A program made the position numbers and the translations under genes. Shown one piece after another: positions 1 to 64,000 of a stretch of 64,000 nucleotides of DNA. Source of the stretch: Bugula neritina (taxonomy: Eukaryota > Animalia > Bryozoa); contig OZ037770.1 in the NCBI GenBank assembly GCA_964035545.1, positions 3,814,662 through 3,878,661 on the forward strand. The letters are read 5' to 3'. Numbering within the stretch: the first letter of the stretch is position 1; each line of letters begins with the position of its first letter. The notes beneath the pieces were generated by a model. The model was not told the origin of the DNA. It made no database searches and worked only from the letters and a program-made list of their open reading frames with translations.

Positions 1-2
1 CT

Positions 3-2561
3 CGTAATATACCATATTCAACCCGACAGGCTACTAGGGCTGAGCTTGATCGATTAGTTTCAGAAGGCGTTCTCGAGCAAATAAATTTTAGTGACTGGGC
101 AGCACCTATTGTGGTAGTTTCAAAGCCGTCAGGAAAAGTTCGAGTTTGTGGTGATTTTAAGCAGCTAAACCAGCGTATATCAATAGATCAGCACCCATTA
201 CCAAAACTTGATGACTTGATGGAAAAACTGCGAGGTGGTGTTTACTTTTCAAAACTGGACCTGGCTGATGCATACCTTCAGTTAGAGCTAGATGACGAAG
301 CCAAGAAATTGTGTGTGATTAATACGCCATTTGGTTTATATAGATACAATCGAATGTGTTTTGGCATCGCATCAAGTCCTGCACAATTTCAGCGATGCAT
401 GGACTCTCTCACCGTAGAGCTTCCTGGTGTAGCTGCATACCTTGATGACCTCATCATCACTGGTAGCACAGTAGATGAACATTGGGCAAACCTTAACAGG
501 CTGCTGGCAAAGTTACAAGAGCATGGTTTTCGCTTAAGATTGGACAAATGCGAATTTTTTAAAACTTCAGTGGAGTACCTGGGCCATGTCATTGACAAAG
601 AAGGCAAGAGGCCCTCAGAGTCATCCATCGCTGCACTAAAACAACTGCCTATACCTCAAGACATTCAACAATTGAAAGCTTTTCTTGGAAAAATCACCTA
701 CTATGGCCGATTTATATCAAATCTGGCTGACAAAGCAGCTCCCTTGTACAATCTCCTCAAAGATGGAGTTCCTTTCGCATGGACAAATGGTTGCCAACAA
801 GCATTTACAGAGCTTAAGGAAGACGTCATTAATGCTACTAATCTGTCACACTACGACGAGTCACAAACCCTTGTGCTTGCAACTGATGCTTCCTCTTATG
901 GCGTTGGTGCAGTTCTCTCACAACAAGATGCTGACGGTAATGAAATTCCTATTGCCTACAGCTCCAAAACTCTGACAGAGACCCAAAAGAAGTATTCTCA
1001 GATTGAACGAGAGGCACTTTCAATAATTTACGGTCTAACAAAATTTTGTCAATACCTTTATGGCCGAAAATTTATCTTAATAACAGACCATGAGCCTCTT
1101 GTGAGTATTTTCTCACCGCAGAAAAATATCCCTTCTACAACAGCTCAACGACTCCAGCGTTGGGCATTAACACTAAAGGCTTTCCAGTATGACATTGCCT
1201 ACAAAAAGACTTCTAAGCATGGTAATGCGGATGCCCTTTCACGGCTACCGCTAGGTATTGATGAGCAATTTGATGCTGCAGAGCATCAAGAAGATATGGA
1301 AGTATCACACACAATACGGGAAGAAATTCATGCATTTCCATTAGATTCAATGCAGATAAAAAGAGCAACCCAGAATGATGATACTCTTCAGAAAGTTGTC
1401 ACATGGATTCATGAGGGCTGGCCTAACAACAAACCTGCTGAGCCAGAGTTACAACTACTCTGGGCACAAAGGGAGTCTCTTGTCCTTCATGATAATATCG
1501 TACTCCTACAAAGAGACACAAACTCAAGAGTGGTAGTACCAAAAGCCCTGCAAACTAAAGTTCTAGAAACCCTGCACTCATCTCACTGGGGTGTAGTTAA
1601 AGTTAAACAGCTGGCTAGGCGCTATGTATGGTGGAGCTCTTTGAATGCAGACATTGAAAAACTCACAAAAGCTTGCGACGTTTGTAAACAACTCTCGGCT
1701 GCACCAACACAGTGCTTTACTGAATGGCCTAAAACTGAACACCCATGGGAACGTATTCATCTTGATTTTGCTGGGCCATTCAAAGACAAAATGTGGCTCA
1801 TATGCATTGATGCCCACTCCAAGTTTCCGTACATGGGGAAAATGGAAATTGGACAAACATCTGCCAAGCAGACTATTCAAGTCCTTAAAGACATTTTCAG
1901 CCTGGAGGGACTTCCTAACACTGTGGTCACTGATAATGGCCCACAATTCACCTCAAGTGATTTTGAGGCATTTTGTAAACAGCATGGCATCAGCCATATC
2001 ACATCTCCACCACATCATCCGCCATCAAATGGTGAGGCTGAACGTTTCGTACAGACTTTCAAAAAATCAGTTGAAAAGAATTGTGTGGGAGGAGTGCCTC
2101 TCACAGACAGTGTTAGACTAACACTTGCTACATACAGATCTCTGCCACACCCTGCTCTAGAATGGAAAACACCAGCTGAAGTCTTACATGGCCGTCAACC
2201 ACGCTGCCTGCTGTCTCTAATTAACCCCTCCAACAATCACAATTACCAAACAAAAAGTAACAACAACACATCATCCCAGTTTGCAGTCAATTCACTCATA
2301 TATGCCCGTAATTACTCATCTGGACCAAAGTGGGTGCCCGGTAAAATAATTCGTAGAGTTGGCAACACAATATTCTTAGTAGACACTGATAGAGGAATCT
2401 GGAAGAGACATTGTAACCAACTGCAAATTCGACTTGCAACTGAAAATATGCCAAATGATGAGAGCATAGCTGCTGAGCCAGCATCTGAGCATAGCCAGTA
2501 TCCCACCACTAGACGATATCCACAACGCATAAGAAAAGCTCCTGAAAGATATCAGCCATGA
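3..2561 (+). CDS. pol: Ty3/Gypsy LTR retrotransposon Pol (RT-RNase H-integrase), 5'-truncated by the window edge, frame intact
   Basis: Frame open from position 3 (RNIPYSTRQ...WAAPIVVV) through the 816-aa ORF. Motifs: RT RVCGDFK, FSKLDL, YLDD; RNase H ATDASSYG, YSQIEREAL; integrase HHCC (HSSHWG...CDVC) and D-D-E core (HLDFAGP, VTDNGPQF, SNGEAERFV). Order RT-RH-INT. Confidence 0.95.
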   Translation, partial: RNIPYSTRQATRAELDRLVSEGVLEQINFSDWAAPIVVVSKPSGKVRVCGDFKQLNQRISIDQHPLPKLDDLMEKLRGGVYFSKLDLADAYLQLELDDEAKKLCVINTPFGLYRYNRMCFGIASSPAQFQRCMDSLTVELPGVAAYLDDLIITGSTVDEHWANLNRLLAKLQEHGFRLRLDKCEFFKTSVEYLGHVIDKEGKRPSESSIAALKQLPIPQDIQQLKAFLGKITYYGRFISNLADKAAPLYNLLKDGVPFAWTNGCQQAFTELKEDVINATNLSHYDESQTLVLATDASSYGVGAVLSQQDADGNEIPIAYSSKTLTETQKKYSQIEREALSIIYGLTKFCQYLYGRKFILITDHEPLVSIFSPQKNIPSTTAQRLQRWALTLKAFQYDIAYKKTSKHGNADALSRLPLGIDEQFDAAEHQEDMEVSHTIREEIHAFPLDSMQIKRATQNDDTLQKVVTWIHEGWPNNKPAEPELQLLWAQRESLVLHDNIVLLQRDTNSRVVVPKALQTKVLETLHSSHWGVVKVKQLARRYVWWSSLNADIEKLTKACDVCKQLSAAPTQCFTEWPKTEHPWERIHLDFAGPFKDKMWLICIDAHSKFPYMGKMEIGQTSAKQTIQVLKDIFSLEGLPNTVVTDNGPQFTSSDFEAFCKQHGISHITSPPHHPPSNGEAERFVQTFKKSVEKNCVGGVPLTDSVRLTLATYRSLPHPALEWKTPAEVLHGRQPRCLLSLINPSNNHNYQTKSNNNTSSQFAVNSLIYARNYSSGPKWVPGKIIRRVGNTIFLVDTDRGIWKRHCNQLQIRLATENMPNDESIAAEPASEHSQYPTTRRYPQRIRKAPERYQP

Positions 2562-2576
2562 ATTGTGTGGGAGGAG

Positions 2577-2835
2577 TGATGCATACTTATAGATAGTCTT
2601 ACAATGGCATATCCTGACTAGCAGCTTAGTACCACAGGATAGTTAAGGGCATCCTCACTAAGAATATCATAAATTTCTCTCAAAATGTAGTTCGGGTTCT
2701 TGAATAATATTGCTCTGCGGGTGGCATGCGTGTTGCCTACTTGTAATTGTTTAGCCTAAGATTAAACTACAACCAATAAGCAGCAACCTTCGTTAGGGCT
2801 GCGTTATCTATCAACATTCCATTATTGGTGCTACA
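2577..2835 (+). mobile_element. 3' LTR of the Gypsy element
   Basis: Purine tract GGGAGGAG ending at 2576 immediately followed by TGATG. The CA end is at either 2813 (ATCA) or 2835 (TACA); the 5' LTR is outside the window, so the end cannot be confirmed. Confidence 0.6.
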
Positions 2836-3623
2836 TAAACAAAGTACAAAGCAAGCTATTCATTATAGCCTGCCAGCTAGCTAGCCTGTAATTATTATGT
2901 AGGCGCCAATATCTTCTCATCCCTACGTGCTCAGTGAAGCGTGAAGCGCTGCGCGCTGCTAGTTTCTTATGAGAAAATATGGCATTTTCAGTGTATAAAT
3001 CACCAATTTATGAGCAATCTAGCAGAGTTATTGAAAAAAGAAAAAAACTTACACTGGAGAAATATCTCAGGATTCCAGCAGTGCAATTTTTATTCAGATA
3101 TCATGCTTTGCTGCTGAGATATTTTACTGGTACTGAAAAGTCAGCTTTTCAGGCAAAATTGGCCAAAATTCGGTAGTTTTTTGTCTATAACTTCGCAAAA
3201 AAAATGAAAATTGAAATTTCCAAAAAACTTACACTGGAGAAAAAGAAGATCTACAACATAGTTTTTAAATTTTGACTCTAGCACAATTAGGTGAGATTTT
3301 ATTTTACTGGTACTGAATTCTTATATGATTACAATGCAAACCTCAGCAAGGCAGTTGCAGCTAAAAGGTTGCCTTTAACTATCCTGTGGTGCTGTAAAAT
3401 ATTTGTTTACCATTATATACACTCATATTCTTATTTGTGGTTTGTCATTCATCCTTATGTAAACTGTTATTTTATTATTATTACCACATGAATAGTTGTC
3501 ATTGCATTTACTTATTCCTGTTTTACTTGTTAGCCAGTTGCCTGCTAGTGCTTTATTGATACAGACATACACTACACAGCTACTTCAATTTCATATTACC
3601 ACAGCGAATCACAAAACATAACA

Positions 3624-4108
3624 TGTTGTGGGGGGTTTTACTAATTTTGAGTATTGTAAACTCACCGAATAATATATATAATATGGCCTTGGGGTGAGCT
3701 CGCGGTCGGTGTGCAGTTGCGGGTTTATAGCTTGGCTGCGAGGTAACTCCAGCTCCTGTCCGTCTGGTAAGGGTGAAGTTGAGACTCCGGGTTAGAGTAG
3801 TTGGCTGGTGGTGCTCCTCGGTCTATGGTCCTGAGCTAGCACTCACAAACGTACTCTAACACATTCTAATTAGGTAGCATACATTCTATATAACTATTCA
3901 CAATCGTTCTTCAATCTGTCTCAAGTCTCCCCATTCTCCCATTTGCACTAGGTTATATAGCTATCACACGCACACAAGCCACACCCACGCTATAAGTAAT
4001 ATTAATGTCAAACTTAGAGTTGTGCACCCCACACACATGCAACAACAAGAGATGACAACTACACATATTTATAATACTTATAAATCCAGATATAACATTC
4101 TCCGTCAC
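3624..4108 (-). mobile_element. possible solo LTR
   Basis: GC-richer block bounded by TGT...ACA with a TATA-like CTATATAA on the minus strand. No clean TSD seen. Confidence 0.3.
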
Positions 4109-4268
4109 AATAAAAATTTACAGTTCCACCTGTAAATACTTAACTAGGGGCATTGCGATTTAAGGATAAATATTGCAGTAACAAGGTCGAACTATTAGAT
4201 ATGTAACTACTGTAAATATAACTATTTTCATTGTGTGGATTAGATCTTGAATATAATAGGTTTTTTGT

Positions 4269-4736
4269 TATACTCAAGTATTGTATACTCTCAGGCTATG
4301 TAGAGATATACTCAAGTATTGTATACTCTCAGGCTATGTAGAGATATACTCAAGTATTGTATACTCTCAGGCTATGTAAAGATATACTCAAGTATTGTAT
4401 ACTCTCAGGCTATGTAAAGATATACTCAAGTATTGTATACTCTCAGGCTATGTAAAGTTATACTCAAGTATTGTATACTCTCAGGCTATGTAAAGATATA
4501 CTCAAGTATTGTATACTCTCAGGCTATGTAAAGATATACTCAAGTATTGTATACTCTCAGGCTATGTAAAGATATACTCAAGTATTGTATACTCTCAGGC
4601 TATGTAAAGATATACTCAAGTATTGTATACTCTCAGGCTATGTAAAGATATACTAAAGTATTGTATACTCTCAGGCTATGTAAAGATATACTCAAGTATT
4701 GTATACTCTCAGGCTATGTAAAGATATACTCAAGTG
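4269..4736 (+). repeat. 38-bp minisatellite, about 12.3 copies, overlapping the TMTC3 splice acceptor
   Basis: Unit TATACTCAAGTATTGTATACTCTCAGGCTATGTAAAGA; CTCTCAG ends at 4294+38n up to 4712 (12 copies). Confidence 0.97.
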
Positions 4737-7700
4737 CTGTGCGATGGCTAGCCTCAGCTCCTCACTCTTATTTGCCGTTCACCCGGTGCATGTTGAAGCT
4801 GTGACTGGCGTTGTGGGTCGGGCAGAATTACTTTCTGCCTCACTGGCTTTATTAGTCATGCTGGTATGCGACAAGTCAATTCACAGCAAAGGAATTGCCA
4901 GTAAGTGTTTTGCCATTAGAGTTATCTTTCCTATTTTATTCTAATACAGTGCTCCCTCCATATCTCACTAAGCTGCGGGTCCTGAAACCTCAATTGTGAC
5001 ATAGTAGAATACCAGATTCAATTCATGGACCTGTTAAAGTCGGCCTTTTTGTCTCTATACACATATACATAAGCCACTAAACAGGGTTCAAGTCCTCGTG
5101 AATTGTGGAGATCCGTGAGATGGAGCCGTGAGATATGGAGGGAGCACTGTATTGTCATGCTGACACATGTCAATGAGGTCATCACTAATGTTTTAGAGAC
5201 TAGGATCAGTCTAATTGATTTAATGATTTATTTAATTCTCTATTCAATGTAGTCTTTAGCTACATGAGTTTACTATTACAGCATGAGTCAGCTTTGTGTT
5301 CAGTTGAAATGGAGTTTTGTATTCTAAAACAAACAACAAAAATATTTCATGGGATAACAAATTTTTAAAGTACAAAATTTGTTATCCATGAAATATTTTT
5401 GGAGTTGTTTTCTATTTTACCAACTTATCATTTTGTCTATCTACCAATATATTTTGTGTTTATTTTCTACTTTGTGAATGGCAGATAAACAGTCTACTAG
5501 TAATCACTCTCCTGTATCTTCACTACTCTGCTACCTGTTAACTCTAATCCTTTCAGGTATATTTGGTTACCTGTGTACTGTACTGTTGCTGTTGGCTGCC
5601 ACTCTGTGTAAGGAACAAGGCATCACCATCTCTGCCGTCTGCCTGCTTTACGATCTATTTATAGTACAACAGGTAAGGAGTACCTGCACCTTGGTGTCAC
5701 TCAATGCTTGAGTTACAGCAGGGCTGTCCAACAGGCGGCCCCAGGGTCGGATGTGGCCCCCCAGCCTACATAGCTATGTGTGGCCCTCAAAAGCATCACA
5801 AATAAAGTTATATTTGAATGTGAGTTATGGGAAAACCGCACTTTGAATGTCCCATTTTTATATAAATTAAAAACATGCAGCCTGCACTAGTGATAAACAC
5901 TTTATTGTGTAATGATTTACAGGAATTTGGAATAAATTTATTAGAAAATTACTGATACTTTGGCTCCCCCAGCTCAAGCTATATTTACAATGTGGCCCTC
6001 ACTACCAGAGTATTCCCTTTCAGTGACTCTGAAAAGGTTAGACAACCCTTAATTACAGTTTAGTGATAAGTGATGACCTGTTTAGTAGTAACAAGTAGTT
6101 AATCAAAGTAGTCCAGGCTGCATCACCTAAACTTGTATCTATGGAAATGGTAGTGGATTCTAACCTACACTGTGGTTGCTATGGAAACTCATTATATACT
6201 ATAATTAGATCAACCAAGTATTCGAAAACATGCTGCTGTCAATTTTACATAATGCACATTTATACAGTTGATTTTGCCTTCCCATAACATAAAATGTACT
6301 TTTCTGGTTCACATAGTTTCTTTACTCAGTAAATCTTAGCCTTCTATCACAAAGTGCCGTCTTACAAATGACCTTCAAATTAAAATGTCCTTTAAATAGA
6401 ATATGTTAATAAAACGTTAATAAAACTTAGACCAGAGCATTAGTAATGTTGATGTTGATGAACACAGATATGGCATTGTGATGTCATATTAACTTGTATT
6501 GCAGATGGTATTGAAAGATGTGTTGGATTTAGCAAAGAAAGTGTTGACTTTGAAGCTGTCTTCCTTTTCCTCGTCACACACGCAGCTGATATACAGAACT
6601 GTGTTCATGGTTACTTCAGTCATTCTGATTTTGATACTCCGAGTTGGTGTCATGGGGGTACAACTACCTGTATTTACCACGTGAGTTATGAAATCGTCTA
6701 TAAACAGCTCCGAGTTGGAGGTGACTGAGTGCAGTTTCTCAATTTTAGAGTTTGGGGTTCTAACCCCCCCTCAACTCCAAAGTACTACACTCAGTTACCC
6801 AGTAAGCAGAGCTGCTTATAAAACCATCCGTGAGATATAATGTTGGGTTAACAAATATTGTTTCATGTAAGTAAAATTTAATTCCCAATTCTTATAAATT
6901 TAGCATTAAGTTTGCACTGTTGATGAATTCTTTTTTTTTAACAAAGTGTAATATTTGATATGTTTTGCGCCCTCAGCTACGTTTGAAATTTTTGCAAAGT
7001 GACTTTATATTGTTTAGTCTGAGTATCTGTTGCTCCAGTCTTCTTATTTCTCGGGTGACGGTTTAGCAAACCTCATTTTTTAGATGTTTTGAGGATAATA
7101 ATTTTTCAACCACTTTGCGCTACTTATTGATTTCCAAATCAATACTTGATGCAAAAATTGGTCTGAAATTCGGTTATTTTGTGTTGAAGCCTCAGTTCTA
7201 ACCTTATTTTACAGAGTTTGGTAGATCTCAGACTTGCTTTATTATTAGTAATACAAAGCTTTAAATGCTATACTTTCCTCATAATATTCTCCCTTCTGTT
7301 TATTTTGTAGATTTGATAACCCAGCTAGTAATGAGACAATTCCGTACAGACAACTGACTTACAACTATCTAGTAGCTGTTAACATGTGCTTGTTGGTATG
7401 CCCCGCCTACCTCTGCTGTGATTGGTCAATGGGTACTGTGCCTGTCATACAGTCCCTTCTAGACTATAGGAATGTGTGTACAGTTGCAGCATATATAGCA
7501 GTCTTCAGACTAGTCAAATATTCCATTCAGTTCAGATCTACCTTCTCAGACAGGATGTTTATGGTGAATAGCTCCTTATAGCTGAAAATATTTAACTTTT
7601 TGAAACTATTATGACATCTTGGTGAAGTTGTCTTTCCTTAGCTTACATTGTTTCATCAGTATAGCTAATGATTAAACCATTGTCTATTGCCTTGTATATT

Positions 7701-10700
7701 GTAGTCATTAGTGCTGATAGTATTTCCATTTCTACCTGCCAGCAACCTGTTCTTCCCTGTCGGCTTTGTTATAGCCGAGAGAGTGCTTTATATACCTAGC
7801 TTAGGATACTGTCTTCTGATTGGCTCGGTATTCACCTACCTGTATAACCAACACGGGTAAATATGTTTTTGCGTGCATGTGCGTATATAATTACGATTTT
7901 GAAATTCTAATCTCCATATTTAAAAACAAATAATTTGCATATTTTTAACCTTCCTTTTGATTAGAAAGGAAATATATAAACTATTATTATAAATATTATT
8001 ATAAATTATTATTATAAACTGTTGTACTATATCATAGTTGTTATGGTATTATATTATATAACTACTTCTCTTGTAGACAGTCTATATACAGGTATATCCT
8101 AGCAGGGAGTTATCTTCTCCTCATTATCTCTGGTGCCATGAGAACTGTGTCCAGGAATAAAGACTGGGAGAATGATTACTCATTATTCAACTCTGCCTTG
8201 AGGTTAGTTACATTCTATTATAATATTCATTAGTACAAATTCTATTACATTTATATATTATATAATTGCATTGTTATATATTAGAAATAATTAATTATTT
8301 AATTAAAACAATTTATCATAATATTATTTTATTATAATTTAGTTTACCGTTATATTGTGACTTATTGTTGCAGCTGTAAACAGTAAACACCAGTAGCTGA
8401 TAATGTAAACAAACTACAAAGTCAATAGGTAGCTGTGAAGTCATGATAAACTATAGTAGTAATATAGAGTAATATTGTATAGTAGTTGACAGGAAATGAT
8501 GTAATAATGTAAGATGAGTCATCATGTTTAACAGAGTTGAAAAGCTAGATTCAACTTGTCCACTTAGGAATAGTTGAATTCAGAAATATTTTGTCTATTC
8601 TGAGTTGTAGTATTAACAAGGTCTAAGATTGTTATATTATATTGTATATACTGTAATGTTATAATATATTATTATATTATATATGATAGTATTTTATAGA
8701 AAACTTCTAGCAAAATGTTTAGCACTTCTCAGCTATCTTTTAACCTAAACTCCAAGGTTCTACGTATCTCACTGTTATATAAGCAACAGAATAAATGTGC
8801 TGCTCATTGTTACTGACAGCTTGTGATATTCATTCTACTCAAAGCTAAATTTAGCTGCTACTCATTTAGTACACCTGCACCTGTAACATGGCTGTCAACA
8901 TGTTTTCATGACAAATCTTCTCATTCGATACGTTTAAATTTTAGATTTACTGAGCAGAATGCTAAAGCGTGGAACAATGTCGGGCACTCTCTTGAATCGG
9001 AGGGAAAGTTTGAAGAAGCCTTGCACTATTTCTACAGCGCTGTTAGGTAGTTATCTTCTCTTACTTGTATCTGAGATGTTATTATAAAATAAGAGACATT
9101 GGATAGCTAGTCTTACAACCATTACAACAGAGTACAGCCGGATGATATTGGGTCACACATCAATGTAGGCAGAACACTGAAGGAACTTGGAGACAACTCT
9201 GGTGCTGAAGTTGCCCTTCGTTCAGCCTTGGAGCTTCTCCCGCCCGTGAAGAAAGGTGAGTCATTTAAGGATCGTATCAAATATATTTGATTGTTATTGA
9301 AATTTTAGTTAGGTGACACGTTTAACATGTATATTATTGTGATGTGTATTTTCTAGGAAAGTCTTACACTGCTAGAGTTGCCCCCTCACATCTCAAAGTG
9401 TTTCTCACACTCGGAAATCTCATCTCCCAGAATGCTTCTCGTTACTCAGAGGCTGAAATGCTCTATAAGAGAGCTATTAGCATGAGACCGCAGTTTATTG
9501 ACGTAGGTTCAGTATACATAAGCATCTATAAGCATCTATAAGCACGGAACTGTAAGCATATGAATATTTTTCTATGTAAAGGGAACCAGTTTCTGCTGTT
9601 AGTCTATCTCGATTATCTCAAAGTTGCTTACTTTGGCGAGTTTCACTAACAAACAAGATTTTCCTGCAAGAAGTTTCTTTTCAAATGTCATAGCAGAGTA
9701 TAAGTTTTGAAATACAGTGCACCCTCCATATCTCACGGATTCTCATAGGGAAGGAGAAGAGCTTGGACCGCCATTTTGTGGCCTATGTGTGTAGGGACAA
9801 AATGGCTGAATTAAACAGATTCGCTAGTTGAATCTAGTATTCTATTATATTGGAAATTGAGGTTTTGGGACCTGCAGCTCAGTGAGATATGGAGGGAGCA
9901 CTGTATTAGTGATGGCCATAAATTCTTCTAATTAAATGTGCTGCTTTTTGTACCATTCTGTTGAATTAAAACACTTCCGGTGTTTCATTCAGGCATATCT
10001 GAACTATGGTGAGTTGTTGATAAAAATGGGACGTAGGAAAGAAGCCTCAACCCTCTACAATAGGGCCTTAGTCTATGATAAGAGAAATGCTGACTTGTAC
10101 TACAACCTAGGAGTTGTCTTCTTAGAGCTCAAGGATGCTAAGCAGGCTATGAGTCACTTTGATTTGGCTCTCTCTATCCACTCCAAGCATCAGGTATGTT
10201 AAAGCAGCGTAACAGCGGCAGCGTAGGCAGGTAGAAAAATGAATTCACCAACTGATATGAGTTCTTTAATTTGATTTGTCTTTTATCAAAGTTTAGAGAA
10301 GCATTTGACTTGTAAGTTTGTTGTATTCTGTGGAATCAGTTTATAGGATTTTACTGGTGAGAGTTAGAGGGTTTTCTTGTTACTGGTTGCTTCACTTGAC
10401 AAATTTATAAGCTATTTTCTATTTAGCAATTTTATTTAATTAATATTTCTTATGCCCTCACCTGGGAATTGTCATCTCGTGGTAACATCTTTTTAAGTCA
10501 AACTAATATAAAGTAGAAAGTATCTATATATAGTAACATGTTACAGTTGGCTCTCTACAACTCAGCTCTACTCATCCAAGAGTCGGCCCAACAAGAACTT
10601 TACGAGGAGGGGCTAAGACGTCTCGATCTCCTCATTGAACTCGACCCTAAGGAACCCCGCAACTATTTCTCCGCCGCTCTGTTGGCCACCGACAGCCAGC

Positions 10701-12637
10701 AGTTTGCTTTGGCTGAAAGATATTTTATTCAGTGTTTAGAGGTGAGAGATTTCCCTCTAGTCTAGTCAAACGTCTTTCAGATATTTTGATTTTTACCAAC
10801 AAATTTTATTCCGAAATAAAGGCGAAGGTTTCAAAAAAAATTTGCGTGAATAAAAGCCAGAATTTCTTCAACTGTTCTTCAGTTTTTCATTCTAAAGCTG
10901 ATTTCAATTCCTTATAACTTGTGTTGTCCTCTTCCTCTAATGTTTTCTACTTTCTCTTCAAAATTGTGTCAGGTAAATGGAAATTGTCTCTTCGTTGACT
11001 CTAATGCTATTTCACAGGCTGATCCTAGTTTCAAGGGAGCGCTATTTAACTTAGCCTTACTTCTAACAAACAGTTTACAGCGGCCCTCTGACGCCATCCC
11101 CTACCTGAATAGAAATATCCAACTGTATCCTGATCATGTTAAGAGTTACCTTCTCCTGGGAGATATCGCCATAAATCATGAGAAAGACCTCCAACTGGCT
11201 GAACAGGTGACTTTCTGATGTATATTTAGTATTTCAAGTCTCCCTTCTCACTTTTAGAGTTCAAATCAAAATTGAAAATAAACTGGTGTAAAAAGCATGG
11301 CTTAGTTTTATTTATTTCTTTGTATTATTAATTTGTGTTAAACGTTAAAACAAAGCGAACTTGGTAATGTTGATAATTTGATAGCAATTAGAAAGTTGAA
11401 CTGAATGGTTCTATAAGCAGCTCCAAGTTGGGGGTCACAGAGTGCAATAGTTCCTGTGTTTGGAGTTAGCAGTTTCAATAAAGCAATAAACCCCAACTCT
11501 AAAGAGAACTGCTGCACTCAGTGACCCTCAACTCAGAGCTGCTTATAGAACCATTCAGTTGAACTAGTTTACTTTGTATACATGATATTATATACTGCTT
11601 CCTTTAGTGTGTTGCATTTCATGTACCACTAAGTATTTAGAAATATTTACTAATGAATATGCCACATCTAATCTCTTTCTGTCTTCATTTTCTAGTAACT
11701 GCCAGACTTTGTAACTCCATTTCACTTTTGCAAAGTCCTTGAAATCTCTTGTCATACTACCATTTAAAACAAAAATAATTTGATTCAAAAAATTGATGTC
11801 AATTTAAATTAAAAATTTGATTTCAGGTTGAATTAAAACCTTGATTTTGATTTAAATTAGAATTTTCACATATAAGCATTGAGCAATAAGCTACACCAGA
11901 TGTAGAAACTGGTATGCCTCAGTGTAAAGAGACTGTTATAGATAGAAACTGGGTCCCTTGTTATACTCAGGTTACCTCTAAACTTGTCAGCTCTGAGCAG
12001 TGGACCAACTATTCAATTTAGACATTTCCTAATATTCAAAGTGATGGAAGTTTTGTAAAATATTCTTTAGTGTAGTAAAATTATTGGTGTTTTGCATGGG
12101 CCTTCCTCAAGTAAACACTGATGTCACCAGTTTATGCTGTGATGTCACCAGTTTAGGCTGTGTTTTCTCCGATTTCTGTAGTATTTATATAATTAACTTA
12201 TGCATTACTTTCACTATAGAATAGAATAATCAAATAATGTAGTCATGTCAACAGTTTGCACAGTTGACGTTAGTTTATATTATTATGGTGTTACTAGTTT
12301 ATGTTGTGATGTCACTAGTTTATGTTGTGATGTCACTAGTCTATGTGGTTATGTCACTAGTGTATGTGGTGATGTCACTAGTTTACGTTGTGATGTCACT
12401 AGTGTATATATAATGAATTCACTTGTGTTGCAGTGTTTCTCCAAAGTAAAGAGTCTAGAACCCAGTAACATTCAGGGCCAACACAACCTCTGTGTAGTCT
12501 ATGTGGAGAAGGGAGAGCTGGACCTAGCCGAATCCTGTCTTGCTGCCATCATGGCTGCCGCCCCCACTGAGCATTACGTTCAGCAGCACCTTGCCATTGT
12601 CAGACAGCGTCTGGCAGATAAACTAAGACCTACCTAG
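4713..12637 (+). CDS. TMTC3: Protein O-mannosyltransferase TMTC3 (TM + TPR), 13 coding exons here, 5' exons upstream of the window
   Basis: Phase-consistent GT-AG exons: 4713-4900, 5557-5672, 6505-6680, 7311-7563, 7705-7856, 8077-8202, 8945-9046, 9131-9255, 9357-9502, 9993-10193, 10547-10741, 11018-11206, 12434-12637. TMTC motifs [73 protein letters not shown]3-type TPR tail ARVAPSHL...YPDHVK...[14 protein letters not shown]...QHLAIVR. Confidence 0.93.
4947..5149. mobile_element. Tc1/mariner-type MITE
   Basis: 22-bp TIR CAGTGCTCCCTCCATATCTCAC with TA on both sides; related copy at 9715-9903. Confidence 0.85.
5719..6050. mobile_element. hAT-like MITE
   Basis: Ends CAGGGCTGTCCAAC...GTTAGACAACCCTT; near-perfect 8-bp TSD AGTTACAG/AATTACAG; internal GGCCC motifs. 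Confidence 0.6.
9715..9903. mobile_element. Tc1/mariner-type MITE, same family as 4947-5149, opposite orientation
   Basis: TIR CAGTGC(A/T)CCCTCCATATCTCAC, TA TSD, interior is the reverse complement of the first copy. Confidence 0.85.
11399..11560. repeat. fold-back (palindromic) MITE-like element; degenerate relative at about 6697-6826
   Basis: AACTGAATGGTTCTATAAGCAGCTC...GAGCTGCTTATAGAACCATTCAGTT, a long imperfect hairpin. Confidence 0.75.
12286..12407 (+). repeat. 21-bp minisatellite (about 5.5 copies; two more copies near 12118-12160)
   Basis: Unit GTGATGTCACTAGTTTATGTT in the last TMTC3 intron. Confidence 0.85.
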
Positions 12638-13236
12638 TCATTTATTTGCAGTCTATAAAGTAGTTATCTGGAATGTTATTATATTACCCTGTAAATCTAC
12701 ACTCACTTATCAGGAGAATTAATCATGAATCTCATTAATTTTAGAATTTATTTTTGTACAAACCTATTCTACACTGTTTGCTAGTGCTGAGCTGGTATCG
12801 TGGATGTCTTAGCATTATCAGTACTGTTTCTTTAGCTTGGAGCTTTTGATGTTTTCAAATGTGTTCACTAAATACCAGAAGAACTCCTGTGTATTTTGAG
12901 GCTAAGTTACGTAGTGCTGAAAACAGCAATTACCTAAAATGTCAAGGACTTGTAATAGGCCCAAAGCGAAAGTTGTTACCAAATACTGTTACTGCTGCAG
13001 CCCTACTATCTGCTTCACTGATTGCACAGCTCTAGAGACATTACGTTACGGATTAGCTTAGCTTACTTCTATATTATGTATACTTCATAACTGTTGAGAA
13101 TTAAACTAATGGTCTTAGAACTAGTTTTTGGTACATCTTAGTTTATTATTGAATTTCTACTTCACTATTATTTTGCTAAGCAAGGTATTATTCTAACTAC
13201 TTGAATTGTGATCTGTACATTCCTACTCTGTGATGA

Positions 13237-13242
13237 AATAAA
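13237..13242 (+). terminator. candidate polyadenylation signal of TMTC3
   Basis: AATAAA 600 bp after the stop codon. Confidence 0.45.
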
Positions 13243-13802
13243 ATATATTTTATAAATTGACATCTTATCAGTTTTCACATCTTGTGTATCATGTGAATCC
13301 ACCTTTGATTCATTATCACTGAAGAGGTCAATTTTTGTGAATAAGTGCCTCTAATAACTCTAAACCAGGTGTTTATGGTTTGTGACTTGAAATTTGCTCA
13401 ATTTGGACTCTGACATGACTTGTAACTACTTGATGGTCACCCATCCTAATAAATTTCACAACATAATAAATTACAGGATAATTTAAGACACCTTCAATAT
13501 AGTATAGGCTCTCTTTTTCAGTGGATTGAACTATATATGCCATTTAGACTTAATACTATATACATACCATCTATATTTTAGACTCAGTTTTATATTATAT
13601 GCCAGTTGTTGGAACTTTACATAAGCTAGGAAAGCTTTTCCCTAATGCATTATATTGCTTTTCACATATCATCTCAGCTAGGCCAGCTTTTTCCACATTC
13701 ATTATAGCTACTGCACAATAGCTAACCTTTTTCACTATAGTTTAAAAACACAGAATTTCCACTTATCCACGCACTTACGTCTCACACTTGTAGACTTAAT
13801 TC

Positions 13803-13883
13803 TACATACATACCATACATACCATACATACATACATACATACATACATACATACATACATACATACATACATACATACATAC
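13803..13883. repeat. (CATA)n microsatellite
   Basis: Direct reading. Confidence 0.95.
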
Positions 13884-16800
13884 CTTGGGGGTGGTAGAGG
13901 GTGGTCCTGCTCTGATTTTATTCTCCAGAGGCGGCAAAGGTCGCTCATCAGTTGAGACTGGAACTGTGCGCCTTGGTCAGAGTGTATCTGTTCGGGGAGA
14001 CCGAAGTGACAGAATACATGTTGGTCTAGCACCCTGGCCACTGTCGGGGCTGACCCATCTGGGATAGCCAGAGCGTCCGTCCACCTCGTAAAGTGGTCGG
14101 TTAATACTAAGATCCAACTATTGCCTCTGGGAGTTAGGGGCATGGGTTCAACCAGGTCGACAGCTACTACTTGCCACGGCCTTCTAGCATATAACCTTTG
14201 CCGTCCCGCTTCACCAGGGAGACGGCCATGCTTGCTGGCCTGGCAGAATTTACATTGCTTTACTCTGAGTCGGACATCACGCGCCATATTGGGCCAATAC
14301 CACCGGAGATGCAATTTGGAGATCACTCTCTTGACTCCTGCGTGAGCCTGTTTGTGAGTGTCCCAAATTAACTCACGACATATGGCACTGGGGCAGACCA
14401 CCTTTTTCCTCTCTGGGTGTCTGCCCGTGGCAGCTAGGGAAATGGTCAGCAGACCATCCTGCCCGATCCTCAGCGAGTCCCAATGCTGGCAGAATAGCCG
14501 AAATATGGCGCATCCCTGCCGCAGTTGTTCCTCGCTGGGTCGTCGTCCTTCCTTCTCGGCCCGATATATGTCTGCCACTACCCCAAGCAGCTCTTCCTGA
14601 AACTTCTTCAGCTCCCGGACATTATTGGCCAAAACAGGGTTGGCGCGGAGGTTTTGTACAACCTCCGGGGACTCGTCAACCTTCTGCCTGAGTTGACCCT
14701 GGTCCCAGTCAAACTGTGCTCCGTGGTGAGCCAGTGTTTCCAATTTACATCGCGGGGACCTCCGTCCCTCCTTTCGATGTTGAGACACAGTTTGCAAGCC
14801 CCATCAGGTCAGCGGCTCAAACCATCCGCATTGCTGTGTCTCCTGCCCGGTCGATGTTCGATCGGGTAGGAGAACTCAGCTAGGATTTCGAGCCACCGGG
14901 CGACCTGACTGGACGGATCTGCTCTCTTGCACAAGCAGATCAGGTAGGCATGATTCGTACGCAGCCGAAACTTCCTTCCATAAAGGTATGATCTGAAGTG
15001 CTTCAGTGACTTGATTACTGCCAGCAACTCCTGGCGAGTAGTGCAGTAATTTTGTTCAGTGGGTGAGAGAGACTTGCTGTAGTAAGCTACTACTACTTCT
15101 CGGCCTTCCTGCATTTGAAACAGCACAGCGCCAACATTCTGGTCAGTGGCGTCTGTGTCGAGGATGTACTCCAGAGTGGGGTCTGGGTAGGCCAAGATTG
15201 GTGCCGTCAGTCGGCAACCCTTGAGGCGGTCGAACGCTCCTTGTTTGACCAAGGTCTACTGCCACGTCACTCCCTTTGCGGTGAGCCGGTTTAACGGCTG
15301 TTCTGTCCCCGCAAAGTCTGGTATGTATTGTCTGTAATACCCTACCAGACCCAAGAAAGCCCGGAGTCCAGTCAAGTCTTGGGGGGTTGACCCAGTCCTC
15401 TACCGCCCGTACTTTCTCGGGATCCATTGCCACGCCGTTTCGACCGACAACTTCCCCCAGGTACTTGACCTCCGGCTGCAATAGAGCGCACTTGGAAGGT
15501 TTTAGCTTCAGACCGGCACCTCTGAGTCTTTCAAAAACCTCTGGCAGATGACTGACGTGTGTCTCGAAGTCTGAGGAGATCACGATAACATCATTGAAGT
15601 AGATCAGCAGTGTTTTCCAGTGGAGTCCGCTGGGGACTTGCTCCATCAGCCTCTGAAAGGTGGCCGGGACAGAGGTTAACCCGAAGGGCAGCACCTTCCA
15701 TTTCCACAGTTCGTCCCGTGTGATAAACGCCGCCTTCTCCTGGGCGTCGGAACTCAGAGGAACCTGCCAGTAACCGCTCAACAAGTCTAACGTACTGAAG
15801 TACTTGCTGTCGGCTAGGGCATCCAGTGATTCATCAATACGAGGTAGAGGGTAGGCGTCCTGTATGGTTACGCTATTGAGCTTGCGGTAGTCCACACAGA
15901 ACCGCCAACTGCCGCCTTTCTTCTGGACTAATACGACCGGCGAGCTTCACGCACTGTGGGCTGGCTTGATGAGGCCGCGGTCCAGAAGATCCCGGACTCG
16001 TCGGCTGACCTCCTTCTCCGGCCCAAACCTGCGTGTGGGTTGCCGAATAGGGACCGTTCCTGCAGTCAGCGGTATCTCAAATCTGACAGCTCCAGTCAAT
16101 CCCACGTCGTGATCCCCGCTACTGAACTCATCACCGTAGTTGCCTAGCACCTTCGCCATAACCTGGCGTTCCTCGTTGCTCTCACAGCCACCACAGGCTG
16201 TCTCATATAACTCCCAGATGTGTGTTGGGACAGTCTCTCGCCTCTTTTTCAGGCGTCGAGGGGGTTCCTCTGTCGGATTTCCCAGCGACGGGCCCATGTC
16301 CTCCTCTTGGACAGAGTGGAACCGGTCCAGCATAGACCCAGCTGGTAGCTTAATGGACTCAGTAAAGGGGTTTACACACTGCACTAAGATCTCTCTTTGC
16401 TCAGTCAGTTGGTTTAAACTGCTGGCAAGTTGGATTCTTTTGTGCGCCTTCAACTACCCTGAGTCCAGAGATCCGGTTATCATTCACTCTGCAGTGAATA
16501 GTAGCCGGGAGCGGCCTGGTTTGGTACAGTTTCGCACCACCTGCACGCCTCCCACTAAGGGGTGGCCAAACTTGTCGACACAGGCAAGTTCTCGCCCGGA
16601 CATCTCCATCGCAGACTTGCTAAAGTCGATGTGACATCCATGCCGTTTCAGGAATGGCATCCCGAGGATGGCGTCCTCCTTGAGCTGACTGACGAGAAAC
16701 GTCTCTTGGATCGTTTGATCTTGGACGCGTCCCGTCAGCTCAATTATACCGTAGAAGGGAATGCACGACCCGTCAGATAGGGTGCCACACTACCCCTCGT

Positions 16801-19150
16801 ACGGTTCCATCTTGCCCCTGACCCTAGCGCTGAGGGTGTCGAAGAGTTGGCGACTTATGAGGTTCGTGGTAAAGCCCGAATCAAGTAGGAAAGTAACAGC
16901 TCTGCACTCTATTTTGCCGGGCGAGAAATAGCTGTTCTAATGGGGCTGTACCTGTACTCGCTCTATTCGTGCTTTACTCTCGCAGGGAGCACCTCCCTCG
17001 CTTTAGGTCGCGAAGGAGGTGGTTTTGGATGGTGGTAGTTTGTCCTTGGAGGTGGGGAGGCTAAGTTTCCAGTTGCCTGTGCTGGTTCTATTCCGGATTC
17101 TCAGGCTGGAAGCCCGTCGAATCGATTGTGGAGTGGCATGGAGAAGGTAACAGCGGGGCGGAGCCCCTTACCCGTCCGCCGTGGCTGTTGCCACTCTTGG
17201 TTGTCGGCACGCGGTACCCGTCTGGGTAACCTACGTTTCCTCTTCTCTGGGGGTTCATCGCCGGCCCGCAGGAGGCGGGACCATCTGCGAGCCGCGGTAG
17301 TTTAACCCTGGAGCTAGGAGAGGGCAATATCTGCGGAAATGTCCTTGGTTTCCACAGTCCCAGCAAAGACTAACTGTTTCCCCCGGTGGCGGCGATGGCG
17401 GCTGCAGAGGCTCATAGGCGGTACCTACTAGAGTTTGATGTGTCAGTGTTGCTATCAATTTAGCCAACATGTCGGTCAGTTTGGCGACCTTCAATGCGGC
17501 AGTTAACTGTGCCACGGCAGCGGTCGCGGAGGGTTTCGCCTCCCGCTCGGCTGCCGTGTTCGTGGGCTCTATCTCCACTTGGCGGGAGTTCCCGCGATTT
17601 TTATGCATCTGGTTTGCCAAGAGATGAGCTTCCCCTTCTGCCAGAGCACTTTCAACTGTGGTAACTCTCTTAGCTAGAAATTAGTGGTAGAGTCCCAAGT
17701 CGTAGACAGACTGTACAAAAGCGTCAAGAGTATACTTCGCACGGTTAGCTTGAGGCAGATCGCTATACGCAATCTGTGCCAGCTTCATGACTGTGGTGGT
17801 ATGTTCTTGTAGCCAGGTGTGGGGATCACGCTGCAGCCTTTGTAGATGGGCCCGGGCATCAATAACAGAGATGCTGAAGCGGGCCCGCAGAGAAGGAAAG
17901 ATACTATCGATGTCTGGGCCTAACTCATAGGGCTTGGCCTAGTTCATCAATGACATTCTGAGCTTCAGCAGGGCCACCCTAGGTGGCCACTGGGCGACGT
18001 CGATTACGCCGCTAAACTCTTGAATGAATTGCTTCACTTCTTCTTCGCCCGTGAATGTGGGCGCCTTCAACCGCTAGCGGTCCTTGTTCAGCTCCCGAGG
18101 AACTCTTCGCTCTTCTACCACATGATTCACAGAAATAACATCATCTTTACGCTCACCTTCTACTGGCTGTGGTTGCGTTCCAGCGTTTTCACTCTCCATC
18201 TTGGATGTGCACTATCTCACTGCTGCCACCACTGTTATAATTTTCAGTTTTGGGTTGTGTGCAATCCAGAGAGTCTATTTATTTACTAGAGAACTTCACC
18301 AGGATAAGTCGAGTTAATATGAGTATATTTCACACACAAGAATACATCACAAAAACTATACAAATACATTCAGTCAATTGCTACGTTCATACAATTCAAC
18401 ACTCTATTCTTAACTAAATAACTGCGGGATACTAAAATATGGAAAATCCACAATTACAGGGGCGATGAAGGTTACACTGTTTGTCGGCTCTGCCAACAAC
18501 ACTGTGGGTACACCTCCCGCAGCACTCCGTCACGACCTTCTGTCTTTGTGGGGAGTTTAGCTACCACAGGGAATATATACTAAGGCACCAACGTACCATG
18601 AATTGTTTCCAAGGGAATCCTTATGACGTGGATGAAGCCTCCTACCTCACATTCCTCGATCTCATACGACCGTTCATCTCAGACTCCGCTCGGCTAGAGC
18701 GTCTTAACCAGGGACTTTCTGCTCCCCGGCCCATCACCCCTGGACTCACTACGAAGCCTCCCAGATATCTGAAAAACTCCCCTTGATCTATCCCTCGTGT
18801 CTTACTACAATGCATCAAGATAAGCCTTACAAACTTCCTCTTTTTTCCCCTCCTACAGACCGAAAGAGACGGTGGCAGCAACCTTCCCTCCACGTTCCTC
18901 AGCGTTGGCCCGCAACTTGCGGGAAGTAGAACTTAGAGCCAACAAACTCGAACAGGAGGCACATCAGCTTGCTCCTAAGGTTAAAGAGGCAGCAAGTGAG
19001 TTATGATCACTAGAAGAGTCCATATCCCAGCTCAAACGAGCCGTCAAAGAATAAGATAATATTCCCCAACCCGCCACCAACTCCCTACTCAAGGTGACCT
19101 ACTCCGCTCCATGACAAACTGGTGCTCAATAGGTGATATCGGAATATAAC
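13884..19150 (-). mobile_element. Decayed Ty3/Gypsy element (5' LTR, PBS, gag, protease, RT, RNase H, integrase), 3'-truncated
   Basis: LTR end at 18233 followed on the minus strand by PBS-like TGGTGGCAGCAGTGAGAT. Gag knuckle CWDCGNQGHFRRYC; protease FLLDSG near 16880; RT DYRKLN...YPLPRIDE...LDLLSGYWQ with YxDD decayed to YFND; RNase H LDTDA...NYCTTRQELLAV; integrase AVDLV...HSDQGAQF. Many frameshifts and stops. Outer LTR boundary (about 18476 or about 19150) uncertain. Confidence 0.88.
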
Positions 19151-19189
19151 TGTACATACTGTAGACAATCACTATGGTTCTTTGTTTTA

Positions 19190-19194
<5 letters not shown>

Positions 19195-19260
<66 letters not shown>
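19195..19260. repeat. (TA)n microsatellite
   Basis: Direct reading. Confidence 0.95.
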
Positions 19261-19268
<8 letters not shown>

Positions 19269-20104
19269 TGTCTTGATGGATGTTATTTTCTTTTTATATG
19301 TTAGTTTTTTTGGATGAACACCTTTTGTAAAAATTGCCTTAGATAACTTTGTTTTTATATATATAAAAGTTTTTTTTATAGTATGCCTCTCTTCCACTTT
19401 AGATTTAGCTGGAAGTAGACTCCCTGCTGGAGGGGGCGGTGTAGTGGCCGAGGAAGCATACTAGTTATACACATGCATTGAAGCCAATCATATAGAAGCA
19501 CATGATTACCCCCGGCGAAGCAGAATGCTTCCGGACAGTTTTTATATAGTTACAGTTGAAAGTAGTATGTGAAGATAGATAGTAGACCAGTGAATGTGTT
19601 ATAGAATTTGAAAGTATTTCTATTATTACTTGTATTAATATAAAAGCAAACAATCTAACATAATATAATTGAATAAAATTTATTGATAAAATATGAAGAG
19701 CAAACTTTGATATACTAGCAAGCTAATTGATATAATAATGTTGATAACATGGAAGTTAAAACATGTGCTTGAGACTTAACCTGGTCAGAACTTAGTGTCA
19801 CATCAAAATAGAAAGAATAATAAACTTGGCTAAATAAAAGGTGTGATATAAATAGGGGTTGTTGGTGTTTAAAAAGTCATAAAATCAACTGTTACAATAT
19901 ATTGATAATAAATATTATAACGTGACATTCTATATACTGTAGGTATAATTAAGACATAGTAGTTAAAAGTCTTTGCTAGATAATATGGCTGTCAAGTAAT
20001 AATAAACAATAGTCTCACATACCCACTCTATGTTTCAAGTCAAGAATCTTCAATAATGGAATTAAGCTTTGTGCAGCTTCAAATTGGAGTTGTGTACCGA
20101 GTAC

Positions 20105-22186
20105 TTAAGAGTTTTCTTCTCTACTAAGCCCATCGAAGCCAGGAAACAGGTAAAGTCTTTTACGGAGAGGAAGAGTCTTCCAGATTACAATCAAATTCCT
20201 GCTTCTCTCTGAATCTTCATCTGGATACAGTTTCTTAACTAGTTTAGTCTGTACCTGTAGAGTAAGTAATGACTAGTAAGATTGTTCATCAATTCACTAT
20301 TATAGCTGTGATAAAAGGTAAACTTCAGCTTTTAGAATGTTGTATCCCACTTGTAACAAATATGAACAGCAAGCACTTTGGGATTTGTCTACCGCAGTCA
20401 TATCATATAGCATTCAGCAGTACAGTGGCACTAGTATATTTGCAAACTACAAGAACATATTGACAAGGAAGAGAAACTATAATCAATATAGTGAGCCAAT
20501 ATATGCTAAAGGAATTGTAGGAGCAAAAACTACAAGTTAAACTAGAGAAAACTAGGAAAGACATTCTGTTACTAAAACTATAGTGGATATTTTTTTTAAA
20601 GGACAATAGGGTTTAAACATAGAAATGAATAAAATGATATGATGAGAAATAATATTTTAATTTCTTAAATAAAAGTTGAACTAGCCAAAAAGGTATTGTG
20701 ATTTTTAAACTTTTAAAGTTGAAATAGTTTGTGATTTGTAAAGCCACCTGCTTGAAAATGGTGTAGAGATCACGGTGACAGGCATGTTTGTAGATTGAAG
20801 ATACTAGAGCTCTAATCAGAGGAGAGCCATACTCAGGATGTCTCTTTGATGCTAAAATACAATTAAGTGCAACCAAAATCTAGGTCTATAGCCAGACCAA
20901 GTTTAACAGGTTTTAGTTATGGCATAGGCCTATCATATTAAAAATCTCCAAGTTCTGGAACACATTTTACTCTTTTCAGTTTAGAAGTTATTAGAATCAA
21001 AGCCTTTACAAAATGCGGGGATGATACAAAATCGGTAAACCACATCTTATACAAGGTACAACAGCTCAGACAAACTTATAGCCAATCACTGTCTCTTATT
21101 GTACTTACAGCAGATGTTACTCTTCAGAACAAGAAGATTATCAACATCCAGTCTTGCCATACATTCCTCTACTTTATATTCTGGTGGTGAGACAGGTCTG
21201 ATGGGTCTTATTACACTGGGTGTTTCAGGATATACAATATCATCATCAGATTCAGAATGTGTAGAAGAGACAGCTTCAGTTTCTTCTCCTTGAGCTGCTG
21301 CAAGACCTGATCTGTCTGAATTCACCTCAATGTCTGCTGCAAAACACATCTAGTTATCAGGGAAGTAGGATAGATCAAAACATCCATTTTAGCAACAAAG
21401 TCGCCTAACCAATTTTATATGACACATTTCTGAAGGTATTCCATATTTTTTGTAAAAAATCATCTTAATGAAACAAAGAAGTTTTGACTACTGTGTGACC
21501 ACTCAAATAACTGTGTCCGTTTTTATTACAAAACAATATTCACCTTCGCTGCAAGCTTCTATGATGACAACTGTAGGTTTAGGCTTTAAACTTAAAGGAG
21601 CGAGCATATCATAGAAGTCTGTAAGGTTGACCTTCTCAAGGTCAGTTCCATAGATACAGTTATCTTCTCCACCATGAGTCATAATAATCAGTATTTGACA
21701 ACCCAAGCCATTGTTTTTTTCTCCTCTTATCTCAGACTTCACAGCAGACATCATTTCCTACAAATTTGGAAATAACTATAATTATGTTGAATAATTGATA
21801 CAAGGTTATGATAACTAAATAAAAGAAATTTTTCCAACTAGCAAAAAACAATATTTTGACCAGCAATAAACATGATTTGGGTTTTTTATTCAGGCCATAT
21901 TTGAAACATTGATAAACTAAATAGTTAGTGACTGCGTCAATTTTTAAAACAAGTGTCAGGTTTCATATAGATAAACTGATTGAATACTATTGCTTTCAGT
22001 CTAACAATATTATACCTCTGCCTTTAAGTCTGTGTGTGTCTCAACATCAAACTTGAGAGATCTCAACATGACAGACACGTTCTCAACATCAGCATCTGAA
22101 CCTTCCCTGCATAAGTCTGGTCTTTCAACAAAGTTCTTGTTTCTTATTATCAGAGCTTTTCCTCTCTCTCTGGTCATACTGAACAC
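20105..22186 (-). CDS. caspase (peptidase C14A) domain, 5 exons, C-terminal part of the ROCO gene
   Basis: [19 protein letters not shown]...[11 protein letters not shown]...[12 protein letters not shown]; [11 protein letters not shown]; [12 protein letters not shown]; acidic inter-subunit linker; DNLLVLKS; [16 protein letters not shown]; ends [23 protein letters not shown] (TAA 20105-20107). Exon lengths 171/214/228/104/150 are phase-consistent. Confidence 0.9.
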
Positions 22187-25100
22187 CTGCATGGATACAA
22201 TTTTCAGACAATCGCATACAGTAGTGACATACCAGTATGTATGTCTACAGCATATTGTGAAGCACACCAAGAAAAATAATTACAATTATTCTAGAGCACA
22301 AGATGCCATTTGGAGCTTCAAAGTTGGAAGTCTCATAGAAAGCAGTATAACACTCTCTTGCAAAACCAATTTTTTATTTTTATGCCAGGTTTTAAGTTCA
22401 TTACTTTTTAGCTAAGTTGAATAAAAAAATTTTGTTTAAAAGATCCATTGTCAGCTTTACCAACAAAACATTTAAATATTCAATTAAGTGTTAATTGGTA
22501 TTTTGGCACGAGTCATTCAGGATATGATTTAATGAGGTTACAAAATACAGGTTATTACGCTGCATGATTATACTTTATTGAAAATTGCTTCTATTTAACG
22601 TTAAGTTTTTACAAAACAAGCATGTATTTGCAAGGCTGTAAAACTAAATAAGGACAATTTATGGCTATAATAAAATTTGTTTGCATATAACACTTTACTG
22701 GCCTTAAAATAGACCATGGTCTAATTTATGTAAACATAATTTTTAAAACCAAACTATCCGCAAAACATTCACTTAGCATACAGATGCAATTGATTGCAAT
22801 AGAACATTATGGTAAATTCAACTTTTAGCTTAAAGGTCACAAAAGAAATCATACTATAAAATGTTTCTCCACTAGGATTACTCTATGGTCATAGGAGTTA
22901 CTAGGAAATCTCAACCCTTTATCCCAAGCAATTCCTCTGATCTCTAATTACAACTCCTTCAGCCTTCAGGTTCTCTTAGCCTCTGACTTCCCTATAAGGA
23001 GTACTTCTACTGCTACTACTACTCTTCACTAAAGTCAAAGGAGCCCACAAAAAATTGCCCCACCTCCACCGGAATTCAAATCGCAGAAGTCTAGCTTTCA
23101 AGCATGCAAGGCAGGATAAACATCACACCACAAGGACTAATAAGTAATATCCACACAACAGATGCCTCCTAACCATGACAACCAATTGAACCCAAACTAA
23201 TAAAAGCAGAGTGGAAACTATTATGGCTAAACCAGAACCTACAAGTATAGTAAAATGATGGAATTTTAAAATGTGCATGCATTCGGATTAATTGATTTTT
23301 GAATCTAATTGAACAACTGCACGTGACAATCTAGTAAAAGGAGTTTTTGGAAACTGAAATACTCTAATGGGTGGAGAAAGGAGAGCTGCTATAACTTGTG
23401 TTCATCAACTGATAAATTCACCTTTTCAGTGTTTGAAAAGAGTTGTTTTATCCTTGAGTTGGTTGTTGGCTTTAGTTCCAGTTGTACCAACTTCATGTCT
23501 TCTTCATTCTCTTCATCAGGGTACAGATTGTCATCATCTTCAGAGAGATTACTCAGATCTTCATCATTTAACTCATCTACGATCACATGATTGGACAGAT
23601 TATTGCCAAAATTTGAAACCACAAACTGCACATCTTGCCTAGACAGGAGTAGAAGCAATTAATTTTAAAAGTCACAATTAGATATGATTTGTAGGGAAAT
23701 GTAGGGCAACATTTGCAAAGCCTATAATTTTACCAATACTGCTGGTACAAAAAGTAAGTTCTGTCTAAAGATTTTACCATTTGATTTGTTCTGCTCTCTT
23801 CGAAGTTTGAGCTCAGAAAGGAACTTCTTCAAATGAATTGTTTCTGCTTCAGAAAAAGTCTCACCTGAACAATACAGACAGAATTAGTAACATTAAAACT
23901 AGATGAAAGGCATAATTAGAAGAATATGTTATATAATCAAAAGCGTATGTTTCAAGTTTGCACATTTATAAGTTAGACTGAAAGTTTATTAAAGTAACTG
24001 CATGTGTAGTTTGCTAACATCCATCTGTTATTGAAATTCATTAATGTCTAGAAAAAAATATTAGATATGATTTGTTAGTGTAAAAAAAATATTTGAAAAC
24101 AGCTTAGAAAGAAAATCAAAAATGAATCATAATTATGTGTAGACATACATGGATGAATTAAAGCACTGGGTATCGGTTCATCATTACACAATATCTTTGA
24201 AGATCCATGACACTTCTTGACATCTGGTGGCAGTTGGCTTTTTAAAGAACGGAGACACCATTTAGGATGCAGGAACCTTTTAGGGCAAGAAACCCCCAGT
24301 ATGATGCAGTGAGCACAGATGCAGGCAGTAACTGGTCGACTAGCAGTCCAAGTTTCCATGACATGTTTGAGAATGTTGTTTGTGGCTGAAATGAGTTTCT
24401 TCCACATCTTGGAAATGTGAGGAGCATCGGATGAAACATAGAGTAAGACTCTTCTAGAATCATAGTCATGTGTCAGCTGTGTGTATATTTCATCTTGATA
24501 GACATTAGCTCCATTTCTCTTCACCTTCATTGTAGCAAACTCTTTAGAAAACAGTTCTAGCAAACCAACTGTCATTTGATGGTAGACATGCTGCGGCAAA
24601 GCCAGACCCTTGAACTTTACCTCGGTGTGAAGGACCATATCCTCTGGTGAGGTGTATGACACACTGTAATGTTCCTTAGCAAACTGAGGGGTTATAAAGT
24701 AGGGTTCATGGACATCATTTTCCAAAGGGCCATACAACAAACGGAATGTTCTAAGCAAGCAAACAGCAATCTCAACATCATGACAGCTTTTAAATAAAGT
24801 TTCCTTTGCAATCAAATATGTTAGAAGAGATTTCATCATTAAGCCAGTTGTTTTGAAGCAATTTACAGACTCTTCAAATTCTTCTGTTTCAATTCTCAAC
24901 CCTTCTCTGGAAATGCATGGTTGAAACTGGTCAACTCTCCTCTGCCAAATATTTGGATCATGATGATACAAGACACAGAGTAGTTTGGTTACTTCTGTGA
25001 TCTTGTGAAATATGTACGGTTTGAGTGCTTCAATATTCTTATACCACAAGACTTTACCGCAGTCATGCATGTATGTGAGAATAGTATCCAGCTGATCTTG

Positions 25101-28100
25101 CTCCACCTCAAAGCCTTCTTTTGTCAATTCCAACAGAATAAACCTGAAAGAGCTAAATGCTCCGCTTAAAGACAAAACTTTCTCATTCACTTCTTCCCAG
25201 ATCAGTGGCAAAAGCTTAACAAAGTGCTGAATGCTTAGAAGAAGAGAGCTTTTTATTGTTTCAAATTCAGCATACTTGTCTTCTTTTCCAATCTGATAAA
25301 TATCTTCACTAGCAAAAACCTTTCCATTTGATGAGTTGAAATGCTGAATTTTCGAGAAATCTCCATCTGAACTTTTCTCTTCATTAAGAACTTCTTTGCA
25401 AAGCTGTTCAGATATGCTAAGAAAACTTTCTTTAAGCTGTTGAAACTGTTCACTCTGAAACTTATCCTTGTGTGTGAAGACAAGCTTAGGTGGGCCAAGA
25501 GTAGGATGGGCCAGATAGAGGTGAGACATGAAGTCAAAGGCCAACTTTCTGACAGCCTCTTTCTTTGTAAACTCATTTGAAATCTGATCATACTGCTCCA
25601 TGTTGACTACAACTACTGGTACACAATTCTGCCTCAGTGTTAAATGGTATGTGATATGGTAGACCTCCTGGCCTCCCATATCTATGAGACGAAGAATTGT
25701 ACCGTCCACCTCCACCTCTTCCACATTAAACACCTTTGTAGTCTCATCATACTCTGCATTAGGACTTCTGTCAGTCAGAACTCTTTTCCTGTCAGTGTTC
25801 TGTAATGTTCTGATTAGACTGGTCTTACCTGCCATGGTGTTTCCCACCACGACTATTGTAGCAAATGGAAAATTTCTACCAGCACCTTTAGCCAAGTCTG
25901 TGTAGTATTGTCGTACAGCATCTAATCCCCTCTCACAAACTTCTAGTGGAGGAGATGTAAAGGCATAGCAACCCTGTGTTATGAGGAGACTAAGATGTGT
26001 TAGCTGTAGTATCTCAGGATTCAAAGATGTCATGGATCTGTTGTAGGATATATTCAGTATGTACAGATTACTCAATGTACACACTGAAGATGGGAGACTG
26101 GTGAATTTATTCTCTGATATGTTTAGTATCTGTAACTTCTGTAGACTCTGTAACCTAACAATACATTATAGTTCTATGGTCAGCACAAACTAGAGGTAAG
26201 TGTGATCTACTTGTTGTAATAAAGATACAATGATAGTGAAAAATTTATAATAGAACTCAGAATGTAGTATGAAATGGCAGTGAATACAGTGAGCTTATTA
26301 TGTAAAACTCTTATTGTTTAGAGTAGTACAGTAGATAATTGTTATTCTAGAATTTGCCCTTATTGATTTCGTCACAATTGTCAAGTATTATTTTCAAGCT
26401 CTACAATTAATATTTCGAAACATTTACAGCACTACAACTATGAATAATTATTTGGTCAAAAATAATAAATAAGTACCTTATTATTGTCACTTTAGCACAA
26501 TTCCTAACACTACCATAAACAATGCTGTTCTATATAGCATGTAGTTGATTATAACTGCTTACACTGATATTTTATTAGATATGTATTATAATGAAAATTA
26601 CAAAACTAGATAACTAAATTCTGCAGGATATACAGTATCTATAGTATTCATTTGGCAGAAAAACGCCAATTTTTGACTTAGGTTCACAATCCCAGATAAA
26701 GCTTTTTTCTCTCCTGATTATTCAAATATAGGGTCCAAGTAAATGTTTTTAGGTGGGTGTGGACTTTTTATCCTTGAGAATTTTGAGAAATTTAAGATGG
26801 GTGCTAGGCACCAGACGATTCTATATAATTTAAATGTACCTACCCATCGGGGAGCTAAATTTAAGGTTCCAATGATTTGAAATCTTTAGAAATTAAACTG
26901 CCTTTATCACGTTCATTATTAAGTAATAGGCAAATTATACCCAAGAGGAACTAGGCAAAATCTTAATCACTCATTTTTTAAAGTTTAACCTAACCTTACT
27001 GGTCTAAATTTATGAAAATTTACTATATGGGGTGATATTTTTATGCTGATCACAAATATGTCAACCAAATAAAGCTGAAGAAAGTTCTGAAAAGTAAAAA
27101 TACAACGTCTTTGTCATATATGAGCTAAATAGCAATTTATTTCAAATTAGCATGCCTATCAAAAAGGTTTGTTGAGCTGCCAATTTGATAGTTATTTTCA
27201 CTTTTAAAACTTTAGCTTTGTTTTTTAACATTAGAAAATGGGTCAAAAAACCTTGATAAAACAACACTATGGCTTCTTAACATAATTCAATTGCTTTAAT
27301 ATTAACACATCATTTATCTAAATATTGATATTTTTGCTTTCAAAAGCTACTTCTACAATCAGCATATTTGACTTTTTCTCTAAAAAAATTGTAAACAAAT
27401 TTTATGAATGAGAATCTATTTCATGCTGGGGGAAGTAATACATCTATTAGAACAGTGGTTCTTTACATTTTTTGATACCAATCTCTTTTTATAAACATTT
27501 ACTATTATTTTCTCCCCGTTTAATGAGCTATGTTGGGTGCACTGGAACACCAATTGCTGAAACTGATTTAGTAGAAGTAGTTCTTTCTACGTTTGATGGT
27601 CTCCCAAAAATTCCAAAGAGAAAAAATTTCCTCAGAATGTGCTAGGTCTGAGAATATAGATGAAAGAGCTGTGAAGAAGTCAGTTTTTGATGAAAGTGTA
27701 ATCACTAGCATGGAAGACCTTGAAAAGATGTTGACTAATATTTCAGAGAGCTCAAGAACAGCAAAAACTGTGGGTCATGCGCTGTATTATACCAATTTTT
27801 ACCATCAACACTTGCATCATTATAGCTGATGGGGAAGAAGACTGGGCCTCACACCTAGCAAGGGAAAAGGAAATGTACATATCTGCGTAGCATGGAGGTC
27901 ATACCACAAGCTGCAAGGATTGAATTCTCAGCTGGTAACCACACAGTGCATCATAAACACGGCCAGCTGGGCGGCATCTGGTCAGACATGATCATTGAGG
28001 TGACCTTTGTGAGATTTGGTCACAGCAAAGGGAAATCATTGGCATTACTACTAAACCTGAATCTCTCAAGGTGTGGGTGTACAGTACTTCTGCATGCAAC

Positions 28101-31100
28101 AAGATATAGTAAGGGCTCAGTGACATCAAAGATGAGTCTTAAATACATGCTTCCACTACTCATAAAGATGATATGCAATTCAATCTGATTCAAAAGACAG
28201 AGAGTGTGTCAAAAGGAAGATTGAACTCTGCAATGACCCTCTTAAAGAAGGATGCCACCCAGTTGCTCTTGTCAATATTGAAACAGAGAAAGTCATCAGT
28301 TATTTAACAATTATTATTGACAATATTTTCGCTATAGGTAAAGCATTTATGCAAGAATTTAAAGTGAACTGGTCAGAGGGGTTAAATCATTCTTTCTCAT
28401 CTAAAGTTAAAGCAATGATATCATCTCAAAACATATTAAGGTTTCTAATACCACTGTGCATGATACTGAAGTCATATATGCCCGAGCCATTGCACTCAAG
28501 CACACTAAGAATTTGGACGCTGACTCATTAATGGCTCATAAACTTGCAGCATTGCCACCTTCTACATTCAAGGAAGCATGAAAAATAAGAGAAGCTAGGA
28601 CCAAGTCAATTCTCAGAAAATCTGTGAAATTTTGAATTTTCAGAACAATCCGCGACAAAATGATAAGAAAATTTCAACCAAGCTGGAGATTCTCTTATAC
28701 AGAACGGCAATTAAAACTACACTAATGTATGGAAATCAGATATGGCCACTGACTCAATGTCACAAATTCTGAGTGTACATATACCTATAGACTTACCGGG
28801 TTTTTCCTAATGATTATACAGGAATGTTCATAAGTGTTCTAGACTGATCAAAGAGATGGGTCATTGTTCATTGTTGTTGTTTTCATTAGTCATGTTAACT
28901 ACTGCCCAGCAATGTAAACAAGGTGTTGCGCAATAATTGCAAAATAACCATAGAAATTCCAATGTTTTGTTTGTTTTGATTTTCTATCTTAATAGTATTG
29001 GCATGTGGAGAATGTTTTCTACTAGAATTTTCTATACCGGAATGCTTGAGAATGTTCTAGAGTTTTTTTTGTTTACTATAGATACTGAGGCAGTTGTGCT
29101 TACAAATCAGTTCATTTTTATAAGTTCATCTGTGCATATCTTACTGGAGGAATAAAGTCTACTTATATTCACAACTCTATTTACTCTCAACTGGATTAGG
29201 AAGCTGTATGCTAATTGTCTAAACACTTCTGACTGCCAGACTTTTTGAACTCGTCACACTGCTACCAACAGTTTTGTGACACTCAAAGACAAAAAGCAAG
29301 ATAAGTGCAACTGAGATGAGAATGCTTTGACACATTTACAATATAGATTGGGACGAATATGTAACAAACAATAGTATAAGGGAGGAAGCCAAAATAGAAG
29401 CCATCGTAATAGACATGAGGAGGAGACCTCTTCAATGGTATGAAAATGTGTGCATAAGAGATAGGGAAGAAGATAATTTAATGGGGGCTGAAATGAAGAT
29501 ACAGAAAAAGAGAAAAAGAGGGAAGCCAAAGAAAAAGGTTAATGGATACAGTGAAGGATGACATACTGAAATGTGGCCTCCCAGATAAAGATGTTGACCA
29601 CAGAATCAGATGACACTCTCTGATAGCGATTGGTGCCCTGCAAAACCACCACCCATCTTGAACCACGACGTACTAGGTGAGAAAGTCTGAGACAAAACCC
29701 TATAATAGACAATTTGCTGCTTTTCCATGGCCTTTCAGGGTGTGATACAGTAGCGATAATGTAACATGTTGGAAAAAGAGTCATATTAAATGTCTTGGTC
29801 CAAAGAAGATGTGATTTCGTGACATTAGTGCTTCTTTTCAGGATGACTGTTCATACAAGCTATCAGGTTTATGCTATGTTGCTACAATTATGCAAAGTGC
29901 TCTTCCATTACATCTACAAGACAAAAGGCCTTGGAAAACCAAGGTCTGAAATGCTATTTGAGATGTGCCTTTAACTTATGTACTTTGCCTCCTACAGATG
30001 AAGCTATTGGACAATGTCACCAGAGCACACCTTCATATGAAACTGCAGCATTAAACCCCTTAAATAACATTGGTGGACAAAAGAGGATCTAATAGAATCT
30101 CTTTTCCCAAAAGGAATAGGAAATGATGTGCTTACATGCACCAGACAGTATTATGAAGTGGATCATTTTACTTAATTTGGTGTACACTCGATGACTAGTT
30201 TTTGGCAATTTTTTACAATTTAGCTGCTAATGTATATAAATTTTCTGCCTTAAACTAATAAAATTTTAACAAATAAAACTTAAAAATTAAGGCTTTTCAA
30301 TTATGCATGATTTTCAATGTTTTTCCTGATCTATTAGTACATTGAGATATTATATGGACAGTGATGGTTCACAAACATATATTCACCTTGTATGACAATG
30401 ACGCAGCACTTAAACGTTGCAAAACCTTCTCCCAGTCTTTTATTGCTATGTATAGTTAGAATCAGCAAATTCTATTGCCCCATATAGTAAGTTTTCATGA
30501 ATTTTGAGCAAACTTTAAAATGTTTGATCATAATCTGCTGATGTGTACTAAATAAATTAAAATGACCAAAATTAATTGAATACTCCTGTGGAAGCCACCA
30601 ATTATGCAAAACAACAAGATATGGCTGTTCTAGTACATCTATCCCATGCACAGAGTTCTGCCCTTGTGAAGCAATAACAGGAGTGTGCTGCAATGAACTA
30701 GCATTTCTAACATATGTTAATGATGGAAAAAAAGGTGTTCAATATGAACATGAGCGAAAGTTAGTCACATCTGTATGAGTATATATATGTTCTAGTTTAA
30801 CTTTAGCTGAGCAATATCCTTCTGTATCTTTTTCACTTTCTATTCACTCACAATAAGCAATGTTTTTCTTCATATATCTGACCAAATAATTATTTAAAAA
30901 CCTTGTATCACTTCTCTGTACCATATGTGATGTTTTATTGAAGCAATGACGATTTTTAAGCTGGGCAACATGTCTCTTGGCTCTTTTCTTTCATCTTTTT
31001 TTACTGGCAGAGCGCATATTTATTCCAAAATTGCAAATCAATTTGAACCATCAAAAAATTTTGTTTTTGCAACATATAATAATTATTATATACTTTATGC

Positions 31101-34100
31101 CTACAAAATTACGATTTTTTCATAATTGGCGGCCATCTTAGATTTCTCAAAATGCTCAAGGATGGCTGGTTCACACCCACCTGAAAACATTCACTTGGAC
31201 CTTCAAGATAAAAGATCAAGGGAGAAAAAAACTTTATCCGAGATTGCTATATAATACAGTTATAATCAAATTATAATTAGAGAAACAAAGCTATCCTGTA
31301 TAAGTCTGCATGAAGTACTAAAAAAATATGTCGGGGAAAACACACTACTCTGTATCTTTTGCTCTACCATCATAATGTAATTTAACTGTGTAACTATTTT
31401 GCTGAAACAAATGAGTTAACAAATATCTTAAATGGTAAGTCTATAGTGACACACAAACCTCTCAGGTAGATCAGATAATTTACAGTTCCCCATATTCAAC
31501 TCTTTGAGTGATGTGAGTGATGACACAACTTCTGGTACTGTGTTGACAGGATTCCATCCTATGTGTAGTTTCTCTAACTGAGTCAGCTGACATAGACTGT
31601 AATATAAAGTGAATGATGAATGTAGACTGACTTATACATTTTATAATTGCAAAAATTGCTATAACTACCATATAATTATGACGGATACGACAACTACATG
31701 TACCATCACCTTGTTTCTTCACTACACCTTTATTCAACTTATCATGACACTGGACTACTATATAGGTGAAAATATATTAATGTACCATAATGGTATACAA
31801 CTATTTAGGGAGCAGCCGTGGTCTAGGGGTTAGAGCGTTTGCCTAGTAAACACGAAGGTCATGGGTTTGAGCCCAGACAAAGGCCATTAGATGATAAAAG
31901 GAAAAGCATCCAGTCATAATTGCTCCTGTGCCTCATTTAAACAAGTCCTTAGCCCGATTTATACAGGGATAGTGACTATAAATTTGCGTGAGAAAAAAAT
32001 GGTATACAACTATTTAATTATTATACTCAGTAAACACAAGTAAACTAGATATAATGACTTATAATCAATTACACTTTTTAACAGCGTAAGGATATACTAT
32101 AATACAATGATCGACATACCTTAAAACTATGGGGTTTTCACGTACATTATTGCAAACCATTACATACGTCATATATAGATGACTTCAAAAAAATACATTT
32201 TTTATTCTCCCACTTTATGTTGGCACACAATAATGTTAGTTGGTAAGTATATAAAGATGCCAATTATTGAATGTTTTTAAACAACTCATTAACTGTAATT
32301 GTAAAGTTAGCACTGAACATAATTTAATTCAAGCAGTAAAAGTAACATAGTGTAATGAATACGTAATAGTTAATCAAGCATTCAGCGTTGCGTTTAACAT
32401 AACGTTTCACTCAAATAGGCTATCACATCACTTGATTCCCGCCTACGCAGCGACTGCTAGTTGTAAATTCACTAATTAGATTGCAGCACGCCCTCGCCCA
32501 TTGGCTGTGGCTTTAAGCTTTGGCAGCCCGGATGTTTCAGTGCAGACATTGAACCTACAGCTATAGTAGAATAGTAGCTGCTAGCGATGCAATTTCATCA
32601 CATCGATAACAATCAATTTTAAATGATATAATTCATAAAATATAAATTAATTTAAATTGGAATTAACTTAAAGAAGCACGGGTTAGTTTTGTCTTTCAGT
32701 ATTTGTAATAATTTGAGGCTTTCCTTAAGTATTTTTATCTATTTTTAGCTAGATAAGAATAACTATTTGGTTTATTAAACATGTTTATAAGTTTGACAAT
32801 TTTTAGAATGCTAGTGCGGTCAGTGTATGATAGAATGTATGGCTATGTGTTTACTTTTTAATAGATTTCTCATAAAATTACTACTCTAAAGGCAGGCTCT
32901 CTAGTGATTGATCAGTTTGGCACTAGATAGTATAAATATTCTAATTGGCAGTTAAAGCCTTATTTTTACACTTACATGCAGTATTTTAATGCAGCTACTA
33001 ATTCAAGTCAACATTGAATATAAGTTTTAATCCCTGTCTTTGAGCTATACATTCATTTTTACTAATTGTGTCAACATTTGTCTAATTGCAGTTATCACCA
33101 AATGTCATTTTTATTATAGTTTGATATTTTTTAGTAGACCTGTAATACCGTTTCATAGAAACAAACTCACCCTAGCTAGCCACTAAAAGAAGGCAAAAGG
33201 TGATTAATTCAAGATCTGTATACATGTTTGAATATTTTGCAACTTCATGAATAATTTTCTGTTTGTTTTATTTTAAAAACATGTTATAATTGCATATATT
33301 AATAACCTACTTTTACAGTTTTTTACGGCAGTTGGAATAAGTAAAAATAAAATACTAACACCAACACCATGCAGTACAACTCATTTATAGTTAGTGGTGA
33401 TGCTACAGTAAGTGACACAAACCTCTCAGGAAGAGTAGATAATCCACAGCTCATCAGATTCAACTCTTTAAGTGACGTGAGTGATGACACAACTTCTGGT
33501 ACTGTGTAGAGAGGATTATCTTCTATGTCTAGCTTCTCTAACTGAGTCAGCTGGCATAAACTGTAATATAAAGTGAATGATATATATTCAGTGTGCACTA
33601 CCATAATATTTTATATTATATTAACCTATTGTCTTAAACCAGGTAAAATTATATATACACTATATGCAACTTAACTACCAAACAACTTATTGTAGCATAT
33701 AGTACATGTTGCAAAGCATGAAAATGTAGCAGTTTATTATTATAGCATAAAAGTATTCAATTATTGTAGTCATTGAATGCTAAAAAACTACAACTAACTG
33801 CTAACTATTAATTACACTTTCATATCACAAGAATATAATATAATGGCATACTTTAAAATTATGTTATTTTTACAATACTATGAACTATTACATATAATAT
33901 ATTCCTTTAAAAAATGCATTTCATGTTTCTCAATTATATAATGACATACTGTAATACTACTTGGTAAGCATAATATGAAGATGTCAAATATTGAATGCAT
34001 GTTTAAAAAAACAAAAACAATGACACAAACCTCTTAGGTAGATTAGATAATTCACAGCTCCTCATATTCAACTCTTTAAGTGATGTGAGAGATGACACAA

Positions 34101-36949
34101 CTTCTGGTACTGTGTCGAGAGGATTCCATCCTATCTCTAGTTTCTCTAACTGAGTCAGCTGACATAAACTGTAATATATAGTGAATGGTATATGTAGTCT
34201 ACTGTATCATATGATGACATATTCTGTAGCTACTCAGTTATAATGTAAATTATGTAGTAAACAATTTTGTTGAGACAGGGCACAACAGAAAGATTATATT
34301 ATGGCATGTTATAGGTGTAATGGATGCCCTGTGTAGAGTTGACTGATTAGATTTGTTTATAAGGTTAGCCTGTTAGTTTAGTTATAGATAAAGGCTACTC
34401 TACAATGTAATGCTATATGGCATGACTGTAATAAATAGTATACAATATTATAGCTGATCTGACATAAATTAGACCCAATTTGTCATTTTGATAAATCTGT
34501 TATTTTTGGATTTAGCGTCATATAATATATATGTATGCCTCCTACTTGTACATGTATGTGATATAGTACTATGCTACACATATACTGTTTAGTATGTTAC
34601 CTTTGGTACTCAACTATATGAAACACGCTTATATTGATGATATAATATCCATAACAGTAAAAACAGTTTTGTACTGTTTATAAGTTCTACAACTGTTTTG
34701 GCTTGTGTAGATACAATGTTTTGCTTATTACTATAGGTTTATATACTGCATGATAATATTATAAGTAAGAATGTGAGTGAAGACAGTTAACACAACTAAA
34801 TTTATTTGACAGCTATACCGCAGAAATACTTACTTGTCTAGACTTGCTCTGTCAGTCAGGTTAGAAACACATAGACACAGGGCTTTACCAGCAATCTCTC
34901 CAATGTTGTTTGGAATTCTCCCTTCCAGTTTGAGATATGTGATATGACAACTTCCAACTTCACGTTTTACCTCAGCAGTATTGTATGATTTGGTAATAGC
35001 ATACTGTATATCTGACCAGTCTACGAGAGACTGACCAGAATGTCTGAACCAAATTCTTATATTCTCTGTAACATTATACAGTGACAGTGTAATTACTACA
35101 CAGTGCCAGCAGGTGTTGCCAGGCAGCTTTAGGTTTACGAAATAAATAGATCACTGATTCCTGAAAACAACCGTTTTATTTAAAATCTTTGAAATTATGC
35201 TGCTTCGGTTTCAATAAAAGTCCCCCCGAGTAATACTAGCATATTATATTCTTTGCTATACAATTTTAAAAAAATAGTTTGAATGTTGATTTAAAGCAGC
35301 CAAAATTAAGCCGTGTTAGTATTTTATATTCACTAATAATTGGTCCAAATACCAACATAAGTTAAAACTTTCTATATCTGACACTGCGTACTCCCTATAC
35401 CCTATCAGTTACACAGATGACAGCTGTACAGGATGATCATAGATATACTCGAACTAGCGTAGTTAGAGCACTTTCTGAATTGTGGAATCTAGAGCTATAT
35501 AAGTATTTCAATGTTTCTCATATTTCAACTATAGAAAAAAGCATACCAATATAGAAAGGTTTCTGAAAAGTCTTGTCACAATAACATTCTTGTCAATTTA
35601 GATGAAACATTTGCTAGTTTTGCTCAAATAAAAAGAAAATTTATGCATTGAAAACCAATATAACTGATTGCATTCGAAATAATATTCAAATGAATGCCAA
35701 GTATACTGCATATAAATACAAATAGTGCGATAACATTGGCATACACCATGTGCTACTCTCCTTCCCTCAATCGCCTTTGGACCATGTAGTTTACTTACTG
35801 TTCTACAAACAAACCGGCTACATATCTCTATCCTTAACTGACATTTGCAGGCATGCTGCACCATTATTGTAACTAATGAAAGATTTTTACCTGCACCTCC
35901 AGCCAAATCTGTGTAGTATTGTCGTACAGCATATAATCCTCTTTCGCAGACTTCTAGTGGAGGAGATGTAAAGGCATAGCAACCCTGTGTTATGAGAAGA
36001 CTAAGATGTGTTAGCTGTAGTATCTCAGGGTTCAAAGATGTCATGGATCTGTTGCTGGATATATTCAGTGTGTGCAGATTACTCAATGTACACACTAAAG
36101 ATGGGAGACTAGTGAAGTCATTAAATGATATGTCTAGTATCTGTAACTTCTGTAGACTCTGTAACCTAACGATACATTATAAGTGTATAGTCAGCAAACT
36201 AGAGGTAAGAGAGATCTACTAGCTGTCATGAATATACAAAGATATTAAAGTAATAGAAGAGATAGTAAGAAGTAGCAGTGACTACAGTGTGATTATTATA
36301 TAACACCCTAACTATTTGGAGTAGTACAATAGAAAGGTGATATTTTAGAATTTGCTCTTTGCCCTTTGCCCCATGCATGCATGAGGTATTACAGAAGATA
36401 TGTCAGATAAAACACAATACTCTATACTATATTACTTTACATTCATAATGAATAGTTTGACTGTGTGACTGTTTTGCTGAAATGAATGAGTTCACAAATA
36501 TCTTGAACAGTAATTCTATTGTTACAGACAGACCTCTCAGGTAGATCAAATAATTTACAGCCCCTCATACACAACTCTTTAAGTGATGTGAGTGATGGGA
36601 CCACCTTTGGTACTGTGTTGAGAAGATTCCAATTTGTTTCTAGTCTCTCTAACTGAGTCAACTGACATAGACTGTAAGGTAAAGTATATGATATATGTAG
36701 TTTGACTTAGACAGAGGATAATTATAAGAGTTGCTAAAACTACAAAAAATTATGAGAGATAAGATAACTACTATATCAAGTTGATTGTCTCTTCACAACA
36801 GTTCTATATTCACCTTATCATGACACTTGACTAATATGTGAATATATAACAGTGTATTATAATAGAGTACAAGAATTCAACACTTAGTAAATACTAGTAA
36901 ATTAGAAATGACTGCAATAACTGTTAATCACGTTTTTTATAGCATAGGA

Positions 36950-37029
<80 letters not shown>

Positions 37030-37072
37030 ATATATATATGTATATATATGTATATATAAATGTATATATATA

Positions 37073-37126
<54 letters not shown>

Positions 37127-37269
37127 TACATATAGACATATATACATATATACATATATACATTTATACATATATACATATATACATATATACATATATA
37201 CATATATACATATATACATATATACATATATACATATATACATATATACATATATACATATATACATAT

Positions 37270-37349
<80 letters not shown>

Positions 37350-40300
37350 CTATATATATATACATATGTGAGTGTGCGTGCGTGTGCACGTGCATGTGTC
37401 TGTAACTTTAATAAATTTAATTTCATATTTTTCAATGACATACCATAATAATACTTGGTAAGCATATAGAGTTGTCAAAGATTGAATGTTTTAAACAATA
37501 CAAAACCTGTGACACAAACCTCTCAGGTAGAGTAGATAATTTACAGCTCTCCATATCCAACTCTTTAAGTGATGTGAGTGATGACACAACATTTGGTACT
37601 GTGTTGAGAGGATTCCATTCTATGTTTAGTTTCTCTAACTGAGTCAGCTGACATAGACTGTAATATAAAGTGTGTGATTTATATGTAGTCTGCATTAATA
37701 TATTATTTTATACAATAATCACATTTGGTTTTCAACCAGGTAAAACTATATACAACCTTACTACCAAGCAACTTATTATAGCATTGTACATGCAGAGCAT
37801 GAGAAGTTAACAGTTTATTATAATAGTATACAAGTATTCAATTATTATATATACTCAGTGTGTGAATACTAATCAACTATACAACTGCTTACTATTATTT
37901 ACATTTTTATAGCATAAGAATATATAAAGACATACGTTAAATTCGGTTATTTTCACAATATTACGGACCATATTTCATATAGAAATGACAAAAATTGCAT
38001 TTCACATAATATTTCTTCAATTATATAATGACATGCCCTAATTATACTTGGCAAGGAACTATTTTAGGGTTTTAACCTGTGACAAACAAACCTCTTAGGT
38101 AGAGTAGATAATTTACAGCTCCCCATATCCAACTTTTTAAGTGATGTGAGTGATGAGACAACATCTGGTACTGTGTTTAGAGGATTCCTTCCTATGTCTA
38201 GTTTCTCTAGCTGAGTCAGCTGACACAGACTGTAATATAAAGTGTATGATTCATATGTAGTCTGCATTACTATAATATTTTATACTATATTCACATTTTG
38301 TTTTCAACCAGGTAAAACTATATACAACTTAATTACCAAGCAACTTATTGTAGCATTGTACATATGCAGAGTATGAGAAGTTAACAGTTTAATATAATAG
38401 TATACAAGTATTCAATTATTATATATACTCAGTGTGTGAATACTAATCAACTATACAACTGCTAACTATCATTTACATTTTCATTGCACAAGAATTTATA
38501 ATGGCATAATTCAAAATTATGTTATTTTCACAATAATACAGACCAAATTTCATATATAATTCAAAACATTTGCATTTCACATATTTTTCAATTATATAGT
38601 TATACAAACTAATAATACTTGGAAGGAACTATTTTAGGATTTCAAGTATTAAATGTTTCAAACAATACAAAAACTGTGACAAACAAACCTCTCAGGTAGA
38701 GTGGATAATTCACATCTCTTCATATTCAACTCTTTGAGTGATGTGAGTGATGACACAACTTCTGGTACTCTGTTGAGAGGATTCCAGCCTATGTCTAGTT
38801 TCTCTAACTGAGTCAGCTGACACAGACTGTAATACAAAGTGTGTAATATATGTAGTCTACTGTATCATATAATGACATATTCTGTACTCTGCTATATAAT
38901 GTAAATTACGTAGCAAACAATTTTGTTGAGACAGGGTACAGCAAAAAAAAGCTATTATCTCATGCTGTAGGTGTAATGGGTGCCCTGTGTAGAATTGAGT
39001 GATTAGATGTATTTGTATAAAGACATCCTGTAAGTTTAGTAGATAAGGGCTACATCTACAATGTATTGCTAATATATAGTATGATTTATAATAATAAATG
39101 GTTTACTTTGTTATAGCTAATCTGACACAAATTAGCATGTATTTAATATTCCGAAAATCTTGTATTTTTAAGTATATGGCTACATATAATATGCTTATAT
39201 ATATTATGTGTTACAAATATAAACCTTCTGTATAATCCTACATGTATACATGTACTACATATAATATGTTACTTCTGTATTCAACTACATAAAACATATG
39301 TATTAATTTAAGATAGCGTATGTAACACTACAGACAGTTTCCCACTGTCTAATTTCTACAACTCGTTCAGCTGGTAGAGATACAGTGTTATACATATTAC
39401 TATAGCTTTCAGTATATATTTTCCTAGAATGTTGTTTAGAGACATAAAAAAACTGCCTATGCACAACATACTTTGCATCTGTTTAGTATCTCGTAATTAG
39501 ACATAAAAAAATCAAAGCCAATTATAAGGTAAAAGACCATAATACTGTACTATCATTGGATAGTTCTTCATCAATAAACAGGTAGTCGCCAGTGGTGGAT
39601 ATGAACCCCTCCTAGATGTTTCTCGTATTTCTTCCTCAAAAAACATTTTCATTAAGCCAAAAAGAAATAACAATACACCTCTTTAGTTGACACTTTTTAA
39701 TTTCTGACTGATATTTCACCTTATTTCCAATTATAATTAACTTTTAACCGGCACTTTTCTTTGTAGTAATTCCTACCCTTTAGACTGTGTACTTTGAAAT
39801 GAGTCTGTTTTACTTGTTACATAAAGTATAGTTGCACTGGCTACAGGTTGACACAAAAGCAAGCCTATCTTGATAAAATCATGCGCAATTGTAGAAACTA
39901 TCGAGGAGTTTGTTCCTCATAATTAGAAATTGACAAATTATTTTTAATCCGTTTAAAAGCATCTGGTTAGGGAAGCATATGCCGTGTTCAATTTGTTATT
40001 CTAGCATTAACAATAACAGAATGCAATAATTATAAGTTTATGAAAGTAATTTGTATTCTTTCTAATTACAAATATAATATTTTAGTATAATATATTGTAA
40101 ATTTATAAGGCTTGCATTAGGAATAACGCAGCTAAAACATCATTTTCCTTAAAGCCTTAAAAATATATAAGTATAACATAATACACTATGCCAATAAACT
40201 TATTAAAGTACCAAGCAAGCTTAGCTAGTTTAAGAAAAATTACACTAGGTAAATTACCATTATTTATAGAATGCTTGCTGATATTAGCTTTTGATGTAAT

Positions 40301-43300
40301 TAAAGTAAATTATTATTTATCTTTCTAGCTAAGGATTTCTTGCCGTAAGTTTTGCTTTTATGCATGGAGAAATGTCGTAACAAACGAGTTAAATTTTTAT
40401 AGCACATAAAAATGTAATCTATAAGTCGAAGATATTTAAACTTAGCCATTAACTCATTTTAATTAGAAATGTAGCCTAAATCTAATACAATACAAAATAT
40501 ATACCAGTATATATAATATATTTTTACCATGCTGTTAATTACAGTATTTGTAAGACAAATTTTATGCTCATTAATTAAATGCAACAAATATTTATAAAAT
40601 ACTAATAATGTTGAATAAATAAATTCAATAATTCCTTTTCTATTTAAATGGCTGCATAATTTCTTGCAAGGTTGTATAAAGGAGTTGTGGCCCACCACTT
40701 ATTATGTGTTCAATTGTCATATATGTCTTAGGAAGAAGAAAACTCCCCAAAAATTCTTAGTTTGAAAATTCTAGTATAATTAAAATCACTTAATATATGT
40801 CTTTGAAATGCATTTTGCCACTCTGCAAAGTTGCAGGAACAAATATTGCATGAAGTAATAAATGATTTATGAAGTAATTAACAAACCAATGTAAAAACTG
40901 TTGTTGTATATAGAACACAACATATTGATTTTCTTCAATTTCCACATCAAATCTATATATATTCAATTATATCTAACCAATGCTAATAAACTAAACATGC
41001 ATGCATACAAATATTTGCATCATGTGCAAGTAATATTAGCTAATTAGCAACTATAGCATTTTTTTCATTATCTTTATTGCTTGCATATGTCTAAGTATTA
41101 TTAAAATAAGGTTTTTATTTGCAACTTTGCACCACAAATTACATAAAATCTAAAAACTTAAGTTGTGACATAGGGCTACCTATACACAAATAGACCTTCA
41201 TAAAACTCTCAATGATTTTATTCAACTCATGTATGCAAAAGTTTTGCTTTAAAACAATTCTTCTAAACCACCCTAGAGCAGGGAATTATTACAAAAACAG
41301 CTTCTCATATATAATCTTTCCCCAGATTAATTTTTTTTCCTGTATTTAAACTAACTTAGCAAGTGAAGATTGTGATATCACTCAGGTAATCACATATATA
41401 TTATTCATAGCTGTAATACTTTAGCAATGAATAGATCATGTTTAATTTCCACTCTACCTAGCAGTTTTTCAGAATTATAGAGCTATGTATATCGTGAAAT
41501 TGGAATAGCCTAATAGTTTTACATGTGTTTATATAGCTAGTCAAGTTAACTTAAAAAGCTTACAATAATTAGATGATATTTGCATTCTTTTGAAGGTTAT
41601 GGTGAAGCTACTGCAAAACTGGCCATTAGTTTAGCATAATTTGCAATGCCACGCAAAAGCATGCCAAACAAGCAATGTTTATTTACCTTACCAGTGCAAT
41701 TTTATCACCTTAAACACAAAAGCAAGTATAAAATACACATCCATATTAGATTAACTGTCAAGTTAAAAAAAGACAACATATATTCATGAGCTGGTTCTGT
41801 TTGCACAAGTACAATTTAGACCAGCTTATTATTTAGATTGCCACAAGAATATGACATAAAATATGTCTTTAATCATTATTTTGATATTCACTGGTTGAAG
41901 ATATTTTTTATATCCTAATATGTAAATATTGTACATAAATCTTAAAAATTAACTAGGTGAATAAGGAAAACTGCTAATTTTATGAAACTGTTATGTTAAT
42001 AAAGACAATGGCTATCAACAAATCCCACCAGACCACAAACTAATTGTAAATACTAAAGCAATTATATAGTGCTATGTGTTGATCTAGCCTAGTCAATACA
42101 CCACAAATATGTATTATGACATACCACATTTTAAGTACTGGGTTACCATTTATTCTAATGGGTATTTGTTTAAACTGTTATATACAGCTTTTTGCACTAC
42201 CAATATACAAGCCAGTTGTTATTCTGTCACTTTTTATCTACATCTCTTTTTAATGCCAGTTACTTGTTAGCTTCAGTACAAACAGCTAAACATTCTACTC
42301 TACAGCCAATCTTACTGTTAACTCTTGTTTAACAATATTACAAGAATCTAAAAATTTGGGTGTGTTTTAAGTATAATATTCTATCATTATAACTTTTAAA
42401 TGAAACAATAATATGATAAATGCATTATAACTTTCTGAAAAGTTTGTTTGCAAAGTATATGTTTTTGGAAAATAGTTTTACAACATTTGCTAGGAGCATT
42501 ATATTTATTCCTATCTAAAATAATTTTGTTTGAACTGCTATGTTTGTAATCATGTAATCAGAAGTAAAGCATCAGTAAAATGAGTATAAGTAGAAGCTTG
42601 ACAGCTACATTAGGCATTGCTACATAGTACATAAATGTATGGCCGTATTAAATACTTAGCTGCATTCACAGATAAATGCATGGCTTGGAATTACAATACC
42701 ATGAATACATTATTTATTTAGCTGGGTAACTATACAATTATGCCAAAGTGAAAAGCCTTTGGTTATTAATGCCTGAAATGTCTAACAATCTACTTGGGAG
42801 TCCACCTTGTTGTTACAGAGTGAATGAGTTATTTGTTTGGCATTTGGATGATGGCACAAAGAAAGGCTATTTGGTTTGTTACTTGAGACTAGTAGCAAAC
42901 TGCTACAGTCATAGCATCTTAGAAGATTTTGCATCACTTGCATCACTGCGTACATTATTTTAATGTAGCTATTGAAATTAATATCTCACTGAAAACACAG
43001 TATTGCAAAATCTTAAGCTGTACATAATTATATTATGCATCAAAAAGTACTTCTGCTATTCGACTATCCCAGGTTTATTTTAAACTAGCACTGCCAAAGT
43101 GCCTTGACTCTATTACAGTGTTTACTAGCTAATTTTGTTCTTCTCAATAGTGAAATAGATCTATTGCAAGAAATTAATGACTAGATATAACAATAATTAT
43201 TTTTAGGCAAGACTTTCGCATCTATATTGCTCATCTGCTAGCTTGAAATACCCCTCTCCTTGGACTAATCTCAGGCATTTCATTGTTGTTTAAACAGTTT

Positions 43301-46300
43301 TTAAACTCCTATTTCAATAAATCATTACCAACACTGCCTGCATGTATTAATATTCGTTAGTGCCATCAATGCACTGTGGAGACAGCACCTGATGTTCTGT
43401 ATATTACATTATAGTACAGAGATACTAAATCCAAAACATCTAAAATAATTGATGCTTCTACCAGATTTTTAGCACACCTATAATATGTATTCCTGTAGTA
43501 AATATTAATAAGATGTTTTAACTGATAGTTTTTATGCCATTATAATAGTTTGATACTATAACTACAACTTGAAACTCTTTAACCAGCACATTGGTTAGTA
43601 ATATTGCTTCTTGATATTTAATTGCTGGTTCACAAACTATCAATAATAGGGATGCATATCAAAACTTGACTGCATTCATAATATGATTTTAATGCTAGGT
43701 AATGACTAAGCATGTCTGGCTGATATGAGGTGACTATTTTGTACACTGTTTAACAACATCAGCTGTTTAGGTTCATTTAAAGCATCTGCAAATCTGTATT
43801 ATACATAATTACTGTTAGGGCCAATTAATTAAATTGTTAACCCTGAAATGCTTTTTACACTGTAATACTAAGTAGCAAAAGACATGTATACATATATAAA
43901 CTAATTGTAATTTATACATAACATTGTACATTTAAAAAAACTCACAAAATACATAATTTATTAGCTAAATTTCAAGGCGTTTTGTAGGTAGTGGGTTAAT
44001 TTCAATAAAGTAGAATCCGAGAAGTTGAGTAGCTTTATTCAAGAGGAAGGCTCTCCAACAGTTCTACCAAAGCCTAAATAACATGTAAAAAATAAAGGTT
44101 ATATGCACAATTTTTTTTCCAAAACAGCCTGCAACTGTTTTGCTATTGCATATGCCCTATGCCATTCATCAAGTGGAACAATTTTAACCAGGATATCTAG
44201 AAAAGTTGACACAAGGGCTTTATAAACTATGTAACAGTAAAACTGTGAGTAGAAATTAATTGACACTAATGAATAATGCTTTAGGTGCTGGCAACAACCA
44301 TAAAAGAAAAGTTATATAACAAACAAATAGAAAAGGCACTAAACAAATCAACAGCATTATATACAATTGGGGCACATACATGAAAACAGCAGCTAGTGTC
44401 ATTTTCTTAAGACAGCACTATTTTAGGTGTAAATTTGAGAAGTATTAGAAAATGCAGAAATTTACTGCAATTGGTTCATTTTATTTAAGTTAGTACATAC
44501 TGAAGATCTCAAGTTTTTGCTAATGAACATGAGTTTTGGCCCGAAACTAAAAAAATATCAATAAATACACCTAAATAATCAAGGCTCTTTTTAATTTTCT
44601 TTGATTTCCTATGCTTTTTTCTAATTACAGCAACTTCTGACTCCGGATCGCCACGGTTAGTTTGTAACAGTAGGCAATCCAAATGAAATGAATAAATAGG
44701 AAAAAACATGAGAAATCATGCAAAATTAAGAAGAACCTTGATTATTTAGGTGTATTTCTTGATGTCTCACTAATTTTAAGCAAAAAGCATTGTTCATTAG
44801 CAGCTAAATTGTAAAAATGGCTAAAAACTGCAGATTTCCAGTGTGTACTAAATTAAATAAAAGGACTCAATCACCTTTGCAACATAATTCAATTATTGCA
44901 TGGTCAAGCAGAATAAACTACAATTAACAGCAACAACAGTGTAATAGTTGCGTAGAAAAGTTGTACTGCAAAAAACTAAAAGAATGCAAAATCTATACAT
45001 GTGTGCTACCAAGTAAATGCTGAACAGACATCATGAAATAGTGTACGAAATACAAACTATTAAACTTACCTGTTGATCTAATGCAGCCAAAACCTTAAGC
45101 TTAGAGTAGTGGAATGGTGCTGTTCGATGTTGATATGCTACAAGTAGCTAAGATGACTCAAATTCTTGCCTTTAGGAGTAAGAGGCCTCAGCTCAGTTTC
45201 AACAAAACTTCCAATAATCTCAACGGATGCGCTCAATTAGGAGCCACAACAAAGCACACCCATGTCATTTTAGTAAACTCTAAAAAATGAACGGAAATAA
45301 AACTGTTAGAGAGTAAACAGAGAAACATATAGTGATGGGGGAAAAACCTGTCAGCAAAGGTTATATACACTCATAGTCATAACACGAAGAAAAAGATAAT
45401 GAATAACAAGCTATTCAAGATGACACAAGAAACCAAACAAATTTCTTTGACTAAAAAATATAATTAAATACTATATTACTTGGCAAAAAATATTTGTTTT
45501 GAACAACGTATTATTGGGAAGAATTGCCAGTGTCTTAAATTTTGAGATTAAAGTTTCTGCCTTATAGCAGAAATAGAGAGGCAATCAATAGTGTACAAAA
45601 CATGTTTTCAGTCATTGGCTGTTGACTAAATTGACAAAGGTAAAGAAAGCTTCCATATCATTATTTATTTTGTTCTCAAGTGTGTGGTTACAGTTTCATG
45701 AGTCAGAAATATAATTATTTGAGATATGAAATCAAATGTAGTCAAAAGAGTGTCATACAATTTAAAATGTAGTAATAGAGCTTTGACAATAATTTCTTCT
45801 GCTAAGTAAAACAGGTACCATTATGTGCTACTTATCTTTTAGAGATGAACATCAAGGATGTTGAAAACAAAATAGTTGTAAATTACAGCAAATACCTTTC
45901 TACTTACCTAACCAGAGAAAATAAGTTTTCAACCTTGCATGCACTCAGCTGGTTTTCAATGTTTGGATCAGTGACATCTTTATAACTGATAGCAGCATTA
46001 TGTGATAGCTTTAGGAATTGTTACCTTAAATCTAAATTATATAGAACAAGAAGTGCAAAAATATGGCATTAGTACTCATTGCACAATACACACTTGCTAG
46101 AGTAGCTAATCTAGCATCACATTAATTTAAGAAAGACAAAATTTTTTTTACTGTTCACAAATGATGAATATTAAAATTTGAATAATTAGACAAATTAACA
46201 ATGATATTGATGTTACTTCAAACATTACTAATGGTAAACACCAAAATACTAATAGGAATAGTCATGTTAACATCAATTAGAAAAGTAAAGATAATTTGAA

Positions 46301-49300
46301 AATGAGACAGTTTATAGGTCTAACTCTTATAGTTGACAAGCAATTACAGGGCAGTCATATTGATGTAGGCTACCCTCAAAATGTAGCACTTTAAAAATAT
46401 TAAAAAGAAAGCACATATAAGAACATAATCTTAAAAATAGGCATATGTGACACCTATATTTTGATTACCAAAGAAATCTTCTTTACTTTATTAATCTAGC
46501 TCATATAATGGTATTCTGTATTATAGTATGTTATTTTAATACTTGAAATCTAATCAGCTACAGAAAAGTACTTCAATTCAAAGGCCTTCATAATTATTCT
46601 TTAGTTTGCTATTTAAATAGACAATAAGGTTGATGAATAAAATAAAAGTTAGTAAAGTAAAAACTAAATAAATTGAGAATAATATTTCCACTCTAAGGTT
46701 ATAATCCTTATAAATTAACATTTTAATACTCCTGTTATCCTTAGGTATAGTTGTTAGCAATTTAAGTATGAGCTCGAAGCCAAATGTCAGTATCAGCATC
46801 CCCATTACATTGACTAAGACTGACTTTATAACCCTCAAGCTGTGGCACTCAATTTCTATAAGTAGTAACTAATAACAAATATAAAATTATTTATTTGCTA
46901 CTGATAGTGATAATAATTAAAAATAATAATATGATCCATTAAAATAGAACTAATAAAGCCAACGACGTTAATGGTATGTCTAACTAAACATGGCATGTCT
47001 CGTCTGGCAGTGGGTATGTGGAGGACCAGGCAACCTACGGCCGTCAACCCGTTACTGGCACAACTAGAAGAAGATACTCAAGAGAAGACAACAAAGTTGT
47101 CATGGAATGCTACTTCAAAAGTACACCCAAATTGAGAGGTTATAGAAAAACAATGTATGAGCTCTGTAGACCCGGATCAAAGAATTATTTAAAAAGAATG
47201 TGCAAACGCTGGAAAACAGAGGAGAGTTTAACATCAGCGAAGAAAAATATAGGATAAAGAACAAAGAGTGTGGTGTAGTGATTGAAAAACTGAAGCAAAA
47301 CCTGAGAGCTGTAAGCCAGAAAATAAACAGATATACAGAATGAGTTGATCAATATAATCAGAACACAATGTTTACAATGATAAGCGCTTTTATCAAGAAT
47401 TACGAGGAAATGAATGTACATCTAAAGAGGCACCTGACAAGGAAATCAAAAGCATTCTGATAAAATATATGGGGTCAGCCAACTAAAAATAATACCAATG
47501 CAGAATAACTAAATAAAGTTAGCAACAAATTGGAGCATATGTAAAGACAAGGAAATTAGATCTTAGAAACGATGCAAACAACTGGAATAGCAATTAATGT
47601 CATAAGGTTGATAAGAAAAAGCATGAAACCTGGAAAACACAACTGAAATACCTGGAAGAAAAGATAGGAAAAATAAAGATCAAACTAAGAATTTTCCAAG
47701 GAGACTCTTTATCTCTATCCCTTTTCTCCAACTACCGATTCGCATGACAGAAGCGGCTCAATGATGCAAATTTCGACGAGACAGAAAACAAACCATCTCC
47801 TATATGTGGATGACCTGAAGGTAAATAGGAAATCAAAGTCAGAACTGGAAGCTTTGGTAAACACTGCCGGGATCTTCACAAGGAATATAGAAATGAAATT
47901 TGGATTAAAAAATGTGCCACACTGGTTATGAGAAAGGGAAAGAAAATCAAGGACACAGGAATCAGTTTGCCTGATGAACAGGTAATCAAAGATCTGGGTG
48001 AGAAGCCGTATAAATATCTAGGAGTTCTTGAGATTGATAGAATACAAATATATGAAATGAAAAATAAGATCAAGGAGTACTACAAACAAATAAGAAAAGT
48101 TCTGGATTCAAAACTGAATGGTGAGAACACAATTAAAGCAATAAACACATGGGCAGTAACAGCAGTGCATTACACAGCTAGAATACTTGACTGAACTGTT
48201 TCATGAGCTAAAAAATATGGACTGAAAGACAAGGAAGCTAATGACAACAAACCGTGCACCCTATCCGAGAGCAGATGTAGGCAGGCTGTATTTTAGCAGA
48301 AGGGAAGGCGGTAGAAGAATGTTGTCAACTGAAAAATGCATAAAGATTGAAAACTGCAGCATGTCAGACTACATAAATAAAACATAGACTGATAGAAACA
48401 CCACACTGAATACCTTCCTAAAAGACAAAACGGCGGTAGAACTAAATAATGATAAAGTGATAGAAAGAACTGATGAGTGTAAAGAAAAGCTTCACGTGGT
48501 CAATACATCATCAAAATGGTGGAAGACATGAAAGCATTTTCCTGGAACTGGTTGAAGTATGGTTGGCTGAAAAAGGAAACAGAAGGACTGCTGACAGCTG
48601 CGCAAGATCAACTATTCACTACTAGAAATTATAAAGTGGCTATGGTGAGAGAACAGGGTAGCAAGAAGTGTGGAATGTGTAACGCAAGAGACAAAACTTC
48701 GATGCACGTATTGAGTGAGTTTGAGAAGGTAGCAGAAGGAGAATATATGAAAAAACACAACCTTTTGGCATTGATAATTTCAATAGTAGTTGTGTGAACT
48801 TCGTGGGTTTCAGAAAAGTAAAAATTGGTACGGCCATCAAGCAGAATCAGTACTGGAAAATGATAATGTAAAAACCTTGTAAGATTTTAACATACACACT
48901 GACGTAGTCATCAAAGTTAGGAGACCCGATATATTAGTAGTTGACAAGCATAATGCTGAAACAACGATAATTGATATCACAGTCCCGGTTAACTACAGAG
49001 TAAAAGAAAAAGATTCGAAAAGTTAGGAAAATATCAGAATTTAGCACTAGAATAAACCCGCCTTTGAAAAACATCAAAAAGTCATCCCGTTGTAACTGGA
49101 GCCTTTGGAGTTTTATACAAGATTGTAGACTGGCTGACACTACTTGGAGTAGCTGAAAACAAATGCTCATTAATTCAGCAGACACCCTTACTAGGATCAG
49201 GATAAGCTCACATCCTGAGGAAAGTTCTATCCATTTCAGCCTAGTATAACTAGGCCAATGGTAAAAGGTTACACCAGCTAAAAAACTACGGTCAATCAAC

Positions 49301-52300
49301 AATAATAATGATATACAACTATATTAGTGCAGTTGGTTCTATTATTAGATTAGCATATCGATTATGACTTTTCGATTGCCACCCTGATACTATGAGTAAA
49401 ATGTACAAGCATACGTGAAAGTATAGATATGATCATAAGTATAAAAATAGGTATAAGTATAAATATAAATATAGGTACAAGTATAAAACGAATGATTATA
49501 TTATTAATAATATTAGTCAGTGATACCTATAACCGTAATGGTTTTTAGACTTACAGTTATCATTAACATTAGCTGAGTAATATGATTAGTTAAAATAATG
49601 GTATTCATTAATATATCATAGTTATAAGTTATAACTCTAGTCTCTAAAGAGCAACAGCAAGTGTAATTGGGATATTCATATTAAATTTCATATTCACATA
49701 GTGCAATGTTTATGTTATGAACTAATTTATTTCTTCAACATTTAACTATAAATATGATTAACACTAACTTTGACCAGCAGTATTACTAAAAGAAGCGTAT
49801 TACACATATAAGATAATAAAATTCTAGTAGTGGGACTAATAGTATTACTAGGTCCGGTATTATTCTTGTTATCTTATTCATCATTCATGAGTTATCAAAT
49901 TTAAAATTACTACTTATTAGCATCGGCATATAAAAAGTAAGATCATTAGGAATAATTATCATGAGGTATGATCTATGATTTGCATTATCCATATATAGTT
50001 TAATACCAATATGATATATTATTATTGCTGATAGTCTATGTTATAGTTAAATTTATACTTATCTTTACAGTTACCTATAGTAGCACTTATTAGTTATTTG
50101 TGGTAGCCAAACTAATGTTTAATATTAATAAATTAAACTGAGTATCATAAAAGTGTTACTAAGAATTTTAATTATAATCGTAATGGTGATCATATTACTT
50201 TATTATAATTATTATATTTTATCATTAATGCTAAACTGAGTTAATGTATATACTTTGAGTTTTACTATTACTCATTATATTTACACTTATAGTAAAACTA
50301 AATATGTAAAAGTTATACTTATACTATTATTATTCGTATTTCATTAGACTTACATCTAAGATCGCAGTCCTATTACTACTACCACTGATACTAGTACTAC
50401 AACTAGTACTAGTACTGCTACTAGTACTACTACTACTACTACTAATAGTACTGCTACTACTACTACTACTAGTACTACTACTAGGTCTACTACTGTACTA
50501 GTACAACTACAAACTTTGAAAATAACTGCAAGAAAGGTATGACTTACTCTTTTTCTTAGTCTTACTGTGACTCTCAGTCGTAATGTAAAATAAAATTGTG
50601 AACTGTAAAGTTAAACCCAAGGCTGAAATTTATTTAATTAAATTTAGACAATCTGAATCATTGGCTCAATCCTTGAGTTTGACTATTACTATTATTATTA
50701 GTGTTACGATTGTGATTATCATTGGCATTATCATTATGATTATGATTATGCCATTATCATTATGATTGTAATTGTGGTAATTCTAACATTAATTATAATC
50801 ATAAATTAAAAGGTAATGATTAATGATAATTATTTTCATTTTGTAATCATAATGATAATCATAATGATGTAAATTTTGATGTAAAACCAAAATACTAAAA
50901 CTAAAAGTAAAAGTTATAAAATTAAATGATAAAATATTATAATGATAATTATAATTATTATATTTATTATATTATTATTGAATATATTATTTTATTAAAA
51001 AATAGGTTGCAGCTTAGCATGATTAAAATTCAGTAAAAATTAGTTTACCAACAGCAAACATGCATGCGTCTTGTCAACATTCAATTCGTAGTGCCATAGC
51101 GAAGCCAGATTACTGGTAGTACGACTACTAGAACTACTACTACTAGTGATGGATTACAGATCCCTGGCGATTTTAGCTGTGAGTGACCTTCACCTCACAT
51201 TCTCGTCATGCGCGCGGTATTAGACTAAGTAGAGGGTATAAAGCACTGAGCTGGAAAAGAAATAATATATTTTAATTATAGGTAATACTAATAGTAATAG
51301 TAATAGTCATATAAATTTAAGTTATATTTACTCATTACCGGCAATCACAATGGCAATAGTAACTTAAATTGTAACAGTAATGGTATGGGTATGTTTGAAA
51401 TTGTCACTATCAGTATTGTTATGAATCAAAATATAATGCTATCATACCAATAATTTAAAATAATATTACAAAGCTTCAGTAGCAACTTTTACTTGTACCA
51501 GTTTGGAATTTTGAATTATACATATTCTTAGTTAAAGTCTTCAAGTTTATTGTCAAAATGAACTTGAAATTAAAGACTTAGTAGTAAAAATTAAACTAAG
51601 ACTGACTGTAAGTGACTAAGATTAAAAATAAGTAATTTTAAATATCGATTTAGTATTTTTCTTACTCTTTGTCTTAAAATTGACTTTTATTTTGCACCTA
51701 CTCCTGGTCAATGATTCTTTTTTCTATTTATATTACTATTGCTATTAGTATAATTGACTTAAATTTAATAATAGATATGATTATATCTTTATAGATGTGA
51801 TATTTGATTTTATGAATAGTAATTCGAAAACTCTTTGGTATTATTTATTTTTGATCATTGTAGTTATTATCATTATATTTGTATAATAATTATGATTATC
51901 AAATTCAATATCGATATTTGTATTATGGTATGGATATCTGCCTCCATCCCATGTTCTGTTTTGCAGTGCCTTTTTACATTCACGTCTAGGTTCACATTGC
52001 GATGGTCATACTGATAGCACTTGGGGACAGTGATGAGCATAATGATTATCACTAATATTAAGATTATCGTTATTAGGATTTAGAATAATTTAATAAACAA
52101 GCAACTAAAAACAAATGTTTTTACTAATATACATATTAATTACTAATATAAATATACTACTATGAATATTATAATTATTATACTTTACAATTCAAAGTAA
52201 GATAATCATTTTACAAACTGGTAAAACTAAATATAAAGTAAATGTAATAATACTAATAGTAGTTATCCATTCCCCTTTGGTTTCACATACTAATAATTGG

Positions 52301-55300
52301 AAACCTCTGTCCTAATATTATTTCTATTAATATTGCTCAAAGTTTGATCCCTATTTAATTTTATAGTTCACTCACCAGCTACATAATTTTATTAAAATAC
52401 ATGTGGTATTGGTTATAGTACTAGTGAAACTTGAAGTTGAATAGCATGCTTATTACTCACTGCTCTTTGCTTACATTATTAGGGTTACTCTTTAGTCTTA
52501 GAGATACCCTAACATAAACTTGAAAGCTGCAGGTAGTACTAGTCTAGTGCTGTGTTAATCCTACACTGTTGACTTATCAACACTGTGACTATAATTATGA
52601 CTCCTAAGTCAAAGTCATTTTCATATAGTAGTAATCACTATGACAGACTGAAAGTCAGGAAGACTAAATATAATGGTAAAGTGTGTAAGAATAAATCATA
52701 CTTAATCAATTACTTTTAGTTTTGTTACCAGTGTTGGGTCAACTTTCAGAATAAAGAATAAATATAATTATAAAGATAAATGGATAAATATTCCAATCAT
52801 GGTTCAATGTGCCTATTTTAAGCTGTTAATTTAATTACTATAATATAAGTGCTCTAAATACAACTTTTGATTTTCATAATTATGTTTCAATTTAATACAG
52901 ATACCATAGTATCATATACAGTAGAATCAGTTGTATCCTATTTAATAATGAAGTAACTTATTGGAGCTTTCACAGTTATTAATCATTCACTTGTTAGTCT
53001 TTGAACTGGGACAATGTTTGAAACTTGAAGTAGAATGAAGTTTGATTTCAGTTACCGCAATGGTATCTGCAGTCACAATAGGAATACGCATATAACTATG
53101 TTTATATTTGTGAAAAATATATAGTCAAAACTAGATAAGGTAATAGTAATTATAATTGGTTTCACTTTTAATATATTCCTATAAACTGGAAAATAGACAG
53201 AAGCATTTAATCATGAAAGTAAACCTAGTGGAAGTAAATCAATTCACTAAGTATAGTAAAATATTTACTATTCAGTAAGTTTATTTACTTTAGTTAATTG
53301 TACTTGATTATTTCTGTCGGTTTTTCAGTTGATTTTTCTACCTTTTGCTATAGCATATCAAACTACCACAAAGTCATGCTTCCGTATTACAATTATAAAC
53401 ATAGTGTTACTGTGTAATGTTATAGTAATGTAATAGTAATATTTGGATCATTGTAAGTATTTCTGTTGTTGTACTGATTGATAAATATTTTTTAGCTTGC
53501 ATGGATATTTGCAACGATCAAGATGTCATTTGAACCTGGACTGGAATAAAGATGGCAAATCGAGAAGCTAGCTACAATTATTCTGCAAAAAGAAACTTGG
53601 TAAGCAAAAATAAGCTGCAGCATTAATCAGTAAGCAATATGACGATGAACTTTGCTTGATTTTGATTGACCTTAAAATATCTGGTCACCTTTCACCAACG
53701 TGGTCCTGCGCGGGTGGCGGGTGACCTTAAAATGTCTGTTGCACGTAAAATAAATTTTGTGACAGTCAAAAGTATGCTGATCTTTTTCGTATTTCAGTGC
53801 ATCAGTGTCTTAGCTTAAGAGCTGAACCCAATAATTATGATCTAAAGCTGTTTTTTACTGTCTTTCTGATTATTCTTGGTTTTTCAGCTTGATGAATTGA
53901 ATAAATGGATTTGATTTCGGGTATTATGTAATGGATGAAAGAAATTTTTCTTAAATTTGTACTGAGCAATTTTTGCTATTGCTATGATGTTTAGTGATAA
54001 AATTGCACCCTTAATAACCCTGAAAATTATCATTACTAGCATTTGTTTATGTTCATTTTTAGGAAATTAAAATGAAGACACAACTCACCGATGCTATCTC
54101 ACTGTGCCTGCATGCAGTTCATCTAAAAAGGTACTCCTATTAGCTGGCTCTTGCCCAATACCTGGTTGTCTCTGTAACTATTTTTTGCTCACAGATGAGT
54201 TTTTTGAACTTGACATTTTATTGATTTTGAAAGTTATAGTGAGCTTTGAACTTGCTAGCATCGTTTTTAAAGACTTGCTGCAGTTTTTATCAACATTTTT
54301 TAAGTAAATGGTGTTAGTCTGGAAGCTCTCTCACTCCTCTCTCTGTCTCTTTCTCCCACACCTTCCACTCAACCTCTCTCTCTTTCTCTCCCTCTCTCCC
54401 ACCCTCTGTCTCTCCCACCTTCTTCCTCTCTCTCCCACTCTCTGTCTCTCCCACCTTCTCTCTCTCCTAACCTTTCTCTCCTCCCTTTTCCACTATCTCT
54501 CTGACTCTCTCCCTTTCTCTCTTCTACCCCATCTCTCTTCCATCCTCTCTCCTAACCGTTCTCTCCCACCCCCCTCTCCCACTCTCTTTCTCTCTCTAGT
54601 TTGCATGGCTTTACCCAATTTTGGTTTATTTTTTATTTTGTTTCAGAGTATCCAAATGGAAAGCTAAAATTTATTTAATATATATTATACCAAATTGAGC
54701 TTTACATATGATATCAAATAAATGCTGTGTTTTGTTAAAATCAATGTTTGCAACTTTGTAGTATATTCAAATTCATAATTTATTTGTAGAGTCACACAAC
54801 AAGACACTACTCTGACACACTCACAAGTTGCCACTGATCCAGCAGTATAGATGATTGTTTTCTCCACTGGCTATGCTGTCACGCTTTACTGATGTGGTGT
54901 TTGAAACAAACCAATTGTTTGCCTACGCAGACTAGGGTGAGAAAAAAAGTGAGAAATGAAAGCTGTTTTTAATACCAACTACACTTTGTTTTTATTGAAT
55001 GAAAAACAAAGTGAAGTCATTAGTTATCAGTTAAATGACTAAATCACTGTTTATAAAGATGAAACACAAATAATCTTATAATATGCTAATGAAATTTGGC
55101 TTTCAAATAGCTTTTTTCTGTATATTTGTCGAGGAAGTTTATCTTCAACAAAACTTCGTAGCTGTTGAATATGTGGAGAGTATTTTATGTTGCATAAATT
55201 TATAGAGTAAAAGGTTCTAATCAAAATTTTTCAACTTGGCTCATCTACGGTTTAAAATTGTGAGTCACCCTTCACACTAGAGTTTTATAAAGTTTTAATG

Positions 55301-58300
55301 AATGTGCAGTATTTCATAAAATATTGTGTGTCTCGTAAATTTAGCTATTTATACCTTTACAGTGAGATTGGAGTAAACACACCTCAAAATTCACATCTGG
55401 TATCACATTGATTTATCGCAAGTCAAAGTACACCTACTAACTCGTCCTTCCTTAATACCTGCTTGCTTTTGCACTTCTACTCATTTCATATACCTAACAT
55501 TTTTCTTGCAGATGAATTACATCTTTTAAGTTGTAAAAGCCTTAAATAGCATGAAATTAATGAGGTTTAAACCGTGGCCACACTAACTATTGATGCGTTT
55601 AATACACGAAAATATTGTCTCTTTTTTTTTAGTTTCACCTAAAGTATTACATACTATTGATGGAGGCTTTGCTGAAGTTTTTGGGTGATGATTTGTCAAT
55701 AATTTTCCAGAGAAGATGATGCCACGATGGCTGGCGTCATTATGCAATTTCCAAATTTCTTTCGGCTTTGCTCTAGTGAAAATGTTAGAAAACAATCAAC
55801 AAAAAGGTTTGTACCATAAACAAAGTTATTGTGTGCATGTTGCCAAAGCATAAAGTGTGCTGGACATTTTTAAGTTTCTGTTGAGTTGCGTTTATGCTTT
55901 TCCTGCATGAAAAAAGTTCCAGTTTCAGTTAATATCACTAGCGGAGTGCCCACCTATATTTTAAATCATATTGATGCATAAGTTCTTTTTGTAATATTAA
56001 ATGTATAACTTGCTTAATTGCTATTCAATGCCCTTTGAAGTTTCCAACTGTAATTAATTAGTTGATTTGGCAGCATAGTATCGATGATTGATGAAGGCAG
56101 CCTATATAATTATAAGCACAAATATCTATATCTACATGAAGATGTCATTCCCAATGATTGTTATTCTGAAATCAGCTGATTAAGTTATCACAAACTAGAC
56201 ATTTTGACCAGCGGCTTTTACAATGCAACTCGGTGAAATTTCAGACCTAGATAAATTGAATTTCTTACTGAAAATCGTGAAGGTATTAAAGTTTAAAGTG
56301 AAAGTTTAAAGGGTCATCTCTCTGCGAATTATAATAGCATGGTGCCAATTAGACTTGAAAAAATTTCAAGGCACTATAAAGCACTAAGCCCATTCTTACA
56401 AGTAGTTTCAAAGTGCACTGGAATTTCAGTTTACTTGTCATTGTATAGAATCCTGATCTACACTATATAGCATTCACTATTGCCTGCTTCTTCTAAGCAT
56501 CTATAATGTATTAACTACAGTTTGCTTTGAGAAGTGAATTTCTACTTGGTATTTTTTCCTTATCGTTCCGTTGTTTGCCAGTAGTCTTAATTTAATGGAT
56601 TTTCCCTTTTCAAAAGTGGTTGTGACAATCAAACACATCATGCAGCCTGCAACTACACAATCAGTCAGTAATTTCTTCCATTAAAGTAGCTCTTCTGGTT
56701 ACTCTTGCTCACCTAAAAGCGTGAGCCTCATTCAAATTGCAAGTTTTTAGAGTTGTTAATTTTTCATGCAGTCTTTCATTTTTTTTTGTTAGGCACAAAA
56801 TTAGTATTCACTAGACCTAATATTTCATCTGCATGTATGCCTATTGTTTGTTCATTAAAGAAAAACCTCTGCTGAATATTGAACTAATAATGAAAATGAA
56901 TTCCCTAAACTAAAAGTAGCAGTGTGATTTTGGTATTACAATTAGTTGTTAGCATAGAGTCAAGTTATTGACGGGAATTTTCAAATTGAAATGAATGAAT
57001 TTCATTGTAAGTCAGCAAGATTTAGTCTAAGTAAACATAGCATTACATCGTGTTTTATTTAGCATTTGTAGAAGGCAGCATATATTTTAAGGATGATTGT
57101 AAACTTAAATGTAATTTTAAGTACTTTCCATGTTTGTTATTGTAGATGGTCTTGTTCTTTGGGATGGATGTGACAACTCCTTGTGTCAAACTTAACTGAT
57201 TGACTACTGAATCCCAATCATACGTTTTGCCAAAAAATGTGAAAATGGAGTGCATGTCTACTTTATTTGGGAAAATATTAAAAATACTTTTGAAACTTCA
57301 TCTAGCCAAACAATACAACAGTTTCATTTTATTAAAAAATATCATTTGCCCAAAATGTATTATGTAATCGAACAATTTCTAGAAAAAAAGTGCTTTCCTC
57401 CAGTTTTGCTAATGAATTACATATTTCATTACATGCTTGTCTTTATAATTTTATTAATTGTTTTTTCTGGTGAGTCAATTAAAGTCAATTCAACCTAGAA
57501 AAGTCTGAATTTCAGACCTAATTTCAAGCTAGAATATTCACATTTTTAGGTCTGCTGCGTTTGCAAACATTGTTGTGTTACTTTACTTTTTATATTTTTT
57601 GAAATAAATATCTTTTTAGCTTGTGCCTATTCATGATTAGAATAGTATAATAATATTTAACTTTTCTTCAATTTTAATAGATGAAAATGTTGATCAGTTG
57701 GAGTATTCAGTTTAGCTGAATTTTACTTGCTTCTGCGAAAACAATCTTTTGGAGTTGTCTGCCCTCTCTTTAGGTAATTTTTTGACCTATGGTTAACGTA
57801 ATAATTATAACTTTTTAAAGATGCATGTGAACCTAACAATATAGCATAACTATCAAACCACATTATTCAATATCTGCATAAAATTTAGCCGATAAGCTGC
57901 CACCCAATGAGCTTGAAAAGATATTAGAATTCTAGCTCAGTGCTGCCATCAATGTAGATATTTATAATGATATAAAGCCAAAACTCATTATTGCATGAAA
58001 GTATCTAACCATTCCTGACAAAGAATAGAGATAATAACTCCAAAGTTGGTCAGTTGAAACCACAGCAATAATACTTTAATCTTTATACCAAGGGTTTAAT
58101 TTTATACCAAGCCCCAATAAGTACATATCACTATGACAACACAGCCTAAGCACCTCCAATGCAAGAAATTTAGTATTGTGGTGCTACAAATCCTCCAGTT
58201 ACAAATGAGTAGAGCTTTCATGATTATTGGTCTACCATAATGTTTATTTAGTTTTAAGGACTAGCATAGATGCTATTATATGTGGGAGGTATTTGAAAAG

Positions 58301-60796
58301 CTTCCAACTCCATCTTCAACTACGGGCTATTATAATTATGCCGATAAACGAGATACTACACTCAGACTGCCCTGTTATAGTACTATGATTGGCTACTGCA
58401 AAATTTTTGCCGATAGACAACATTTAATTATGATGTAATGTATCTCGTATTGGTACATAAGTGTTATGTCTGAGGACGAGATACTGTGAAATTATGCCCT
58501 GATAGCTTTATATACTGCATGAATACATCATGAGTCAGAATATACTTCAGCATTAGCTTAGATACACACATCGTGGGTGATAATTACCACAACTAAACTC
58601 ATTTAACATTTACACAGCTATCATAATTGATACTTACTTGTCTAGACTTGCTCTGTCAGTCAGGTTAGAAGCACGTAGACGCAGGGCTTCACCAGCAATC
58701 TCTCCAATGTTGTTTGGAATATTCCCTTTCAGTTTAAGATCTGTGATATGATAACTCCCAACTTCACGTTTCACCTCGGCAGTAGTATATGATTTGGTAT
58801 TAGAAGACTGTATATCTGACCAGTCGACAGGAGGCTGTCCAGAATGTCTGAACCAGATTGTCATATTCTCTGTAACATTATACAGTGACAGTGTGATTAT
58901 TACACAGTGCTTGCAGGTGATGCCTGGCAGCTTTAGGTTTACGAAAGTGAAAATTAGAAATAAGTAGATCACTGATTCTGAAAACAACCGTTTTATTTAA
59001 AATCTTTGAAATTATGCTGTTTCGGTTTCAATAAAAGTCCCCCCCCCCAGTAATACTAGCATTTTATATTCTTTGCTATACAATTTTAAAATAGTAGTTT
59101 GAATGTTGCTTTAAAGCAGCCAAAATTAAGCCAAGTTAGTATTTTATATTCACTAATAATTGGTCCAAATACCAACATTATGTTAAAACTTTCTATATCT
59201 GACACTGCGTACTTTCTATACCCTATCAGTTACACAGATGACAGCTGTACAGGATGATCATAGATATACTCGAACTAGCGTAGTTAGAGCACTTTCTGAA
59301 TTTTGGGATCTAGAGCTATATAAGTATTTCAATGTTTCTCATATTTCAACTATAGAAAAAAGCATACCAATATAGAAAGGTTTCTGAAAAGTCTTGTCAC
59401 AACAACATTCTTATCAATTTAGATGAAACATTTGCTAGTTTTGCTCAAATAAAAAAAAATTATGCATTGAAAAACAATATAACTGATTGCATTCAAAATA
59501 ATATTCAAATGAATGCCAAGTATACTGCATCTAATTTATACAAATAGTGCGATAACCTTGGCATACACTATGTGCTACTCTCCTTCCCTCAATCGCCTTT
59601 GAACCATGTAGTTTACTTACTGTTCCACAAACAAACCGGCAACATATATCTATCCTTAACTAAAATTTTCAGGCATGCTGCACCATTATTGTAACTAATG
59701 AAAAATTTCTACCTGCACCTCCAGCCAAATCTGTGTAGTATTGTCGTACAGCATATAATCCTCTTTCGCAGACTTCTAGTGGAGGAGATGTAAAGGCATA
59801 GCAACCCTGTGTTATGAGAAGACTAAGATGAGTTAGCTGTAGTATCTCAGGGTTCAAAGATGTCATGGACTTGTTGTAGGATATATTCAGTGTGTGCAGA
59901 TTACTCATTGTGCACACTGAAGATGGGAGACTAGTGAAGTCATTAAATGATATGTCTAGTATCCGTAACTTCTGTAGACTCTGTAACCTAACGATACATT
60001 ATAATTCTATGGTCAGCACAAACTAGAGGTAAATGTGATCTACTTGTTGTAATAAAGATACAAAGATATTAAAGTAATAGAAGAGATAGTAAGAAGTGGC
60101 AGTGACTACAGTGTGATTATTATATAACACCCTAACTATTTGGAGTAGTACAATAAAAAGGTGATATTCTAGAATTTGCCATTTGCCATTTGCCTTTTGC
60201 CCCATGCATGCATGAAGTATTACAGAAAATATGTCAGAGAAAACACAATACTCTACACTCTATTACTCTACATTCATAATGTATAGTTTAACTGGGTGAG
60301 TGTTTTGCTGAAATGAATGAGTTCACAAATATCTTGAATAGTAATTCTATTGTTACACACAGACCTCTCAGGTAGATCAGATAATTTACAGCTCCTCATA
60401 CGCAACTCTTTAAGTGATGTGAGTGATGGGACAACCTTTGGTACTGTGTTGAGAAGATTCCAATTTGTTTCTAGTCTCTCTAACTGAGTCAGCTGGCATA
60501 GACTGTAAGGTAAAGTATATGATATATATGTAGTTTGACTTATACAGAGGATAATTATAAGATTTGCTAAAACTACAATAAATTATGAGAGATATGATAA
60601 CTGCTATATCAAGTTGATTGTCTCTTCACAACAGTTCTATATTCACCTTATCATGACACTTGACTAATATGTGAATATATAACAGTGTATTATAATAGAG
60701 TACAAGAATTCAACACTTAGTAAATACTAGTAAACTAGAAATGACTGCTATTACTGGTAATTATATTTTTATAGCATAGGAATATATATATATATG

Positions 60797-60883
<87 letters not shown>

Positions 60884-61804
60884 ATATATATATATATGTA
60901 GATATGTGTGTGCGTGTGTGCGTGCGTGCACCTGCATGTGTCTGTAACTTTGAAAAAATTGAATTTCATTTTTTTCAATGACATACCATAATACTACTTG
61001 GTAAGCATATAAAGATGTCAAATATTGAATGTTTTAAATAATGCACATTTTATGACACACAAACCTCTCAGGTAGAGTAGATAGTTTACAATTTGCCATA
61101 TCCAACTCTTTAAGTGATGTGAGCGATGACACAACTTCTGGTACTGCGCTAAAAGTATTCCATCCTATGTGTAGTACCTTTAACTGAGTCAGCTGACATA
61201 GACTGTAATATAAAGTGTATGATATATATTTAGTGTACATTACTGTAATATTTTATACTATATTCACATTTTGTTTTTAAACAAATAAACCTATATACAA
61301 CTTAACTACCAAGCAACTTATTGCAGCATTGTACATGCAAAGCATGAGAAGTTAACAGTTTATTATAATCGTATACAAGTATTCAATTATTATATATACT
61401 CAGTGCATGAATACTAATCAACTATACAACTGCTTACTATAATTTACTTTTTATAGCACAAGAATACATAATGGGATATACCTTAGAATTCTGTTATTCT
61501 CACAATATTACAGACCATATTTAACATGGAACTAAAAAAAAATTGCATTTCACATGATATTTTTTCAATTTTATAATGAAATCCCCTAATTATACTTGGC
61601 AAGGAACTCTTTTATGATTTCAGGTATTAAATGTTTCAAAGAATACAAAAACTGCGACAAACAAACCTCTCAGGTAGAGTAGATAATTCACAGTACATTA
61701 TATTCAACTCTTCGAGTGATGTGAGGGATGAGACAACTCCTGGTACTGTGTAGAGAGGATTCCATTCTATTTCTAGTCTCTCTAGCTGAGCCAGCTGACA
61801 TAGA
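20105..61804 (-). CDS. LRR-Roc-COR-caspase (ROCO-caspase) locus, multi-exon, may continue beyond the right edge
   Basis: Minus-strand exons in order: LRR 61667-61804, 61065-61202, 60365-60502; C-cap 59713-59987; N-cap 58638-58869; LRR 38689-38826, 38092-38229, 37520-37657, 36534-36671; C-cap 35891-36165; N-cap 34834-35065; LRR 34031-34168, 33423-33560, 31459-31596; Roc-COR 24149-26154; linkers 23778-23864 and 23422-23633; caspase 22016-22186, 21544-21757, 21109-21336, 20748-20851, 20105-20254. All junctions are phase-compatible provided the AAG acceptor at 23633 is used. Whether all three LRR modules share one transcript is unproven. Confidence 0.7.
23422..23864 (-). CDS. two linker exons between COR and caspase (23778-23864; 23422-23633, acidic)
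   Basis: [29 protein letters not shown] (phase 1-1), then DVQFVV...[27 protein letters not shown]...NTEK with a phase-0 donor matching the first caspase exon. The acceptor of the second exon is ambiguous. Confidence 0.65.
24149..26154 (-). CDS. 2006-nt exon: last LRRs + LRR C-cap + Roc GTPase + COR
   Basis: Acceptor TTGTTAG|G (phase 2), donor T|GTATGT (phase 1). [10 protein letters not shown]...VRQYY cap typical of ROCO/MFHAS1-like proteins; G1 [10 protein letters not shown]3 DMGGQEVY, G4 THKD; COR-like [28 protein letters not shown]. Confidence 0.92.
26679..31249 (+). mobile_element. decayed Academ-like DNA transposon in the intron before the Roc exon
   Basis: About 120-bp imperfect TIRs (26687-26810 versus 31134-31246). 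Transposase remnants [13 protein letters not shown] (about 27970), XPG/H3TH-like [10 protein letters not shown]...GK (about 29720) and LPPTDEA (about 29985). The paralogous intron (36166-36533) is only about 370 bp and lacks it. Superfamily assignment is from motif recall. Confidence 0.65.
29330..29690 (+). mobile_element. RTE-like LINE 3' fragment nested in the Academ-like element
   Basis: Degenerate [31 protein letters not shown], resembling the RGRPKKRWMD..KED C-terminus of RTE ORF2. Confidence 0.55.
31459..31596 (-). CDS. LRR cassette exon (module C)
   Basis: 138 nt, TTACAG|T...AG|GTTTGT; [45 protein letters not shown]. Confidence 0.88.
31808..31997 (+). mobile_element. tRNA-derived SINE
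   Basis: A-box TGGTCTAGGGG, B-box GGTTTGAGCCC, A-rich tail, 19-bp TSD AATGGTATACAACTATTTA (31789-31807 and 31998-32016). Confidence 0.85.
33423..33560 (-). CDS. LRR cassette exon (module C)
   Basis: 138 nt, phase 2/2; [45 protein letters not shown]. Confidence 0.88.
34031..34168 (-). CDS. LRR cassette exon (module C; absent from the ORF track)
   Basis: 138 nt, phase 2/2; [45 protein letters not shown]. Confidence 0.88.
34834..35065 (-). CDS. putative N-cap exon preceding the LRR cassettes (module C copy)
   Basis: 232 nt, TTACAG|AG...AA|GTAAGT (phase 1 to 2); [20 protein letters not shown]...[20 protein letters not shown]...[10 protein letters not shown]; paralog of 58638-58869; has ATA where the paralog has ATG. 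Confidence 0.7.
35891..36165 (-). CDS. LRR C-cap exon: truncated copy of the 5' part of the Roc exon (module B)
   Basis: Same acceptor and [10 protein letters not shown]...[10 protein letters not shown]...DLAGGAG; homology stops at about 35860, just before the P-loop; candidate donor CAG|GTAAAA at 35891. Confidence 0.7.
36534..36671 (-). CDS. LRR cassette exon (module B)
   Basis: 138 nt; [45 protein letters not shown]. Confidence 0.85.
36952..37367. repeat. compound (TA)n / (CATATATA)n microsatellite
   Basis: Direct reading; shorter counterpart at about 60782-60900 in the paralogous intron. Confidence 0.95.
37520..37657 (-). CDS. LRR cassette exon (module B)
   Basis: 138 nt; [45 protein letters not shown]. 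Confidence 0.88.
38092..38229 (-). CDS. LRR cassette exon (module B)
   Basis: 138 nt; [45 protein letters not shown]. Confidence 0.88.
38689..38826 (-). CDS. LRR cassette exon (module B; absent from the ORF track)
   Basis: 138 nt; [45 protein letters not shown]. Confidence 0.88.
44471..44870. repeat. about 400-bp fold-back element
   Basis: Inverted arms, for example AAATACACCTAAATAATCAAGG versus CCTTGATTATTTAGGTGTATTT, and GCTAATGAACA versus TGTTCATTAGC. Confidence 0.75.
46931..49300 (+). mobile_element. decayed R4/Dong-clade non-LTR retrotransposon (RT + RLE endonuclease)
   Basis: IFQGDSLS; HLLYVDDLK; YKYLGV...[17 protein letters not shown]; [16 protein letters not shown]; degenerate knuckle CGMC...HVLS; [13 protein letters not shown]...IIDITVP; AATAATAAT on both flanks, matching the (TAA)n target known for Dong elements. 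Confidence 0.85.
49301..53450. repeat. degenerate tri/hexanucleotide low-complexity tract including (TAC)n at about 50370-50510
   Basis: Pervasive ATT/ATG/ATC/ACT/AGT periodic runs; similar sequence at about 46150-46930 on the other side of the Dong element. Confidence 0.6.
54325..54597. repeat. CT-rich low-complexity tract
   Basis: Direct reading. Confidence 0.9.
55560..57780 (-). pseudogene. possible highly decayed hAT transposase remnant
   Basis: [10 protein letters not shown] (similar to the hAT dimerisation ERxFS..KRI motif) at about 55600 and CKSRWS (similar to TRWxS) at about 56210, in the expected order near one end of the 19-kb element. No continuous ORF. Confidence 0.35.
58638..58869 (-). 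CDS. putative N-cap exon (module B copy)
   Basis: 232 nt, phase 1 to 2; [20 protein letters not shown]...[20 protein letters not shown]...[10 protein letters not shown]; contains an ATG 5 nt after the acceptor. Confidence 0.72.
59713..59987 (-). CDS. LRR C-cap exon: truncated copy of the 5' part of the Roc exon (module A)
   Basis: 275 nt to candidate donor CAG|GTAGAA; read-through ends VTIMVQHA* at 59669. Confidence 0.7.
60365..60502 (-). CDS. LRR cassette exon (module A; absent from the ORF track)
   Basis: 138 nt; [45 protein letters not shown]. Confidence 0.85.
61065..61202 (-). CDS. LRR cassette exon (module A)
   Basis: 138 nt; [45 protein letters not shown]. Confidence 0.88.
61667..61804 (-). 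CDS. LRR cassette exon (module A)
   Basis: 138 nt; [45 protein letters not shown]. Confidence 0.88.
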
Positions 61805-61874
61805 CTGTAATATAAAGTATGTGATATATGAAATATATAGGGTATATGGTATATGATACATACGTTTACATACG

Positions 61875-62240
<366 letters not shown>

Positions 62241-62260
62241 GAGGGTCATTTTACTTAATT

Positions 62261-63740
62261 TAGTAGGGGAGGGTGGGGGAATATGAACCAGTGGGTAATA
62301 TGGACCACTTCCTGATCGGTCAAAAATGTTTAGTGATTCTAGTTATTTTCTCTATTATGTCATGTAACTTCCTTTTCTAGAGTATCTTATGCTGCTTCTC
62401 CATTTGTAGTTCTGTTTCTGCATACAAGGTGAGTAAATTACAATTATATGCAACCAAATGTAAATATCCTGAATCCTAGTTAATCAGAAATATCTTTGAT
62501 GTATATCATTTCACCACAGTTTGATATTTTCCACAACAGCAACTCAAAATGTGTGAAAGTAACATGCAAAAGCTTGAGCAGACAACACTTGAGATTTTTG
62601 AAAAACTTTAAAATTTCTCCTCTGATAGCTAGAGAGGTAAAATGGACCACTTCAAATGGGGTAATATGGACCAGTGGTCAATATTACTTCAACTCTAAGT
62701 ATTCTATCTGACAGGTTTTTATACATTTCTAAGGCATTTAATGTAGAAATCAACATGATTCAAAACATTTGAAAAAAAAATATGTCATTTTGAAACCTGC
62801 ATGTATTTATTCTGTTTTGAAGGTTTTAAAACAAAATGCTAAGAAATTATCAACGAAAAAGTAAGAGATCTAAATTTACTGAAATACAGCTTCAGTCAGC
62901 TTTAGATGAAATTAAAACAGGACTCAGTCAACGTGAATCTGCTGCCAAAAATGGGATTCCCTGCCCTACACTTCTTGAGTATGCAGCGCAAAGTGGACAG
63001 ATAAGAAAATCAGCACTAGGTCGGAAGGCAGTGTTTATGACAGAAGAGGAATCAAAGCTGGCACAAAATATCATAGACTGTTCTAAAATATTTCATGGGC
63101 TAGGCTTACAAAAAACCAGAGAGCTAACTTATAGTTACGCTATAAATTTACAAAAAGAAACAATCCCTGATTCCTGGCATGCAGAGAAAATGGCAGGCAA
63201 AGATTGGCTGGAAGGCTTTAGAAAGCGTAATGGTGAAATGAGTCTTCAAACCCCAGAAGCGACCAGTGTAGGCAGAGCATCGGCTTTTAACAGAACAACA
63301 GTTTCAGAATTTTTCAATAACTTGGAACATGTCCTTAAGCGCTACAAATTCACTCCTGACAGCATATACAATTTAGATAAAACGCAAATTCAACTGTTCA
63401 CAGCGAACACAAAAGGTTTAAGCCCAAAAAGGCATTAAACAGCTTGGACAAGTGACAAATGCTGACCGTTGAATGACCATAACCATGGTTTCCTGCGTGA
63501 GTGCATCAGGTCAAAGTCTTCCACCCGCATATATTTTCCCTAGAGTAAACTTTAAGGATAACATGATGATTGGAGCTTCAACTGGATCGAAAGGATTTGC
63601 AAACCCTAGTGGTTGGATGAACAATGAGCTGTTCCCTCAAGTATTGAAACATTTTATTAGTCATTTCAGTGGTGAGGCAAAAAAACCTGAAGCTACTGCT
63701 CCTCGACAACCAGCCATGCTTCTTTGGAAACTATAGAGCT
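62261..63740 (+). mobile_element. pogo/Tigger-like DNA transposon, frameshifted and 3'-truncated
   Basis: ORF 62836-63438 with HTH_psq-like and CENP-B HTH-like parts (AGKDWLEGFRKRN...TPEATSVGRASAFN, IYNLDKT); DDE_1 fragment TMVSCVSASGQSLPPAYIFP...SGWMNNELF at 63473-63736; repeated subterminal GGTAATATGGACCA. Confidence 0.85.
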
Positions 63741-63756
63741 AGCAAAAAACAATAAC

Positions 63757-63806
63757 ATATATGTATATATGTATATGTATACGTATACGCATACGCATAC
63801 GTATAC

Positions 63807-63881
<75 letters not shown>
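63757..63881. repeat. (TA)n microsatellite
   Basis: Direct reading. Confidence 0.95.
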
Positions 63882-63887
<6 letters not shown>

Positions 63888-64000
63888 AGGAAAAGAGCAA
63901 TTTAATTATATATAGATGTTGTTTTATTGTACTACTAATAGTTTCATGCCTCTTCGGCACTCCTCAGGCACAATATTGACGAATTTAAATTTTTACATTA

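Follow-up and report, generated by a model that had tools for sequence, protein, structure and literature searches.

The window that we analyzed, a 64,000-nt stretch of the Bugula neritina genome, holds on its minus strand, between positions 35065 and 20105, a gene of twelve exons, every one bounded by AG and GT, which when joined give a model of 1,252 codons with one stop codon, at its end. The model reads, in order, as an N-cap, LRRs, Roc-COR, and an acidic linker, and it closes with a caspase of metazoan type that has both His and Cys. The N-cap exon (34834 to 35065; 232 nt, phase 1 to 2), which has 58 copies and is the first coding exon in paralogs, is followed by three LRR cassette exons of 138 nt, at 34031 to 34168 (two LRRs, phase 2-2), 33423 to 33560, and 31459 to 31596, and by a large exon (24149 to 26154) that encodes the last LRRs and their cap, the Roc GTPase, COR-A, and COR-B. 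A decayed insertion lying in an intron (26687 to 31246), flanked by 114-nt inverted repeats, is probably a DNA transposon and is noncoding for the gene. Next come linker exon A (23778 to 23864; 87 nt, phase 1-1), which is probably helical and measures 84 to 93 nt, in frame, in the parsed paralogs, and the acidic linker exon (23422 to 23576; 155 nt, phase 1-0). For the latter, 23638 is the obvious acceptor but is out of phase and not conserved, whereas 23576 is in phase and conserved among the paralogs.

Five exons encode the caspase. Exon 1 (22016 to 22186; Peptidase_C14 E value of 3e-8) carries the S1-pocket Arg in REGSD, and exon 2 (21544 to 21757; E value of 3e-5, with PDB matches to CED-3 and caspase-8) carries the catalytic His (THG) and Cys (EACSE), both exons exceeding the Peptidase_C14 cutoff. 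Exon 3 (21109 to 21336) holds an acidic, Pro-rich intersubunit linker and the start of the small subunit, exon 4 (20748 to 20851) holds the SKRH Arg and GS and lacks 2 residues present in most paralogs, as does JGI locus L035, and exon 5 (20105 to 20254) ends with RLYLFPG and the stop codon. All of the motifs quoted in the preliminary description were found on the minus strand where it had placed them: the Roc P-loop GNTMAGKTS (25844 to 25818), G3 DMGGQ (25682 to 25668), and G4 THKD (25475 to 25464), and the caspase motifs THG (21679 to 21671), EACS (21559 to 21548), and RLYLFPG (20158 to 20138).

Profile and fold searches were run exon by exon, with a Watersipora protein used for the whole-chain fold. 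The Roc domain in the large exon scored above the Pfam cutoff (32.7 bits; E value of 1e-7), and the COR-A and COR-B matches were weak and under the cutoff. The predicted Roc-COR fold had an AlphaFold pLDDT of 91.9, and its best Foldseek matches were LRRK1 (E value of 3e-24), CtRoco (7e-22), and LRRK2, along with the COR-only entry 3DPT. With a Roc G domain bearing P-loop, G3, and G4 motifs and a modeled COR directly after it, the predicted protein is, by sequence and predicted fold, a ROCO, and RefSeq names relatives “MFHAS1 homolog.” The P-loop Lys and DMGGQ are retained in all 28 stop-free paralogs. In a quick tree built without an MFHAS1 sequence, the Roc-COR of the family formed its own long-stem clade, with no bacterial donor shown. 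We also considered horizontal transfer of the entire fusion, which this clade and the metazoan type of the caspase leave unsupported; the caspase type favors a fusion independent of the bacterial one. The central domain is Roc-COR and not a NACHT or NB-ARC ATPase, no death-fold adaptor was detected, and the gene product is not a member of the NLR/STAND class but at most an analogue of it.

The preliminary description had placed LRRs, Roc-COR, and caspase in a single chain, and this claim was borne out by the open frame, the exon phases conserved among paralogs from COR to caspase, spliced RNA of the family, and one-chain models from Watersipora. The B. neritina genome holds at least 66 such genes, in tandem expansion. 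When Roc-COR and caspase exons were paired by hand, a caspase exon lay downstream on the same strand in 66 of 66 scored Roc-COR copies (within 8 kb in 63), and because every copy is linked, the pairing is not due to chance. RNA contigs, mostly 85 to 99% alike and therefore assignable to the family rather than to this copy, splice the acidic linker to the caspase (23419 to 22183, CT..AC) and contain a second joint within the caspase (21549 to 21331), and RNA depth is absent in several intron bins. We regard it as highly improbable that the fusion is a modeling artifact and that two neighboring genes encode Roc-COR and caspase separately. Such an arrangement could draw on an AG at 24048 that would lead to a stop codon six codons after COR, on the RNA reads, none of which spans the COR-linker A junction, the linker A-acidic exon junction, or any 5′ junction, and on two Watersipora models (P0040 and P0043) that end short of the caspase; yet caspase exons follow even these two models, two Watersipora RefSeq models (XP_067947674.1 and XP_067948342.1) carry all of the domains in one chain, and the linkage is complete. 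A terminal exon at 24048 is likewise disfavored by the downstream linker exons, which are conserved in frame: the COR-to-linker join was free of stops in all 16 paralogs parsed by script, 14 others having been left unparsed.

The protease matches metazoan caspases in the PDB (CED-3 and caspase-3/9). It lacks a prodomain and sits on an acidic tether, which in the predicted Watersipora structure is a low-confidence segment joining COR and caspase; neither the window exons that were scanned nor the full-length relatives from Watersipora gave a Pfam match to CARD, PYD, or DED. The His-Cys dyad of the caspase is present, but the active site departs from the canonical QACxG: in this copy both Gln and Gly are replaced by Glu (EACSE), and two loops are shortened. 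Most paralogs have E/H/Q-x-C-S-G at this place, and Watersipora has QACxG. By alignment, the S1 pocket keeps both Arg residues and the Ser, with Glu in place of Gln. The catalytic Cys is kept in 54 of the 63 readable linked copies, the other 9 being pseudo-caspases, with no fewer than three different codons (TCC, AGC, and GCT) in its place.

The earlier account missed one feature of the 5′ end: position 35065 is a splice acceptor and not the start of the gene. The frame of the unit from 35065 to 20105 was upheld, but where the gene begins and whether this copy is intact are less sure than that account suggested. The start codon of the family, ATG in 32 of 33 copies, reads ATA here alone (35060 to 35058), which leaves either a start farther upstream, with duplicated LRR modules included (1,604 amino acids), or a start-defective copy. 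The upstream material comprises, on the minus strand, a truncated copy of the Roc-exon start holding the LRR cap only (35891 to 36165), which ends at a possible phase 1 donor whose splicing to the 35065 exon would keep the frame; four LRR cassette exons between 36534 and 38826 (38826 to 38689, 38229 to 38092, 37657 to 37520, and 36671 to 36534); an N-cap exon (58638 to 58869) with an intact ATG at 58864, the candidate true start of the 1,604-amino-acid form; and a third module (59713 to 61804; cassettes at 61804 to 61667, 61202 to 61065, and 60502 to 60365 and a cap fragment at 59987 to 59713) that runs past the window. In the model, the upstream modules can be joined on in frame, giving 1,604 codons over seven extra junctions with no stop codon or frameshift, and the junction of a cap fragment to an N-cap exon is of a type seen at 3 loci only. 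A small ATG exon within 35890 to 35066 was also sought, but the three weak candidates were unsupported, and the paralogs begin inside the N exon. Expression of this copy most probably begins at 58864 or past the edge of the window and yields a longer form that includes the duplicated LRR modules.

It is unlikely that the family works as proposed below while this copy is start defective or degenerate, a pseudogene in the making or a decoy, a deletion between tandem neighbors having taken its promoter and its ATG having then decayed to ATA. Besides the sole ATA among 33 copies, this would fit the upstream cap fragment, which breaks ~25 nt beyond the candidate donor, the EACSE motif, the Ser that replaces Cys in the two CSE-type relatives ranked closest by Roc-COR score, and the stop codons in some neighboring copies. 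It sits poorly with the lack of any stop codon or frameshift in either the 1,252-codon or the 1,604-codon form; moreover, a position as an internal exon would equally permit loss of the ATG, and an in-frame Met at codon 112 of the 1,252-codon model would still yield 1,141 amino acids.

The dN/dS ratio was ~1.4 at concave LRR positions versus 0.25 in Roc and 0.24 in COR (permutation P = 0.007). Thus, the GTPase is under purifying selection and the concave LRR face is diversifying. A genome scan gave one weak NACHT match, a count to be read as a lower bound, no NB-ARC match, and three gasdermin matches, on a contig other than that of this gene. The proposed role of the LRRs as sensors of variable ligands gains indirect support from the ratio at the concave face, the tandem expansion, and the near absence of NACHT and NB-ARC. 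We consider it very unlikely that the ligand is instead same-species self/nonself, as in colony allorecognition, or a developmental cue, as in zooid regression; bryozoans are colonial, and diversifying, clustered LRR genes suit such a role as well as they do immunity, but no signal or membrane segment was seen in the family proteins, and nothing in this analysis links the genes to colony contact.

The reading that we favor, with a probability of roughly 0.55, is that ligand- and nucleotide-gated dimerization through COR activates the caspase. The family would act as single-chain intracellular receptors, each with a variable LRR solenoid, a Roc-COR switch, and a flexibly tethered caspase. A foreign or damage ligand bound to the LRRs would shift the nucleotide cycle, and COR-COR dimers would then form or be stabilized (in the GDP-bound or empty state, by analogy with CtRoco), bringing two caspases together for self-cleavage in the intersubunit linker; the caspases might also cleave substrates that bring on cell death, perhaps effector caspases or a gasdermin of the genome. 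The bacterial Roco protein CtRoco is a dimer when GDP bound or nucleotide free and a monomer on GTP (PMC5714945). Since GTP dissociates this dimer, ligand-on may not equal dimer-on, and the same behavior could suit an intramolecular release in which GTP-driven monomerization frees the caspase or linker, or a caspase that serves mainly as a scaffold recruiting others. We judge release or scaffolding rather unlikely. The nine Cys-less copies, with their several codon forms, suggest noncatalytic use but are explained equally well by cFLIP-like decoys; the residue two before Cys is Gln in only 7 linked copies (Glu in 43 and His in 13), yet most copies retain His, Cys, and the S1 arginines, and initiator caspases require dimers.

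A broader proposal, to which we give clearly less than even odds, is that bryozoans largely replaced NLR and apoptosome platforms by this one-chain family, with specificity arising from duplication of LRR cassettes and modules, output from exchange of caspase type, and built-in decoys from Cys-less copies. If so, a GTPase cycle rather than a STAND ATPase would directly gate an animal caspase. Should COR-gated dimerization hold, it would be an animal route from intracellular recognition to caspase activation by a GTPase in place of a STAND ATPase, reached separately from the bacterial versions, and would offer the LRRK2 field a simple protease on/off readout for the question of which nucleotide and oligomer state of Roc-COR signals. 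For invertebrate immunity, the genes are a candidate receptor family of at least 66 members, from a phylum in which immune genes have received little attention.

We found no paper on a bryozoan expansion of these genes and, in the papers searched, no experimental test of this design in an animal, but the novelty of the architecture had been overstated in the preliminary description, since related fusions are published. The bacterial LRR-AP-GTPase(Roc)-COR-effector conflict proteins, for which a role against invaders is predicted only (Kaur et al. 2021, PMC8195603), share the domain order LRR-Roc-COR-caspase, fast-evolving N-terminal LRRs, a variable C-terminal effector that may be a caspase, and several paralogs per genome; the bryozoan gene differs in being spliced and animal, with LRR cassette exons and a metazoan-type caspase. 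In Runella, Roc-COR is likewise joined to a caspase-like protease, which cleaves a gasdermin and kills cells (Johnson et al., bioRxiv 2021.06.07.447441), but this bacterial protease is CHAT, not Peptidase_C14, and a gasdermin gene adjoins it, whereas the bryozoan gasdermin matches lie on another contig. The case in the annelid Owenia fusiformis, a lophotrochozoan, is a caspase joined to ROC as a prodomain, mentioned in passing (Horkan et al. 2024, PMC11463336); it is one gene, with LRR or COR not noted and no expansion, in a study without bryozoans. The LRR-ROCO candidate immune receptors of Ectocarpus are likewise encoded by LRR-Roc-COR genes that lie in clusters, contain symmetric LRR cassette exons, and show positive selection at the concave face (PMC3341825 and PMC11378527), but they have one 72-nt exon per LRR, as opposed to 138-nt two-LRR exons, and no caspase (0 mentions in PMC3341825). 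The animal ROCOs MFHAS1/MASL1, LRRK1/2, and DAPK1 share the LRR-Roc-COR core and fold, whereas the bryozoan protein has 12 to 15% structure-based identity to LRRK1/2 and a caspase output in place of a kinase or death domain. Finally, the NLR inflammasome and the Apaf-1/CED-4 apoptosome likewise combine a repeat sensor, a nucleotide switch, and a caspase output, but they do so through a ring-forming STAND ATPase and a separate caspase engaged via CARD or PYD, in contrast to the GTPase and covalently tethered caspase of the bryozoan gene.

The gene lies on the minus strand and comprises 12 exons, each bounded by AG and GT: an N-cap exon (35065-34834), three 138-nt LRR cassettes (34168-34031, 33560-33423, and 31596-31459), a large exon carrying the last LRRs, Roc, and COR (26154-24149), linker exon A (23864-23778), an acidic linker exon (23576-23422), and caspase exons 1 to 5 (22186-22016, 21757-21544, 21336-21109, 20851-20748, and 20254-20105). 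Spliced in silico, these gave 1,252 codons with a sole, terminal stop, bearing out the phase-consistent structure proposed in the preliminary description, and every Roc and caspase motif quoted there was located. Pfam searches, run exon by exon and not on the joined model, found LRRs, Roc above the cut-off, weak COR-A/B, and Peptidase_C14. The predicted fold of the large exon (pLDDT 91.9) best matched LRRK1, Chlorobium tepidum Roco, and LRRK2 across their LRR-Roc-COR portion; its best named relatives in sequence were Watersipora subatra proteins (32-40% identity), and JGI contigs, from another sample, matched at 81-89%.

The first AG available to the acidic exon was ruled out as acceptor, being out of phase; paralogs conserve the later acceptor at 23576. 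In 16/16 paralogs parsed by script (14 loci escaped the simple patterns), lengths stay within 84-93 nt for linker exon A and 143-155 nt for the acidic exon, implying that the reading frame is preserved, and 7 of the 16 also run stop-free into caspase exon 1. Contigs from an RNA-type run contain the splice joints between the acidic exon and the first caspase exon and between caspase exons 2 and 3, and have zero depth in seven intron bins that a second run covers; because they are mostly 85-99% alike, they testify to the family, not to the studied copy. That Roc-COR and caspase are separate genes, as the lack of a COR-to-linker joint among those listed for these contigs might suggest, is extremely improbable given the frame kept in all parsed paralogs and two Watersipora RefSeq models, XP_067947674.1 (1,419 aa) and XP_067948342.1 (1,413 aa), each with LRRs, a Roc-COR-like region, and a full caspase on a single chain. 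At two further Watersipora loci, caspase exons come after Roc-COR. We concluded that the in-frame fusion first proposed is real, that bryozoans of two or more genera conserve it, and that it has undergone strong expansion.

The window corresponds to C6 3814662-3878661 in the 216-Mb Bugula neritina genome. From 154 candidates in this genome, scoring yielded no fewer than 66 Roc-COR copies. When paired by hand from coordinates, each of the 66 was followed on its own strand by a caspase exon 2, which lay no farther than 8 kb away in 63 cases. A search pattern that put no constraint on the catalytic codon could read 63 of the 66 linked caspases: 54 have Cys, 8 have Ser (with two codon types), and 1 has Ala, and two positions earlier stands Glu (43), His (13), or Gln (7). 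The nine Cys-less copies, which are possible decoys, lie on contigs C6 (2638320, 3581570, 3752509, 3936660, 3978177, 4079005, 5401674, and 6131175) and C8 (8282669); their replacement codons differ (TCC, AGC, or GCT), so the Cys has probably been lost more than once. Between two JGI loci, identity is 81% in Roc-COR and only 42% in caspase exon 2, and the presence of two caspase types on similar Roc-COR regions suggests effector exchange. N-cap and caspase exons also cluster with few scored Roc-COR hits on C1 (32.7-33.7 Mb) and C7 (5.07-5.11 and 7.58-7.73 Mb); these may be family members of greater divergence or LRR-caspase genes lacking the GTPase.

The studied copy carries the active-site motif EACSE and, relative to most paralogs, has a caspase exon 2 shorter by 3 residues and an exon 4 shorter by two; one JGI relative has all three traits. 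By alignment, both Arg residues and the Ser of the S1 pocket are retained; the S1 Gln is replaced, and the pentapeptide is non-canonical. The Watersipora caspase domain best matched CED-3, caspase-3, and caspase-9 in the PDB.

Five bases past the N-cap acceptor, 32/33 copies carry ATG, and the studied copy carries ATA. Upstream lie two partial modules, each with LRR cassettes and a truncated Roc-exon start (36165-35891 and 59987-59713, minus strand) that ends in a possible phase-1 donor and joins stop-free to the next N-cap exon, a junction known from three loci only in the genome search. The ATA and these in-frame modules suggest that the LRR region is doubled or tripled or else that the start is lost. 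A model extended from an ATG at 58864 encodes 1,604 aa, or more if a module beyond the window is used. A paralog ~230 kb away has the same junction and an LRR cassette (C6 3622407-3622541) protein-identical to that at 34168-34031; we concluded that the two arose by recent segmental duplication. The ATA, together with Ser for the catalytic Cys in the closest Roc-COR paralog (97%), would fit a dead or decoy member, but both the 1,252-codon frame and the 1,604-aa join are stop-free, and we regard this as unlikely.

Running off the window start is a plus-strand pol frame of Ty3/gypsy type (RT, RNase H, integrase; 3-2561), followed by a 38-nt tandem array (4269-4735); a second, decayed gypsy-like element (~13800-18300, minus strand; 54% GC) has pol in several broken frames. 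An intronic insertion of ~4.6 kb (26687-31246) ends in 114-nt inverted repeats and retains Cys-rich coding remnants in plus-strand orientation; it is probably a decayed DNA transposon. Judged by eye, plus-strand fragments at ~47800-48800, within a 20-kb gap between LRR modules, resemble a non-LTR retrotransposon RT region, and a 200-aa plus-strand ORF (62836-63438) resembles the DNA-binding N-terminus of pogo-type transposases.

Between paralogs, dN/dS was 0.25 for Roc and 0.24 for COR; across 14 LRR cassettes it rose from 0.13 for structural residues through 0.97 for exposed residues off the concave face to 1.4 for the concave face itself (permutation p 0.007; bootstrapped concave dN/overall dS 2.1, range 1.1-3.8), figures that are indicative only because they are pairwise counts on related sequences. 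A non-microbial ligand seems most improbable. Exon-wise searches of the genome, whose counts are lower bounds, gave one weak, partial NACHT match, zero NB-ARC matches, and three gasdermin N-terminal matches above the Pfam cut-off (C2 2048552, 4286293, and 4312189), which are candidate caspase substrates.

Initiator caspases are activated by dimerisation. The whole-chain fold, predicted for a Watersipora protein and not the studied copy, places a low-confidence tether of ~65 residues between COR and caspase. We infer, with a probability of roughly 0.55, that ligand on the LRRs would shift the nucleotide cycle towards the COR dimer, pairing the tethered caspases, which would then cleave themselves within the 71-residue inter-subunit linker and cut death substrates. 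Bacterial Roco exists as a dimer when GDP-bound or empty of nucleotide and as a monomer when it carries GTP (PMC5714945), and its monomeric GTP state would suit a caspase controlled by release or acting as a scaffold; with the catalytic Cys retained in 54/63 linked copies, this is doubtful, slightly more so than a dead or decoy copy.

The studied protein is a ROCO protein with a metazoan-type caspase and a non-canonical pentapeptide, and not an NLR. Among other proteins, Lingula P0145 and P0055 show further immune-like ROCO architectures (HEPN-LRR-Roc-COR-CARD and LRR-Roc-COR with CARD), and Watersipora P0086 (XP_067945196.1) has the family's N-cap motif after an extension beginning MGNGQS, suggestive of a myristoylation signal. 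In a quick tree, bryozoan-type Roc-COR formed its own well-supported clade, with unsupported placement relative to other animal and bacterial ROCOs, and we therefore claim no donor. A literature search, mostly outside subscription journals, turned up no account of this family in bryozoans. The architecture proved less novel than suggested: bacterial LRR-AP-GTPase-COR proteins include caspase among their possible C-terminal effectors (Kaur et al. 2021, PMC8195603), a Runella Roc-COR-CHAT protease cleaves its own gasdermin (bioRxiv 2021.06.07.447441), and the annelid Owenia has one caspase with a ROC pro-domain (Horkan et al. 2024, PMC11463336). The architecture has precedents in bacteria and a hint of one in an annelid, and its function in bryozoans is predicted. 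Brown-algal ROCOs (PMC3341825) have the same cassette-exon logic as the bryozoan family but no caspase.

Follow-up and report, generated by a model that had tools for sequence, protein, structure and literature searches.

Cassette exons of a predicted LRR-Roc-COR-caspase gene family in a bryozoan, a proposed immune-type receptor

Animal LRR-Roc-COR proteins, e.g. MFHAS1, LRRK1 and LRRK2, are encoded by few conserved genes and carry a kinase or no effector. To our knowledge, none of them is fused to a caspase or has hypervariable cassettes. NLR-type receptors form large, fast-evolving families in invertebrates. The ROCO genes of the brown alga Ectocarpus encode LRR-Roc-COR proteins with shuffled LRR exons, for which an immune role has been proposed (PMC3341825, PMC11378527), and alternative splicing of these LRR exons has been reported (PMC11378527). 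Bacterial conflict proteins join LRRs, an AP-GTPase (Roc), COR and an effector; the effectors include caspases, and several paralogues occur per genome (PMC8195603).

The locus described here lies in 64,000 nucleotides of DNA from the bryozoan Bugula neritina, referred to below as the window. A preliminary description of the window had compared its LRR exons with those of Ectocarpus, and the analogy has turned out closer than was known at the time, since the bryozoan gene is itself a predicted ROCO. Both systems combine symmetric LRR exons of fixed length with recombination within and between genes, with diversifying selection acting on the LRRs, and with gene birth and death. Each Ectocarpus exon encodes one 24-aa LRR in 72 nt, whereas each bryozoan exon encodes two 23-aa LRRs in 138 nt. 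Inverted spare exons occur in the introns of Ectocarpus whereas none are present in 263 kb of bryozoan sequence, and a paper on the Ectocarpus ROCOs makes no mention of caspases whereas the bryozoan ROCO is fused to one. We infer an independent origin of the cassette design in an animal. The bacterial conflict proteins are similar in having fast-evolving N-terminal LRRs, Roc-COR and a C-terminal effector (PMC8195603); they are prokaryotic and intronless with many alternative effectors, whereas the bryozoan gene is spliced and has a fixed caspase-fold effector. Matches to bacterial Roco proteins are weak.

Of the systems compared, these two come nearest. MFHAS1, LRRK1 and LRRK2 have the LRR-Roc-COR fold in common with the bryozoan gene. 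The NLR inflammasome and apoptosome also combine an LRR sensor, a nucleotide switch and proximity activation of a caspase, but they use a NACHT or NB-ARC ATPase and recruit the caspase via a death-fold adaptor, whereas the bryozoan protein is predicted to have a Roc GTPase and a fused caspase. Membership of the NLRs was rejected on this ground, the nucleotide domain being a Roc GTPase and not a NACHT/NB-ARC STAND ATPase. Lamprey VLRs and arthropod Dscam similarly use modular LRR or Ig cassettes to present a variable binding surface. These are surface or secreted proteins diversified by somatic assembly (VLR) or mutually exclusive splicing (Dscam), in contrast to the complete germline genes and predicted cytosolic protein of the bryozoan. 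Membership of the VLRs was likewise rejected, because the germline genes are complete, their cassettes are exons joined by splicing, and Roc-COR-caspase follows the LRRs in the product.

Six-frame scans and self-BLAST place ten exons of 138 nt on the minus strand, from 61804 to 31459. Each has AG..GT ends, a 1+135+2 structure (phase 2/2) and no stop codon, and encodes two 23-residue LRRs (Pfam LRR_4). These exons were correctly recognized in the preliminary description, and the residues it listed at the variable positions of both repeats match the sequence exactly. It had further presented them as one array of ten interchangeable exons. Truncated Roc-exon stubs, extra first exons and a 19.1-kb insertion rule out a single array, and the exons cannot be exchanged freely within one transcription unit; they instead belong to three fused gene copies, in three blocks separated by two stubs, first exons and a mobile element, and the first stub is followed by a stop while the last first exon (N_C) is without an ATG. 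The complete locus has 13 cassettes in blocks of 6, 4 and 3. Three of them lie outside the window, so that blocks A, B and C have three, four and three cassettes inside it. All 13 have compatible phases, are open throughout and retain their splice sites. There are three front ends and one back end: front end A consists of N_A, six cassettes and stub 1, front end B of N_B, four cassettes and stub 2, and block C of N_C, three cassettes and an intact Roc-COR-caspase, which is retained in this copy alone. The features are summarized in Table 1.

Table 1. Features of the bryozoan ROCO-caspase locus, in window coordinates.
Feature	Position	Strand	Remarks
LRR cassettes A1-A3 and first coding exon N_A	window-equivalent 69030-71740		past window end
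LRR cassette A4	61667..61804	-	138 nt, phase 2/2
LRR cassette A5	61065..61202	-	
LRR cassette A6	60365..60502	-	96% identity to B4
Stub 1, truncated LRR-Roc exon	59681..59987	-	broken immediately before P-loop
First coding exon copy N_B	58638..58977	-	5' boundary approximate
Mobile element, ~19.1 kb, young	39410..58502	.	within intron following N_B
LRR cassette B1	38689..38826	-	
LRR cassette B2	38092..38229	-	
LRR cassette B3	37520..37657	-	
LRR cassette B4	36534..36671	-	
Stub 2, truncated LRR-Roc exon	35799..36165	-	homology stops ~35859
First coding exon copy N_C	34834..35160	-	5' boundary approximate
LRR cassette C1	34031..34168	-	
LRR cassette C2	33423..33560	-	
LRR cassette C3	31459..31596	-	
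Intact LRR-Roc-COR exon	24149..26154	-	2006 nt, phase 2/1
Linker exon	23778..23864	-	87 nt, phase 1/1
Acidic linker exon	23422..23633	-	212 nt, phase 1/0
Caspase exon 1	22016..22186	-	Pfam Peptidase_C14 3e-8
Caspase exon 2, catalytic His (THG) and Cys (EAC)	21544..21757	-	Pfam Peptidase_C14 3e-5
Caspase inter-subunit linker exon	21109..21336	-	
Caspase small-subunit exon	20748..20851	-	Pfam Peptidase_C14 weak, E 0.03
Last coding exon with stop	20105..20254	-	

In the intact LRR-Roc-COR exon, three LRRs precede a Roc GTPase that carries the G1, G3 and G4 motifs, and COR lies behind it. Roc is matched by its Pfam profile above the cut-off (E 1e-7), with GxxxxGKTS, DxGG and THKD kept in the alignment, and weak Pfam matches to COR-A/COR-B follow directly. 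The AlphaFold2 model of this exon has a pLDDT of 88. Its top Foldseek matches are LRRK1, the LRR-Roc-COR of the Chlorobium (C. tepidum) Roco protein and LRRK2 (E 1e-23 to 1e-17); the model aligns over 560-736 columns to the Roc-COR of LRRK1/2 and C. tepidum, and it also matches the isolated COR domain 3dpt (E 1e-10). Profile searches were run exon by exon, and frame continuity comes from phase arithmetic, by which the exons, from the cassettes onwards, share a single reading frame that ends at the stop at 20105. Because the LRR-Roc-COR exon continues in frame into the caspase exons, the gene is, by the features tested, a predicted ROCO protein with the order LRR-Roc-COR-caspase. A direct joint between LRRs and caspase is ruled out, since the Roc-COR exon sits between them. 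The coupling to a caspase proposed earlier is upheld by in-frame Peptidase_C14 exons with a His-Cys pair, although the Roc-COR GTPase had been overlooked. The short N-terminal cap leads directly into the LRRs and neither a signal peptide nor a membrane segment is visible by eye, and the product is predicted to be cytosolic.

The caspase motif of the window gene is EACSE, compared with the canonical QACxG, and both S1 Arg equivalents are seemingly retained, as judged by eye. The catalytic position is TGC (Cys) in the window gene and Ser in the other four of the five neighbouring genes read, whereas all more distant relatives examined have Cys there. Ser is encoded by TCC in one neighbour and AGC in three, and the use of two different Ser codons suggests repeated loss of protease activity. 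The family would accordingly be a mixture of candidate active and pseudo-caspase members, with the window locus among the candidate active ones. The predicted Roc-COR region is under purifying selection (pN/pS ~0.2-0.3).

Numerous relatives of the gene are found in the 216-Mb genome, which has at least 76 full-length paralogues of the Roc-COR exon. About 30 of these form a cluster spanning 3.7 Mb of C6, the contig that carries the window at 3814662-3878661. A caspase exon lies 1-16 kb downstream on the same strand of every one of the 76 Roc-COR exons. A 22-nt cassette pattern has 250 matches in the genome and the control has 0. Clusters of caspase-like exons unpaired with listed Roc exons occur on four other contigs (C2, C7, C8 and C9) and represent a further caspase expansion. 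Close homologues with up to 87-89% identity are present in JGI contigs. The nearest named homologues are from Watersipora subatra, auto-named ‘MFHAS1 homolog’; one of them, P0074, is an LRR-Roc-caspase whose two-LRR exons are 141 nt long and in phase 2 and whose caspase motif is QAC. The predicted fusion and the exon design are common to at least two bryozoan genera, because P0074 has the same fusion and exon type. More distant metagenomic relatives have two-LRR exons of similar type, 138-144 nt long. A metagenome search with the cassette alignment found no second haplotype; the two LRR loci that it returned are unrelated. A literature search, with most subscription papers outside its reach, found no study on ROCO and caspase in bryozoans or invertebrates.

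Detailed comparisons covered five neighbouring loci (263 kb contiguous) of the at least 76, giving a set of 32 cassettes. The x positions of the LxxLxLxxN/C motif make up the concave binding face of LRRs. The strong variation noticed earlier at these positions is confirmed: pN is 0.50 at the six x5/x7/x8 codons and 0.08 at codons outside the x class, with an overall pS of 0.15. Site models favour M2a over M1a (2dlnL 118), with 16% of the codons at omega 7.0, and likewise M8 over M8a (2dlnL 117). The selected cassette codons, 11, 13, 14, 18, 34, 36 and 37, coincide with the codon class chosen beforehand. This selection alignment is short (45 codons) and its tree poorly supported, whereas the pN/pS comparison is tree-free. 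When the two LRR halves are given their own trees each is significant (2dlnL 46 and 45, omega ~6), and in eight neutral simulations, of which seven re-dealt the tips at intervals of 1-9 codons, 2dlnL is mostly ~0 and never above 28. The site-model check proposed in the preliminary description thus yields omega ~6-7 at the predicted concave positions and withstands recombination controls, in agreement with a diversifying LRR repertoire in an invertebrate, here a bryozoan. The predicted concave-face codons are under positive selection, and these residues outpace neutral DNA several-fold, as those of immune receptors do.

The same cassettes also carry traces of movement between genes. The distance between cassettes is 0.140 within a gene and 0.137 between genes (permutation P 0.78), and near-identical cassettes occur in different genes (g5_4/g4_6 at 0.7% and g2_1/g1_1 at 1.4%). 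Correlation between the two exon halves is weak (r 0.27), and the types of intron found before and after an exon are re-assorted in many combinations. Within the exon, a PHI test gave no significant signal of recombination (P 0.08-0.23). Because belonging to the same gene does not make cassettes more similar, the data point to exchange of cassettes among genes in the germline. The pattern fits crossover and conversion using conserved exons as homology, and the recombination that had been suspected between cassettes thus gains support from the missing within-gene clustering, the shared cassettes and the re-assorted flanks.

The window locus itself has been extensively rearranged. In both stubs the Roc exon is cut at the identical base and joined to sequence upstream of a first exon. 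Stub 1 has an in-frame TGA four codons beyond the junction, whereas the frame of stub 2 is open up to a GTAAGT donor at phase 0; pN (0.035) and pS (0.042) between the stubs are near-equal. N_B has an ATG at 58864, a ~76-aa N-terminal cap and a phase-2 donor. N_C has ATA (35060) at the conserved start codon, which is ATG in all five other copies read, and an in-frame AG at 35126, so that read-through from B to C by splicing is possible on paper. The front of copy B is ~91% identical to C, and its first intron and its last cassette with stub are 90-93% identical to A. The simplest history would begin with a deletion that cut gene A at the Roc start and joined it to the front part of gene C. An unequal crossover would then have produced the hybrid copy B, into which a transposon would have inserted last. 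A sister copy (contig C6:3589303-3624303) comprises stub 2, block C and Roc-COR at 95-98% identity, with the stub junction found again at 3.62 Mb (98% identity) and a ~21-kb break within its C3 cassette near 3.6 Mb. Since only C retains Roc-COR-caspase and its start codon is ATA, a full-length protein would require either splicing that starts at an ATG further upstream and bypasses the stubs, or translation from a near-cognate codon; failing both, the locus would be decaying. Four neighbouring genes in the 263 kb each have a first coding exon, 4-6 cassettes, a Roc-COR exon and caspase exons. Two neighbours are broken, g1 by a stop and g4 by a frameshift, as expected under birth-and-death evolution.

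The 19.1-kb element has an 8-bp target-site duplication, and the corresponding site is empty in copy A. Copies at 96-99% identity, some partly inverted, are present on contigs C3, C5, C6 and C8. It is AT-rich with CAG..CTG ends and is without a clear long ORF; the target-site duplication and end motifs make it hAT-like. Its large size is unusual for a non-autonomous DNA transposon, and it may be composite. Several other elements were observed in the window. The intron between C3 and the Roc exon holds a ~4.6-kb dispersed repeat (26650-31250) with 82-86% identity to many copies, and a Pogo/HTH-psq transposase fragment (62836-63438) lies inside the 7.2-kb intron between A3 and A4. A Ty3/Gypsy-type retrotransposon pol ORF with RT, RNase H and integrase occupies 111-2561 (+), a second, fragmented LTR element lies at 13800-18000 (-), and a 38-nt minisatellite of 12.3 copies (98%) is found at 4269-4735. 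An ORF with a TPR-like end (12245-12637, +; weak Pfam TPR_19) overlaps a 21-nt tandem repeat and is probably an exon of an unrelated gene.

The cassette exons are likely to encode the LRR-based sensor arm of a cytosolic protein from a large bryozoan LRR-Roc-COR-caspase family, proposed here as an immune-type receptor diversified in the germline. A rather unlikely alternative is a combinatorial receptor, produced by Dscam-like splicing or VLR-like somatic rearrangement and including read-through of A and B into C. The phase compatibility, open frames and kept splice sites of all 13 cassettes would allow this, as would the phase-0 donor of stub 2 together with the in-frame AG of N_C, and the LRR exons of Ectocarpus ROCOs are reported to be alternatively spliced (PMC11378527). 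However, exon duplication by itself yields symmetric phase, and the exons are serial repeats of a solenoid in a layout without a mutually exclusive cluster. All 32 cassettes in the 263 kb read have the orientation of the coding strand and are preceded by a first exon and followed by a Roc exon or stub, and no inverted, orphan or spare intronic cassettes occur there. Contigs of three RNA-like runs cover exons and largely not unique introns, with joints at predicted sites between first exon and cassette in all three runs and between cassettes in one; these contigs are family-wide, so that the junctions are common to every member and not assignable to a locus. The cassette-to-cassette junctions argue for serial inclusion rather than mutually exclusive (Dscam-type) clusters. 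An apparent skip of cassette C2 in the RNA contigs was rejected as alternative splicing, as any cassette-cassette junction of any paralogue maps in this way. Finally, at least 76 genes, together with 250 matches to the cassette pattern, are already a source of diversity, and most of it is explained by these germline paralogues with their hundreds of cassettes. Less probable still is a new bryozoan class of intracellular one-chain receptors for immunity or for telling self from non-self, with both active and pseudo-caspase members, whose cassettes are also recombined per individual or zooid or spliced combinatorially, the fused loci serving as cassette pools for one effector.

Whether the window gene still makes a receptor is a separate matter, and the chance is not far below even that this locus is a decaying rearranged paralogue, with RNAs of A and B truncated or degraded by NMD, C without initiation, and its diversity ancestral. 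The TGA after stub 1, the ATA of N_C, the 19-kb insertion and the near-equal pN and pS of the stubs are consistent with decay, as are the broken neighbours and the broken sister copy. On the other side, Roc-COR-caspase is fully open with its dyad intact and a pN/pS of ~0.2 against neighbours, and every cassette is free of stops and splice-site loss. Decay of this one locus is compatible with the family-level explanation. A role in allorecognition or symbiont control (colony fusion and rejection, or the policing of a bacterial symbiont), in place of pathogen sensing, is improbable. A hypervariable LRR joined to a death protease would suit it, and the host is colonial, with bryozoan allo-incompatibility involving cell death noted in the literature (PMC8195603); but the predicted protein is cytosolic, its short cap running straight into the LRRs, and dozens of dispersed paralogues suit pathogen-driven birth and death better than a single-locus self marker. 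It is most improbable that the hypervariability is an artefact caused by recombination or by hot spots of mutation, or that mis-assembly created the triplication. The short alignment, poorly supported tree and repetitive region invite such doubts, yet the tree-free excess of pN (0.50) over pS (0.15) falls on codons specified in advance, the copies differ by 4-16% with no N gaps, the junction is seen at a third place (98%), and the transposon is flanked by a target-site duplication and missing from the corresponding site of copy A. Mis-assembly was rejected on the divergence of the copies, the recurring junction and the target-site duplication, and the artefact explanation as a whole is already largely refuted.

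The proposed germline-diversified receptor could work as follows. The LRR arm would bind a fast-evolving foreign or non-self ligand, and binding would relieve or trigger the Roc-COR switch, with nucleotide-dependent dimerisation. Dimerisation would bring the fused caspase domains together and activate them, and the cell would signal or die, making the protein a one-chain analogue of the NLR inflammasome. Proteolysis would not be the output of every member, because Ser replaces the catalytic Cys in four of the five neighbouring genes. Gene duplication, unequal crossing-over and conversion between near-identical exons would alter cassette number and content in the germline, selection would retain new binding-face residues, and the window locus would be one product of this turnover of cassettes and genes. 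The data establish the architecture, the symmetric two-LRR exons, positive selection at the concave-face codons and purifying selection in Roc-COR, as well as cassette exchange among genes and frequent gene breakage; the selection signature and analogy with known systems suggest an immune role.

An animal NLR-like recognition system thus appears to have been built from an LRRK2-type GTPase and a directly fused caspase, with an exon-cassette design that appears convergent with that of brown algae. The locus displays turnover in the form of gene fusion, unequal crossover, transposon insertion and start-codon loss. Caspase activation could serve as a natural one-chain read-out for the debated Roc-COR switch, and the family provides concrete candidates among bryozoan genes for a role in immunity, in the control of symbionts or in allorecognition between colonies.
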